From Girardia tigrina (taxonomy: Eukaryota): a stretch of 64,000 nt of DNA. The stretch spans positions 14,639 to 78,638 of the forward strand of contig MQRK01239066.1 in assembly GCA_001938485.1 (NCBI GenBank). Reading direction: 5' to 3'. Of the stretch, positions 1 through 64,000 are shown piece by piece. Numbering within the stretch: position 1 is the stretch's first letter; every line of letters starts with the position of its first letter. The notes below the pieces were generated by a model. It made no database searches and had not been told where the DNA came from. It saw nothing but the letters and a program-made list of their open reading frames with translations. The translations under genes were made by a program, and so were the position numbers.

Positions 1-1527
1 TAAAGGCGGCGGCGTTCTTTTTTCGTCTTATTCCATTCTGGGTCGAACAGCGAATGTGTTACAAAGCCGTTCAATGCACTTAAGTCCAGAATATTACAGA
101 AAACTATAACATGCCATCGATGACATCTGAATTTCACGCTGTATGTGCTTACACGTTCATCGGCAGCATCAACTCCGCCTTTTGTGGCGTTGTAATACTG
201 AATAACATCTGGCTTCTTCTTCTCCGTGTTTGCATCAATAATTGCTTTTCNNNNNNNNNNNNNNNNNNNNNNNNNNNNNNNNNNNNNNNNNNNNNNNNNN
301 NNNNNNNNNNNNNNNNNNNNNNNNNNNNNNNNNNNNNNNNNNNNNNNNNNNNNNNNNNNNNNNNNNNNNNNNNNNNNNNNNNNNNNNNNNNNNNNNNNNN
401 NNNNNNNNNNNNNNNNNNNNNNNNNNNNNNNNNNNNNNNNNNNNNNNNNNNAAGTTGTCGGGCAAGGTTGAGTGAGGTGAAAAAGTTGTCACAGGTGACA
501 TTTCTACCACTACGACTGAGTTTCTCTGTCAAGGACAAAACCACATGTTCTCCCAAGGAAACAATAGCATTGCGCTCCTCTTCCCTCCCACAATAAAATT
601 GTAAGTTCCAGCAATAGTAATTATCTGAGTCACATGCAAGCCAAAATTTCAAACCATATTTTGCCGGCTTAGAAGCCATATACTGACGATACCGACAACG
701 ACCTCGACATGGATACAGTTGCTCGTCCACAGTTATTGATGGACCAGGGACATATGAGTCTTGACTGTGTTGCAAGAACCCATCAATTAGTAAACGAACT
801 GCTGTTAGTTTGTCTCTAGCCAAGCGACCTTGCCGAGTCTCCACATTGTCAAAACGTAGAATACTACGAATCAATTTGAACCGTGACAAGGACATTGTCT
901 TGCTAAAAATCACACGCCCATGTAAAGGCGACCATAGTTCATCTGTACACTCACCAGCAGCGCGATATACGCCACGTAATATAAGCAGTCCAATAAAGGC
1001 TATCATTTCAGCAAAGTCAATAACTTTATAGTCTGCACCCTTCTTTCTTTGTCCCTGTCGATTTGTCTCTATGAGGATGGTTTCAATCATATCTGCGTGT
1101 ACAGGACATAACATATAAATTATATGATTGATACTTGTAAACAAGAAAACTTACCTGGACTGAAAAAGAGTAAGAAATAATCAAGTATTGGATTGTCCCT
1201 GATCCTCTGACGAGCATAAGTAGTCAGACCAGGTGCTGGATTCAAAACATTTGCATGAATAGCTCTACCAGGTACCGCATAATTCTCATCAATAATTTTC
1301 CATTGCGTACCATTCCTTGCAATTAGATATTCATCATGTTGGGCTTCGTTTCCATCCATGGAACTCATACTGTCATCGCTATCACTACTAGAGGTGTCTG
1401 TAGCAGAATGGAGCAAAGGAGCAACATCTTCGTGACTGTCATCAATCACTGAATCTTCACTTTCACTTTCGTTTTCGCTTTCTTTAGCAATTACCCTGAG
1501 TGCGATAGTCTTAGCAAGGCGCGCCAT
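1..1527 (-). CDS. piggyBac (PGBD-type DDD) transposase, two exons: 1527-1155 and 1092-<1, with a 62-nt intron at 1093-1154
   Basis: Acidic/Ser-rich N-terminus. GTAAGT...ACGCAG splicing joins LLFFSP to DMIETILIETN in frame. Catalytic motifs are TVDEQL, KPAKYGLKFW and TCDNFFTS. After the N gap the frame reads YYNATKGGVDAAD and stays open to base 1. Confidence 0.9.
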
Positions 1528-2476
1528 TGTTACAAACTTGAAAAATAATGATATANNNNNNNNNNNNNNNNNNNNNNNNNNNNNNNNNNNNNNNNNNNNN
1601 NNNNNNNNNNNNNNNNNNNNNNNNNNNNNNNNNNNNNNNNNNNNNNNNNNNNNNNTGTGTGTGTGTGATAGAGTGTGATAGAAATGCTCTCTGTGAATGC
1701 GTGACTCATCGAGTGACTGTGTACAAGATCAACCCACAGTAGCAAGTGTGTGAGCATTTTTACTGGGATGAGGAACGTGAGTGTGTATGTACATCAGAGC
1801 GCAGCCAACTTGTTAGTGACAGTTAAATTACCTACATCTTTTGGACAAAGTCCTTTCTGTTGGTTCTACTTATGCGTACATCGTCAAATGATGACTCATC
1901 CAAGGAAGCCACTCATTAAATGCATTCTGTAGCTTTGTACCTACCAAAGCTTATAGAAAAACCATAAAGGTTGACACACGACCTTTGAACCTTTTATTTA
2001 TTCACATATACGCTGTGTTTCCTTTTAATTAGCGTTGTACTACTATTCATTATTGTAGTTTATAAAATATTACACATTGTGCATCGATGNNNNNNNNNNG
2101 TCCATCTACAGTTATAGCCAACCACATAGGCCTTCCTTTTCATTTCGATGTCACAGTTGCTCCCCACTGCTGTACAGAGTGTTAGTAACCAATGAAAACT
2201 CACTTTATATATGTCATTGCGTGTTAGCATGTAGTCATTCTTCTCGATTTATGCATGTGAAGTGTTGCGGACACTTTTGTCCTTTAATCACTGAAGTATA
2301 ATTTTGGTCACAAAATTTTTTGTAACTCTGGAATGTTATTATATTTTTTGGTAGGCAATCTAACAGGTATGAGAAAAAAAGTCAATCAGTTTGAAGAGTC
2401 CAGCTAATGTAGATTGGTTTCACCAACGTGATCAAATTACACAACGGACACTTTTGTCCTTTAAATCACTTACGGG
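1..2476 (-). mobile_element. piggyBac DNA transposon, 5' part (runs off the window start)
   Basis: The terminus reads TTAA|CCCGTAAG on the minus strand (TTAA at 2477-2480). A subterminal direct repeat CGGACACTTTTGTCCTTTAA(A)TCACT lies at 2268-2292 and 2445-2470. The element encodes a piggyBac transposase. Confidence 0.9.
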
Positions 2477-3988
2477 TTAAAAACGTTTTTGATTTTTTAA
2501 TAGTTGTTTTATTATATCCTTTTTAATTTTAAAATATTGATTAAGCATATTAACATAAAAATATTTTACCCTTTAAATTAAAAAATAATAAATTATTCAG
2601 GCGAGATAAAAATTTAAATTAAGCCCTCATAATTTTAATTGTAAAATTCTTGTATTTATAATAATGATATATTTTTTAATGTTTTTGAAATATTTTTTTT
2701 TAATTTCATTCAAAAATTTAATTAAATCCTCACAATTATTTATTTAATAAAATTTTAAATTGATATATAATACCGAGAAATTATTTTATGTTCGACGAAC
2801 CATCGATACCAGAAACCCTTCACAAATATGAATAATAAAACCTTTTACAATTACCAAATTTTCTACAAATAAAAAATTCAATTTTGATCAAACAACAAAC
2901 CAACAGAGAACCCTTATACAATATTATTTATTTATTTTCAACAATTTCATCAAACATTATTTATATTTTGTAGTTTACTTAAGCTCTTAAATATTTTTTT
3001 ATATGTAATTGGTTTTTTAAATACATTTTTTTATTTCCAAACTAATTGTACAACTCGTTTAGAAGAAAGTCTAAAATTAAGAATATTTGATAAATACTAA
3101 ACCAGATTATATATTTTATACAAATTTTATTATATTTTTCGATAATCAGTGAATAAATCTTTGTGAATTCATTATTTTTCCTCGCCATTAAATATCAATT
3201 TACATATTCGAGTTAAGAGTATGAAAAAATTCAACTTAAATAATGATTGCAGATGGCCTTAAAAATTGTATGGCTACTTAATGATGTTTTTATATTAAAT
3301 TCTTTTTCAATATATATAATTAATATTTTATTATTTTTTAAATGATTTCCTTGAATACTAATTTAATATTTGAATATTTCATGTACCAAGTTTTAAAATT
3401 CTCATATTTTAAGCCAGTAATAACAGGAATAGAATATGTATCTACTGTTTTGTTAAACAATGAGAAATTACAGAGCTAATAAAAAAGAACGACCGAAAAC
3501 TTAGTGCGGAATTTCAGAAATTGATGAAGGTTAAAATTTCCTGATCGGAAGTTTTCAACTAAACACTTCTGCAAGAAAATGTATTACAAAAAAAATTCTG
3601 TAAAAGACTCGAATCATAGTTAAAATATATGACCCAAGTAGTATACAGAGAAAGGCATTTTACAAACCTAAAGATTTAAAAATCATTAATTTTTTATGGT
3701 TAATAACAAATGGATAATTACAAATTTTAACAAAATGACAGAAACATTTGTACATGAAAGCAACGTTTAATGTACAACAAATGAGCTACAGCTGTTAATA
3801 AAATTGCATGAAGATGAAGCAAAACTAAAATGAAACAGTTGTCTTAAAAAAACGAAGAAGAGAACAACAATAACATGTACCCGAATAAGGAAATAGAGAA
3901 TAACATTGGGTTAATTTTGAACAGAGTCGACACTCAAATTACCTAGAAAAAATATGAATGAAACATAAAAAATGTAAAATAATATATA

Positions 3989-4552
3989 CAGTCAGGTGCA
4001 AAAGCTTGTTGTTAAATTGTCTTTTTCACCCAACTGCAATTATATTAACAAAAAAGCACACCAAAATACAAAGATTTTATTAGAATATTTTAATAATTCA
4101 CAAATTTGTCAAAATTTGTCATATATATCAGTATTTTGTGTATTGATATTTAATATTAATATTAATATTTCAACCAGTCTCTTTGACTGGTTGACCTTGG
4201 ACGACCAGATCGAGATCTTGAACCTAAGGAACCAGTCTCTCCTTTTCTCTGAAAAGTCTGACACACAACTCCAAGAGAAACATTAAGAGTTGTAGCTATT
4301 TTTCGATAAGAAACGCCGTGCTTCTGCAATGTCAAAACAGCTGCACGCTGTTCTGTTGTTAGCTCCTTGCCGCGGATAGGCATGATTCTAAAATAAATAA
4401 TAACAATTTATAACTTGAAAAGTAATAAAAATAAAATATGCATTTAATCATTTAAATGGTTTATGTATACTTAACAAGGAATACACAAACATGCAGTGCA
4501 ACAACAAAAAGTAGTATAGAAACAAGCGTTCACAAACTTTTGCACCTGATTG
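3989..4552 (-). mobile_element. Internally deleted Tc1-like element (564 bp) retaining the N-terminal HTH ORF 4162-4383
   Basis: TA|CAGTCAGGTGCAAAAGCTTGT ... ACAAACTTTTGCACCTGATTG|TA inverted termini. The ORF has a Tc1 HTH and a SGRPR motif but no DDE domain. Confidence 0.85.
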
Positions 4553-4602
4553 TACATACGTATAATTTTGGTAAAGCGTTTGTAAAAAAATGATTATTGT
4601 AC

Positions 4603-4643
4603 AATGTACATGTTTCGGAATTTCATATTACATCAGCAGCAAT
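4603..4643 (-). ncRNA. Degenerate minimal hammerhead ribozyme motif (orphan PLE pLTR remnant)
   Basis: Minus strand reads ATTG CTGCTGA TGTAATATGAAATTCC GAAA CATGTA CATT. It resembles the 59017-59058 motif, but the core has an A>C change and stem II is weak. Confidence 0.5.
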
Positions 4644-5189
4644 TATAATTTTATATTTGTTAGTATTAAACTTAGTTTTAAGAGAATGATTTTTTTGATT
4701 TATTTTAACTATTTAAAAACTAGAAAAGGACTCGTCATGCAGGACAGGAAAGCTACATTTTATTATTTCAAAGTTTATTAATTATTCATAAACTTTTAAA
4801 ATTTGAAAATATTTTTTAATCTTAATATTCTAGAAGAAATGATATTTATCATTAGTAATTTTTTGTCCGTCACGACAGACAGTGAAAAAGAACAACAGAA
4901 AAATTTAATTTCACCCTCAATGAACATATTTAAATTTAATTTTAAAATTTAGCATTTTGCAGTTTCATTTATTCTTGTTTTCGATTTTTTAGTTATTGAA
5001 ACTCTTTCAAATTTTCTTTCTGACATTCCCTATATTGAAGTTGTTTTTTCTCTATAAAGTCTTTTCCAACGTTAATCGAGTAACTCTTGATTTATTTTCT
5101 TTGCTGTCATTTTAAATTTTCAATTTTTCCAAAATCTAAACAAATTAGTTTTGTGGAAAAATATTGATTGAGTGTTAATTATAAAAAGA

Positions 5190-5322
5190 TTAACCTGAAC
5201 CTTAACCTAAGCCCTAACCGTAACTCAAAGTCTTAACCTAACTCTCACCCATTTACCCGCACACCTTACCTTAACCCTAACCCAACCCTAATCCCTAATC
5301 CTAACCCCCAAACCTAACACTA
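5190..5322. repeat. Degenerate telomere-like (CCCTAA/TAACCC)n tract
   Basis: About 130 bp of imperfect AACCCT/AACCTT/AATCCT units. Confidence 0.7.
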
Positions 5323-5929
5323 AATGTTCTCTTTTAAATGATGTTTCAATAATAAAATTATCACTTAAGACTTTAATCTAAAATATTTTTAACCTCCAAT
5401 TAGAAAGGTTGATCAAAAGAAAAACAATTTTTAATTTATAAAGACACTGTTTGATTTAAAAAAGGCGATGATAATTCCAGTCATTTCTGTGGAAACGATC
5501 CCCATCACATCCTCAAATTCTTCCAATATCAATTGAAATCAAATAAATTCAAAAAATCATCAACCCGAACAAAATCAAAAACGCAATGGGAAATTTTTCT
5601 ACTCGATATTAATTCGATTTTCAAAAAAATTCAATTACTTTAAATTTTAAATACATTTTGAAATTTAATTTTGAATTTTAATTGACAAATTTGATTTGAA
5701 ATTAAAGTTGACAATTTTTTCGATTTGTTTAAAGCGTAACATCAATTGTATGCGCAAATGGCAATGGGATGGAGATGAGTGATACATGTTAAATTAAGGT
5801 AAAATTTCAAAATATAACACTATATCCAGTCTTTTATATTGCGAAAACAGTTTTTCCATCTATAATCTTCGGAATTGAATTAATTCGATTTTTAGGTCTC
5901 GATTTAAGGTAGTGATTTGATGCCAAAAA

Positions 5930-8585
5930 TATAAAACAAGAATCATTTACACCTGATATAGTGTGTGCAGAAATATGTGCTTTAGATTCATATATCGATA
6001 AACTTATTTAAGGACAAGGACAGATTTTTGAAAGCCAAAGAAACATTAAATCTACGTGATGGTACAAATTTATATAGATGTATAGATAAGTACAAGAACA
6101 TTTTTATGGCTGGAAAATGGGATATCGGGAAAACTATATTAACCAGACATGAAATAAAAACATCTAGTGTGCCAATTTTACAGAAGCCTCGTAGACAGCC
6201 GGCACATTTTGAATATCACATCAAAAAGCAATATTGAATTTAGAAAGACATGGAATAATAGAAAAATGTTGTTCCCTTTGGAACACACCAATGGTTTGTG
6301 TGTAGAAAAAGGAGAAAAGGGAAATCCGTTTGTGTTTAGATTTTCGGCTCCTAAATCAAGTAACTGAGAGATCAGCTTTTCGTATTCCAAATTTTGATGA
6401 GATGTTGGATTCTTTAATTGGAATGAAGTGGTTTAGTCCAATAGATCTGGGTAATGCATATTACCAGGTCGAGTTGGAAAAATCTTCAAAGATGAAAATG
6501 GCTTTTTCTACAAGAACCGGACAATTTTGTTTTGCAAGAATGCCATTTGGTATAGCAGCGGCACCGGCTACTTTCCAAAAATTAATGAATGAAATATTGA
6601 AGAATATGCTATGGAAAGAGGCAGTGGTATATCTTGATGACGTGTTGATTTTTTCAGAAATAGAAGACGAGCATTTAAAAAGATTGGACCGGTTATTTTC
6701 GAGAATTCAATCAGCAGGCCTAAGAATTCAGAAGGAGATGCGTTTTCTTGGACATATTGTGAATAGAGAAAGAATCAAAAGGGATCCGGAGAAAATCCAG
6801 ACAATAGTAGATTTTGAACAACCAAAATGTGTAAAAAAATTACCCAGTTTTCTAGGACTGTGTAATTATTATAGGAAGTTCATTGTAGATTATTCAAAAC
6901 TAGCAAAACCGTTGGAAGCAATGTGTGGAAGTTCTAAAGATAGACTTTATTGGAACGTATCTCATTCAGAGGTTTTTAAAAAGTTAAAAACAGCCATAAC
7001 AATTGCCCCTGTATTATGCTATCCAAATTTTAAAAAATAGTTTATTTTAGATACAGAAGCATGTTTCGATACAATTGGCGCGGTTCTTTCTCAGTTAGAT
7101 GACAAAGGTGAAAAGTGAGTCATCGCGTATGGATCAAGGTCGATGTCGAAACATGAAATAGGTTGTTGTATAACAAGGAAAGAATTGTTAGCAATATTTC
7201 ATTTTACCCAACATTTTAAACATTATCTTTACGGTGTACATTTTAAACTGAGAACGGATCACAAGGCAATTGTTTTTATGATAACAACAAAAAAACCAAT
7301 TACTCCGCCATTTCACAACAGGATGAATTATTTAAGCAGTTTAGATATGAAATTAGAATATAGAAAAGGAGAAATACATCAAAATGCAGATGTGTTGTCT
7401 CGGAATGAATGTACATTATGTTCACAGTGTATGATTCAACACGAGCAGCCAAAATTAGTAAAACAGAAAGTGAGAATGTTAGCAATAGAGGAAGAGAGAT
7501 ATCCCATACCATGGCAACAGAAGAGCACAGAAAAATGGAAATTATTGGACAAATAAAGAACAATACTAGTCAAACATTCAAATTATCCAAAGGATGTGTC
7601 AGAACCCTAAATGACAAGATTTGGATTCTAAAAAGGGAACGACATGCTTGTATAATCATTTTCCATAGATACTTATCTCATGGTAGATTTATGAAAACGT
7701 ATTCATTTATGCGAAATGAATATGATATGGAAGATTTCATGGAACAAGTTAAAATAGAAACAAAAAGCTGCATTACCTGTCAGACAGCGAAAACTTACAC
7801 AGGAATAACTAAAGAAGAAACAAAGACTCTTACATCGAAAAGACCGTTTGATGACATTTATATTGATTTTTGCGGACCGATGCCGATAATAAAAGGAAAG
7901 AAATTTATCTTAGGAATCATAGATATATTTAGTTTAATGGCTCTCAGTAATCAAGATGAGACTACAACGATACAGACAATTTTACAACAATGGATATTTA
8001 GGTTCGGAGCTTCGGCTTGCATTTATGTGGACCGAGGAAAGGTTTTCGAGTCGCGTTCGTTTCTTGAATTTACAAAATCCATTTTAATTGACGTATAATA
8101 AGTCAAGTCCTTACCATCACATTACAAATGGGATGATAGAGCGCCAATTCCGCACCATCCGAGATTTCTTGAATGCATCTTTAAAGAATGAAGGAAGAAA
8201 TAATTTGATAGATATTTTACCAGAGATTGAATTTAGTATAAACGCTCCAAGACAAAGTTCAACTGGGTTTAGTCCGGCCGAAGTTATTATCGATAAGCGT
8301 ATAACATTAGATGGATCACGTCACTATGAATTGAATAACAGGAAAATTATTGAAGTTAAAATACTTGAGTCAAACGCATCACCAGTGGAAGCACAGAAAC
8401 GTGAATTTAAGGAAGGAGATTTAGTGTTAGTTAAAGTTGAAAATCGTCAGAAAGGATCTGATAGATATGAAGGACCACTATAAATTAGTCGCAGAATACA
8501 TGACAGAAGCTTCGAACTAAAAAAATAAAACCGGACGAGTAATCTATAGAAATATAGAATGGCTAAAGCCTTTTAAAGCAGGGGG
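5930..8585 (+). pseudogene. Decayed Ty3/Gypsy pol (RT, RNase H, integrase)
   Basis: Motifs LCLDFRLLN, DLGNAYYQV, MPFG, YLDD, FLGLCNYYRKFI, RKELLAI, RTDHKA, IDFCGP, NGMIER and RYEGP occur in Gypsy domain order across frameshifted ORFs 6028-8483. Confidence 0.95.
8575..8585 (+). other. Polypurine tract of the Gypsy element
   Basis: AAAGCAGGGGG lies at the end of integrase and is immediately followed by TG (LTR start). Confidence 0.8.
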
Positions 8586-9608
8586 TGTGAGAATGATTAA
8601 TTACTATATATTTATAAATTAAAATACATATAATTATTTATATCAATATCATATTATATCAAAGGATCCTGAATATATAAAAACTCCTGAGATTGTTTAA
8701 ATCAATCAGTATAATTAATTTTAGACGCACATTATTTGATTGTGTCATAAAAAGAAACTTTCTTCTATTTTTTTGGATTTTTAATATGGAAAATTCTTAT
8801 AAAAATAATGATGTTTGGCGCGAAGAAAATTTGAAAATAAATTTTGTTAATCGAAAATATTTAATTTAATTAATATTATTCGTTAAATTTGAAATCGACA
8901 ATTGTTCATCAACAATTATTTTCAAATTTTAAAAGTGAGAAATCGGCTCTGGCGAAAATGACACTTGAACTTCGTGAAAAATATTTCAATTATATATTTT
9001 CAATTACAGAAACCCATCAAAAGATGTTCCACATGATTTTAAGGCCATAATGACTCAGGATAAATTCACCGAGGATCTAAAAATCGATGTAACTGTAGAG
9101 ACTAAACTCGATATCATAAGTGACGTGCCCGATAAACAGACTCGTACCAGAAATGTTAGAATATTTATGCCAGTTAAAAACGCGATGCGATCCGGGACTT
9201 TTGGGGTGATTGGAATTTTTGAATCTAGGCAAGAATTGGGCGTTGTGAGTTTGCGAGTGATTGTGAGACTGATGCAACATAGTCCAATGAAGTATGAAGC
9301 AGTATTTGATGTTCTATTGAATCTGCTCACCGATGAATTTCTGTTTGAAATAATGTCGATCGATATCGGGCGGATTCTTGACCGGTTGGGTGAGATTGTG
9401 AATTTAAGCCCCCGTGTCCCGCAGTCCACCCCCATCACCGGGACGCCGCAGCCACCACGCTGCACCCACTCTCGCACCACCAGACATTTTTTTGAAATAT
9501 TTTGAAAATTACTTTGAGAGATTTTAAAAATTAAAATTCAAAATTTTATGTGAGCTCCCCAAAATCCTAACCATATATTTTATCAAAATTTAATTTTAAA
9601 TTATTACA
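8586..9608 (+). mobile_element. Probable 3' LTR of the Gypsy element (right boundary uncertain)
   Basis: Starts with TGT after the PPT. A TATATAAAA box lies near 8674 and an ATCAGT initiator-like site near 8705. A possible ...TTACA end is at 9608. There is no 5' LTR in the window to confirm it. Confidence 0.5.
9050..9505 (+). CDS. Intact 151-aa ORF of unknown function inside or next to the Gypsy 3' LTR
   Basis: ATG-initiated and stop-free, with GC content above the flanks. No motif recognised; Pro/Thr-rich C-terminus. Confidence 0.5.
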   Translation: MTQDKFTEDLKIDVTVETKLDIISDVPDKQTRTRNVRIFMPVKNAMRSGTFGVIGIFESRQELGVVSLRVIVRLMQHSPMKYEAVFDVLLNLLTDEFLFEIMSIDIGRILDRLGEIVNLSPRVPQSTPITGTPQPPRCTHSRTTRHFFEIF

Positions 9609-10435
9609 TTTTTATAAAAGCGTTATTCATTTTCTGGAATATTTTGGTGAAGAGTCAATATCTATTTGTTACTAAGTAAATATAGATCCACGACACACTA
9701 AAACAATTAAATATTCGCTTCTTATATAATAAATTAAAATTTTTATTTTTGTCGGAAAATTTTTTCAACAAATAAAAGTTTGAAACTGATGGCAAATTTT
9801 TGTTTAACAACCCATAAATTAATTAGTATTAGTCTTTCTGTAAGTTCTTCTACTTAGAAAAGTTGATCAAAAGAAAAACAATAATTTAGAAGTTAAAACT
9901 AATTTTCGAAAGCATAGCAAATTTTTTTCAATCAAAAATATTAAAAAAAACTTTTATTGTAAAATTTAAAGAAATAAAAATTGTAGAAAATAACAATAAA
10001 AATAAAAATATTTAAAAAATTTCTAAATATTTAAAAAAAATTAAGTTTAAAATAAATGATTTTAATTATTTTGAAAATAATTTAATAAATAAATAGATTA
10101 AAATATTTTATGCTTCTTTTTACAATTAGATTCATTTAAATAATGCTAAAATCATTATTCTCTCAATAGAATTTTATAATTTTGTTTTTTATTGTGATTT
10201 GTTTTATTTTTGATAAAAATATAATTAAATTTGCCTTAATATTAAAAGATATATTTATACTGTTTAGCAATATTTATTAGAAGAGAATTAAAATTAAAAA
10301 ATAATTATAAATACATAATTATTTATTACATATCATATTATTCGTAATAATGGAGATTGCTGAAGATCATTTGAAATTAAAAGAGATAAACAACTTTGCC
10401 TGGAAAAAAGTGACAGATATATATATATATATATA

Positions 10436-13400
10436 CAGTGCTTTTTTTGTAAAAAAATAGGTGCCGGTACTACCGTCTTGTCACGTATAAATGGCGCACG
10501 CCATTTATTTAAATTCTTTAATTGTAACAATTTTTGAAAATTTTTGTAAAAAATTCGAATAATAGGCGCACTCAAATAAATGACGCATGTAATAAAAATT
10601 TAAAGGCCATAAATATAACAAAAATTAAATAAACAAATAGAGCAAGAAATTTATTCAATATTCATTACAATAAACAAATATCCCCCTATAAGAGAGCAAA
10701 TGAATCTTACGCTCTTTAAAATGGATTTTATAAGTACTGGATTCATTGATTTTAAGATCATAATCAAGAATAGTTAATGTAATATCAGTTTCCAATATAT
10801 CTACCAAAACAACAAATTCGACTTTGCTCTGGGAATTTTTTTCGCTCCTTATTAGCATTTTTTCTTCATCATCAAAAAGGCCACTTAAATCTTCATTCTC
10901 ATAAATTTTATTTTCAATTGATATAAATATATTCTTAATCCATAAATCGTAATTTTCAGTTCATTTAAGTGCTTCATAAATAGTTTTATATAGAGAATTT
11001 ACGGTACTACTCGTCGTCCAATTTATTGTGTTTGTATCAAAGAAATTTTCCACAACCAAGTCCTCGAGAATATCTTTTTCTCCTTTGATAATTGAATTTT
11101 GAAAGCAAACTCGTAATGATCGATGTAAAAGACCAAGATTATCCATGTTAAAGTCTTTAAAAATTCCACAACAATAAAAGCCTTTTTTAATTGATTCTTG
11201 GGATTTTAAGGATGCCCATTCTGAAAAAACCATATAATTTGGTCTTTTTATGTTTCCGGCATTTGTTTGCAATGACCGATCATTTAATGCCATTGTTACA
11301 TAATCGTCATATTTTTCATCATAAAAGCACTGAAACGATCGTCCTAAACATACGTCAATGGGCTGAATTATCCCTGTCACGTTCGGCGGGATAATTCTAA
11401 AAATGACATTGTATTTCTTATCATAGATCTCTTCAATTTCTTTTAAAACTGCTAAATGACAGCCATAACTGTTACAAATTACGAGAACAGGTTCCTTTTC
11501 TAGCCATGTCTGCGGGCGTTTCAGGATGACTCTTCGGAGATAATTTTTAAGTATCTCCTGATACCACATTCCTGTCGAATTAGTCTCAACATCGAATCCA
11601 GGTTTTACAGTCAGGGGATTCTTTAATTTAGAAAAAAAGTAAATGTTGATTGATAATTCTTCCGTTTGCTGAAATTGTTGGTGTAAAGGTGTATTTATGA
11701 TGACTACTCGTTGCTTTTCGAAGAAATATTTCTTTAGTTCCTTTGTTTATTATTGTTTTTGCGGGCTCTTTTTCGAATTGTCTTGGAATGTGATCAAAGT
11801 TTATTATGTTTTCTTCTTTAATTCCTTTTTCCTTTATAAAATTCACACATTCATATACAAAATTAATCGCTATCATTTTGTAATTTTCTGGCAATTTTCT
11901 GGCTGTAGTCTTCACTCTTTGAACCAAATTATATCGTTGTTTAACGTTTGAACACCAACCGTTTGATGCATCAAACGCCTCCAATTTGTCTATTTCCGAA
12001 CTAATTTGTTGTTGATTCGGTAAATTGTCACCGAATTGATTTTGTAAATGTTGAATAATTTCATTTCTGAAAAATTGTGCTTGAATTCTAATATATTTTG
12101 TAGTAACTGTTAAACCTAATTCATTACGACTGGTGATCCATCTGAAGAGTTTTGTTTCTAATTCGGGGAATTCTGCTTTTTTCCTCCACCAATCAAGTGC
12201 CGCCTCTCTCTGATTTTTATAGACGGATTCACAACTGCTTTTTTTAATTCCTCTTCACTAGAAATCCATCTTCGTATCGTAGATTCGGGAATAGAATGTT
12301 GTCGTGCAACAGCTGTAATACTATCTGTGGATTGTTTGATCTTGTTGATAATTCTAAGTTTTTCTGCTATCGTGCAAACTTTTGTATTTTTTATGTAAAT
12401 TCATTTTATAGTATTAGGATTTATGGATTTATGGTATATTGATCCATTATATACCATTTGCCAGTCAATAACTACTTTTTGCCTAACTACTATTTTTTGC
12501 AATAACTACATTTTTTCAATTTTTTTTGTGAAAATTTGAATAAATTGCGCGCGTCGTTTATTCAAATAAATGGCTTGTGTGCAAATTGCTCAAATAAATG
12601 GCGTGCGCCATTTATACGTGACAAGACGGTAGGGTGAGCACATTTCTGTTCTGCCATTCAGGGATGCTATTTTTGAAGTGGACGAACGAGAGTGCCGAAG
12701 GCACCTGAGCGCGAGCGTCGAAGACGCTAAGCTGCTCGCGATTAGGGGTTCTGGGGCGGAGCCCCAGCAGCCAACGGATTTTCAGACATTTGGCTTGAAA
12801 AGGAGCTCGTTTTTGGGCCATAAAAAAACTAATTTTGTCAATTGTATTTTTCAAAAAGAAAAAAGTAAACGGGTTTCTTCTGTGACACCTTCTGTCGTTA
12901 TTTCTTCACTCAGTCTGATTTTTTTATTTGCCGGAAAATTGCTAGAATGCGAAGCCGAAAAGAAATCAATAATCTTCTTCATTTTTAAAGTGAGATAAAT
13001 TAATTAAATATAATTTTATAAATCAATCAATTATAAATTTTTAAATTTGCTCTTTTAATGTTTTAAATTTAAATTTGTTTTATTTTAAAATTTCTATTCA
13101 TTGCGTTTAAAANNNNNNNNNNNNNNNNNNNNNNNNNNNNNNNNNNNNNNNNNNNNNNNNNNNNNNNNNNNNNNNNNNNNNNNNNNNNNNNNNNNNNNNN
13201 NNNNNNNNNNNNNNNNNNNNNNNNNNNNNNNNNNNNNNNNNNNNNNNNNNNNNNNNNNNNNNNNNNNNNNNNNNNNNNNNNNNNNNNNNNNNNNNNNNNC
13301 GATGCGAATATTATATTATACTACGGTAGACCATTTTTTACATTAATTTTTTAATGTGTTTAAGTGTTATAGATGCAATTTTAAAATTTCAAATTCCGAT

Positions 13401-13548
13401 TTATCATAAAATTATTATGAAATATGAATAATATAAAAATTTAAAAATATACATTAAAAAACGAAAAAATTATATTTTTTTTATTTTTCATCACTTGAAA
13501 AAGGTGCCGGTACCCCGTACCGGCGCGTACCGTTACAAAAAAGCACTA
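10436..13548. mobile_element. Non-autonomous TIR element (probably hAT) inserted in a (TA)n tract and interrupted by a pogo element
   Basis: CAGTGCTTTTTTTGTAA ... TTACAAAAAAGCACTA termini. GGTGCCGGTAC occurs near both ends. (TA)n flanks both sides. GC-rich GGGGCGGAGCCCC internal motif. Confidence 0.75.
10473..12629 (-). mobile_element. Full-length pogo/Tigger-family transposon (2157 bp) with a frameshifted transposase (~12405-10655)
   Basis: Perfect 38-bp TIRs CCGTCTTGTCACGTATAAATGGCGCACGCCATTTATTT with TA on both sides. The transposase shows an HTH, a CENP-B-type segment FDASNGW, and the DDE_1 motifs IINFD, TFTPTISANG and PPNVTGIIQPIDV. Confidence 0.92.
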
Positions 13549-13623
13549 TATATATATATATATATATATATATNNNNNNNNNNNNNNNNNNNNNNNNNNN
13601 NNNNNNNNNNNNNNNNNNNNNNN

Positions 13624-13659
<36 letters not shown>
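13549..13659. repeat. (TA)n microsatellite containing an assembly gap
   Basis: Directly visible. Confidence 0.95.
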
Positions 13660-13660
<1 letters not shown>

Positions 13661-13679
13661 TTTACAAAATATAAATATA

Positions 13680-14530
13680 CAATGGGGGAAATTGAATTAA
13701 AGACACTATGTAGAAAACATATATTTCATTAATAATGAATGGAAAAAAACACTAAATGCAAAGACAATGAAGGCAGAATAGCAATAGTAGAGGGATAGGA
13801 ATATGTCGGAATTGCATGCAAGTCAATATTCTGAAGTGAATCCCTGTTGTGCATGAAAGACCTCAGTCTCCTTGGCATTGACTATATCAAACTCTGGCAG
13901 TATTGTGATGTTATTTCATGATTTCATACAAAAGTAATGGTGGTTTTCAATTCGGAAATTGTTCTGGGTCAGTGAGCTCTGACTTTGTTTTTCAAATCCC
14001 TCCAAAGATTTTCAATTGGGTTGCAATCAGGACTTTGTTCAACCCAATTCATATGTTTGAATCCAAACTGAGCAAAGTTTTCCAGAACAAACTTTAAGCG
14101 GTGACAAGGAGCTGCATCATCCTGCACTGTTGTATTTTTAATGTTCCTAAATTGTTCAATGACTGTTTTCCTTAATTTATTCTGAAGGATGAAACTATAC
14201 CAATGAAAATTCATTCTTCCTCCTTGTTCCAGGAAATGCATTTTCCCAACACCCCTATGTGAAAAACTGTTCCATAAATGAACTGCAAGGCTGGGTTTTA
14301 CACTTAGGCGTAGATATATGAGGTTAATAAACTTCTCCAGGGGCTCTTTAAATCCTTGCTCTTTTTCATTCATTAAATAGAGATATATGTGTTTCATCAG
14401 TAAAAGCAACAGTTTTTTCCAAAATGCTGGAGTCTCAGAGGAGTTATATGAATGAATCTTCTTGTTTCTTTTGAAACAGCTTTTGTCAAGCTCCATGAAT
14501 TAGCCGAGTCGGAATTCGAGTTGCCGAACA
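13680..14530 (-). mobile_element. Tc1-like element, 3' part with a DD..E transposase fragment (13969-14496)
   Basis: Motifs QDDAAPCH and QSPDCNPIENLW; TA|CAATGGGGGAAA terminus. Confidence 0.85.
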
Positions 14531-14699
14531 ATATCGATCGATTGAAGAAACATGTGATTTGAGATTAGACGCAAAATTTTTCTTAATAAAGAAAATCTCT
14601 GTCATTTTTTATATAACGTATATTCAAACTATATATTTATAAACATGTTAAATAATGAGTATTATTTGTAACCTTTCTATAACACTACCGGAAATGCAT

Positions 14700-15000
14700 A
14701 CTATTCACAATAAATACTAAGAGCAAGATGGGAATCAGTAGAGAGGACCACAATGAAAAAGAAGCTGAAATTCTGGGGATATCAGATAGGAAAACAAACA
14801 CTAAATGATTGAAAGAAGAGTGATGGGGGAAAAACAAATTGAAATATAGATTAGAAGACGTGGAAAGGAATGGATTGGATGGAACATGAAAAGTTTAAGA
14901 AGAGACGCATTTAAATATAGAATAGTGGCAAAGGTTTAAGCATAATTAGATGACTTACGGCAAAATGATTAAGGTCCAAAAGAAGAATGAAGACGATGAT
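14700..15000 (+). mobile_element. Probable RTE-like LINE 3' end remnant
   Basis: A KKKLKFWGY segment, a purine-rich R/G/W stretch, and an AAG/GAT-like tail. Heavily decayed. Confidence 0.4.
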
Positions 15001-15662
15001 TACAATTACTTTTGTTTGTTATTATTAATTGCTGTTTCTATGAATGTTCGAGTATCGATAATGCAATCAGAGAGATCATACATATCTACATAGTTAATTA
15101 CAGGAAAATAAATAAATGTTATGTTTTCAAGTCATATTTAAAGGCCTATATTTAATTTATTATATTGAATCAAATATGTGTCACAATAAATGACAATTTA
15201 CAATACCAAATGATCAAATAACCATTGTAGGAAAACATGCTTATTCAAAAAAACAATGTTTTCCTAAATAACGAACGTATGGTTACTGTAGATTTATAAA
15301 ATTTAACTAAGATATTATATTATTTTTATTTTTATACAATATTTTAAATGAAAATTATAAAATTCATTTTTTTTAAAATATCTTTTATTAGTAAAATTAT
15401 TGGATGATATTTTAAAATCGTCTTCAAAAATTATATGATCCGTTTTTTTTGTTTTTTTAATAAATAGACGCATGTATCGATAAACAAACTTTCAACAAGA
15501 ATATTTTGAAGCTTAAAAATTAATTTAAATTTAATTAATTCAAATTATTTTTAAAACATTTTTCAAGAGCATTTTGAACATGTTGTTATAGTAAAGTTAT
15601 GAATTCCAACTTCACATAATTTTAATTATAAATATTAACATTTTTTATTTTAATACAATTGA

Positions 15663-15702
<40 letters not shown>

Positions 15703-15733
15703 TTATTTTATTTATTTATTTTTATTTTTTCAG

Positions 15734-16228
15734 GTTTGAGAATAACGAAATTTCAACAATTAAAGTCTGTAATATTGCAAATAATATAATGTTAAAATAT
15801 TTATTTTAATATTTACTATTTGAATTACAACTTATTTAATAAAACTGAGAAATTTATTTGGAAAATTTTTAAAAAATTAATTAAAAAATACTCTACTCTC
15901 CTCTTTTAGCTTGACTCAATTGATAAAATAAATCAAAGAAAGAACAACATTTACAAGAGAATTTAGGTACAAACTTTACTTTAAAAAACAAAGTAAATAT
16001 TTTTAATTGCAAAAAATGATTTGATTTTTAAGGCTCAAATAATAATGAAGAACAGATGAAAACGTTTTATGTAGCAAGCGTTTTTAGATGGATGATAGTT
16101 GACTCAAATAATGTATTTTTCTCAGAGAAGAATATAATTGGTATTAATATGAATACCTGAAGTTTGCTTTTATTATTTAAAAATTTAACGTATTTTCAGT
16201 CCAGAAAAAAAGCTATAAAAAGTATTAA
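15734..16228 (+). other. Candidate cluster of small spliced exons (15734-15768, 15910-15966, 16033-16140, 16200-)
   Basis: Four polypyrimidine-AG acceptors with GT donors. Two introns are 66 and 59 nt. The first two exons join as LRITKFQQLKS|LDSIDKINQRKNNIYKRI*. Confidence 0.3.
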
Positions 16229-17329
16229 AGAGTATAATACAACCCTTCCAAAGTGACCATATTGTCTTATATATTATATTATTATTTTCTTATATATTAT
16301 ATTATATTTGAATATTATCATTTCTGTTTTAATCTTCTATCGATTCTCAAATTTCTTTGATGAATTTTATTATTTTCTTTAATCAAATAATTTTTTTCCG
16401 AAATGAAAATTACATTTTCATCTTCCAAAACTATTCTTGTAGAGACAAATAAAATAATGATTATTCTAATTTGATCAGCAAATCCAGATCAAAATTCATT
16501 TTTGAACAAACCGTTTTGATTTAATTTAAATATATTTTAATCTAATTTCTTATAATTTCGAAAAATAAAAACATTTGTTTTAATTCTCTTTGAAAAAAAT
16601 AAGTTATATTTGAAAATTTTTATTATGTATTTTGTTAAAAAATTAATAAAAAAAATAAAAATTAAAAATATAATCTCTACTAACGAAAATAATTTTAAAT
16701 TAATTTTATTTTATAAATAAATTTTTAGATAAATATTTTTATTATTTAATAGATTTGTTATATTTTAAGAAAATAAATTTTAAATAATTTTATTAAAATA
16801 TTTAACATTATTATATTTTTGTTATGAAACAATATTGTATTATTTTATAAATGTCCGATAATTATTTTTATAAAATACTACCTTACAAATTTGATTAAAT
16901 TAAAAATTAAGTTTCTAATTTCAATCGTTTTTTATTCTTTTTATAATTCTGTCAGTAAATTCATGTATAACCAACTTCTTCAAATATAAAGACAATATTT
17001 TATGAACGAAAAACATAAATTAATTGACAAAAGAGACAGTGATGTCGAATTAACGAAATAGATTTTAATAAAAATTCTTTTTTCCATAAATTTATAGTAA
17101 TCTTTATATCTTAAAACTAATTTAAATATGAAAACAATGGCATAAAGTAAACTAAAGCTGTTAAAAAATTAATGGATGGTTACGATTTAACTGAAAAAAT
17201 TTTTTTTATAAGAAGTCTAAAAATTTAGAATAGTATTTGTTAATTGCGTACAGTCGTCTTTATTGAATTACATCAATTTAGCATTCTGATATCATTTTAA
17301 TACAATAATAATTTACTGATTGAAATGTT

Positions 17330-17770
17330 TTAGGAATATATAATCGCATTTGAAAGTTTCAGACTTTTTATATTCGTTTGATATCGCGGAATGTCTCACT
17401 CGGTATATGTCTCAACAACAAAAACTTTCATGTTTGTTATTAAAATTTTATTTTTTAATTTAACCCAAATCTAAGTTTCAGTAAATTGTAAACTATGTCT
17501 GTTCAATTAGCTTTGTCGTACCTTATTTATATTGGTATTTAAAATATTGATATTTACATTGATATCTAGTATGAATCCTTTTTTACATCCTTTTTCTTAA
17601 CTTTCAAATAATTCTTAACAAGTTATTATAAATTTGGTCAAATATTAATTGTTATGAATATTTTTGAATGGTGTTTATTGTATGTTGTTTTAAAGATTGT
17701 GTTTCTCCGACCCAGATGGAAGATTGATATTGTAAACCTTGATCTTTGAACCTTGAAAAAATATTCCAAC
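17330..17770 (-). mobile_element. Old PLE remnant
   Basis: 17698-17731 is inversely homologous to 46812-46846, the 5' part of the PLE there. Decayed GIY-YIG-like codons lie near 17370-17420. Confidence 0.45.
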
Positions 17771-17849
17771 CAGATTATTAGGAGAAATTTTAAATATAGA
17801 TAACAACCTTTAAAATTAAATTAATATATTTTAATTAATGAATATAAAT

Positions 17850-18782
17850 TTTGGACACTTGTCATGTGACTTTTTACCGCTTACATTTGATCACTTAGAC
17901 TCTTTATCAGTTGTAAATTTTATCACTTATTTTTGGACACTATCACTTATAATATTTTATAAAAAATGAATTTTTATTATTAAAAAAATTGAAGAATTGA
18001 ATTTTTTTTAAACTTTGAAATATTTTTACGACACCCAAGTCGTCTTATGCTTCTGATGTATGTACCTCAAAGTAAAATAATGAGTTTGATAAATTTCGGT
18101 GTTCGGGCGCATTTTCCACAACATCTTCAAAAACTTTTATTACATCTGCAGGAGGAATCATGGCCAGTACAGAAAGGCAGCGAATAGTCATTCTTAGACT
18201 TATTTATTTTTCAAGTGTTTTTTCAGTCAAAGATCATATACCTTTGGAATAACCCCTAGGACAAAAATGAAAATAACATCGTGTCACTTGTGCGCTTGAA
18301 CAAACGGTCTGAAAAGTTACAATTCCAAAATCAACAATGATACGTTTAGATGAGGCAAATAAAATCATTGATTTTAATAAATTTAAAATTTTATCGTACA
18401 TTATTTTAGTTTTTTTTATGAGACCATAAATTCCAGCTAGATTAATTTCCGATGCAAGTTCAAAATGAATAATGTATAATTGAAAAAAATATATTTAATT
18501 TAAGTGCCAAGAGATAAAGTGTCAAAAAATCAGTGATAAATTATTTTTAATTTAATTTTTAATTTATTGATATTAAACAATAAAATAATTCTAAATTAAA
18601 AATATATTATTTAATTTGACACAATATTATATTAATATATTAATATTATATTAATATATTAACATTTGACACAAAAATATTTTTTAAAAAAAATATAAGT
18701 GATAAAGTGTCAAGTGATACACTGTTCATAAATAAGTGATAAAATGTACTGTGACAAAGTGTCAAGTGACGAAATGTCCGAA
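17850..18782 (-). mobile_element. Deleted Mutator-like (MULE) element
   Basis: Inverted termini are built of GACA(C/T)TT.TCAC(TT) repeats. Internal minus-strand fragments QLYIIH, IIVDF, CYFHF and LAMIPP are typical of MULE transposase. Confidence 0.75.
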
Positions 18783-20498
18783 CATCAATAAATATAAAAA
18801 AATATTTTAATCAAAATATTTTAATTCTATGTGAAAGTGATTTAAAATATTTTAATAGTGGACCGTAACGTAAAGAATTATTTTTTCATAAATAAGTTAT
18901 TGAAAATATTTTAGTAAGAAATTGTAATTTAGATTTGTTCGAATAATTAGAGGTTTAGAAATAAAATTTAAATTTCTCAATCAAGAACAATATATAACTA
19001 CGAAAGTTTTGTGGAGAAGAAAGTTTTAGATTTCCAATATCAATAAAATGTATTGGAATTCATACAAATGTTCTTAATATTAATGATGATAAAAAAGATA
19101 AAAAATTAAAGTTTAATGCAAATATTTATTTATAAATCTTTAAAACTGACAAAGAAAGAAAATATGAAAGTAACAAGAGAGACATTATGTTATAATTTTA
19201 TATTGTTTTGAAATAATATTATTGTCGAAAGTATTGATTATTAAATTCATTTAAAAATGGATAGAGATTTTTAATATAGTATACGGATATATGATTTACA
19301 TATTTTACATATTTTTACATATATTTTTACTTGCAATCGCCAAGGAAGAAGCAATAAATAAAGGAAAATTCAATTCCATAAGTAATTGGCATAGAAATAT
19401 AAGCAAGGAATACAAAGAATATTAGAAGATATTCATCCGGAATTCTTATTTCTTTTCCATTTAATAATCAATTTTCTAACTTCCTTTCGAGTTTTTCCTA
19501 ATATTAATCAAATTGAAAATCGTCAACAATATTTGACTTTATTATTCCAAATTATTTTCTTATGTTGGCGCATTTTGACTAAAACCTTATTCGGTGATCT
19601 CGGGATCTTTTTATTTATGTTATTTTGTTCGAAGTTAAATATATTTGTTTCTATCGTTATTATTATTAAAATTATTTTTTTATTATTTAAAATTTTACAA
19701 AGACTCGTTAATTGAGATTTGTTTAACTCGAAATAAATTTTGAAACGAATGTTACCCAATATTATTTTTACATTAATCTTTAAATAAACATATAATATAA
19801 AATATACTGATTAAAAATTAGTATTATCCTTACAAGAAACTTCTTCGGAGTATTTTATGGAGATTCAATGATTTAAAATAACAAGGTTTTGTGTTTTATT
19901 GCAGAAACTTTATTAGAAAACTTTTTGTCTACAAAAAACAATTATAACTAAAATAAATATAATATTATTTTATTATTTAATTATTATAAAAATTAAAGTT
20001 TTATAATAATATAAAATGAACAAGTTTAGTTAAAGATTTTTTAAAAAATTATGTTTATTTATTAAAAATATAAAATCTTTCAAAATCAACTGAAATCGGT
20101 TTTAATAAATTTTGAATGAACGTTTTTAGCAAAATATACAACTCAAAATTTTTGTCAATTATTTCAATTAAATATCCTTTCAGAGCTCGGCAATTGTTTT
20201 CCTAATCAATTCACTCTGAATTTGATATATAATTTCTACAAAATTCACTCAAGATTCGACAAAATCGTCTCAACAAAAACTCACTTCAATCTCGAACAAT
20301 TTAATAAAAAATATTAGCAAAACAACATTCTCTATCAATACACGAAGCACAATGCTCGCACATGTCAAATCAAACACACCAAACAAGCACGCCGACTCTA
20401 AAAATCAAAATCAATCTGAACAAAGAAGTCTCTTTGGATTGAATATTAATTATTTTTATATTTTTAAATAATTTTTGTAATTTTGTAATAAGTTTTGT

Positions 20499-20692
20499 AA
20501 TTGATTGCATGAAATCACGTTAATCAACAATTCTCAATAAGCTTGTTGAGACTGCCGATGGAACATTGATTCTAGGGAAACGTGAATCATAGTTTATTAG
20601 GTTACGTTGCCCTAAAATGAATATTCAATCAGCAGTCTCAAGCTACTTATTGAGAATTTTTGATTAGCGTGATTTCATGTAATTGATTACAT
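20499..20692. mobile_element. Older inverted pair of PLE pLTR fragments
   Basis: Diverged copies of 22240-22340 in head-to-head orientation. Confidence 0.85.
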
Positions 20693-20719
20693 CATTGTAG
20701 TAAAATCAATTATTGTAGT

Positions 20720-21403
20720 AAAAATGATTCTTTTTTCTTCCCAATCAGCTGGTAAACGATTGTCCGAGTGAAGTTACTACTCTCATGCTTAAATTATTTC
20801 TTTTCATAAATCTTGTGCACCAATCATTCGTTCCTTTAAAATTTTCTATATTAAAATCATATTTTACCATTTGTTCGCTGTTAATCTAATATCAATTGTA
20901 GAAACTTAAAACCCTTTCTCCCTTTTCTCAATTAGATACTTTTTAAGGGCCTTTTCTAAATCGGGCTAATGTGCAAATCCCCCTCTTTTTGCTTTCTTTT
21001 TTTTAGGCATTACGTTTAAAAGATTTTTCGATTTTCTCAAATCCCGAATGTTTTTTTTTCATTTATAATGAATTCTCATTCTGCTTCTCTGTCACAATGT
21101 TTTTCAGCATAAGCAATAATTCTCAATTTTCTTTCGACCGTAAACGATCTTCTTGCTTACTTCATTTTTAACTTGGATTTTAAATTCAAATTATTTTAAT
21201 AAAACAAAAATCATTAAAATCAAAATTAAAATAATATTAATTTAAATTTAATTATTTCTTCATTTGCATTATTTAAAATAAGTTTTTGATTCAAGTTTTC
21301 AAGTCACAAAAATATGCGACTTATACGCTGTTGAATTTAATTTTCTCAAATTTTAAAAAAATGGGATGTGACTTATATGCGAGTGCGACTTATTTAAATA
21401 CGG
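20720..21403 (-). mobile_element. pogo-family 5' remnant
   Basis: Terminus TA|CCGTATTT with GCGACTTAT repeats. A decayed N-terminal HTH reads RRSFTVERKLRIIAYAEKH. Confidence 0.7.
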
Positions 21404-21883
21404 TAAATTAAATTTGTTAACCAAAAAATAAGTTATATAAAACTAGTCTTATCACTAAACAAAACATTGTAAAGATTCGGAAGAATGTCTTTTACTCCAA
21501 CTGCTTTTGTTTGTTTCTTAAATCTTTCTGTGTTTTCTTTTTTAAAATAAATATAGCTTAATTTAATTCGTTAAGTAAACAATATAAATTGTCCTTTGTC
21601 TTATTCATAAAAAGAAAATGATGTATTGTGTTTGGAAATAAAAGATATTCTTCCATTAGAAATCGTTAATTGAATTTTTTCATATACGTTTACAAATACA
21701 TATTAAATTTATGTTTTTTTTAATTTTAGATTCTCTCTATAAATTTTATTAATATTTTTAAACAAATTTTTCACCTAAAATTAATTAAAAATTATGTATA
21801 CATTTGTATAAATTGATAAAACGAAGTCCGGATGAAAATCTTCTTTTAATAACCAAAGTCATCCATTTAAAAATATATTTTAA

Positions 21884-21922
21884 GACAATATATTTCGACG
21901 GATCTACCGTCATCTTCAGGTC
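21884..21922 (-). ncRNA. Minimal type-I hammerhead ribozyme (PLE pLTR)
   Basis: GAC CTGAAGA T GACGG-TAGAT-CCGTC GAAA TATATT GTC on the minus strand. Confidence 0.85.
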
Positions 21923-22386
21923 ACTAATTAATAATCAATTCACCTGTATATAAATACAAAAATGATGATTATGTAATCGATTGCATGAAATCATGCTAAT
22001 CAAAAATTCTCAATAAGCTGGTTGAGATTGCCGATTGAACATTGATTTTAGGGCAACGTGACCTAATTAACAATGCTTCACACGACACTCACAACATCAC
22101 ATTTACATTTTTTTAGGAAAATAGGACATTTTTTTAGAACATAGGAAAAAATGTAAATGTGATGTTAATTTTGATAATTTCAAAATTCTGTGTAAGCATT
22201 TTGACAGTTATTGGGAGAGAGTGTCGTGTGAATCATTGTTAATTAGGTCACGTTGCCCTAAAATCAATGTTCAATCGGCAGTCTCAACCAGCTTATTGAG
22301 AATTTTTGATTAGCATGATTTCATGCAATCGATTACATAATCATCATTTTTGTATTTATATACAGGTGAATTGATTATTAATTAGT

Positions 22387-22425
22387 GACCTGAAGATGAC
22401 GGTAGATCCGTCGAAATATATTGTC
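22387..22425 (+). ncRNA. Minimal type-I hammerhead ribozyme (PLE pLTR)
   Basis: Stem I GAC/GTC, core CTGAAGA, stem II GACGG/CCGTC, GAAA, palindromic ATATAT. Predicted cleavage after AUU (22422). Confidence 0.85.
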
Positions 22426-23199
22426 TTAAAATATATTTTTAAATGGATGACTTTGGTTATTTGTATAAATGTCCGATAAATCCACTCTTGTAGACAATTC
22501 TTTCAATCCTTATAGGACAAAAGCACTTCACCTAATAATGAATATTGTAACATAACTTATGTAATTCCTTTTAAAAATTTATAATCAAATTTATAGTATA
22601 ATTTCATAACAAGAATACAGATTAGAGACATTCGAAATGTCAACGAAATTCGACCTCCAGTAATTTTGCCATTGTTCTTCGAGGATCGTTTCTGTACTAG
22701 AGTAAAATAATTGCGTCTTAATTTGAGTTCTTTTTTTCAATCTATGATCGAAATATTCTCAAAAAAACTACTTTTTCGATTTTATTTTTTCCATAGGAAA
22801 AATGTAATCTAATATTAACTGATTTTCGTCACATTCATTTTGAATAAAACGCATGAAAAAGGAACGGTATTATGATTTTCTAATCAAAAACCGATTTTTA
22901 AGTCATTCAAAGATTGGACCACCCCGAAACATCAAAATTCTTTTCTAAATGGGCGGTTATTTGATTACCCAAATTTTGTTACCAAATGGAAGTCGGATAT
23001 GCAAAACAAATTCAGCAGAATTAGGTGAACACGGTTAAAGGGTTCAAAAATATTATGTTGATTATAGAGATTAAAGAAATATAAATTTAAGTAGCACAAA
23101 TAGTCTAAGGTATATTTATTTATTATTTATTTTATAATCTTACAAAATAATTCCGCAGCAAAAAAGACTCTCTGATTCAACTCTTTATTGCGCAATTGT

Positions 23200-23784
23200 C
23201 CATAAAGCTTAATAAAAATATCTCAAATGTTTTCCTCTGGAATTTGGCTCTAAAATACTTTTAGTTTTGTTTTGAGAATGTTTTTGAAATTTTGTTGGAT
23301 CCTTTCAGATCAGTACAATTAGTTGAAGCAAATTTTTTTCCGCCATAGAAAGGTTTCTGACTCCAAAGGCTGTGTTGTTTCTGAGCTGTCTCTGTTTAGT
23401 TTTTTACAACATATAAACGTTCCATTAACTGTATTTTGTTAAGTTTATCCTCGGCGTTTTACTGAAGATTATTTATCATTTATATAATAAATCCCAGTAT
23501 TATGTTCGTCTTTTTTTCACTGTCTTGAACTAAACTATCTTAAAGTTTTTTTATGAAAATTATTTAAAATAGTAAATAACAAAGAATTTAAATTATGATA
23601 AAGTGTACCAAAAATTAATTTAAAGAGTAAAAATAATAATTTCAAAAATAATGTGTAAATATTGTATTTAGAATAAAGATTTTAATTCTTTATTTTTAAA
23701 ATCGTTTTTCAAGCTCCACAATACCGGTATTGCCGAAGTTAATTTCGTTCCCAAATACCGGTAATACCGATATTGTAAACCCTA
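23200..23784 (-). mobile_element. hAT-like terminal remnant
   Basis: The terminus reads TAGGGTTTACAAT on the minus strand, with AATACCGGTA(T/A)T subterminal palindromes. The left boundary is approximate. Confidence 0.5.
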
Positions 23785-24503
23785 GTTTTCACAAAAAATA
23801 TAAATATCTGCGTTTTCAGAATTAAATTATTTAATTAATTAATAATTTGTTATGTAACGTTAAAATAATTTATTTTAATTAATTTAGTCTAGAAAAAATT
23901 CAAAAAGAAGTTGTCTTCAAAGAAGAATCTCATGGAATGGTCAAGCATAATTAAAGTATTAATTTTAGTAAATATAATCGGCATTGAAGAATTTGGGGTC
24001 CTGAAAACTGAGTCATTAAATGATAATAAAATTAATAATTTCAAATTGTAATTATAATTTTTTTTTTCATATACACAGAAGAATTTCAACGAATAATTGA
24101 AGAAAAATAAAAAAAAAAGATTTTTAATAATATGATATTCTGTAATTATAATGATTCTCGACTACGGAAATAAATATAAATAATCATTTATACTTTATTT
24201 TGTTATTATTTTTCTAAGTCTTGATGACTGTTCGATATTGTTGTTATTATTTTAATTAAATTGATTCTTTCCCACTTTTTTCGAAGCAAAATTGAAACAA
24301 TTTTAGTCAATGAACCAACAAAATATTATCAAAAATAATATTTCATTTATTTCCAGATTTTCAGTTATATTTTGAATAATTTAACTTTGGGATCAGTGAA
24401 CAAATCTTTAAAGCGATTTGACAACATTATTTTACTGGGAAAAAATAAATAAAATATTACTTTTAATTAATAATCTAAATGATTATTAAAATTTACAAAG
24501 TTA

Positions 24504-24900
24504 TGTGGAGCGTTCAATAAGTACTCGGCCTGACAAAGAAAACGAAGTTCAAAAAGGGAAATTTTTATAACACGACAAGCTTAACGTATATAGTCATCAT
24601 TTTTTAACATCAGGTTCGTTCTGCTGGACACACTTCCGTCAACGAAAAATCAACTTAGAAAACGCTTTTTTGAAAAACTTTGAAGATCATGCGGAGAAGA
24701 CATCTTCCATAGCAACCTTCAAATCGTTTTAGGATCAAAACTGGATGCCTCTCACAAGCTTCTTTAGCTGTCTAAAGAGGTAAAAATTGCTAGGTGTCAA
24801 ATCTGAGCTGTATGGTGGTTGATCCAGTAGAACTAGTCCAGCATCTTCAGTTTTGGCCCGAGAAATGCCTGCTGTGTCCATTGTCGTGGAGAAGAGAGAT
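24504..24900 (-). mobile_element. mariner 3' fragment with one TIR
   Basis: TA|TGTGGAGCGTTCAATAAGTA is related to the TIRs at 37154 and 43060. Minus-strand PPYSSDLTPSNFYLF motif. Confidence 0.8.
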
Positions 24901-25438
24901 TATTCACACCATCGAATGCAAATAAAAATCAAATAAATAAAGAACAAGTGCGAATTGCCAACAAAATTATGTAAATTATATTTGGTAATGAAATATTAAA
25001 ATCATGATTTATGTCTACCAAAACATTATGGCATTAAAAAACGTGAATTTTAAATTTAAATCTTGACATAACGACTCTTGTTGAAATATTTCTAATCTTA
25101 CGACCAGCATTACAAGTATTTACATGAAATACTTTAATAATTTGTTTGCAATAAATATATTTTTGATATTTAATATTATTAATATTTTAAAATTTAATAC
25201 TAAAATTCGATGAGATTTTAGATTTTTTACAATTTCACTTGTCTTGGTCTAATTGGGGTCACACGTGTTTTAGTGATGAAATTCGAAAAGAATTTAATTA
25301 CGGTTTAATGTATATTTGGTTTGATATTTAATGGTTACTTTTAGTCGATTTTAAAGAACAAGTTAAATGTCAATCTTCAATAAACACATAATATAAATTT
25401 TAAATTAGATATTTGTTAAAACATATTTAAAAAATTTT

Positions 25439-25479
25439 TTATACACGTTTCAATCAGAATATTTGGTCATCTTCAGTAA
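25439..25479 (-). ncRNA. Minimal hammerhead ribozyme motif
   Basis: TTA CTGAAGA T GACCA-AATATTC-TGATT GAAA CGTGTA TAA. Core intact; one stem-II mismatch. Confidence 0.65.
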
Positions 25480-25590
25480 CTTAATGATTTGATAATTCGA
25501 GGGTATAGATGTAAACCAAGTTAATTGATCGTTTACTTTGAATTATATTGGATAATAATTAACAATTACTTATTCATTATTATTATTATT

Positions 25591-25890
25591 ATTGATAAAA
25601 CGAAGTCCGGATTACTTTCAAAAAGCATTTTGACAGTTATTGGGAGGGAGTGTCGTGTGAAGCATTGTTAATTAGGTCACGTTGCCCTAAAATCAATGTT
25701 CAATCGGCAGTCTCAACCAGCTTATTGAGAATTTTTGATTAGCATGATTTCGTGCAATCGATTACATAATCATCATTTTTGTATTTATATACAGGTGAAT
25801 TGATTATTAATTAGTGATCTGAAGATGACGGTAGATCCGTCGAAATATATTGTCTTAAAATATATTTTTAAATGGATGACTTTGGTTATT
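25591..25890 (+). mobile_element. Young PLE pLTR copy with a short inverted tail, inserted in (TAT)n
   Basis: Nearly identical to 22194-22460. It is preceded by ATTGATAAAACGAAGTCCGGAT, which is also at 21812-21833. Confidence 0.9.
25816..25854 (+). ncRNA. Minimal type-I hammerhead ribozyme
   Basis: Same as 22387-22425 except stem I is GAT/GTC (U-G wobble). Confidence 0.8.
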
Positions 25891-26407
25891 ATTATTACTG
25901 TTTATAATTTTTGTATTACATATTTATTGAAGATATTTAATATTGATACTTCTTTACTTTTACAATTTTGGATATTAATAAAGGGATTGTAGTGTTTGAT
26001 CAACAACGATTCACAATACGACCTCTGAAAATATGTCTTAAGAATAGAAAACTTGTCTTTTGAAATTAATCAGCCTCGTTTTGATCATTAGTTTCTTGCA
26101 GCTCTTGTTTCCCGAAAATTGAAAAAAGGAACCCATACTAAATGAACTAGTTGTGGAGAATCGTGTAGTTTGTGACGAGAGCTCCAAGAGATGGCAATGA
26201 TATTGCAAATTCCCGTTTGCTTATTTCATGAAAATTAATTGTGATTGTTCTTTAGAACATGTACAGTATATAAAATACTTTTGAAATTCAGTAAAGAAAC
26301 TCAAAGATTGCAATTTCATTTAGTTTATATATAAGTATCTGATAATAAAATAATATATAATATTTTTGTCTGATAAGATTAAACGAAATAGTCAAACTTC
26401 CCTTCGA

Positions 26408-26438
<31 letters not shown>

Positions 26439-27559
26439 ATTAATTCTTCATTTTAAGAATCATGAAAGACTTATCTAGACAACTTGATCTTTAAATAAAA
26501 AGAAATGTGAATTTTTAGAAGAACAGTCTGTAGTAAAAATTGTCTTAAATGATGTATGATCAAGAGCAATAAATTAATAATTTATATCTACAGATGTTTC
26601 AAATTTTGGATTGATATTCTGTAACCGATTGGACACATCGCACTTGATATTGCTATTAGAACTCTGTTTAACTGTCATGTTATAAAATACGCGGAGACCC
26701 AGCGGTATTGACTAATTTTCTTAGAGACAATTAATGAAAACAAAAGTTATCCATATGAAATTAGTGGCGTTGGGACTTTGTCACATCTTTGACCTCATCT
26801 CACTAATTATATTATTAATCAGTGTTAATATATTAATTAAATTAAAAAAAATATTTAAAATTTATTTAATAATATCACTTAATTTTGATTAAGAATTGAG
26901 CTGTTTCTACTGGATTTTCTACAACTTGATTCAATCGAGTTGAAACACCTCAATTTTTCCATTCTTTTTATTAGCTCACTTTCTATATCCATGGAATATA
27001 GAAACATATTTTTGAAGATCTTTACTCAATCAATTTTCTTCTAACTTTGCACACTTTTTCATTCTTGATGACAATAAATGATTATGTAAAAATTTGATTG
27101 AAAAAAAATTTTTAAGATCCCAAAATAGGAAAAAACGGAAAATTTGAAGTTCCCGAACAATATTAATTGCAAGATATCTACTTATAAATTATAAGTAATT
27201 TATATTAATTTTTAATGTGTTTTTTTAATTTAAATTTTTTAAATTTAAAAAACTTTGTTGACAAAGTAGTTTGCATAAAGAATGAATATAAAAAATTTTA
27301 ATTTTTTAATTTACTATTTAATCATATATAAAATTGCAAATATCGAATTAAAGCCGATTATAATAAAGAATTTTAAATTTTGTGTAAAAACTTTGATAAT
27401 TATAATGAGATGATAATCACTGAGACATTGTTAATTGAGCATTCTAACTATGCTTAAATGTTCAAAATAAAAATGTTCATTGATATTTCATTCAAAACAG
27501 TTCAAATGCATTTCAATCATCGAATCATAATTCAAAATCTCGATCGGTCGATGATTTAA

Positions 27560-28400
27560 ACAAAAAATGACACGTGAACTCCGCTCTTCGATATCAATAT
27601 ACAGACAAACAAAACAAAACAGGTCGTTCAAAAAAAGTGAATATCGTTCAAAAGGATACTGACATTTCTTATTTACGTCTCAAATTAATACATTAATTGA
27701 AAATGATCCAAAACAGTTCAACACATAAAAAATAGAACCACAACCAATGTACACCAAATCAAAAAGACTCCAATCACAGAAAACAATCAATAATTCTCCA
27801 TGAATAGAAAATCAGTCTCAATTCAAGCATTTTAAAAATCCTCTGATGACATTACAATACCCCTCAAATTAATTGGGTCACCCATATTTTTTAGCACCGT
27901 TCATGGCAGGATAAATATTATTCAACGAAATTTATATCATCGATAGAGAATAACGAGAAGAATATTCTGTGAAAATTTCAATGAAAAGTCTTATTTACAA
28001 TGCTCCATCCCATAAAGCACACGTAACACGTGCTTTTTTGGAAGAAAATTGTATTGCGGTGTTAGACAACAAACCACCATAATCGCCTAACCTTAACGTT
28101 ATTGAGAGTTTGTGGGCAAATATTAAATCAAAGATTAGAAGATAGAATGTGGCGTCTAAAGAACNNNNNNNNNNNNNNNNNNNNNNNNNNNNNNNNNNNN
28201 NNNNNNNNNNNNNNNNNNNNNNNNNNNNNNNNNNNNNNNNNNNNNNNNNNNNNNNNNNNNNNNNNNNNNNNNNNNNNNNNNNNNNNNNNNNNNNNNNCCG
28301 TCATTACAATAGTAATTCTGTTCAGTACGAGAGGAACCACAGATTCGGATCACTGGTAAATGTGCTTGATCGAAAGGTCAGCGGCACGAAGCTACCATCC
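27560..28400 (+). mobile_element. Decayed Tc1-like remnant
   Basis: NAPSHKAH and PP*SPNLNVIESLW at ~27997-28120; KTGRSKK upstream. Confidence 0.65.
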
Positions 28401-28605
28401 GAGAGAAAAAATTAAAATTAGAAAACTGTATATTGCTTAATTATGATAGTTTTTTTTAATTCGGATTATCTTCCAATTTTTCATCTACTATTCAAAAAAC
28501 TAAATTAAAAAGCTCATTAATGAAAAATACTAGTAAAATTCATTCAAATAATCAAAATGAATCTAATCCTTTAAATGATTAATCAACTCATTCAACATTT
28601 TTAAG

Positions 28606-29412
28606 TCAAAAATTTGTCCAGAGTCTTAGTGGAATTCTTGGAAGTGGCTCATCGAATATAGATCGGAAGATATTCACATTTAGCAGTGGGACAATTTCAT
28701 TTAAATCCTACCAAAGAATTATTGAAAAGAAGCAGAACTTAGTTTATTTTTTAAAAACAAATTACGAAAATTATATTAAAATCACCAGCACTCACAACAC
28801 TCAAACAAAATCATAATTATAAACATATAATTGTATAATTTAATTTTTTATATAAATATATATATATATTTTTATAACACTTCCGATGAATCTGGAAGAC
28901 ACTTATTAAGCATGGAAGACTTAATAAATGGATTGAGTTGTAAATCATACACATATTGATTGCCTTGAAAGACTGTTGGATAAAATTCATTATATGTAAG
29001 TAAATGATTTATTTTATTATAAAAATTTAATTTATATTAAATTATTTTTTAAAAAATCATAGACTATTCTATAAGAATGTCAATAGAAATTCCTTTATCT
29101 TTTAAAACAATAGAAAATATCCAAAATAATTAGAAAAATGATTTCTTATCATACAACTAAATAAAAATATAATTTAAAAAATGTCAAGTTTATATTTTAG
29201 GTTTTAATAATAATAATAGTAATTATTATTATTATTATTATTATTATTGTTATTGTTGTTGTTTTTGTCTTGTTAGTGTTCAAGTTGCACCAGAAACTTA
29301 CAGGTGGTAGCTGGGTCATAGTGTTCGAGGTGCTGGACCCATTTACTTTTGAATGATTTCTTTTTGGTTCGTTGATATTTTTTTGCGTTTTTTTAACAAA
29401 GTTTCAATTGCA
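28606..29412 (-). other. Candidate spliced gene/pseudogene 3' exons (29412-29312, 28972-28881, 28707-28606)
   Basis: Phase-compatible GT-AG joins give ...KWVQHLEHYDPATT|FFQGNQYVYDLQLNPFIKSSMLNKCLPDSSE|DLNEIVPLLNVNIFRSIFDEPLPRIPLRLWTNF*. The first exon needs a frameshift in an A7 run. Confidence 0.35.
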
Positions 29413-30031
29413 CTAAAAATTACTTAATTTAAAATTCTCTCACAATCAAAATTTGTTAAATTCGCTTTGAAAAAGTTCTTCAAATTTTGAGATTGTTATC
29501 AAATTTTCAAAAGCTTCAGCAATAATTCAGATCCTTAAAAAGCATAAACAATTCAACTATCAAAACCTATCCCAATCCAAATAGAAAAAAACTGTCTTTG
29601 GGCAGAAGAGGAGACATTTAGAATATTAATAAAATAACAACAATTATAAATTTAAATTTAACTTGAAATTTCGAAACAATTAACAATATTAATATGAGTT
29701 AGTTAATCTTCTTTTCGCTGATAAAATTGTAAAAATTTAAACAACGATTAAAATTAAAAGCATTATTTAAAAATTTTTTAACAATATTTAAATTAAATTT
29801 TTAAATCAAGTTTCATATTATAATTGAAATAAATTATAATTTGAAACTATTCGTATTAATGTTATTCTTTAAACATTTTTTTGAAAATAAGATAGTAAAA
29901 GTAAGTTGAGGAAAATGTGAAACTGCTTTTTATGACAAATGTCAGCACATCTAGCCTATATTCTAAATGCTACAAAAAATTCAGTTGGAAATTTCTGTGT
30001 GATAGTAGATATAAACTTTGAGATGATGGGT

Positions 30032-30322
30032 ATTACTCAGGGTAATTAGCTCATAGAATTTTTCAGGAGTTGAGTCGGTTGTATCATTGTGTAGGCAAAC
30101 TCGCCCAAAATAGCATGCCTTTTACGGAGGTGGATTGCGAGGCCTTGCCATCCATACTATGTTGATAAGCATCCCAACAAGGCAAACTTCGGACACTTTG
30201 GTCTAGAGAAGAGAGCTCTAGTTTTTCAAGGACACCACGTGGAGGTATGTCCGACTGGCTTAACACAGGTTACCAATGTAACAGGTCCCTGAGACCCTTA
30301 GTAAAAGATTGACATTTACAAA
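30032..30322 (+). repeat. Dispersed ~290-bp GC-rich repeat, copy 1
   Basis: Highly similar to 34125-34414. Confidence 0.9.
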
Positions 30323-30605
30323 TTATCAAGTTAAAGACTGGTTAATTTAATGTGGCCTTCTTACCCTGAAAGAATTGAGAGTATCTCGGAACTACATTGA
30401 TCATTGTTTCAGACAATATCATTTTACCCTTAAAGAGACCACAATAGTTCCTGTTCCATGAAAAATGTTAGTACTATTCAAAAAATTGAGAGTATTTGCA
30501 GTAACTTTTAGAGATGGCAAACTGATTAGATTGCAGTGTCTACATGGCCCAAAAAAGGTATTTAATGCATTTGATTGTTATTTCTATTGTAGCGACCTAC
30601 AGTTA

Positions 30606-30651
<46 letters not shown>

Positions 30652-31979
30652 TGACTGTAGGTCACTTAAATGCAAATTAATTTGTGATTTTTCTGTTGGT
30701 TTAATATTTTTTAATATAGTTTGGCTAAATTGAAATTTATTTTTTATATTTATTTATTTTTCATTTCAAAATTACAATTACATATTTGGAAAATTGATTG
30801 CTGAGATTAGAAAATAAATTGGAAATTCGTACATTTAATATATACAGAAAAAAATATTTAAGAAGAAATTTTTATTATTCACTAAACTATTTGAATAATA
30901 TAATTTAATTGAAAAAATGGCAAAATGAAAACAAAAAGTAAATTATTAATAAAAATAAATATAGTGGATTTTAATTAGTTATTACATTTTTGAAGGAGGA
31001 AATAATAAAAAAATGAAGAAAATTATTTTCTTACTTTTAAATTTTGTAATTTTCAGAAAATTATAAAGACTTCATTTTAATATATTTGTAATAATTTAAT
31101 TTATTTGTTTTAGTCTTCAAAACATGATAAATTTTTTTTTAATAAAAACAAATAATTAATGACTAAATGAAATATTAAAATTAATTATTTTGACAAAAAT
31201 CTGTTAAGAAAAAAGTAATCAAATTCACCTCAATTATTATTATGTTTTCTTAATTTTATTTTATAATAGAATTAATTTTTTTAATAAAAATATTTTACTT
31301 TTATTATATTTTTTTCTGAAAAAAATAAAATAATTGTATTAAATTTACTTTTAATAATTATTTAAAATTATTTATAATTTAATTTTAATTATTATAATTA
31401 TAATTTTCGAATATTTAAATAATATAAAATACGTTTGAATTTCACATTTAGAGCAAAATAATAATATATGAAATTTGTTTAAAAAATATTTTTTTTATAT
31501 TTATAAAATGTATAAAAAATCTTGTATTCATCAAAATTTTTTTCAATAGTAAACTGAAGGTAAACAAACGAAAATGTACAGAAAATATAAAGAATAAAAA
31601 ATGTAAGATAAATCAAAACTAGATATAAATATATAATTGAATTTTGTATAAAAAATAATCAATTAATCAATTAAAGAAATTTTTTTAATATATTTTTGAG
31701 AAATTATAATATATTTAATGACCAAAAATTCATATTTTAAAACTAATAAATGCAAAACAATGGCAAATTTATTTTATATTAATGGTTATATGATATTTAT
31801 TATTTTTTCTCATTTTTTATCCTTTATATTCATATAAATTAAAATAAAATATTTAATTGTGAAAATTCACTCTCGTTGATTTTCTATAAAGAGAAATTTT
31901 TAAAACTTTATTTAATAAATTATAGGTAAATATAATCATAATTTATTTATATTACCTTTAAAGAAATAAAAATAAAATA

Positions 31980-32863
31980 TTAGGGTGAACCAAAAGTCTT
32001 TTCGTAATTTTTACGTCATTTTGTTCAATTGTTTCTTATTACCAAATAAAGATATTTTAGATACATGTGTTGTATGTTTTTAAAGCTCTTGAACTGCGCT
32101 ATCACAATATATATTAAAACGTCTTTTTTATAAAAATCATGGAAAAGTTTAAAATTCGTGTTCTTTTAAGCCATTACTGGAAACAGGGCTTAAACGCAAC
32201 TGCAGCAACAAAGAAGATACGCGAAGTTGAAGGCGATAATGTGATCTCAAATCGTACTGCACAAAAATTGGTTCAAAAGATTCAACGAAGGCGACATTGA
32301 CCTCGGAGACAATGCACGTTCAGGCCGAGCTATCGATGGAATTTCGAAGGCGTGATTCACTTCGAGCTGATTCCAAATGGTCGTACCATCGACGCTGACC
32401 TTTACTGCGCCAAACTTGATTGAATGTATGCGGCACTTGGCGAGAAATACCCCGCTTTGATCAATCGAAAGCGAGTTCTTCTACAACAGGACAATACAAA
32501 ACCGCACACCGCCAAACAAACAAAGGAAAAAATCAAAAATCTCAACGCCTTTGAATTTCTTCCACACCCAGCGTATAGTCCGGATCTTGCGCCATCCGAC
32601 TATCACTTTTTTCCGCTCTATGGCACACTTTCTTCGTGGTCGCAGCTTCAATAATCTGGCCAAGGTCGAAAACTGGTGTCACCAGTTCTTCGCTTCTAAG
32701 AACAAGGATTGGTACCGCAGCGGGATCGCACAACTTGGCCATAGATGGGTTCAAGCTATAGATTCAAATGGCCTTTACTTTGAAACTTAAATTTTTTTAT
32801 TTGTTGTAAAATTATGTTTAAATTTTTAATAAAAAATACGAAAAGACTTTTGGTTCACCCTAA
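31980..32863 (+). mobile_element. Internally deleted mariner (884 bp)
   Basis: TA|TTAGGGTGAACCAAAAGTCTTTTCGTA TIRs at both ends. The HTH N-terminus is fused directly to the C-terminal catalytic part (QDNTKPH, YSPDLAPSD). Confidence 0.93.
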
Positions 32864-33029
32864 TAATAATTATAAGTACAGTACCCTGAAGAAAATGTTG
32901 TATAGATGAACTGAGTTAATTCGTTTGTTTATATAATCGAAGATATCGCGAAAAATTGATTTTTATAAAATAAGTTTCTGTTGTTACAAGATATCCGGGC
33001 ATGTCGAACGTCAAATTAATTTTAGAATG

Positions 33030-34080
33030 TTTGGAGAAATTTTATTAAAACTATGGAAATGGAAATTTTCGATGTTGACTCAGCAGGTAAAGATGCAGCT
33101 ATGATGTTTCCATTTGTGTTAACTTGGTCCACGCCCACTTTTTACACGAATATATTGGAAAAACAACAGATCGACATCTTTTAAATTGTAGACAACCTTT
33201 ATGGTGTGAAGAAACGAGATGCTTTTCATAAATTGAAGGAGACTAAAGCATCAAATTTTGACGCAATTAACAAAGTCTCCTGACTAGAGAAGAAAATTGA
33301 GAACTCGGAGAACGCCGCATCTTTAGCCGGTCTACCAGAAGAAATTCATTAATTATGAAAATTATGAAAATTTTGTGGAATGATTTATAGCATTACTAGT
33401 ACCTAAAAATAGCAGAAATTCGATTAGCAAGATGTTCAAAGAGCGAAGGATGGTCGCTTTAAGGATTCTCACAATCTAAATAATATTAAGTGTTGTAGAT
33501 GCGGTTAAAAGTGACACGTTGCTAGGTTATGTCGGTCGGAAAATGCTCGGAAGGAGTCATCAGATCTAGCGGTTTCTCAGAGGAAATAAAGGCGAATCCT
33601 GTGATTCAGTGTGTGGTTAGTAGGACAGTGGACTAGTCGATAAAGGGTGCTCTCAATCCGTTGTTAAAACGAAAAGATAGAGAGTATTGGGATTTTCAGT
33701 GAGTATGGGTTAAACAAAGACTCAATACAAATTGCACTTAACAATGACTAAATGGAATTGTTGTAAAAAAGCTTTCTTATTGAAAATACTTTGTGGAGTG
33801 CGGAGATTGAAGTTTTGCCAAGCATATTAGCAACTGACCGAGAAGAATTAAACTAGATCATCAGATGCATAGATCTATTCAAGTCCAGAAACTGAAGAAT
33901 CAACAAATTTTAAGAAGACGCGCGTTAAAAAGGCCAATTAATGAAAAAGGCTGCTCTTATTTATGAGTGGACTTTACATGAAAAACTAAAAGCACCCCAG
34001 TGAGGAGGTAGAATCCATACTAACTTTAAGAATGTCATCAAATATATGAAGTCAATTTCCAGCTCATCTCTACCCTTGGT
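33030..34080 (+). mobile_element. Possible decayed retroelement (gag-like) sequence
   Basis: Purine-rich, raised-GC, coding-like stretch with many stops. No decisive motif. Confidence 0.25.
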
Positions 34081-34124
34081 AGGCCCCCTCACCCCGGTGG
34101 CTACACATGATTGTTCATGCGCAC

Positions 34125-34414
34125 TTACTCAGGGCTATTAGCTCATAGAACTTTTCAGGAGTTGAGTCGGTTGTATCATTGTGTAGGCAAACTCGCCCAA
34201 AATAGCATTCCTTTAACGGAGGTGGATTGCGAGGCCTTGCTATCTATACTATGTTGGTAATCATCCCAACAAGGCAAGCTTCGGACACTTTGACCTAGAG
34301 AAGAGAGCTCTAGTTTTCCAAGGACATCACGTGGAGGTATGTCCGACTGGCTTAACACAGGTTACCAATGTAACAGGTCCCTGAGACCCTTAGTAAAAGA
34401 TTGAAATTTACAAA
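34125..34414 (+). repeat. Dispersed ~290-bp GC-rich repeat, copy 2
   Basis: Highly similar to 30032-30322. Confidence 0.9.
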
Positions 34415-34980
34415 GTGTTTATTCACTCGCGTCTAATATTCTCATTTCAAAACTGCAACATACTGAACAGAGAATTATCAGCTTACGGACACCCGGAAAG
34501 AAAAAATAAAACCTTTGACAGTGGATTAATCAACGAAATCCGAAAAATTATCAAACAAATTTATGAAATTCAACCAAATGATTACATCTACACTGAAAAG
34601 GAATACGGATATCTCGGACTAATGGAAACCAGAGATTAGAAAGCCATGCAGTCGCTAATCCAAGCATTCAGGAATCTGATATGCGAAGATTAATCTCAAC
34701 AATGCACTCGAAAAGCAGAAAAAGAACAAAAAGAGAAAAACAACAAAGATCGAACAATTACACGCGTGCCCTATTCAACCGTGACGTTTCGAATTCTTCG
34801 CAAGGGCAATCATGCTTTATGTTTGAAACGAAGAAAAGCCGAAACCATCGAAATGGAGCAAATATGGGCCCAGCACTCTATTTCCAAATATTCTTTCCCG
34901 CGCCATTCTACCTTAGTCCGATTCTCAGGGCAATAATATTACCGGTAAACTCAATATTAGAAAGGATATTTGACTGAGAC
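34415..34980 (+). mobile_element. Non-LTR retrotransposon fragment (R2/NeSL/R4-like post-RT region)
   Basis: IRKIIKQIY...YIYTEKEYGYLGL resembles the Y.P...GGLG thumb motif. Confidence 0.5.
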
Positions 34981-35449
34981 ACTATATGACGCTGTAGTCA
35001 AAGTGATCTTCCCAAATGGTCGATTTTAACTTGTAAATGTTTATACTTTTTTATTGAAATAAAATTTTGTAAAAGACCAAGATTTTAGATGACTATGTTA
35101 CAAATATAGATTTTGTCGATGACGAATCTGTTCAGAATTTAAAAATGAATTAACGATCGCCGATCATTGATTGTTTAATTTGTTTGTATAAATAAGTGCA
35201 GATTTTGCGAAAAATTAATTCTTATGAAATAAATTTTTATTACAGATAAATTCCACCAACATTATGAAGGGATATTTTAATTTATTTCATTTTAATTTAT
35301 TTCAAAAAATAAAAGTTATCAATCTGATCAGGAGAATATTGGGAGATATAATCTCTCATGTCACCCAACAGACGTATTATATTATTGAAATTAATTTCTT
35401 TTTTACTTTTTTTCGTCTGTACCAGTAAAAATAATTCTATTAAATTCAT

Positions 35450-36750
35450 CAGTAGAACTTCGCTATAACGGACTCGCTTATACGGACCTTCGGTTAGTAC
35501 CGAGGAATATTTTAATCCGGCAAAACCATGCTACCTTCAATGTAATATTAGTCGTATATTACGGACTCTGTTATGTCGGACTTTTTGTTTTTGTGAGAAT
35601 TCACAGGGTCGTCTGTTTTTCCGACTTGATTGAGTTGATGGGGAAGGATTATATTGCAGATCGATACAAATTGTTTCGGATCTGTTACTATTAGTCGAAC
35701 TAATTAATTCACTGATGATTTCGATTACCGGAAAATTAGTTTTTCTTGTCACTCGTGCGAGATGTGGTACGATAATGCGATGAGATACGTTTAATAATTA
35801 TATTTAAAATTAAATTATTTGTGATCGATTTTATCGATCATTTTTAAATCATAATATTTCGCTGCGCTGACCTTTGAAGTTGTTTTTTAACCAGTCTTCA
35901 AAGTCATCTTCAAAAATTGTGGATGTCATCCAGGCTTTCTTGTTAAACGTAAAGGGCACTAGAAGTGTTTGGATATTCTTAAAGCATCTAGGACGCTCGT
36001 ATTTTCCAATCACCAACATCAACTTTTCGGAACCGTCTATATTTGCACACACAATAACAGTTATACGCTCTTTACTTTTCTTACCACCATGAAATGAACT
36101 ATTAACTATTAACATCCAAAAATTAACAACCTCAATACAGTCACCTCAACATTCATCCCATCAAATACAACACACTGTCTGCAGTCATATGACATGAGTA
36201 TAATCAAGAAAATCAAGGTCAAATATCGTCGACGTATTGCTAAGCATATCATCAACAGAATTGTAAGAAATCAATCTTGTCAGATTAATATTATTGATCC
36301 CATGAACATGCTTCGATCAGCTTGGAAAGATGTTACTCCAAAGACAATTGCGAATTGCTTTCATAATGTTGGTTTTGTGGTGCAAGGAGGCAACTACACT
36401 GACAACACATTATTATCAACTTTCTTTGATACGGACGATGAAGCCAATGATTATGACTTTCCAATGATGCGCCTCTGTACAGACAGTGTAAAATTTCATG
36501 AATTTGCTATGGTTAATGACAAATTTTATTTTTTCGATCTACAAAGAGAGAGTGATATTATGAGTGGTATTTTGACATTGTAAAATTCTAAAGCAATGGC
36601 CGAAAACGTTGAGGAGGAAGAGAAATCGCAGGATGATGAGCAAGGTGCTGTTTCGCTCAACTGTAAGTCAATTATGACCAACGTATAAAGATAAAAAAAC
36701 AATAAGAAAAAGATAGAAAATGTTTTTAAAAACCACATTTTTCCTAAGCC
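35450..36750. mobile_element. Rearranged Tigger/pogo element
   Basis: TIR-like CAGTAGAACTTCGCTATAACGGAC. HGGKKSKERIT...KAWMT is on the minus strand, while PSNTT...II...K..YR...AW..VT...IANCF is on the plus strand. Confidence 0.8.
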
Positions 36751-37153
36751 TTAACTATTAACTTAATTTTAATTAAACAAAACAACAAATCACATAATTA
36801 TTTCCTCTTCTATCTTTTTTGCCATATAATAATAAAACATCAGGAAATTGTTTAAAACAGGAAAAATTTTTTCATTACATTCCGAGCTGTTTTTATTATA
36901 GTTATATAAAGGAAGGCAAAGAGCGAATCGAAATGTGAAGAGAAAAATATCTTGTTCAGAAATATTTCCTAAATAAGAATGATTTCGTATAATAATTGGA
37001 AGGGGATGACGAAATTTTTTAACTGAATGTTTTCGATCTATGAATATGAGGACAGACTTTGATATAAGTATTGAGAAGTTATCTTTTCATTCCATATTAG
37101 TTACACGGTTTTTCTATAACAATAAATTTTTCTATTATTTCAAAGCACTAGTA

Positions 37154-38715
37154 CGTGAGGCGTTCAATAAGTAGTGAGACTCTTGCAGAAAGATACAAAT
37201 GAAATAACTCAAACTAAAAATATACATTTGCTAATTCACATAAGTAAATATTATATAAATTGGGGGCCAGGTCGTTTCTACAACGACGTTTCTCCTCCGA
37301 TCGTTTATCCTCCCGGCTTATATATAATTTAATTTAATAGCTCACAATTAAAATTTTGTATTTCTATATTCATATTGTTTTCATTTTAAATAAAGATGTT
37401 GTCATTGAATATTGATTTTATTAGATAAGTATTCTTCAATTAATGAATAAATAATTTGAATAGTTTCAAGTTTTATTAGTTAAAATAATATAAGTCAAGT
37501 GTTTTTAGTAACTTATTTATGAGGTGAAAAAATAAATAATACATGTACCGAGACTATAAACGTCGGAAGATTAGAAACGTTGGAGGAATCACGACGGAGG
37601 AGAAATGATACGTACCCTATAGCTTGTTATAGCTAGCTACTTTTTGTTTAAGTTGATTTAATGTATATTTTAAAATGTCTCTCGAAAGCGTGAAATATCA
37701 CAGTGGGAGTTGATTAGTTTTTAAGAAAGACAAGAGTAGGGAAGAAGTCAATGTAGAATTGATAATTGCTTATGATAATGATTGTCTTTTTAGGACAGCA
37801 ATTTATCGTTGTACAATTACTTTCATATTGGTAGAACTTCCGGTATTGATAAGGAAAAGCTCGGAAGGTATTGTTAAATTAATCAAACAATATCTGATGA
37901 ATATAGAAAAAGTTTTATTTTGCGAAAAAAAGGTTATAACTTCAGAATTAAAAATATGTCTTAATGTGTGTGGAGGAAATATTAGCACCTGGATCAGTGT
38001 AATTGGCATCATAAACTTATGCTCGCGCTTCATGTAACGATTTTTAACCACAGAGTTGCAGAGAGAACCTTTAGATTTTAGTCGATGGTGGAGATAGTAC
38101 CATGGATGAAACAGCGTTATACCTGTATGTAACAGAGTCTAAGTCGGAATCTTTATAGTGGAAATTCCGTACAGAAAGCAATTCTAAAATATGAAACCTT
38201 CATCGAATTACTGAAAATATCTTATGTTTCTTTTTAGATGAAAATGACATTATCCTGACAGATTTTACTGAAAATAATGTTAAAATCAACAGCTCACGTT
38301 ACTTCAATCTTGTAAAAAGAAATTAGAAAGCTCCGAAGAAAAAGTAGTATGGAAAATTTATTATTTATATGACAACGCCTCTATTCACACAGGTGGAGTT
38401 TTATTTAGGGTTGGGGAATAAAACTGCTTCCATGTCCTCCATACTTGTTTAATCATCTTAAATAAACCATGCTAGGTCAGAATGCCTCGAAAAAGTTTTA
38501 AATAATACAGTGACGCTATTGTTTCCTAAAAAGTCTCCAGTCATCTTCAAAATCGCTTTCAGAAGCCTAGTCACACTTTGGAAAAATTGTGCTGATAAAA
38601 ATGGAAATTATTAATAAATTAATATTTTGAGAAATAAACCCTGTGTGACTTCCTTCTTGCAAACACAAATAATATTTTGCTTCATTTCTTTCTCTAAGAG
38701 TCTCACTACTTTTTT
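37154..38715 (+). mobile_element. Old mariner with a nested MITE
   Basis: TA|CGTGAGGCGTTCAATAAGTAGTGAGACTCTT and a partial right TIR AAGAGTCTCACTACTT. Decayed motifs TMDET, YDNASIH and CPPY. Confidence 0.8.
37262..37617. mobile_element. MITE with repetitive inverted ends inside the mariner 5' region
   Basis: CGTTTCTCCTCCG repeats on the left, CGGAGGAGAAA repeats on the right, and an AT-rich core. Confidence 0.65.
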
Positions 38716-38803
38716 TATCATGTATCAGATAAGGATTTATTATAAATGATATAAAAATTATTCTTAAAAAAAGTTGGTATTTAAATATTATATCAGATTA
38801 ATA

Positions 38804-40145
38804 TTAGGTTGGTCGAAAAATAATGGCTGTTTTTGAGCTTTATACTTTGTTTATCTACTTTGATATGTATATAAGTTTAAATGCATTAGTGTTAGATATT
38901 ATTTGAAATCTTATGCCTANNNNNNNNNNNNNNNNNNNNNNNNNNNNNNNNNNNNNNNNNNNNNNNNNNNNNNNNNNNNNNNNNNNNNNNNNNNNNNNNN
39001 NNNNNNNNNNNNNNNNNNNNNNNNNNNNNNNNNNNNNNNNNNNNNNNNNNNNNNNNNNNNNNNCAATATCAATAAAGCGTTTGGCAAGGGAACAACTTCT
39101 GAGCGCACAGTGCAACGATGGTTCCGAAAATTTTCTGATGGAGATGAAAACCTTGAAGATGAAGAAGGTCGTGGTCGTCCAGGTGCTGTGAACAACGAAA
39201 ATTTGAGGACAATGGTGGAAACAGATCCCCGTATAACAATCAGAGAACTTGCAGATGGGTTGGCCATTAGACATTCAACAGTCCTGGATCATTAAAAACA
39301 ACTTGGAAAAATCAAGAAAATTGATGAATGGGTTCCACATGATTTGAATGAAAATCAAAAGAACCGACGCTATGAAATTTGTTCTGCCAATCATCTTCGC
39401 AATAAAAACGATCNNNNNNNNNNNNNNNNNNNNNNNNNNNNNNNNNNNNNNNNNNNNNNNNNNAAAACGATCCATTTCTTGATCGTATTGTTACCTGTGA
39501 TGAGAAATGGATCCTATATGATAACCGACGTCGATCTGCACAGTGGTTGGACAAAGATGAAGTACCAAAACACTTTCCAAAATCGAAACTAACACCCCGT
39601 AAGGTTGTGGTGACAGTTTGGTGATGTGATGCTGGAATCATCCACTATAGTTTCTTGAATCCATGTGAAACAATCACAGCGGAGAGGTACTGTCATGAAA
39701 TTGAAGAAATGCATAAAAAATTGAAAACCCTTTGTCCGGGATTGGTCAATCGAAAAAGTCCCATCCTTCTTCATGATAACGCTAGACCTCATATTTCAAA
39801 AGTGACTCTTCAAAAGCTTAATGAGTTGGGCTATGAAACCCTGTCTCATCCACCATATTCACCAGACCTCTCGCCAACGGACTTCTACTTTTTCAGGCAT
39901 TTGTACAATTTCATACGTGAAAAAAATTTCGAAAACTAAAATGATGCTCAAAATGCCTTCCAAAAATTCGTCGCTTCGACAACCGATGCATTTTATGCTG
40001 ATGGAATAAAACAACTTGTTTCTCGTTGGCAAAAATGTATTGATGCCAACGGTTCATACTTTGATTAATAAACTTTTGTTTCTGTGAATTTGCACGTCTT
40101 TGAAGTTTGTGTCCGAAAACCGAAATTATTTTTCTACCAGCCTAA
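38804..40145 (+). mobile_element. Full-length mariner with a disrupted D,D34D transposase
   Basis: TA|TTAGGTTGGTCGAAAAATAAT ... ATTATTTTTCTACCAGCCTAA|TA. Motifs WVPHDL, TCDEKW, HDNARPH and YSPDLSPTD; stops present. Confidence 0.95.
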
Positions 40146-40850
40146 TATATCAGATGTTTAGAAGAAAAAATAATTATTTAAATATAATCTAGATATTTTA
40201 ACAAAAGTACAAATTATATCTAAAATATGTTCCATCAAATTCGGATGAAAATAAAAAAAATAACAAAAAAATTGATAAATTTTAGAAAGTAATGGCAAAT
40301 ATATTTAGTAAAACTTTGAAGTTTGAGAACATTTTAAATACATAAATAAATAAATATTTAAAAGACGACAACTAAAAATAGCGAAAATTGAATGTTCTGT
40401 CATTCAATCATAATTTTTAGTTATTTATTAACAGGAAAAAAACTTAATTTATTCTGGAAGTATCTCCTTTTCTGTGAATTTGTCATTAATATTCTTCTTT
40501 GATAAAATCTGATTTACTTTAATTTAATTTATTTACGAAATTCTTTAGACTGACAGCGCTAATTGTGCCAAATAATATTAACAGACAAAAATAAGTGACT
40601 TTCTGAAAATGTCTTTTGCAAATATAAAATGAATTATTTATTTATTTTTTTGGTTGTAATTTGTAATTAATTTTTTGATTAATCAAAAAATAACAAATAT
40701 GTTTTAAAGACAGAATTGATACATTAAAAAAACATTTTATTGTATTTTTTTTAAATAATTATTGAAAATTGTGTTATAATTTAATATAAATAATTTAGTA
40801 AAATATTATTAGGAAATTTAAAAAAATATAAAAAATAATGGTAAGTTTTT

Positions 40851-40997
40851 TTTAAAATCAATAACGCCATTCAAAAAATTAAACTTTATTGTCGCAATAT
40901 ATTTACGTAGATTATGTTTGTATAATTATCAATTTGCAATATATGACAGAAAAATTGTTGTTAATTCAGTCTGAAGATGGCGTTATTGATTTTAAAA
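40851..40997. mobile_element. Small PLE pLTR remnant bounded by a ~20-bp inverted repeat
   Basis: TTTAAAATCAATAACGCCAT / ATGGCGTTATTGATTTTAAA. GTTAATTCAGTCTGAAGATGGC matches the 55531-55552 pLTR. Confidence 0.55.
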
Positions 40998-41799
40998 TAT
41001 TATTATTTTGAGTTTAATTAACACTATTTATCTAACACTAAACACTTTTAAATGATTGGATGAATCCCTTTACATGTTTCAAGAAGACACAAAAATATTT
41101 ATAATAATTAATAGTACCTTAAGATAGCTTCTTCTAAATTATTTTAGACTAGAAAAAGACCCAGTCATAAATCACGGGTGAGCTGAATTTTCGTCTTTGA
41201 AAGTTTGTTATTATTATAATTTAATTTTTTTATTATAATTTAATTAATTCGTAATTATTATAATTTATTGTTTCGAATTCTGTGTTGATTTAAAATTTGG
41301 TAAATTAAGTCGGTTCCCGGCGCATTTCAGCGAAGTCGCTGCACAGGTAGAACCGTCTCCATGGGGGCTATCCAGGTTGACCGCAACTTTACGCGTATTC
41401 CTATACCATTTTGCAAATTTATACAAAATTAAATGTTAGCAAATAGTAAATTAGAAATCGTCCTTCATCAAATACATTAGTATTTTATTAATATTTTCAT
41501 AAAAGTTTTCACGAAATTCCTTGAAGGAATCATCCAAATCGTCATTATTCGAAATCGGTGTTGATTTACCATTTTAATGACAAAGGCGCTGTACCGACAG
41601 AATGGTCTTGATGCAGACTATCGAGTTTGACAAGTTATTTCAATCAATTTCATAAAGTATTCGATCAAATTCATAATAAAGTAAAACCATATTATTGCGA
41701 GTTTTATATATAAATACACCAAAATATTTAAATATGCATTTAATATAAAAAATTAAACGATAAAGATTTGTTGATAAAACATCAACCAACTACATTTCT

Positions 41800-42350
41800 C
41801 ATAAAATCTCCACCATAAGACGGCAGCTTGTCAAGTATCTCAAAATCGTTCTGTAAAGCGGGGAACACTCTACGTAGTTATCATATAAAACCCTCCGTTT
41901 ATTTCTTCAAAAAGTTCTTGCTGAGAATTACAATTTGATCTTGCAATATGATTTTTCCACTTCGAAAAGCAATTCTCAATTATATTTAAAATGGCGAGTA
42001 ATGTGATAAAAATAAAATATTCATACGCTCTTTTTGGGTTAACTCTGTAACAGCTGAATAATGGTGAATCCTCAGATTGTCCATTATGAAAATGAAATTA
42101 TTTATTTCAGCAGATCTAACTCTGATATTTAGTTCAAATAAAAATCCTTCAAAATTCAAATTTTTAATGCTGTTAACAATCATTTCATTATTATGAGCTA
42201 CATCTATAATTAAAGAACTTTTATTTCTTGTACCGTTTAACCCAACGTATACAGAATGTCCAAGTAATGCTCTATCTCTCATGGCTTTCATACTTACATT
42301 GAACCCTACCTCATCAGTAAAAATGAAATTTAAAATATCAATTTCATAGA
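41800..42350 (-). pseudogene. IS630/Tc1-type (DDE_3) transposase fragment
   Basis: Motifs FIFTDEVGF, IMDNLRIH and YSPF.N.IE..FSKWK. Confidence 0.8.
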
Positions 42351-43059
42351 AAAAAATCTTATTTCATAATTAAATTGCTTTTGAAAACGTTTCGTTTTTC
42401 ATTAAAAACTGTTAATATTACAACAGTTGAAAGGAATACTGATTTGAAAAACTAAAACAATTTTAAATATTTTAAAATCCCATCAAATATTGTAAAAAAT
42501 ATTTCACAAAGTCAGGAATAAATAGTTATAATGTCAAAGTGATTTATTTTTATAATTTTTAATTTCTTAATTATTTGAATATTATATTATAAATTATGAT
42601 TATTTTAGGAGACCGAATTTCAGTTATGTAGACAAAATTATTTAAATATAATATATAAAACGTATTTAAAGATGTCTGTTGGAAAATTTACGATAAAACT
42701 AAAGATTTAATGTTTATCTGTTTGAAATTAGGCGACATATTCTGTCATGATTTTTTTATTCCGGAAATAGAAATAAATTATTAAAAATTCTATTTCATAA
42801 ATGGTTAATGTCTATTGAAACTTAAAAAGAAAAAGAGGATAAAAACTATCGTTTCCAATTTTGAATATAAAAGCAATTTTGAAGTAAATGAAAGTGATAA
42901 ATTAATATTTTAAGTTGAAACATTAAATGATTAAATTACAAAAAAATAATGTAAATAAAAAATAATGTAAATAATGTAAATGTAAATAAAGAAATAATGT
43001 AATGTAATAAAACCATTTATTTGAGAAAACTTTAATCTATTTTATTAATAATAATAGTA

Positions 43060-44330
43060 CGTGGTGCGCTCAATAAGTAGTGAGCCTAACATAAAAATAA
43101 TAATCCAATTTCAATGAAATTTATTTTTCATAACAAGCAAGTTATTAAGATATCATTTCTCAAAGAAATCTCCATTCACACCAACACATTTTTTCCAGTA
43201 CACAACAAGGTCCAGAAAGGCTTTTTCGAAGAATTTCGGTGGCTGTTGAGCCAAGAAATTTGAGACTGCATCCTTCAAGTCTTCTTTCGTAGCAAAATGT
43301 TGACCCCTGAGAGCTCGCTTGAGGTGGTTGAAGAGATGATAATCGGAAGGCACCAGATCCGGGCTGTATGGAGAGTGTGAGAGCAGGGTGAGGCCACAAC
43401 CCTCAATTGACGACATTGACAGCCCACTTGTGTGGATGAGTGCATTGTCATGCAAATTATATAACTCACAAACTCTGCTCTTCCTCAGCTTTTTGACCTG
43501 CAGCACGAGCCAGGATTAGTATTCACTGTTGATACGAACACCAGCATCCGCAAAATCAGCAAGGATCATTCCAGTTGCATTCCAAGAATTGGTGAGCATG
43601 AGAGCTTTTTTGTGTGAAGTTGATGATCGCATCTTCTTCGAACACCCTTCCACTGGCAGCTTCTACTCTTGAGACTCACGTCTTGATTCTGGGACATAAA
43701 GGGCAAGTGGTGTTTCATCCATTGTCATAATATTCTGTAAGAAGCGGTCTCCAATACGTTCATAGAGGTTTAAGTTTTCCTCGCAGCACATCGATCGCCG
43801 ATCATTCATGTCTGCTGTTAAAAACCGTGGCACGAAGCGTTAACATAATTTTATAATTCCAGTTTCTGCAAGCAGTGATTTTATGGTACCTGTGCTGACA
43901 TTTAATCACATTGTCAGTTCTCTGGTGGTGATTCGTCGCTCACACTGCACAATTTTCTTGAGTTTTTTTTGCTATTTCTTTGCCAATTTCACGTGGCCTA
44001 TCTGACTTTTCTTCATCAAAAACAGACGTTCGACCATCTCGAAAATGGTTGAACCATCATTTGACAGTAGATATGGATGAACTCTCTTCGCCATAAACAG
44101 AACTAAGCTCGACGAATATTTCTTCCCGTATTTTCCCTTTCATTAACAAGAAACGAATAACTCTTCGATATTGAACGTTTTCCAATGAAATTTTCGAATT
44201 TATGCGCTCTCTAACCTAAAAAAACAAATATCCCAAATATTACCTTATTAACTTGCTTGTTATGCAAAAAATGCATTGGTATCAGAATATTATTTCTATG
44301 TTAGGCTCACTACTTATTGAGCGCACCACG
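43060..44330 (-). mobile_element. Full-length mariner (1271 bp) with a frameshifted D,D34D transposase
   Basis: Perfect 34-bp TIRs CGTGGTGCGCTCAATAAGTAGTGAGCCTAACATA flanked by TA. Motifs RFVPRFL, MTMDET and HDNA-34-PSD. Confidence 0.96.
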
Positions 44331-45205
44331 TAGACTGATAATAATAGTTATAATAATAATAGTAATAATAAGTTTTCTTCTTCTTATTATTATTATTCTT
44401 ATTATTATTTTTATTATGATTATTTTTATTAATCAAAGGGATTGCTGTAAAGTTTCTAATCAATTTTAATTTTAAAAAATTTAAATATTAAAATAACTTA
44501 AAATGCAAAAAATATAAATTTATTGAATAATAGTTGGAATCATGATTTAGTTTTACTATGCCCACCTTAACATCTGGTAATATTACAAAAATTTGAAGTT
44601 TTTTCTACTAAATTTAGTATGATCAGCAATATGGAAAGAAATAATACACTTCGTCACTCCAAATGAAACTTTAATTATGAAAAAATACCTATGACACATA
44701 AAAAAATTTGTAGAATATAACGAAAAATCAAAAAAAACTTTTAAAAGTAATTAATTGTTAAAATGAAATTTTATTTTGTTTAAAATAAATGATAATATTT
44801 ATAAAATGAAATTTTACAAGAAAAGAAGCGCGGTATTCTTTGGTGTTCTTCTAGAATTATATATTATTAATAAAAGAATATAAAAAAACAAATTCTAGAT
44901 TCTCCATTTCTCTTTTATTAAAATTCAGACATGTAGGAATAATAGAAAATATTATTGTTTCTTTTCATTCGGCAATCATAAAATAAAATTTACTCTTTTA
45001 TTTACTGTCTGGAAGAAATAATTAAATTATTGATTTGTCAAAAATAAGCATTTTTTTCAATAATTTAATTTTCCTTTTTTTAAATGTTATTTGTATAAAA
45101 ATATAATATTTGGTTTTTTTACAATATACGAGATATTGGAATTTTGATATTTATCATTTATTATTGAAATTGATTAAAATTATTTATTAGACATTTAGTC
45201 ATGAC

Positions 45206-46380
45206 CAATGTTCCCGCTAAGCTGCGCACGTGCGCGCGCACCTTGTAGACTAAGAGCGCGCAGTGGTAAGATTTTTGCGCGCAGCAATAAAATACTTAGT
45301 AATTGTTAAAATTCTTTTTGAACGGTAATTAAAAAATTTTGAATTTTAATTTAATTGGCTTATTTGAATACATTTATTAGCAAATTAGACCAGTTAATTT
45401 TGTTAAATTGATATATTGATAATTGTTTTTGTAAGAGAATGTTGTTGTTAATTTTTTAATTTTCGAAAATAAGAATTTTGGTTTTTAAAAATTTCGAATT
45501 ATAATCGAAATTAAGAAAAAATAATGGAAAATAGTATTAAAAAAAGAAAATAAAAAAATGGAAATTTATTTAAATAACAAACAATTATAAATCAAAATCA
45601 TTAAAATAAACAGACCATCATGTCCAAGAGAAAATATGAATACATTTGCAATGGTTCAAGGAAACGTGTATCTTTAAAATTTTAAGTTGAATGGCTTGAC
45701 GTGATCGTGATGACTCCAATCCCAACCTTTCGTGATATAAAACCAGTGAAACTCAATGAAATGTTTGACTATACTGAAGGACAGGATGCTGTAAAATGTG
45801 AAATGTGTGCAGAAATAAAAGCGACCGGGGAATTCTCTTCTGGAAAACAATAGAGTGAGTGGAAACTGGATTATCTCAAGCGGCATTTGCTACAAAAAAA
45901 TCACCTAGAAGCTGTAGAAACAATTCGTAATCGGCAAAATGGTGGAATAGTTCGATTGCTGCAAGAAACAGAGGAACATCGAGAATCACGGCAAGAAACT
46001 TTCAAACGCAACCAAGCTTCAAAAGAAAAAATAAAGGTATTAATTGACAACGTTATTTTAGCCATAAAAAATAATATATACATTAATACCGTTCAAAGCA
46101 TTAATGAGCATATGTCAAAATATATTTCTTCATTGCCAGAAAACTGGAGAGGAAAAAATTATGCTTTTGAATTTGTTGAATGTATTAGTAATGTTCTTCA
46201 AAATCAGCAAATGAGAGAACTAAAGGCAGCAAACTATCATTGTCTTATAACAGATGAAAGCACGGACATAAAAGTTCATAAAATGTTAGTTATGTATATC
46301 AAGTATCGATTTGAGAATAAATACAAAACTATTTTTACTGGAATTCAGGAGCTTACAACATGTGATGCTTATTAAGAACA
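45206..46380 (+). mobile_element. hAT element 5' part with a ZNF862/Tip100-like transposase fragment
   Basis: CAATGTTCCC terminus with TGCGC subterminal repeats. TTF-type zinc finger (CEMC...LKRHLLQKNH) and first catalytic motif LITDESTDI. Confidence 0.8.
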
Positions 46381-46789
46381 CCAACATGAGTTTTCAAACT
46401 TTTATTTTCATTACAATCAAAATTGTCTTTTGGACAACTCTCAGCGAAACTCTCGTCATTCGACATCGTTCTAAATTGATAATTTTTTTATTAATGTTTT
46501 TTAATAAACAATTATTCGAACAAATTTTTCATTATTTCTGATTTTATTTTTAAAATTCAATTTTGTAGTTTTAGTATTAATTTTTATTTACATATTAATT
46601 TTATTTAAAAATTATTTTATGTAAAGAAATAATATTTAATTAATTCAAAACTTAGTTAAAACTATTTATTTTATTTAAATTTTAATATGAAGATTTGAAA
46701 AGATTTAATATTTTTGATGTTTTTAAATATCTTATGTTGTACTTTAAGATATAAATTAAAATTTAAATTATATAAATTATACTCGAATA

Positions 46790-48220
46790 ATTATTTATCG
46801 TGAACATCTAAAATATCAATTTTCCATCGGGGTGGGAGAAACACATTTCCAAATACTAAACTCAACATACAAAATTCAACAAACCAATTTCAACATACCA
46901 AATTTAAAATATTCCTCACAATGCTGATTCTATTGTGGTGACAATAGTCTAATAATTTCAATGAATTAAAGATAGGAACAGAAAATAAAGAAAAAAACGA
47001 ACATTCCTGAAACATATTAAATTTGTTGACATGGTTTAAATGCAATATTTAGCATAATGTGTGGTATAGGCAAACTGATGAGATTACTATGAGTTAACCG
47101 ATAGAACCAACGTTAGCTTCTGTTTTTTTTTTCAAAGATTGAAAATAAAAATTTAATTTTTTGATGGGAATTTTTGATTATGTATTTTTAGTTTTTAAAG
47201 ATCAGGCCGATATACTTCCATTTCTTAATTTTATGATATCGTTTCGTCTAAAAGTTGCTTTTATTGTTGAAAATGAAACAAACTATAAATTTGGTATTCC
47301 TTAGTTTCCAGACTGGAATTTAAAGGAAGCAAACTGATACTGATTTATATACTTCAACGTTTTAGTGAACCGAAATATAAAAGAAACAATAAAAGAGGCG
47401 TAATTAATCTGTCATGTTCGTTGTCATCAACTTTTCATAAATATGTACAAAATGTTAATAAACTAAGTTATTTATTAAATCAGAAAAGTCATTCTAAAGC
47501 TTTTACTGAAAAATTAGTGTGAGAAACAGGGGATTATACAATTTTGAAAGATAGTTAAAAAAATCTGAGGTTTGCTTCTCCTAATGGTTCTAAAAAGATA
47601 TTAATAAAATACCTAAATATCTTTAAATTATACCTTATTGAATAAGGTTTATTTTAAATTATTTAAAAACTTTAAAAATGCATTGTTAAAAGCAACTAAC
47701 AATCAATTAAATTTGAAAATTATATCACGATCTCATCAAGTTCAAAACATATTCAGTAATAAAACTGTCACACCTTTAACACTTTGTTCTGATATTGTTT
47801 ATGAATATAAATGTAATGGGTGAGATGCCACTTACATTGGAGAGACTGCCCTTCCTCTCTGTAAACGAATTTAAGAACACGATCGAAAAGAGAGTAAGAG
47901 TAATATTGCTGAACATAAGAAAAAATGTTAATGTGACATTAATATTGATAATTTCAAAATTCTGCTTTAGCATTTTAATAGTTATTAGGAGGGAGTGTCG
48001 TCTGAAGCATTGTTAATTAGGTCACGTTGCCCTAAAATTAATGTTCAGTTGGTAATCCCACCCAACTTATTGAGAATTTTCGATTAGCATGATTTCATGC
48101 AATCTAATTCATAATCATTATTTTTGTATTTATACGCAAATGAATTAAATTATTAATCTATGACCCGATGATGATGGTTGATCCGTCGAAATATATTTTC
48201 TAGAAATATATTTATTAATA
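46790..48220 (+). mobile_element. Decayed, long PLE copy (RT - linker - GIY-YIG - pLTR)
   Basis: WYRQTDEITMS*PIEPTLASVF corresponds to the Y.Q..G.AMGSP RT motif. Also present: VYEYKCNG, YIGET, and a 3' end homologous to 22137-22440. Confidence 0.85.
48162..48200 (+). ncRNA. Degenerate minimal hammerhead
   Basis: GAC CCGATGA T GATGG-TTGAT-CCGTC GAAA TATATT TTC. Confidence 0.65.
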
Positions 48221-48724
48221 TAAGAATTTTGTTTTTAATAATAATAATATTAATAATAATTATTATCATCATTATCATTGTTCGAGAATCTGTTCGAGTT
48301 TCAGTTTTTTATCATGTTTGTTACTCAAGACTTTTTAATGCCTTTTGTCTGCTTTGGAACTTGAGTAATATCAAAAAAGATAACTTAATCTTTACAATTC
48401 TCTATTCGAATTTGATTTATAAATGATAAATGAAGGAAACAATTATACTTCTTATGTTCTTATTATATTATATTCTTATTATTATTATTATATTCTTAAA
48501 AGAATAGAAATAAACATTCTTAGAACATATTTGGTTTTCTGACATGGTTTTAAAATAAAATGACTTTTTAATATGACTGTCTATTAAAAAAATTATTTAT
48601 TTTACTAATTTATTGAGTTTAATACATATTTATGATTTTTATTTAATAAAAACATGATCTAAATTTTCTTTAAATTGTAATGAAAAAATAAGTGTATATT
48701 AAATGTTAAAACTTAATTAATTTG

Positions 48725-48770
<46 letters not shown>

Positions 48771-50001
48771 TTTAAGAAGGAAATATTTATGTAATATTTA
48801 ATAAATAAAACACAAATGATAATTAAAAACTTTTTAAAAACGGTAAATTTGAAAAACAAAAAAGTAATAAGATATTTCTAATTTTATTTATTTTTTTGTA
48901 TTTTGTTTAGTATTTTTTAAGTTTAAAATAAAATATATATTCAATAATGAGAAATATAATGATTCATTAAAATTAAAACTTTTAAAATTGTATAAATAAA
49001 ATAATTAAAATGGAACAAATATAAAAATATTGAATTAAACTAACTATTAAAAATATATATTAAATACTAGAAATAGAAAAGAAAATAAATTATTAATTAA
49101 AAATAAGTAAAGAGAAACTCAAAAAGTTAAATTTAATGGCGATTTGTCTCGAACAATAAAACGTTGAGACTGTCAAAGTCTGAGTTGCAGATTTATCATT
49201 AACCATTTTCTATTGACTGAATTGTAGATTTAATAAACTTTTTTTCATGTTTGAAAAATCATTTTAAGATCTAAATTAAATTAAATTTTAATAACTTTTT
49301 TATCATGAGATTTATTTTTTTCGCAGAACTTTGATTCTTCGATTGACCAAAAATCAAGAAAAATTCTCGAGTTTAAATTACTTTGTTAAAATAAATAAAT
49401 AAATAACAATAACATATAAGCCCACAAGGCCAAGTAAGATCATCTTACTCCATAAACAAATAAATGTTTAAACAAATAAATAAATTATTTAAATAAGAAC
49501 TTTTAAATTTATAATATTAATTTAGAAGGATATTTTACACTAAAAACGAAAAAAAATAATTTTTGATGAATATACGGAGGAAAATTAAATACTGAAAATA
49601 ATTTTGGAGAAATGAAATATTCTGATATTTTTGCTATTTCAAAATTTTAAAATAAAGGTAAAAATATAATTACTAAAGAAATAAAGGAATAACAAGACAT
49701 TAAAGGTTTTTTTTCTATTTTCTAAAACATTTTTATTTTTCTACTTGAAAAAAATTTAAGGGTGTTCTTGATAAATAAATAAACTCGAATGAAATTTTCC
49801 GAAGTTTATTCATATTTAATGTAGACTCAATGCAGACGTCAGATAAAATTAACATTAGTTTTGAATTAAATATAATTAAAAGTTTATTGTGTAACCGATT
49901 TTCGAAATCTTTTATAAATGAAGTGGAGCATGAAACTTGTTATTGGTTATGTGAATTCCTGAATGATGTGGCGGATTGGCTGAAATAAAATTCCAATACA
50001 C

Positions 50002-50106
50002 CTGCTCGCTCCCGCGCTTCATCCCAAAGTGGGCAGAACATGTTTTTAGACTGACGGGTCAATCTCTCCGTATGATACCTCTCCGAGTCTCGGAAAAGCT
50101 GATTAT
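50002..50106 (-). CDS. Candidate internal host exon (105 nt, phase 1-1)
   Basis: GC-rich island with a TCTTTAG acceptor and a CAG|GT donor. Open frame NQLFRDSERYHTERLTRQSKNMFCPLWDEARERA. Confidence 0.4.
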
Positions 50107-50332
50107 CTAAAGATAATGATGATTTATTATCCTCGGATTTTTCGATTTTAATATCGGTTTATTGATTGATGATTTGTTGAAATTATGAATGTAAGTTGGC
50201 GTTGTCTAATTTAATTTTAATGGTTCACACTTTTCTATCGATTTCAAATACGGAAACAGTTAAGTTCCATTATTATTTATCACATTTTTGATTAATACAA
50301 TAACCCATTCAAAAAGGTACAATTTTGATATA

Positions 50333-51600
50333 TTAGGTTGATGCAAAAGAAATGTTGTTTTTTAACCGTCAACTTTAAATGAACGTAACTTTCTTTAGAA
50401 TTGACTTTATTAGTCAAAATAAAAACCATTACATTGAACACACTGTTGCCAAAGGGTAACAAGTTTTTTTATTCCAGTTTCATAAAATTGTGGAGTTCTT
50501 GAGACGATGAAGTCGTCCAAGGCTCTTTCAGTATCTCCTTGTTTTCTGAAGCATATTTTGCAAAGGAACTGGCAGAAATGTTTGAAAAAATGATAGTCTG
50601 TAGGAGAAAGATCTGGTGAGTATGGTGGATGAGGCAAAGTTTCATATCCCAGTTCGTTTAACTTCAGCATGGTCTTTCTTGCAACATGTGGACGAGCGTT
50701 GTCATGCAGAAGAATTGGCCCATTTATTGATTAATGCCGGCCGTTTTTTTGTTGTTCTTGGTGCATTTTGTCAATTTGCTGACAATATTTTTCCGCTGTA
50801 ATTGTTTCACCTTGTTTTAGGAAGTTGTAATGGATTAAACTGCGTGCGGACCACCATACAGTTACCATGACTTTTTTGGTGTAATTTTGGCTTTGGAGCC
50901 TCATTGAAGATCAACCACTGAGCTGGACGTCGCCAGTTGTCGTATAGGATCCATTTTTTATCACACGTTACAATTCGATTCAGAAACTGGTCGCTTTGAA
51001 TATGCAAAAGCAGAGAAGAACACACGGTAAATCGACGATTTTTTTGATTTTCGTTTAATTTGTGCTGCACCCACTTGTCCAGCTTTTTCACTTTCTCGAT
51101 TTTCTTTAGATGGCGAACAACTGTTGATTGGTGAACGTTGAGTTCTTGAGCGACTTCCCGTGAATTTTATGTGAGTCGGCATTGATTAACTTCTTCAAAT
51201 GATCGTCGTCAACTTGTGATGGTCGACTACCGTGTTCTTCATCTTCAAGGCTCTAGTTGACACTACGAAACTTAGAAAACCAACGTTGTATTGTTCGTAA
51301 GTTAGTGGTATGTTGTCCAAATACATTGTTAATATTCCGAGGCGTTTCTGTAGCTTTTCGACCTAGTTTGAAATCGTAGAATAAAATTGTTCTCATTTCC
51401 TTCTTTTCCAACATTTCTAAAATAAAATAAATACACCTTAAATTAACAACAATAATGTCATACTTGGTATCAATATAGAGATTAAAGTTTAAGCTTTAAA
51501 GTAAATTTAAATATGAATCTATTTATTAATGATTTTCTAAATATTTCAAACAATAAATATTAAATACATTAAAAACGACATTTCTTTTGCATCAACCTAA
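50333..51600 (-). mobile_element. Full-length mariner (1268 bp) with a disrupted transposase
   Basis: TA|TTAGGTTGATGCAAAAGAAATGT TIRs at both ends. Motifs WVQHKL, TCDKKW, HDNARPH and YSPDLSPTD. Confidence 0.95.
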
Positions 51601-51619
51601 TATTATTTATACAACAGTC

Positions 51620-51880
51620 AATTCTGAAAATATTTTAACGTGTTTTTATCACGCAAAGTTAATTCAAAATTTGTCTCTACAGATTTGCGATTTGACTTCT
51701 GGCTTCGAATTGTGGATTTTGAGTCGTTCCAGGAAGAACAATGGAACACAACACTATGTTAATAGATTATTTGTTAACACTATTTGTTAATAGATTACAC
51801 AAATTAAAAAGCCTTTTTAATCTACATTATATGAAGCCTCACCTAATGAAGACGTATGAAATACTCACCGAAATATTTTA
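51620..51880 (+). mobile_element. Possible very old PLE 3' remnant with an eroded hammerhead
   Basis: ELWILS...NGT...RLF resembles a GIY-YIG end. CTAATGA...CGAAATAT at 51843-51875. Confidence 0.3.
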
Positions 51881-52099
51881 CGTAGAATGAAACAGAAATG
51901 CATTCTAAACTAATACAAGGTTCAGGAAACTTTGTGAAATTTAAGTGTTGATTTCTAGTTTTAAATATATTCTCAGGTTTCTATGGATGAAAAATAAAAT
52001 ATTAATTTATATTTTCTTTCAACAATTTAAATTGTATGCAAAAATATTACTTCTTATATTCCAATTTTCCAACTATATCTGAAAGAGATAGTTTGCTTG

Positions 52100-52740
52100 A
52101 TTTATGTGAATATCGAAGACTAGGAATAGAAAATGCTCTGTAGTAACGGAGTGTAAGACAATAATTTTCTGTTGATTAAAGGGGAGATACTTTTTGGATG
52201 TTTTGTTTTGGGGAATATGATATGTGTTTGGTTGAATGCTACTTTTTTACGATACATCACGAGACTGAAATTGAGACTAATTGAGGGAGTGTCCCGATAT
52301 TCCTTTTCAGTATTCAATAGTCGATGATTTAATAAATAGAAGAACCTTGGAAAGATGAAATATACAACAGTGTCTAGTAACTTTCAAGGTTGGGATAAAT
52401 AAGTAATAAATTGATGATAATATATGATATGATATAATATAATATAATATAATATAATATAATATAATATAATATAATATAATATAATATATGATAATTA
52501 CCACTGAAAATGACTTTAATTTATGTTTGAGATAGGAGATAACGAGTATATATTGATAATTAGAGGAAGAAATTATAAATTTTTTTGGATAAATATAGGG
52601 TGGTTCAATAATAATATATGTTTTATAAATCCATATGAAATAAATTTAGGGTACATCTTCCAATACGTGAACTGGCGGAATTCAGATTGGATCTGCAGAA
52701 CACAGTGGATAATGAAGGTTCTTATAAGAACTGTTTGTAT
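52100..52740 (-). mobile_element. Possible LINE (CR1/L2-like) 3' remnant split by a microsatellite
   Basis: Decayed coding-like segments (IPTL, P.T...K.S). Weak. Confidence 0.3.
52421..52495. repeat. (ATAAT)n pentanucleotide microsatellite
   Basis: Directly visible. Confidence 0.95.
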
Positions 52741-54681
52741 ATTATTTTAAAGATATTTATGTAAAAAAAATTTCATTTTGTCTATAATTAATTATATCTC
52801 GGTATATAAAAGTTAATTTTTATTTGACCACCCTATACATATTATATTTATAATCAATTACTTCAAATAATGGAAAAGGAACAATTCAGATAAGACGGTA
52901 TAATATCACAGCAGAAAACTGGAAGATATCGTTATTAAGTTAAAATGTAAAAGTAAAATAACTAACTTATATTATTAAAAATGTTTTTGTGGATAGTTCG
53001 AAATAATTTTAGAATGAATTTTGTTTTGAGGTTCTCTCTTGCAAGTAATCTTGATTCAAGTAGTTTGAATGCTTAATGTTAGGCGCAAGTTATTTTTTGT
53101 TTTAAGTAGTTTCTTATCATTCCAATTACAAAGAATCTGATTCTATAAATTGTATGAACTTACTTAGGATCGAAAAGGTTTGTTGAAGTCTTTTGAAGGA
53201 TTTAGGATAACGAATCAGTTTATATTCTTTAAATTCAAAATTTATTGCCAAAATTGCTAATTATTTAATGGCCCTCAATTTCGTAATCTTTTATAAACAT
53301 GACTGATTATATATAATTTACTTTTGATGTTGGTAGTATTGGTAAAATTTTGATGAACTACATCAATTAACTATTACCTCACAATAGTTACATTCTACGC
53401 TTTATATTTTAGTGCAGAGTATTATACATATACCCAAGTTTACAATAAATCTTTAAACTAATATTCATAAACTAGTTTGCAAAATACTGGATAATATTTA
53501 TAATTAATTTTTATTGAACAACACGAAACAAAAAAGCAGTTCTTCAAAATATTTGCATAATATTGCAGTAAGAAAGAGTGTTCCAGATAGTGGAGGTTCC
53601 GGAAATGTGCATTTCCGGGAGCTCATAATAATACGTCATTATTATTTGCATAAAAAACATCTGATGGTGAGCTTTCATAATCAAAATGGTATTTTTGAAA
53701 TGTTTTAGTATACTATTTAATAACAAAATGGCGTATAATTTTAGTTTTGGGGGTTACGTGGAATACTTGATACAAAATACAACTTTTGAAAAGTGATTTC
53801 AACAATATACAAATGACAATTTTTATACTTTGAATGAAGGACATGGAAAATTAAATTATTATTAAACTGGTTGAAATTATATATGAATTTTTATTTTAGA
53901 CAAATCATGCAATTGGTTCATATTTTATACTGATTTATGTATAAAGGTGATTAAAAAAATCAGGTGTCCGAGGACTTTTGGGCTAGAGTAGTATTCTGAA
54001 TGTTTTATTCTTTCATTTTGTCAGAACTCTATTTTGCAAAGAAAATTTTTTAGTTATCATTTGTAGAAGGGAAAATTACTTTTACATTTACGTTTATCTT
54101 TACTTTTTTGCGTAATATAAACTACTTATAAATTATAAGTAGATTTTTTATACTAGTATTGTTCAGGAACTCCGATTTGGTCATTTTTTCCTATTTCGGT
54201 ACCATAAAAACGTTTTCTAATCAGATTTTTATATTATCATTTATTGTTATCAAAAATATGTAAGTATGCAATGTTTGGAGAAAATTGATAAAGTAAAAGG
54301 CCATCAAAAATAAGTTTCTAAATTCCATGGATATATATCCATATATATATATATATATATNNNNNNNNNNNNNNNNNNNNNNNNNNNNNNNNNNNNNNNN
54401 NNNNNNNNNNNNNNNNNNNNNATATATATATATATATTGGTCCACAGACATTTGGTATACAATTTTTTTTGTATAAAAATGAGGAAAAAATTAAATTATT
54501 AAATTATTTATAAAGAAATAAACAAGTCCATAACAACGTAATTTATTAATTATACGAGAAATTATTCTTCAGCAACTTTCCTCAATTCAATAAATAAACA
54601 TATATCTCTCCATTTGATTTAAATTTTTCAATCTTACAATAGATTCAATTCTTTCATTACTGAATAAAGATTTCTTCTTAC

Positions 54682-54759
54682 TTGAGTGATTTATTCTGCG
54701 ATATCCATTTGATAATTGGTGTATTAAAATATTGTCATCGTTGTAAGGATTTCTGATGT
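54682..54759 (-). CDS. Candidate internal host exon (78 nt, phase 1-1)
   Basis: AATAG acceptor and GTAAGA donor. Open frame IRNPYNDDNILIHQLSNGYRRINHS. Confidence 0.3.
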
Positions 54760-55069
54760 CTATTAAATTTTTGAATTTTTGAATTAAAGATAAAAAACAT
54801 TTTAAATTAATATTTAACTATAATAGTAAAAAATAGAAATTTATTTTAAAACAGTTTCAATTTTAATAATATTTAAAACTGTTTTACATAAAATTTGTAA
54901 TAATAAAACTTGTAATTAAATAAATTAAAAAAACGAATTAAATTTAAAATAATCAAATTAATAAATAAAATAGATTTGAAAACGAATTTAATATAAGATC
55001 CAAAAAATATTTTAACAGAATCTATTAAACTTTAAAAGTAAGTACCAAATGAAAAAAACTAAATATTAT

Positions 55070-55620
55070 AATAAATCCCAAATACCATGAATCTAAAAAT
55101 TATTTCCCAATCAAATAAAATTCATGATATGTTCAGTAATAAATCTTCCACTCATCTCGTTTTGTGCTCCGATCTTGTTGATAAATATACTTGTAATGGG
55201 TGTAACACCACACACATTGGAGAGACATCTCGTCATCTCTGCAAACGGATCAAAGAGCATAATCGGTTGGATAATGGGAGCAATATTGCCGAACATACTT
55301 TAAAATGTAAAAAGAAAATCGGAGAAAATGATTTTAAAATTCTGTGTAATCGATTTAAAAATTACTGGGAGAGAGTAACGTGTGAGGCCTTATTAATAAG
55401 ATCCATGGATCCAAAAATTAATATNNAAGCTTCACACTCAACTTCTCTGTTAAACATTTTCAAATAGAGCCTTTATTACATGATTGATTGCATAATCACA
55501 TTTCTCATATATAAGCTGCAAAAAGCCAGTGTTAATTTAGTCTGAAGATGGCATAGGGTAATCCACTGAAATTAATTACAAAAATAAATTGTGAAAAATG
55601 GCGTTCACTTTTTAATTATA
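55070..55620 (+). mobile_element. PLE 3' end: GIY-YIG endonuclease ORF (55087-55467) plus pLTR
   Basis: Motifs KYTCNGCNTTHIGETSRHLCKRIKEH and RVTCEALLIRSMDPKIN. Confidence 0.92.
55539..55580 (+). ncRNA. Minimal hammerhead motif, imperfect stems
   Basis: AGT CTGAAGA TGGCATAGGGTAATCCACT GAAA TTAATT ACA, about 70 nt after the ORF stop. Confidence 0.6.
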
Positions 55621-55979
55621 AGCAATATTAAATTTTAATGAAGTTTAATAAAATTATTATTCAAAAGAAAATACAATATTTAAAAACAATGTATGTAATT
55701 AAATACAAAAATTAATATAAAATATTTGAAGGTAGTTTATGTTTATAAGTTTTTAAATTAAAAAATTAAATTCGATATAAAATTTTAAAAATAATAAATT
55801 AACATATTTTGATATTTATAATTATTTAGATATTATTGGTTTGTGCAAGAAAAATTAAAAATCGTTCCTCGAAAATTTACTTAGGAAAAATTGTTTAAAT
55901 GATATGTTTATTGTTGTTATAAAATAAAATTTTCGAAAATGTCTGAATTCACATCTAAAAATAATACCGAGCCTTACAA

Positions 55980-56300
55980 TAGTTATCATCTTTTTTGATG
56001 ACTTCTAGGAATTTCCAAATTGACTAATGTTTCATTGAAATCATCCTTCGATATTTTGAATGCCATCATTCAACGTTGTTTTTCGTTCTATTATCATCCA
56101 AGATTACTGATGAATATCAATTCCAAATTTTAATATGAAATCTTGCTGCAGAATTATTGATATTTTCTGAATTGAATAAATTTATCGGTTTAATATAATT
56201 AATTTTAATGTAGTCTGCAAATTCGTTTAATTGATTGGGACAACTGGAATAAATATTGCTAAAAATAGAAATTATATCTCATTCAGGCGTACCTCGATTG
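55980..56300 (-). pseudogene. MULE transposase C-terminal remnant
   Basis: FADYIKINY...IWN...RTKNNVE*WH corresponds to the RTNN..EGWH motif. Confidence 0.65.
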
Positions 56301-56411
56301 TCATATAATTAATAAATTACGTTTTTATGGACCTATTTATTTATTTTTTAAATTATTTAACTTTTCTTCATTTTTATATAAAATATTTTATACTAAAAAT
56401 GTCTGGGTACC

Positions 56412-56451
<40 letters not shown>

Positions 56452-57399
56452 AAAGTTAATAAAAAGAATGGAAAAATTATGCATTTTTGTCATATATAAA
56501 GATTAGAAAAGTAATGATTGAAAAAAACAAAGTTGTCTTCAATCAATAGTTCGAGAGATTTTTCAAGATTTATTTTAAACTATAAGGCTCAGTCATACCA
56601 CATCTGAGGCTTACTTAATTGCTAAATTTACTCGAAACGAGTGGAAGAATCGTAGAAGAGGTGGTTACGTTTTATAATTTTATCACGCCAAGTAAATCCT
56701 TGAGAATGTCATAAATATCTTCATAATTTTACATTTAAATAAGCAAAATGGAAATACAAATGAAATGATAAATGATTTGATAATTTTATAATAAAATAAA
56801 AAATAAGACATTAGAAAAATCAAATTATGTCACATATTAAGATGAAAATCAGGAATAAATCAACTACTTTCAGTACGGATGAATTATATTTTGATTTCGA
56901 GAGTTTAACTGATATCGACACAGATTTAGAATGGGTGGGGTCATTGAGGAAAGCAAATGTGGGAAATCTGGTAAAGAACTAGACAATAATGTACTTGAAG
57001 CTTCTAGTAATTAAGAAATAGAATGAGTAAGCAGACCAGAAATGTCTCCGTACTTCTTTGCTTTGTAATTGTTAGAAATTTCAGATAATTATTTTATTCA
57101 GATGGATATACAAGGCTCAAAATATTTAAATCAAATTGCATTTTTAGGCTAATACGTTCATGTTGTTAATTCAATGAAACTATATTAATGAAATGTAAAG
57201 AAATAGTTTAATTTATCGTTTTAATTAATTAATATAACAAAATCATTATTCTCTCAATTACAAGAAACAAGTTATTAATATTTCCATTATTGTTCCAATA
57301 TTATCATTAGTGTACTATAAAAGTAAAATTATTCAATATTTATTCAAACAATTAAAAATTAAGTGACATTTAATTTTTTAACACAAAAAGATCCATTTC

Positions 57400-57630
57400 A
57401 AGAAAAAAATTTATTACCAAAGACAATTAATTTCGATGGTATAACCGTCATCGTCACGTCATAACGAAATTATAAATTTTCAATCTGCTTATACAAGCAG
57501 TGGTTGTGCAATCAATGAATAATTGCGTCATAAAAACACTAAAGTTGTCGAGAGACCCGTTTACACATTAATCTTAGGATTTAAAGATTTGAGATATAGT
57601 GCTTCAAAGACCACTTTCTCCAATAATTTT
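57400..57630 (-). mobile_element. PLE 3' end remnant
   Basis: Minus strand reads NYWR...FEALYLKSLNPKINV, followed by a hammerhead. Confidence 0.8.
57422..57460 (-). ncRNA. Degenerate minimal hammerhead
   Basis: GAC GTGACGA T GACGG-TTATA-CCATC GAAA TTAATT GTC. Confidence 0.65.
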
Positions 57631-57656
57631 TATTATTTAATAATTATAATTATAGC

Positions 57657-58170
57657 ATTGACTTATTTAAAAACCAAACCGATTTCACCATTTTGACATT
57701 TAGAATGTAATAAAATATAGTGATTAATTACTATTTATATAATTGAAAAACTATTTCATCATGTCTCAAAAAATGCTTTAAAATACTTTAACATGATTGG
57801 AAAAGATAAGTTGTGAAATCCGTACGGACTTTGCTGAACACATCCTCATTGAAAAGAAATAGTTCTATTTTGGCTCACAAAAAATTTTAAGGTTGACAAA
57901 GTAATCTCTAGAACAATACTTCTAAGTTATTTTAAAAAATTTCAACAAAAAGTAGGAAAGGATTGTTGTCGAAGCTCTGTTAATAATTATGATGGTATCA
58001 TCATAAAAACATTTTACATCCAATCTCAATAAAGTATTTTAAAACATATTTTTGAGACACAATGCAATAATTTTTCAACTAAATGTAAAAGTTAATTAAG
58101 CACATATTTTATATAACATTGCGGATACCATAAAGATAAAAACCAGGCTTGTTTTGTAAATAAATTCAAT
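57657..58170. repeat. Diverged ~150-bp inverted repeat (fold-back/MITE-like)
   Basis: 57657-57805 aligns with the reverse complement of 58015-58170 (e.g. TGTCTCAAAAA..G.TTTAAAATACTTTA). Confidence 0.7.
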
Positions 58171-58984
58171 TAAAATGAGTTTTTTTCTATTGAAGTTTCT
58201 ATTACTTAAGACAATATATGATATCAATCTTGAATATCTATGTTTAATCATTTTAATTTAACCAAAAATTAATTTACAAAAGTATTGAATGCTTCTGGGA
58301 TTTTTTTTATTTTTTTTAATTTAAAATAATTTTAATAATATTGGAAAGAATAAATAACAATAGTAATTTCACTCAAAAAAAGTATTAAAATTTATAAGAC
58401 TTAGATAAATATAACTTAATCTAAAAAGATCTAATAATTTTTATGAAAATCATAAAAAATAGGGCTGAAATTTAAAAAGAAAATTAAAATAAATTAACAT
58501 AAATAATTTTTTAAAAAACGAGAAAATCATTTTTGCATATCAAATTATTTTGAAAAAAAATTAATTTGTATAAAGAAATTTCAGATAAATTGAAAATTTA
58601 TGTTCACTCATAAATCAGCTTAATTTAAAAACTAATTAAACATTTAATGAATTTTAATTGAAGAGATCTCGGGATTTTCGAACGTGATATTTTATCAACA
58701 TTACGAAAGATTATTTTAAATTTTTAAATTTAAAGAAAAAAACTTTATATTTTCCAATAAATATTCAAATGTTAGAAAACCAATAAATCTTTCGATTGTT
58801 TTCCGGGGTAAAGATTTCTTTTAATTTTTTTTTACTTTCTACTAGTATTTCGGTTGTTTATCAAGAATGTGTAATGAATTTTTGATTTTTAATAAATATT
58901 AGAATAAAGATATTCATTTATTGTGTCAGATTGAGTTGAAAAAATGTTGTATTTTTAATTTCCTATATATATATATATCGAAAA

Positions 58985-59945
58985 TATAATTTGATTAAAG
59001 CTTTTTTTATATAATTATTGGACATGTTTCGATGTTTACATACATCATCATCAGCAATTTGAAAACAATGTTAATATATACATTAATTTTAAAAGAAATA
59101 TTAGGGATTAAATATTATTATTTATTAAAGTATTATTGGGTAATAATGGCAAAAATATTTTAATTAAAAATTTTAAGTATTGAAATAACCTTACTTTGCC
59201 CATTCTGAATGTTAATNNNNNNNNNNNNNNNNNNNNNNNNNNNNNNNNNNNNNNNNNNNNNNNNNNATTTTAAGTATTGAAATAACCTTACTTTGCCCAT
59301 TCTGAATGTTAATTGATGGGTTGTAGTGTCTTATTAGTAGAGATTCACAAAACTGTCGTTTGTAATGTGAATCAAAACCCTTTTGCAAAACAGAAAACTA
59401 ATCTTTTGAAATGGATGAGGTTCTATCCTTACAACATAACCAATGATCAAGAACCTTACTGGATCGACTCCTTTGCGAGTGCTCGCTAATCCGGGTTTTG
59501 AGATGACGATTTGTCTCTCCGATGTACGAGTTTTGACACCCGTGACAATTAAATTTATATACCAGATTAGCTTGCAAATCNNNNNNNNNNNNNNNNNNNN
59601 NNNNNNNNNNNNNNNNNNNNNNNNNNNNNNTACCAGATTAGCTTGCAAATCACAAACTGTTTTCGATTTGTTTGAGAGGAAACTTTGAACTTTGGATGTG
59701 ACTGAGACTACTTTAGCACTACTTATTGTTCTACAAATACTCTTCTTAATATACTCTTATGTATACAAACAAGCAAATAGAACACAACATTAGGGTAGCA
59801 TTAGACAAATTATGCACAGATGCACGAGTTAAAAAACAATTAAAGGAAGAAAATACTGAAGAATATAAACAAATCATTAAAATTCCATATTCTGAAGGAT
59901 TTAGAGCGTTTAAGAAGAGTATTTGTAGAACAATAAGTAAAAAAA
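58985..59945. mobile_element. PLE with an internal inversion: GIY-YIG and pLTR on minus (~59700-58985), RT-EN linker on plus (~59720-59945)
   Basis: Minus strand: KFNCHGCQNSYIGETNRHLKTRISEH...CESLLIRHYNPSIN. Plus strand: MYTNKQIEHNIR...IIKIPY. Confidence 0.85.
59017..59058 (-). ncRNA. Canonical-core minimal type-I hammerhead ribozyme
   Basis: ATTG CTGATGA T GATGT-ATGTAA-ACATC GAAA CATGTC CAAT: 4-bp stem I, 5-bp stem II, ACATGT palindrome and a GUC cleavage triplet. Confidence 0.9.
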
Positions 59946-60229
59946 TTTTCGATGGGTTTTCTTTGTGTTGCGATGCGAATGATTTCGATAAATAAAGATA
60001 TTGAGGATTATTTTGACAGTTTTACTGGTTCTTCAAGATTGAATGAGAATTCGAACGCTTTCAAATCAAGTCTGTGATTTATTAGATTTGAATGCCTACG
60101 AAAATTCGTCATCATTCTGTAGAATTTTACAAAATAAATTAAAAGGCTACTGAAAAGCCTATTCACTATTTGAAAAGATTTCCAAGAAAGAGTACAGACG
60201 AAAAACAGCGTGTTCTAATAACAAGGTAT

Positions 60230-60767
60230 AAATCATTGGATCTGGACCGCGTGGACTCTTAATTCTCGGTGGATCTGGCAGTGGGAAGACAACGAAATGT
60301 TAGTTAACGGGTCATTCTCAGAACGTATGTTGGAAGATATAAAAACTAACATCTTTGCTTCTCGTTTGTTACGGTGATAATATCGATGATCTAAATAACA
60401 TCAAATTCCTCCTCTATGTTCGATGGACAGTTTTGAAATCAAAATCATCTGATCATGTCTTCCAGCAATACCTTAGTTTCTGAACTGTTTCAGTTTGACA
60501 ATATTGACCGTTTTTTTCTCGGCTGTTGATGGTCACAGCGCTTACACGTGCTCTTGCACTGCCGAGTGTTGTTACAAGGATTGCATCGCGTTATCGATGA
60601 TTGCAGATGTCGATGTGCTGTGGGAATTTTGGGAATCGCGAACTCGTGAGATTCGTTTTTGTTCTTTACCGCGACCAGAATTCTGCTCCCTATTGACAGA
60701 ATGTCACGGCCACAAAACCGCTGAACCCGCTCCATCACCATCGGGTAACGCAGAATGCTTCACATAG
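60230..60767 (+). pseudogene. Frameshifted P-loop NTPase remnant (ANKRD50/TANC-like STAND domain suspected)
   Basis: Walker A RGLLILGGSGSGKTT at 60249-60293 and a possible Walker B VIDD near 60590. Several frameshifts. Confidence 0.45.
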
Positions 60768-61772
60768 AGTGTCTGTTAAATTTGTGCAATCTTTGAACGT
60801 GACGTTTCATCTACCACAAAAACAGTTTTGAGCTATATAAACAGAAATTTGAAGAAGTAACATCGATATTAAACCAAAACTCGTGATGTTTTAACGAACC
60901 AAAACATTGTAGACAGTAAGAAAGTGAGCACCGGGTAAGCTTAGCAGCTATACATGCCAACATTTTATGTCCATAAAATACTAAAAAAAAGATCTTCACA
61001 TGTATATCTGAAAGATTTAGTTGACAAAAAAACAGAAAACAGCAGATTATGCAAAACGGCGAAAATTTGCCGATTTTATTTTGATTACAAAACAAAAGGA
61101 AGACAATTTTTCAGAAAGAATAATCTTGAGTGACTAGCACATTTCTATGTTTTATGGTATGTCAACGAACAAACTTCCCGCAATTGGGCGACAATAATAC
61201 TACAGTGATCCAAAAGCACGAAATGGGTGGTGTGGATTTTTGACCGGAGACGTGATTGACGATTTTCTATTTGAAGATGATGAGCGAAATTCAGTTCATT
61301 TAACTGGTAACCGTTATTGAGCTATGATCACTAACATTTTTGTGGCCTCTTCTGGAAGAAATGGGGATGAAGGAATTAATAAAATGTGATTTCAGCAGGA
61401 CAGATCTAACTTCTACACATCCCAAGAGACAATCAACTTCCTTCATGAAAACTTCCCTGAGTCTTTGATGTCGTCTTTAAGTTCATATTATCTCAAAAAT
61501 GGTGACTTACTTTTTATGTGAATATGTGAAGTCACAAGTTAACGTAAAGAAACTTCAAACGATTTCAAGAGCTGTGCTTTTGAACTGAAGCAAGAAATTC
61601 AACCGGAATTTGGCGAAATCAACAAGGACGCATTCGAAAGAATGTTAATTAATTTCAATTATTCTTGCTACATTTAGTTAATTCTTGTCTTATAAAGCCT
61701 TTTTCATAAACTTTTATGTGCTGATTTCCATTAACGGGTTAGTAATCTTAGGTTCATTTGAAGATAAACCCA
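60765..61772 (+). mobile_element. Decayed Tc1/mariner-superfamily element (Tc3/rosa-like)
   Basis: Motifs WCGFLTGDVI..FLF, GNRY*AMI and FQQD...T.L.ENFP. Confidence 0.7.
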
Positions 61773-63047
61773 TAATATTTGATCCAATAACTTATGATAA
61801 TTGTCTGAAAGTCATTCAGCTGCAGCTTTTTATACATATTTACACAATACCATCGTGAGATTTGTTAAAATAAAATATATAAATGATGTTATCAAAAAGA
61901 TTACTAGTAAAACATAAATGTATTATTTAATCCATTTTCTACCTCTTTTTGGCATCTATCAAATTATCGTAAAAAAACATGAGATTTTGCACATCTTAAT
62001 AAATAATATTGTAATAATTTATTGATTATTTAACTTATGTATTCTTTATAAAAATAGGTTACCACTGGTCGCAGGTACATCCTATTAATCCTTCTACCAC
62101 GAATGACTGAATATTAACAGTACAACATGATGATCTATTATACAAATATTCAACTTATTCTAATTATTAAAAAATAGTGAAGCATTCCTTTCCGTTTCTT
62201 TTTTATGTATTTATTTATATCTTTTATGCTGCAAAATTTCAGAAAAAAATGGCATTTAATTATCAAATATGTCAAATAATAATAGATTATTTTTCATTTA
62301 TATATAATAAAACATTAAATAAATCAAAACTATCATTGTAAAAAAATAATAAATCAAAATTCCTTAATATTTTACAAAAACGAAATTATTTAATTTTATA
62401 GTTAAAATTTTAAAAGTTCAATTTTTGTTAAAAAAAATTTCAATTTAGTTTTTATATTATTAATTTATTTTTATTAATAAATTGTTTTAAACAAAATAAT
62501 TCTAATTAATTCAGAATTTCGATTATTTTTATAAAGAAAAATTTTTTTAATGTAAAAATTGTATTTTGTTTTCCTTTTAAAAGTATTTTACGAAATAATT
62601 ATAAGTTTGTAAGTTGAAAACTCTTTTAGATTTAACAAGATTTTTCGAATTATATTAAAACACTTTTTTAGTTATCTTTTAATTGATTTTTACGTCTTTA
62701 TTTTAGTATTTATTTTTATAATAATTGTTTTAATATTTTTATCAGAAAATGAAAAATGATCTTTCTGAATACAAACTGTTAATTGGAAGTAAATTCACTT
62801 CGTTCAAAGTTTTTTTTTACGACAAAATGATCAAAAAAATATTTATACATTTTAAAATAAATATTTTCGACAAAATTCACAATTCCAAAGAACATTCGTT
62901 TCGTACTTACGAAAAAGTTCCATCAAATTAATTTAATTTAATTGAACTCAACAATTCAGTATTCAATAAAAAAAATAATTTTTGTCAAACAAGTATTTTC
63001 ATATAAAAAAGTTTAAAAACCTTGCCTTAATTTTCCCTTGTGTTTGC

Positions 63048-63412
63048 CAGAGCAGTAGCAAGGGCGGTGCGAGCGGTGCGGTCGCACCGGGCGCATGGGC
63101 GCCAAAATCGCAAAATGACCAATTTTCACCGATCAGATCTCTGTAGGCTAATCACTTTATAATAATAATTATAGTAGTCTTTTTTGTTTAATGGCAAAGC
63201 ATCCATGAATTTTCCCAATAAATTGATGTTTTCTTATAGCTAGGCGATGCAAGGCTTAAGCATCAATGCTGCGTCATAGAGCATGTGAATACGAACGTCC
63301 AAAGTCACTTTAATTCTTTTAAGGCATAATTTGTAGTAGTGAATCTTTTTCGCGCTGAGGGCGCCAGATTTGAACTTCGCACAGGGCGTATTTTTTCCTT
63401 ACAACGGCTCTG
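63048..63412. mobile_element. hAT-type MITE (365 bp)
   Basis: TIRs CAGAGCAGTAGCAAGG / CAGAGCCGTTGTAAGG. Perfect 8-bp target duplication GTGTTTGC at 63040-63047 and 63413-63420. Confidence 0.92.
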
Positions 63413-63853
63413 GTGTTTGCAAATGGTTTTGGTGTATATAGACAACATTTTTTATTTTTATTTGACTGAATTTTAATTAATATCACTTTTGAATATTTAT
63501 TTTATGCACTTCCTACGATTTTTAAACATTCGTGCATCTTTGCGTTTTGCATCAAGATGATAAGAAAGAAAGATCATTTGTGTGCAAAGGGAGATGAAGG
63601 CAAGGAATATCAAAAGGTTCGTTCGAACTAGAAAAAATATTTCAGTTAAATAAGATTTAAAAATTAAATTGTCAAATACAAAATTTTCGTCTTTGTCAAA
63701 GTAAATAGTTATTTATTTCGTCTCAAATTGACATGATTAAATCGTCAATCGCAAATCTTCATAAAAAAATTCGAGAAAAATCGCATTTTATTAAAATAAA
63801 TTCACAAAATTTTAGTTCAAAATTGATAAAATGTAAAAAATGATTTTTATTAA

Positions 63854-64000
63854 CCCTTTGTAACTCAATAGAACTCAATAGAACTTCGTAACTCAATAGA
63901 GAGAACTGTCAAATTCATCATCCTACCACCAACGCCATCTGTATGTACTAATAAATCACCGATGTTGTATAGATCGGTGTGTAACAGATATGCAACAGTG
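63854..64000 (+). mobile_element. Possible start of a piggyBac-like element
   Basis: TTAA|CCCTTT followed by AACTCAATAG repeats; runs off the window. Confidence 0.4.

What the first reader, a model, noticed from the sequence alone, without database searches (positions are those of the whole stretch)
21812..25890. Two independent PLE insertions share both fixed endpoints (inverted tail start and direct 3' end)
Seen: both insertions begin with ATTGATAAAACGAAGTCCGGAT (21812, 25591) and both end at ...GACTTTGGTTAT (22460, ~25889). In the first, that 22-mer is the reverse complement of sequence lying beyond the GGTTAT point of the pLTR (a ~35-nt tail that may encode MTLVIKRRFSSGLRFIN). Inference: reverse transcription starts at a defined internal site of the RNA, while the true RNA 3' tail is copied inverted at the other junction. 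This would be a mechanistic footprint of PLE integration.
Basis: partly seen in the sequence, partly recalled or inferred. Interest (0 to 1): 0.7.

Follow-up and report, generated by a model that had tools for sequence, protein, structure and literature searches.

The report
Penelope retrotransposon's two known start sites
Two separate copies of a Penelope-type jumping gene each carry one "short" end and one inverted "tailed" end, matching two already described start points of reverse transcription; this is mostly ordinary, with a hint that the two start points are used as a pair.

Summary
Two independent young insertions (21812-22461, 25591-25890) of a Penelope-like element (RT + C-terminal GIY-YIG, hammerhead motif in the pLTR) share an inverted 22-nt tail end and a direct end 36 nt upstream of it. 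The flanks are unrelated, and insertion A has a 12-bp near-palindromic target duplication. The tail is codons 23-34 of the element's own ORF. A sister-family protein runs on past the equivalent point, so the tail end is most likely a second internal start of reverse transcription, not the RNA's 3' end. Both starts and the 30-40 nt tail are published (PMC11167929, PMC8557442, PMC3846280). A distant-family insertion (L008) also has one tailed and one short end, but with the tail on the direct arm, and single-armed copies start at either site. So the polarity is not fixed. All 3 of 3 two-armed insertions with both junctions readable are mixed. That hints at paired use of the two starts on opposite target strands, which I did not find stated in six literature searches, but n = 3 is not significant. 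Verdict: new member of a known kind; interest 0.3.

The parts
21802..21813 (.). Left copy of the target-site duplication of insertion A (12 bp; the last 2 nt are shared with the element end); 10 of 12 positions palindromic
   Evidence: the 12-mer occurs only at 21802 and 22459 in the window
21812..21847 (-). Inverted 36-nt PLE tail = ORF codons 23-34 (+67 to +102 from the ATG); its outer end is the distal start site
   Evidence: 23 contigs of run X1 leave the reference at 21812 into mixed AT-rich sequence, agreement 0.54
21848..22090 (-). Inverted arm of insertion A: last 30 codons of GIY-YIG, stop codon, pLTR, ORF codons 1-22
21884..21922 (-). Minimal hammerhead motif in the inverted pLTR; ORF ATG (21913) at the start of stem II; predicted cut after +27
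   Evidence: motif scan, offsets; Rfam gave no hammerhead hit; cleavage not tested
22091..22135 (.). Central joint of A: a 21-nt inverted piece (22093-22113) after a skip of about 50 nt, then filler made of short templated repeats
22136..22461 (+). Direct arm of A, 5'-truncated: last 58 codons of GIY-YIG (57/58 identical to P0004), pLTR with hammerhead motif (22387-22425), ORF codons 1-22; ends at the short start site (+66)
   Evidence: 5' edge from loose ends at 22136
22459..22470 (.). Right copy of the target-site duplication of A (first 3 nt, ATT, shared with the element)
25591..25612 (-). Inverted distal 22 nt of the tail; the whole inverted arm of insertion B
25613..25622 (.). Central joint of B: 10-nt filler resembling element sequence about 10-20 nt upstream of the direct arm
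   Evidence: alignment
25623..25890 (+). Direct arm of B (268 nt): last 39 GIY-YIG codons, pLTR with hammerhead motif (25816-25854), ends at the short start site (+66); inserted in an (ATT)n tract, so TSD length cannot be resolved
25448..26066 (-). Older, decayed PLE of another family into which B inserted: GIY-YIG C-terminus at 26066-25926, hammerhead-like core at 25476-25448
   Evidence: tblastn E 2e-5 to 1e-3; sequence read
47023..48238 (+). Older copy related to A/B (about 84% identical), decayed RT and GIY-YIG, ending at about the same short site in an (AAT)n tract; no inverted tail found
55075..55616 (+). Sister-family copy; its pLTR encodes residues 1-22 of full-length P0146 and then stops, at the homologous short site

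Best explanation
Both insertions are 5'-truncated products of target-primed reverse transcription by an endonuclease-positive Penelope-like element. The element RNA has two internal start sites 36 nt apart in the first codons of the ORF (+66 and +102). Shown: the two recurrent ends, their position inside the ORF, the target duplication of A, and independence of the loci. Inferred: the GIY-YIG endonuclease nicks both strands of an AT-rich, near-symmetric target about 9-12 bp apart. Each 3'-OH, aided by 2-3 nt of AT/ATT pairing, primes its own cDNA, one at each start site. The two cDNAs grow towards each other, stop early, and are joined by microhomology-driven repair that leaves templated filler. 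This gives a head-to-head insertion with one short and one tailed end. Either start can sit on either arm. If only one strand primes productively, a single-armed copy with either end results. A protein dimer is the likely agent, by analogy with the AlphaFold2 dimer predicted for PAc; this was not tested here.
For: Tail = ORF codons 23-34, with the ATG at hammerhead stem II as in PAc. The short end lies about 15 nt after the same Trp codon in A, B, the 55k sister copy and L001, and near it in the decayed 47k and 57k copies. 23 X1 contigs leave at the tail end into mixed flanks; two sister subfamilies leave at about Trp+15 nt (15-26 contigs per run). A distant family has two end classes about 30 nt apart: 5 short and 3 tailed of 8 scored ends. 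3 of 3 two-armed insertions with both junctions readable (A, B, L008) have one end of each kind, in both polarities. The two arms of B share no sequence, so neither was copied from the other. The TSD of A is near-palindromic, with ATT overlap at the junctions. PAc in vitro cuts and extends both strands, prefers ATT and starts at two internal sites that bracket the tail (PMC11167929).
Against: n = 3: with independent ends, three mixed insertions would arise by chance about 1 time in 8-11. The short-end peak of this family (21847/21848) is not among the 13 loose-end rows shown (779 hidden), and the tail-end row is shown for X1 but not X2. The 47k and 55k copies show no inverted tail. L006 and L014 are single-armed with TSDs, so two-strand priming is not obligatory. 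In A and L008 both arms copy the same template stretch (243 and about 790 nt), which needs two RNAs, a tandem transcript or re-reading. Short ends in the distant family spread over about 10 nt. PAc showed no strand difference in start site, which does not by itself imply pairing.
Confidence: 0.6

Rival explanations
1. One reading: the short end is an internal start, but the tailed end is the true 3' end of the RNA, copied from the other target strand.
For: The tail end is sharp in A and B and in 23 contigs of X1. It would also give one end of each kind per two-armed insertion. PAc showed a faint product probably primed from the template's 3' end.
Against: The tail lies inside an ORF that continues. 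No poly(A) or terminator-like end. PAc's dominant product did not change when the template was extended at its 3' end, and needed sequence beyond the distal start. The tail can sit on the direct arm (L008, L014).
Confidence: 0.12
2. One cDNA is started at the tail end, and the endonuclease then cuts the intermediate at the short site, so that the tail piece is flipped or lost during resolution.
For: PMC8557442 ascribes the tail to EN-mediated resolution (passage). PMC11167929 reports that the D. virilis EN needed the tail for recognition. B could be one molecule cut at the short site with 14 nt lost.
Against: A and L008 contain the pLTR twice, which cutting and flipping cannot produce without a second synthesis. 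Direct in vitro mapping found RT starts at both sites.
Confidence: 0.13
3. The two start sites are chosen independently at each priming event, and the mixed pattern in three insertions is chance. Inverted arms may in part come from fold-back or self-priming on an antisense template.
For: Only three informative insertions. PMC3846280 proposes self-priming for palindromic centres (Discussion). A has a hairpin-forming centre, and the 20493-20695 relic is a head-to-head palindrome.
Against: The arms of B share no sequence, and A's inverted arm holds a tail that its direct arm lacks, so fold-back copying cannot explain either. The tail is reported as often present at only one end (Fig. 2 legend of PMC8557442).
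Confidence: 0.15

Closest known systems
PAc (Poseidon of Anolis carolinensis), PMC11167929 (main text and methods read, parts 1-3 of 4; the two supplementary figure files gave almost no text)
   Same: RT + C-terminal GIY-YIG; ORF starts at hammerhead stem II with the predicted cut 26-27 nt on; two start sites inside the first ORF codons that bracket a tail; AT-rich/ATT targets; insertion near an ORF-pLTR junction (B)
   Different: Starts here are at +66 and +102; PAc's dominant start is at +111-118. The paper does not, in the text read, state that the two starts are paired on opposite strands of one insertion. No biochemistry was done here.
EN+ Penelope insertions with inverted pLTR and tail: Adineta vaga Pen2a (PMC3846280, passages and Discussion read) and the general scheme in PMC8557442 (passages read)
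   Same: 5'-truncated copy with an adjacent inverted truncated copy; 30-40 nt tail at one end; the pLTR holds the first ORF codons and the tail adds about 10-12 more; TSD of about 8-12 bp
   Different: Here pLTR = 22 codons and tail = 12 codons (Pen2a: 12 and 10). Insertion B has an inverted arm reduced to the distal 22 nt of the tail.
L1 twin priming (PMC2837659, search listing only; mechanism otherwise recalled)
   Same: Both target strands prime cDNA, giving an inverted 5' part within one TSD
   Different: As recalled, L1 starts at the poly(A) end and the second primer lands at variable internal sites, copying non-overlapping template. Here both starts are fixed and internal, and the arms can overlap by hundreds of nucleotides.

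Membership tests
EN+ Penelope-like elements | Single ORF with RT and C-terminal GIY-YIG | tested here: met
   P0004 (57/58 identical to A's coding piece) has RVT_1 (E 2e-12) and GIY-YIG (E 5e-5, above cut-off). The window holds only fragments.
EN+ Penelope-like elements | CCHH motif with two Cys inside GIY-YIG; DKG motif upstream of RT | tested here: met
   CxxC between the two motif halves with downstream His residues in P0004 and P0139; DKG in full-length sister proteins P0146 and P0153; definition from PMC8557442 passages. The family's own N-terminal half was not recovered.
EN+ Penelope-like elements | pLTR with a minimal hammerhead motif and the first ORF codons | tested here: met
   Motif in all three young arms. 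ORF start proven for the sister copy against P0146 (E 1e-16); 7/22 in-register identity for this family, 17 of 100000 shuffles. Rfam found no hammerhead.
EN+ Penelope-like elements | 30-40 nt tail at one end; inverted 5'-truncated copy; variable TSD; AT-rich target | tested here: met
   36-nt tail, inverted arms and a 12-bp TSD in A; (ATT)n target in B
EN+ Penelope-like elements | Full-length or partial-tandem pLTR-ORF-pLTR copy of this family | not testable with these tools
   No genome is held; no DNA hits in metagenome or viral contigs
Penelope/Poseidon clade | No CX2-5CxxC zinc finger in the RT-EN linker | tested here: met
   Only scattered single cysteines between RT and EN in P0004, P0139, P0146 and P0153
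Penelope/Poseidon clade | RT phylogeny groups with Penelope/Poseidon references | not tested
PAc-type internal initiation | RT starts at both tail boundaries on an RNA that extends beyond them | not testable with these tools
   Needs RNA ends or an in vitro assay; the genomic ends fit
L1-type twin priming | First primer at a poly(A) 3' end; arms do not overlap (recalled) | tested here: not met
   No poly(A); the arms of A overlap by 243 nt

The most novel reading that the evidence does not exclude
In two-armed Penelope insertions the two known RT start sites are used as a coordinated pair. A symmetric (probably dimeric) complex nicks both target strands and primes one cDNA at each start, so each such insertion has exactly one tailed and one short end, in either polarity. 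This would explain the head-to-head PLE structure, its one-sided tail and minimal cases such as B (22-nt inverted arm) with one mechanism distinct from L1 twin priming and from fold-back self-priming.
Probability: 0.45. Interest if true: 0.55.

Novelty: new member of a known kind. Interest (0 to 1): 0.3.

Why it matters
The anatomy (tail, inverted truncated copy, two fixed ends) and internal initiation are already published, so the finding is mainly one more clean example. The residual value is a cheap, sharp test of an open point. How PLEs form inverted structures is described as unresolved in the papers read. A count of tail/short combinations at both junctions of two-armed copies in any PLE-rich genome would separate paired priming from independent priming, and this family is young and abundant enough in organism A to supply it.

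Tried and rejected
Segmental duplication: rejected, flanks unrelated. Chance match: rejected. Fold-back origin of the inverted arm in A or B: rejected on sequence content. Fixed polarity (tail always inverted): rejected by L008 and L014. Obligate two-strand priming: not supported (L006, L014, 47k and 55k copies). No whole genome is held, so the genome-wide junction plot could not be made. Exact DNA pattern scans found 0 loci in metagenome and viral contigs. Protein-based scans found 0 relatives in genome and viral contigs and 15 loci in metagenomes. Of these, L002, L011 and L015, the direct arm of L010 and the inverted arm of L003 gave no readable end; the inverted end of L010 was rearranged; L007/L009 belong to another subfamily and were not scored; L005/L013 share flanks and were counted once; L001 was scored with the window's clade. 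Reads were laid for 4 of 21 listed runs on 21500-22218 only: X21 gave 0 reads and X9 one contig. The depth step at 21812 (about 220-fold and 180-fold) is partly trivial, since the flank is single-copy, and summed contig depth is no copy number. Rfam gave only three chance-level hits. A profile of N-termini did not pick out the tail peptide (E 1.3), and 5 of 7 pairwise N-terminal comparisons were not significant. The start-site region shows no unusual folding energy (z -1.3 and 0.1). PDB gave only weak RT hits. No complex prediction was obtained, so dimerisation stays untested. PMC522041 is not held.

Full report
1. Observation. The 22-mer stands exactly at 21812 and 25591 and nowhere else on either strand; about 1e-8 chance copies are expected. 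The 300-nt flanks on either side are unrelated. The three young 243-nt arms differ at 2-3 sites pairwise. These are two independent, recent insertions.

2. Anatomy. Insertion A (21812-22461) consists of a 36-nt inverted tail, a 243-nt inverted arm, a 45-nt centre with a skipped stretch and templated filler, and a 326-nt direct arm. It is flanked by a 12-bp duplication (21802-21813, 22459-22470) found only twice in the window and palindromic at 10 of 12 positions. Insertion B (25591-25890) consists of the distal 22 nt of the tail inverted, 10 nt of filler and a 268-nt direct arm. It sits in an (ATT)n tract about 35 nt behind the aligned C-terminus of an older minus-strand PLE. Its TSD cannot be resolved.

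3. What the element is. The coding piece of A's direct arm is 57/58 identical to the C-terminus of P0004, a protein with RT and GIY-YIG domains. It has the CxxC between the GIY-YIG halves and no linker zinc finger, and full-length sister proteins carry DKG. By the criteria in PMC8557442 (passages) this is Penelope/Poseidon-type architecture; phylogeny was not tested. Each arm holds a minimal hammerhead motif (my scan; Rfam silent; class described in PMC4209133, first quarter read). The host is an AT-rich eukaryote rich in transposon relics, not identified.

4. Where the two ends lie. A frame opens at an ATG at the start of hammerhead stem II. The short end falls at +66 (codon 22) and the tail end at +102 (codon 34). 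That this is the ORF start is shown directly for the sister copy at 55548-55616: it encodes residues 1-22 of the 841-residue P0146 (E 1e-16) and then stops, while P0146 runs on. For this family the same frame matches P0146 in register at 7 of 22 positions (17 of 100000 shuffles) and P0153 weakly (1 of 1000 shuffles); five other relatives did not match. The short end lies about 15 nt after the same Trp codon in A, B, the 55k copy and L001 (59% protein identity), and near it in the decayed 47k and 57k copies. The tail is therefore internal coding sequence, with no poly(A).

5. Other copies. No genome is held. Of 21 listed runs, four were laid on 21500-22218. Two runs of organism A gave about 18,000 contigs each, one gave a single contig, and one gave none. 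In X1, 23 contigs leave the reference at 21812 into mixed AT-rich sequence (agreement 0.54), as expected for many independent insertions ending at the tail end. Loose ends at 21859 and 21863 (15-26 contigs per run) carry 11-13 conserved letters and then mixed sequence; I read these as sister subfamilies ending near Trp+15. Against completeness: only 13 of 792 loose-end rows were shown, the family's own short-end position is not among them, and 21812 is not shown for X2. In a distant PLE family from metagenome contigs, 8 scored ends fall into two classes about 30 nt apart, 5 short and 3 tailed (rows left out are listed under Tried and rejected). L008 is a complete two-armed insertion with a 9-bp TSD, a short end on the inverted arm and the tail on the direct arm, the reverse of A and B. 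L006 (short end) and L014 (tailed end) are single-armed with apparent TSDs. The 47k and 55k window copies show no inverted tail.

6. Mechanism. Best reading (0.6): both ends are internal RT start sites. Both target strands are nicked, each 3'-OH primes a cDNA at one of the two sites with 2-3 nt of pairing, and the truncated cDNAs are joined by microhomology-driven repair. The ends, their ORF position, the TSD and the filler are shown; nicking, priming order, pairing and dimer involvement are inferred. B is informative because its arms share no sequence, which excludes copying of one arm from the other. A and L008 copy the same stretch twice, which excludes a simple cut-and-flip and differs from L1 twin priming as I recall it. 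Pairing rests on 3 of 3 mixed insertions, which independent choice would give about 1 time in 8-11. Rivals: true RNA 3' end (0.12), endonuclease resolution (0.13), independent choice or self-priming (0.15).

7. What is known. PMC11167929 (main text and methods read; the supplementary figure files gave almost no text, and may bear on start positions and end pairing) shows for PAc: cutting and extension of both strands, an ATT preference, two internal starts that bracket the tail, an ORF beginning at stem II, and a predicted dimer. PMC8557442 (passages) describes the inverted truncated copy and a 30-40 nt tail at either end, often at only one. PMC3846280 (passages and Discussion) describes the tail as extra ORF codons and proposes antisense self-priming. 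Six searches did not turn up an explicit paired-start model. PMC522041 was not held, and older subscription papers on PLE structure could not be read, so it may be in print. PMC9977147 and bioRxiv 2026.07.22.740005 (passages) added nothing.

8. Verdict. Real, correctly observed and largely explained by published work: a new member of a known kind. The open, testable remainder is paired use of the two starts (probability 0.45, interest 0.55 if true). Overall interest 0.3.

Noticed in passing
window 25448-26066 (-): Insertion B is nested in an (AAT)n tract just behind the ORF end of an older PLE of another family, echoing PAc's in vitro preference for an ATT motif downstream of an ORF-pLTR junction.
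   Followed up: partly
window 20493-20695: Older head-to-head palindromic relic of the same PLE end (87-90% identical), both outer ends lost before the hammerhead motif.
   Followed up: partly
window 57380-57620 (-), 59054 (-), 59269-59577 (-): Further decayed PLE ends of other families, with GIY-YIG fragments and hammerhead-like motifs; the window holds at least eight PLE relics.
   Followed up: partly
window 55542-55616: [quoted passage not shown]
   Followed up: partly
window 30033-30322 and 34125-34414: 290-nt direct repeat, 95% identical, around about 4 kb of higher-GC DNA without long ORFs; could be the LTRs of a decayed element.
   Followed up: no
window 149-1144, 6330-8483, 10961-14496, 36194-46375: Other transposon relics: piggyBac-like DDE_Tnp_1_7, an LTR-type RT-RNase H-integrase, several Tc1/pogo DDE fragments; many assembly gaps.
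   Followed up: no
L008 3044-3191: 150-nt near-palindrome abutting the short end of the insertion.
   Followed up: no
L010 7-116: Inverted arm in which the short-end region is repeated in tandem, as if RT restarted or jumped back about 45 nt.
   Followed up: no
window 21500-22218, run X9: A 1327-nt contig from a run labelled with a different organism holds the element's 3' part nearly unchanged; close relative, contamination or transfer not resolved.
   Followed up: no

Follow-up and report, generated by a model that had tools for sequence, protein, structure and literature searches.

A stretch of 64,000 nucleotides of Girardia tigrina (contig MQRK01239066.1, positions 14,639 to 78,638 of the forward strand), here called the window, carries nine minimal type I hammerhead motifs of Penelope-like elements (PLEs). 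The helix III region of each copy would consist of one possible base pair and four letters, and the six letters from A15.1 to U16.1 vary between sites and are nearly always palindromic. The question is how such motifs would cut, and whether the palindrome tells one PLE family from another. We consider it very probable that they are minimal type I hammerheads lying in the pLTRs of endonuclease-bearing PLEs, and that the palindrome would form helix III between two copies, giving a double hammerhead in which each copy would cut the other.

Each of the nine sites, with its hexamer, was found where the preliminary description had placed it, and the predicted cleavage triplets did differ among them (AUU, GUC and GUA). 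Only four copies retain the complete core together with a sound stem II: those at 21.9 kb (21887..21919, minus strand; ATATAT at 21893-21888), 22.4 kb (22390..22422, plus strand; ATATAT at 22416-22421, predicted cut after 22422) and 25.8 kb (25819..25851, plus strand; ATATAT at 25845-25850), with AUU as predicted triplet, and that at 59.0 kb (59021..59054, minus strand; ACATGT at 59027-59022, predicted GUC). Stem I of the 25.8 kb copy is closed by a U-G wobble and the other three are intact. The remaining five bear lesions in core or stems. The core is changed in three decayed copies, at 4.6 kb (4607..4639, minus strand; ACATGT at 4613-4608, predicted GUA; A6>C and mismatched stem II), 48.2 kb (48165..48197, plus strand; ATATAT at 48191-48196, predicted AUU; U4>C and loss of the stem I closing pair) and 57.4 kb (57425..57457, minus strand; ATTAAT at 57431-57426, predicted AUU; C3>G). 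Stem II is mismatched in the decayed 25.4 kb copy (25442..25476, minus strand; ACGTGT at 25448-25443, predicted GUA) and decayed in the 55.5 kb copy (55542..55577, plus strand; ATTAAT at 55571-55576, predicted AUU). An Rfam search at the gathering threshold, below which minimal hammerheads without helix III fell, gave zero matches.

Eight of the nine hexamers are perfect palindromes, against 40 of the 375 GAAA-NNNN-T-H sites of the window (10.7%), a background that includes the nine motifs themselves; the nine are not independent, given that four are of one family and two of these four form an inverted duplication. The excess of palindromes exceeds chance. Perfect self-complementarity applies to all the segments except ACGTGT at 25.4 kb, read earlier as a family variant pairing with itself by wobble. 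Among 13 distinct relatives of this motif with GAA intact, seven have ACATGT, two ATATAT and none ACGTGT; judged from these copies, ACGTGT is a one-off single-change mutant within an ACATGT family. The relatives of the 4.6 kb motif have mostly GUU instead of its own GUA, and ATTAAT was present in all ten distinct relatives of the 57.4 kb motif. The AUU triplet had been called atypical; it is common in PLE hammerheads, being the site of five clusters in this genome and of five rows in the alignment of PMC4209133.

Six of the nine motifs sit 65-235 nt behind remnants of reverse transcriptase (RT)/GIY-YIG genes. The C-terminal part of a PLE endonuclease (22134..22307, plus strand) is upstream of the 22.4 kb motif, and a C-terminal scrap (22002..22088, minus strand; E 7e-6) is upstream of that at 21.9 kb, a motif that belongs to a 5'-truncated copy in inverted orientation (21848-22090). 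This copy points away from that at 22.4 kb, and the two form an inverted pair at 21.8-22.5 kb. A further scrap (25623..25736, plus strand) opens a 279-nt 5'-truncated copy, 97% like 22194-22472. A broken reading frame with RT motifs to GIY-YIG (47062..48081, plus strand), the GIY-YIG endonuclease end of a frame (55075..55467, plus strand) and, upstream of the 59.0 kb motif, the GIY-YIG end of a second PLE family (59287..59577, minus strand) were also identified. No adjoining PLE coding remnant was found at the 4.6 and 57.4 kb motifs, and the sole PLE coding match at 25.4 kb is weak (E 1.5e-4) and beyond a nested insertion. The 55.1 kb fragment of the window alone gave zero Pfam matches. For a relative of this frame there are 163 matching proteins; of the 120 listed, most carry PF00078 and some PF01541. 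The best match has RVT_1 and then GIY-YIG, the latter under its curated cut-off. This order, a single reading frame in which RT precedes the C-terminal GIY-YIG endonuclease, is that of EN+ PLEs. No intact full-length PLE frame was recovered; two 'open frames' of 1101 and 530 aa were rejected, both running through N.

The preliminary description proposed pairing between tandem pLTRs. The copies at 22.4 and 25.8 kb share one strand, 3,429 nt apart, but were not accepted as the pLTR pair of a single element: the interval contains no RT, and each copy is accompanied by an endonuclease scrap of its own. No same-strand motif pair flanking a reading frame was found in the window. Other contigs do offer that arrangement: L248 holds a complete pLTR-ORF-pLTR copy of the 55.5 kb family, with the motif at both frame ends (two same-strand copies 2.76 kb apart), and in L216 and L262 the order is endonuclease end, motif and start of the next frame, as in pLTRs in partial tandem. 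Partial tandem pLTRs, 5' truncation and inverted 5' copies are all present here and are the layout described for EN+ PLEs (PMC8557442). Most copies, all nine of the window included, appear to be 5'-truncated solo insertions. The non-LTR retrozyme class was rejected: 150-450 bp head-to-tail repeat arrays without reading frame were not found at the window sites, and the motifs follow PLE coding remnants. These particular PLE families may be undescribed.

With respect to the whole genome, the pattern CTGANGATGN{8,22}CGAAA, which has the extra base (T) between 9 and 10.1 and the G10.1-C11.1 pair, gave 43,160 matches versus 147 for the reversed pattern, a 290-fold excess; the form without the T gave 19,071 versus 9,091 in controls and is mostly chance. 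TWWA-T-H continues 22,302 of the 43,160 matches and CNNG-T-H 14,326, and among the first 100 rows listed for each, 99 and 97, respectively, were perfect palindromes as read by eye. In 120 distinct copies, a non-random sample drawn from the first contigs and the neighbours of one endonuclease, the hexamer was a perfect palindrome in 105. In clusters with at least four members, all but one of 101 copies had U, C or A at position 17; part of the sample was retrieved with a pattern fixing positions 16.1 and 17.

The claim that stem III changes between families and stays palindromic was borne out, a palindrome being the commonest hexamer in 14 of 16 multi-copy clusters. Across 14 cluster representatives the core CUGANGA ... 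GAAA ... NUH was invariant, partly by design of the search pattern, and all 42 cells of helix III were paired: C-G occurred in seven and U-A in seven representatives at one varying pair, and A-U in seven, U-A in six and G-C in one at the other. The covariation score of helix III was 0.895, reached by none of 500 shuffles (a count that is not a probability, since the representatives are related), and slid controls gave 0.07-0.20. Stems I and II were paired in 92.9 and 97.6% of cells, with two-sided changes in three of three and two of three pairs, respectively, and the ends of stem I are open. From these alignments, the hexamer changes between clusters are compensatory, the palindromes being kept through double changes. 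That the motifs are AT-rich palindromes standing by chance next to hammerhead-like words could be suspected from the G+C content of the window (about 27%) and its background of palindromic GAAA-NNNN-T-H sites. The 290-fold excess over the reversed motif, the G+C-containing palindromes of half of the clusters and the covariation in all three helices already refute this reading, whose probability is negligible.

A different explanation is that the hammerhead folds as a monomer held by the protein of the element, with the palindrome as the remnant of a longer hairpin; in an AT-rich genome, strand-symmetric C>T/G>A mutation would have helped to keep it palindromic. In its favour, of the four steps linking the five palindromes, three (ACGCGT-ACATGT, ACATGT-ATATAT and ACTAGT-ATTAAT) combine one C>T with one G>A, the decayed 25.4 kb family includes the two ATATAT copies mentioned above, ATGCAT occurs in one ACGCGT-type copy, and an Anolis PLE hammerhead cut only when the protein of the element was added (PMC11167929). 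However, at least one step (ATATAT-ATTAAT or ACATGT-ACTAGT) requires two transversions, and in none of the clusters of at least three copies is a non-palindromic, single-step state the most frequent. Moreover, the inner pair covaries and yet cannot close a hairpin without a loop, so that only pairing between copies accounts for its covariation. The monomer explanation is very improbable in our view.

The double hammerhead reading is supported by this covariation between families, as deduced from sequence, together with published work on the same class; it is not new. In the mechanism we propose, A15.1 would pair with U16.1 from the opposite copy, and the two stems I would likewise form between copies. 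The partner would normally be the other pLTR of the same element, in the same read-through RNA, and the two cuts would free a unit-length element RNA. The protein of the element or a host chaperone probably assists.

The energetics were calculated with a nearest-neighbour model, with stem I enforced, for 14 clusters (two-copy cluster 13 and cluster 16 were left out). According to the model, a monomer pays 4.7-5.4 kcal/mol to close its one-base-pair helix III, and two monomers closed in this way lie 12.2-19.5 kcal/mol above the homodimer. Two results count against the dimer. In every one of the 14 clusters the model makes two monomers left to fold freely more stable than the active dimer, by 2.0-13.2 kcal/mol, and in 11 of the 14 the contiguous pairs of stem I number only 2-3. 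The RNA data, six runs at two loci, consist of contigs that cross the predicted cut site, cannot show ends and may be DNA; no end pile-up and no GT..AG joint near the motif was listed in them, and they weigh neither for nor against cleavage.

The preliminary description went further and suggested that the palindrome could be a family-specific pairing code. Such a code would be a selected device that blocks pairing and cross-cutting between RNAs of different PLE families. In the 75 pairs of clusters with different palindromes, only 3-5 of the six helix III pairs remain in each, and just one of 91 cross-cluster pairs would form both stems I and helix III free of energy penalty, which speaks for a code. 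Nevertheless, only five palindromes (ATATAT, ATTAAT, ACATGT, ACTAGT and ACGCGT) serve about 16 clusters, ATTAAT being common to four multi-copy clusters and ACATGT to four to six, so the code is unsupported as worded. Furthermore, 13 of the 16 palindrome-sharing pairs already fail at stem I. Therefore, any exclusion would be mostly that of stem I, as independent compensatory drift would yield, and no code is needed given that, within one RNA, the nearest partner of a pLTR is always the other pLTR. We regard a code in the palindrome as very unlikely. The same low probability is given to helix III and stem I acting jointly as a selected self-recognition code in a genome where 16 or more PLE lineages live side by side and hammerhead copies exceed 40,000. 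Overall, the earlier interpretation is partly supported.

Palindromic helix III and dimer cleavage of PLE hammerheads are already published (Cervera and De la Peña, 2014). The metazoan PLE minimal hammerheads and small-palindromic-helix-III variants of PMC4209133 share with ours the CUGANGA-H-G...C-GAAA core and its additional base ahead of stem II, the short stem I, the palindromic helix III (15.2-16.2 and loop 3 are palindromic in the consensus given there) and the pLTR position, as well as solo copies truncated at the 5' end, pairs on opposite strands at distances of 100-700 bp and many families per genome. They differ in that the palindromes reported there are mostly of four letters while those of every cluster here have six, and in abundance (about 9,000 copies in Xenopus tropicalis versus 43,160 strict matches here). 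Fig. S3 of that work includes AUAUAU+U, an AUU site, in Drosophila rhopaola, D. elegans and D. ficusphila, and ACUAGU+C in Adineta vaga, as it appears in the machine-extracted table. For a Schistosoma minimal hammerhead described in it, cleavage was absent with the monomer and weak with dimers and trimers. Lünse, Weinberg and Breaker (RNA Biol 14:1499; via PMC6765202) reported dimer-cleaving PLE hammerhead variants whose palindromic stem III is very short and which, by description, resemble ours. A helix III of one base pair under a palindromic tetraloop, with dimers outperforming monomers, is likewise found in the retrozyme hammerheads of newt and axolotl satellites, the axolotl dimer cleaving much better (PMC7229834), and recalls the viroid double hammerhead (Forster et al., 1988). 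The satellite motifs have loop 1-loop 2 tertiary contacts and belong to 330-350 nt non-coding tandem repeats; the G. tigrina motifs differ in sitting in the pLTR of a coding PLE. In a 2026 preprint only one of nine retrozyme dimers cleaved, a result that counts against the double hammerhead reading, as do those on the Anolis PLE hammerhead (PMC11167929).

As discovery, these results add little: the palindrome, the dimer model and two of the hexamers were already published. Their value is as a clean test set, with five interchangeable palindromes on otherwise similar hammerheads in one genome. A literature search yielded no heterodimer or code tests, and Lünse et al. (2017) may contain palindrome-mutant or heterodimer tests. 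With natural family pairs that have the palindrome in common but not stem I, or stem I but not the palindrome, cutting across families can be tested directly. If true, the joint code would keep the RNA of abundant dead copies from pairing with and cutting the live RNA of other families. The function of the PLE hammerhead has been called unclear (PMC8557442); in Anolis, insertion in vitro did not require cutting, and the site was not the end of any RNA-seq read (PMC11167929). In this regard, the test set also bears on what the ribozyme does for the PLE.

The window contains nine minimal type I hammerhead motifs of Penelope-like elements (PLEs), all found with the hexamers given in the preliminary description: ATATAT at 21.9 (−), 22.4 (+), 25.8 (+) and 48.2 kb (+), ATTAAT at 55.5 (+) and 57.4 kb (−), ACATGT at 4.6 (−) and 59.0 kb (−), and ACGTGT at 25.4 kb (−). 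In each motif a short arm of stem I leads into CUGANGA; one extra U comes next, followed by stem II with G-C closure, GAA, the hexamer A15.1-N4-U16.1 (predicted helix III), H17 and the second stem I arm. Perfect palindromes were present in eight of the nine motifs, compared with 40 of the 375 GAAA-NNNN-T-H sites in the window. Core and stem II were intact in the 21.9, 22.4, 25.8 and 59.0 kb copies, and the other five showed lesions. A search of Rfam at the gathering threshold matched none of the window motifs.

The pattern CTGANGATGN{8,22}CGAAA, which leaves helix III unspecified, gave 43,160 matches in the 1.43 Gb searched, against 147 for the reversed pattern. The continuation was TWWA-T-H in 22,302 and CNNG-T-H in 14,326 (jointly 85%), with 99 and 97 perfect palindromes by eye, respectively, in the first 100 listed rows. 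Among 120 distinct copies, obtained from 129 sampled matches, 105 carried a palindromic hexamer, in a non-random sample composed of the first contigs and the neighbours of one endonuclease and partly fetched with positions 16.1 and 17 fixed. Clusters drawn without helix III comprised 16 multi-copy groups and five singletons. The commonest hexamer was palindromic in 14 of the 16; the other two groups, of two copies each, had one ACATGT and one non-palindrome apiece, and three of the five singletons were non-palindromic. Only five palindromes led clusters (ATTAAT, ATATAT, ACATGT, ACTAGT and ACGCGT). At one locus outside the window (L259:663(−) and 5021(+)), the non-palindromic ACTGAT lies at both ends of one inverted insertion, with the rest of the ATTAAT-family motif intact; the change therefore predates the duplication of that copy.

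Covariation was evaluated with 14 natural copies, one for each of 14 clusters. Helix III was paired in all cells, with C-G or U-A at 15.2-16.2 and A-U, U-A or G-C at the inner pair, and its score of 0.895, which is inflated by kinship among copies, was reached in none of 500 shuffles (slid controls, 0.07–0.20). Since the inner pair leaves no loop, it can form only between two copies. The five palindrome states require at least four double changes. Symmetric C>T/G>A mutation in an AT-rich genome may partly account for the palindromes, as it favours the C>T plus G>A pairs that make up three of the four steps linking them, but one step requires two transversions.

Six of the nine motifs lie 65–235 nt downstream of remnants of the PLE RT/GIY-YIG gene. 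A 333-aa relative of the frame remnant at 55.1 kb matched 163 longer proteins; PF00078 was found on most and PF01541 on some of the 120 listed matches, and the best match carried RVT_1 followed by GIY-YIG. In domain layout these relatives are like the EN+ PLEs described in PMC8557442. No coding remnant was found within the window beside the 4.6 and 57.4 kb motifs; at another locus (L243) a 57.4 kb-type motif adjoins an endonuclease scrap. The window copies appear to be 5'-truncated. Those at 21.9 and 22.4 kb form an inverted duplication and, being on opposite strands, cannot be on one RNA strand. Although the 22.4 kb copy shares a strand with the 25.8 kb copy, 3,429 nt away, no RT lies between the two. 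The proposed tandem arrangement of PLE terminal repeats (pLTRs) is present elsewhere in the genome: L248 has an ATTAAT motif at both frame ends on one strand (2,764 nt between), and in L216 and L262 the endonuclease end is followed by the motif and the start of the next frame.

Positions 20493–20695 hold a near-palindromic 200-nt piece in which two scraps of the 22.4 kb element, both ending short of the hammerhead, lie in inverted orientation. Within 25442–26066, a plus-strand truncated PLE copy (25623–25901) appears to be nested in a minus-strand copy of another family, apparently inserted between its endonuclease scrap and hammerhead. Elsewhere, about ten decayed CCCTAA/CCTAAC units at 5264–5323 resemble interstitial TTAGGG telomere repeat, and broken LTR-retrotransposon pol-like frames occupy 6306–8483 (+), with RVT_1 (E 1.5e-25) and, by reading of the translations, RNase H and integrase likeness. 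Fragments at 149–1728 (−), 10961–12254 (−), 32461–32790, 38864–39939, 43153–43515, 45854–46375 and 50410–51166 are presumably DNA-transposase-like (piggyBac-, pogo-, mariner- and hAT-like).

Anatomy, position, covariation and the two-motif layout of a complete element (L248) are direct observations. The covariation and published work on this class support the dimeric, double-hammerhead reading of the preliminary description. In the energy model, helix III closure costs a monomer 4.7–5.4 kcal/mol; the homodimer lies 12.2–19.5 kcal/mol below two monomers with closed helix III and 2.0–13.2 kcal/mol above two freely folded ones. In a read-through RNA the two pLTR motifs would pair for mutual cleavage, probably assisted by protein, and the cuts would release unit-length RNA. 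This reading is already in print. PMC4209133 (Cervera and De la Peña, 2014) defined these motifs and reported small palindromic helices III in Drosophila, rotifers, shrimp and mosquitoes; in that work a Schistosoma minimal hammerhead failed to cleave as a monomer, with weak cleavage of its dimers and trimers. The tandem-pLTR dimer idea was stated outright in a 2019 review (PMC6765202), and the axolotl motif, whose one-base-pair helix III carries a palindromic tetraloop, cut much better as a dimer (PMC7229834). Two published results speak against an essential role of the PLE hammerhead: an Anolis PLE hammerhead required the element's protein for cutting, and insertion in vitro did not depend on it (PMC11167929); and only one of nine retrozyme dimers cut (2026 preprint).

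Two details of the preliminary description need correction. ACGTGT, taken as a wobble-pairing variant, is a mutated copy: ACATGT occurs in 7 of the 13 distinct relatives of the 25.4 kb motif with intact GAA and ACGTGT in none, and position 17 is mostly U in these relatives. AUU, regarded as atypical, is the predicted cleavage site of clusters 1, 6, 8, 9 and 11 and also appears in the alignment of PMC4209133 (Drosophila rhopaola, D. elegans, D. ficusphila, Caenorhabditis remanei and Latimeria). Copies of one family can differ at position 17, with U, C or A, all of which the NUH rule permits.

The last AG lies 0–4 nt 5' of the core in 9 of the 16 clusters (1, 4, 6, 7, 8, 9, 11, 12 and 14; in the window, 22384–22385 and 55539–55540), often as TTAAT-N-TAG/TCAG, and resembles a 3' splice site within stem I. 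The intron of Drosophila virilis Penelope ends at the corresponding place, according to PMC4209133. No spliced contig was seen among the RNA contigs aligned to two loci; splicing at this AG would swap out the 5' arm of stem I.

A family-specific pairing code in the palindrome is not supported as originally worded: several clusters have palindromes in common, and stem I is predicted to insulate as much. Pairing between the partners of a type I double hammerhead also includes both stems I. According to the energy model, both stems I can reach two base pairs in only 3 of the 16 same-palindrome cluster pairs, and in 7 of the 75 different-palindrome pairs at a penalty of 2.4–12.1 kcal/mol; a single cross-cluster pair of 91 was penalty-free. 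No paper on a family code of PLE hammerheads was found in the literature searched, which does not establish its absence. The model therefore predicts that most cross-family pairing is blocked, through stem I as much as through the palindrome, and compensated drift suffices to account for this insulation.
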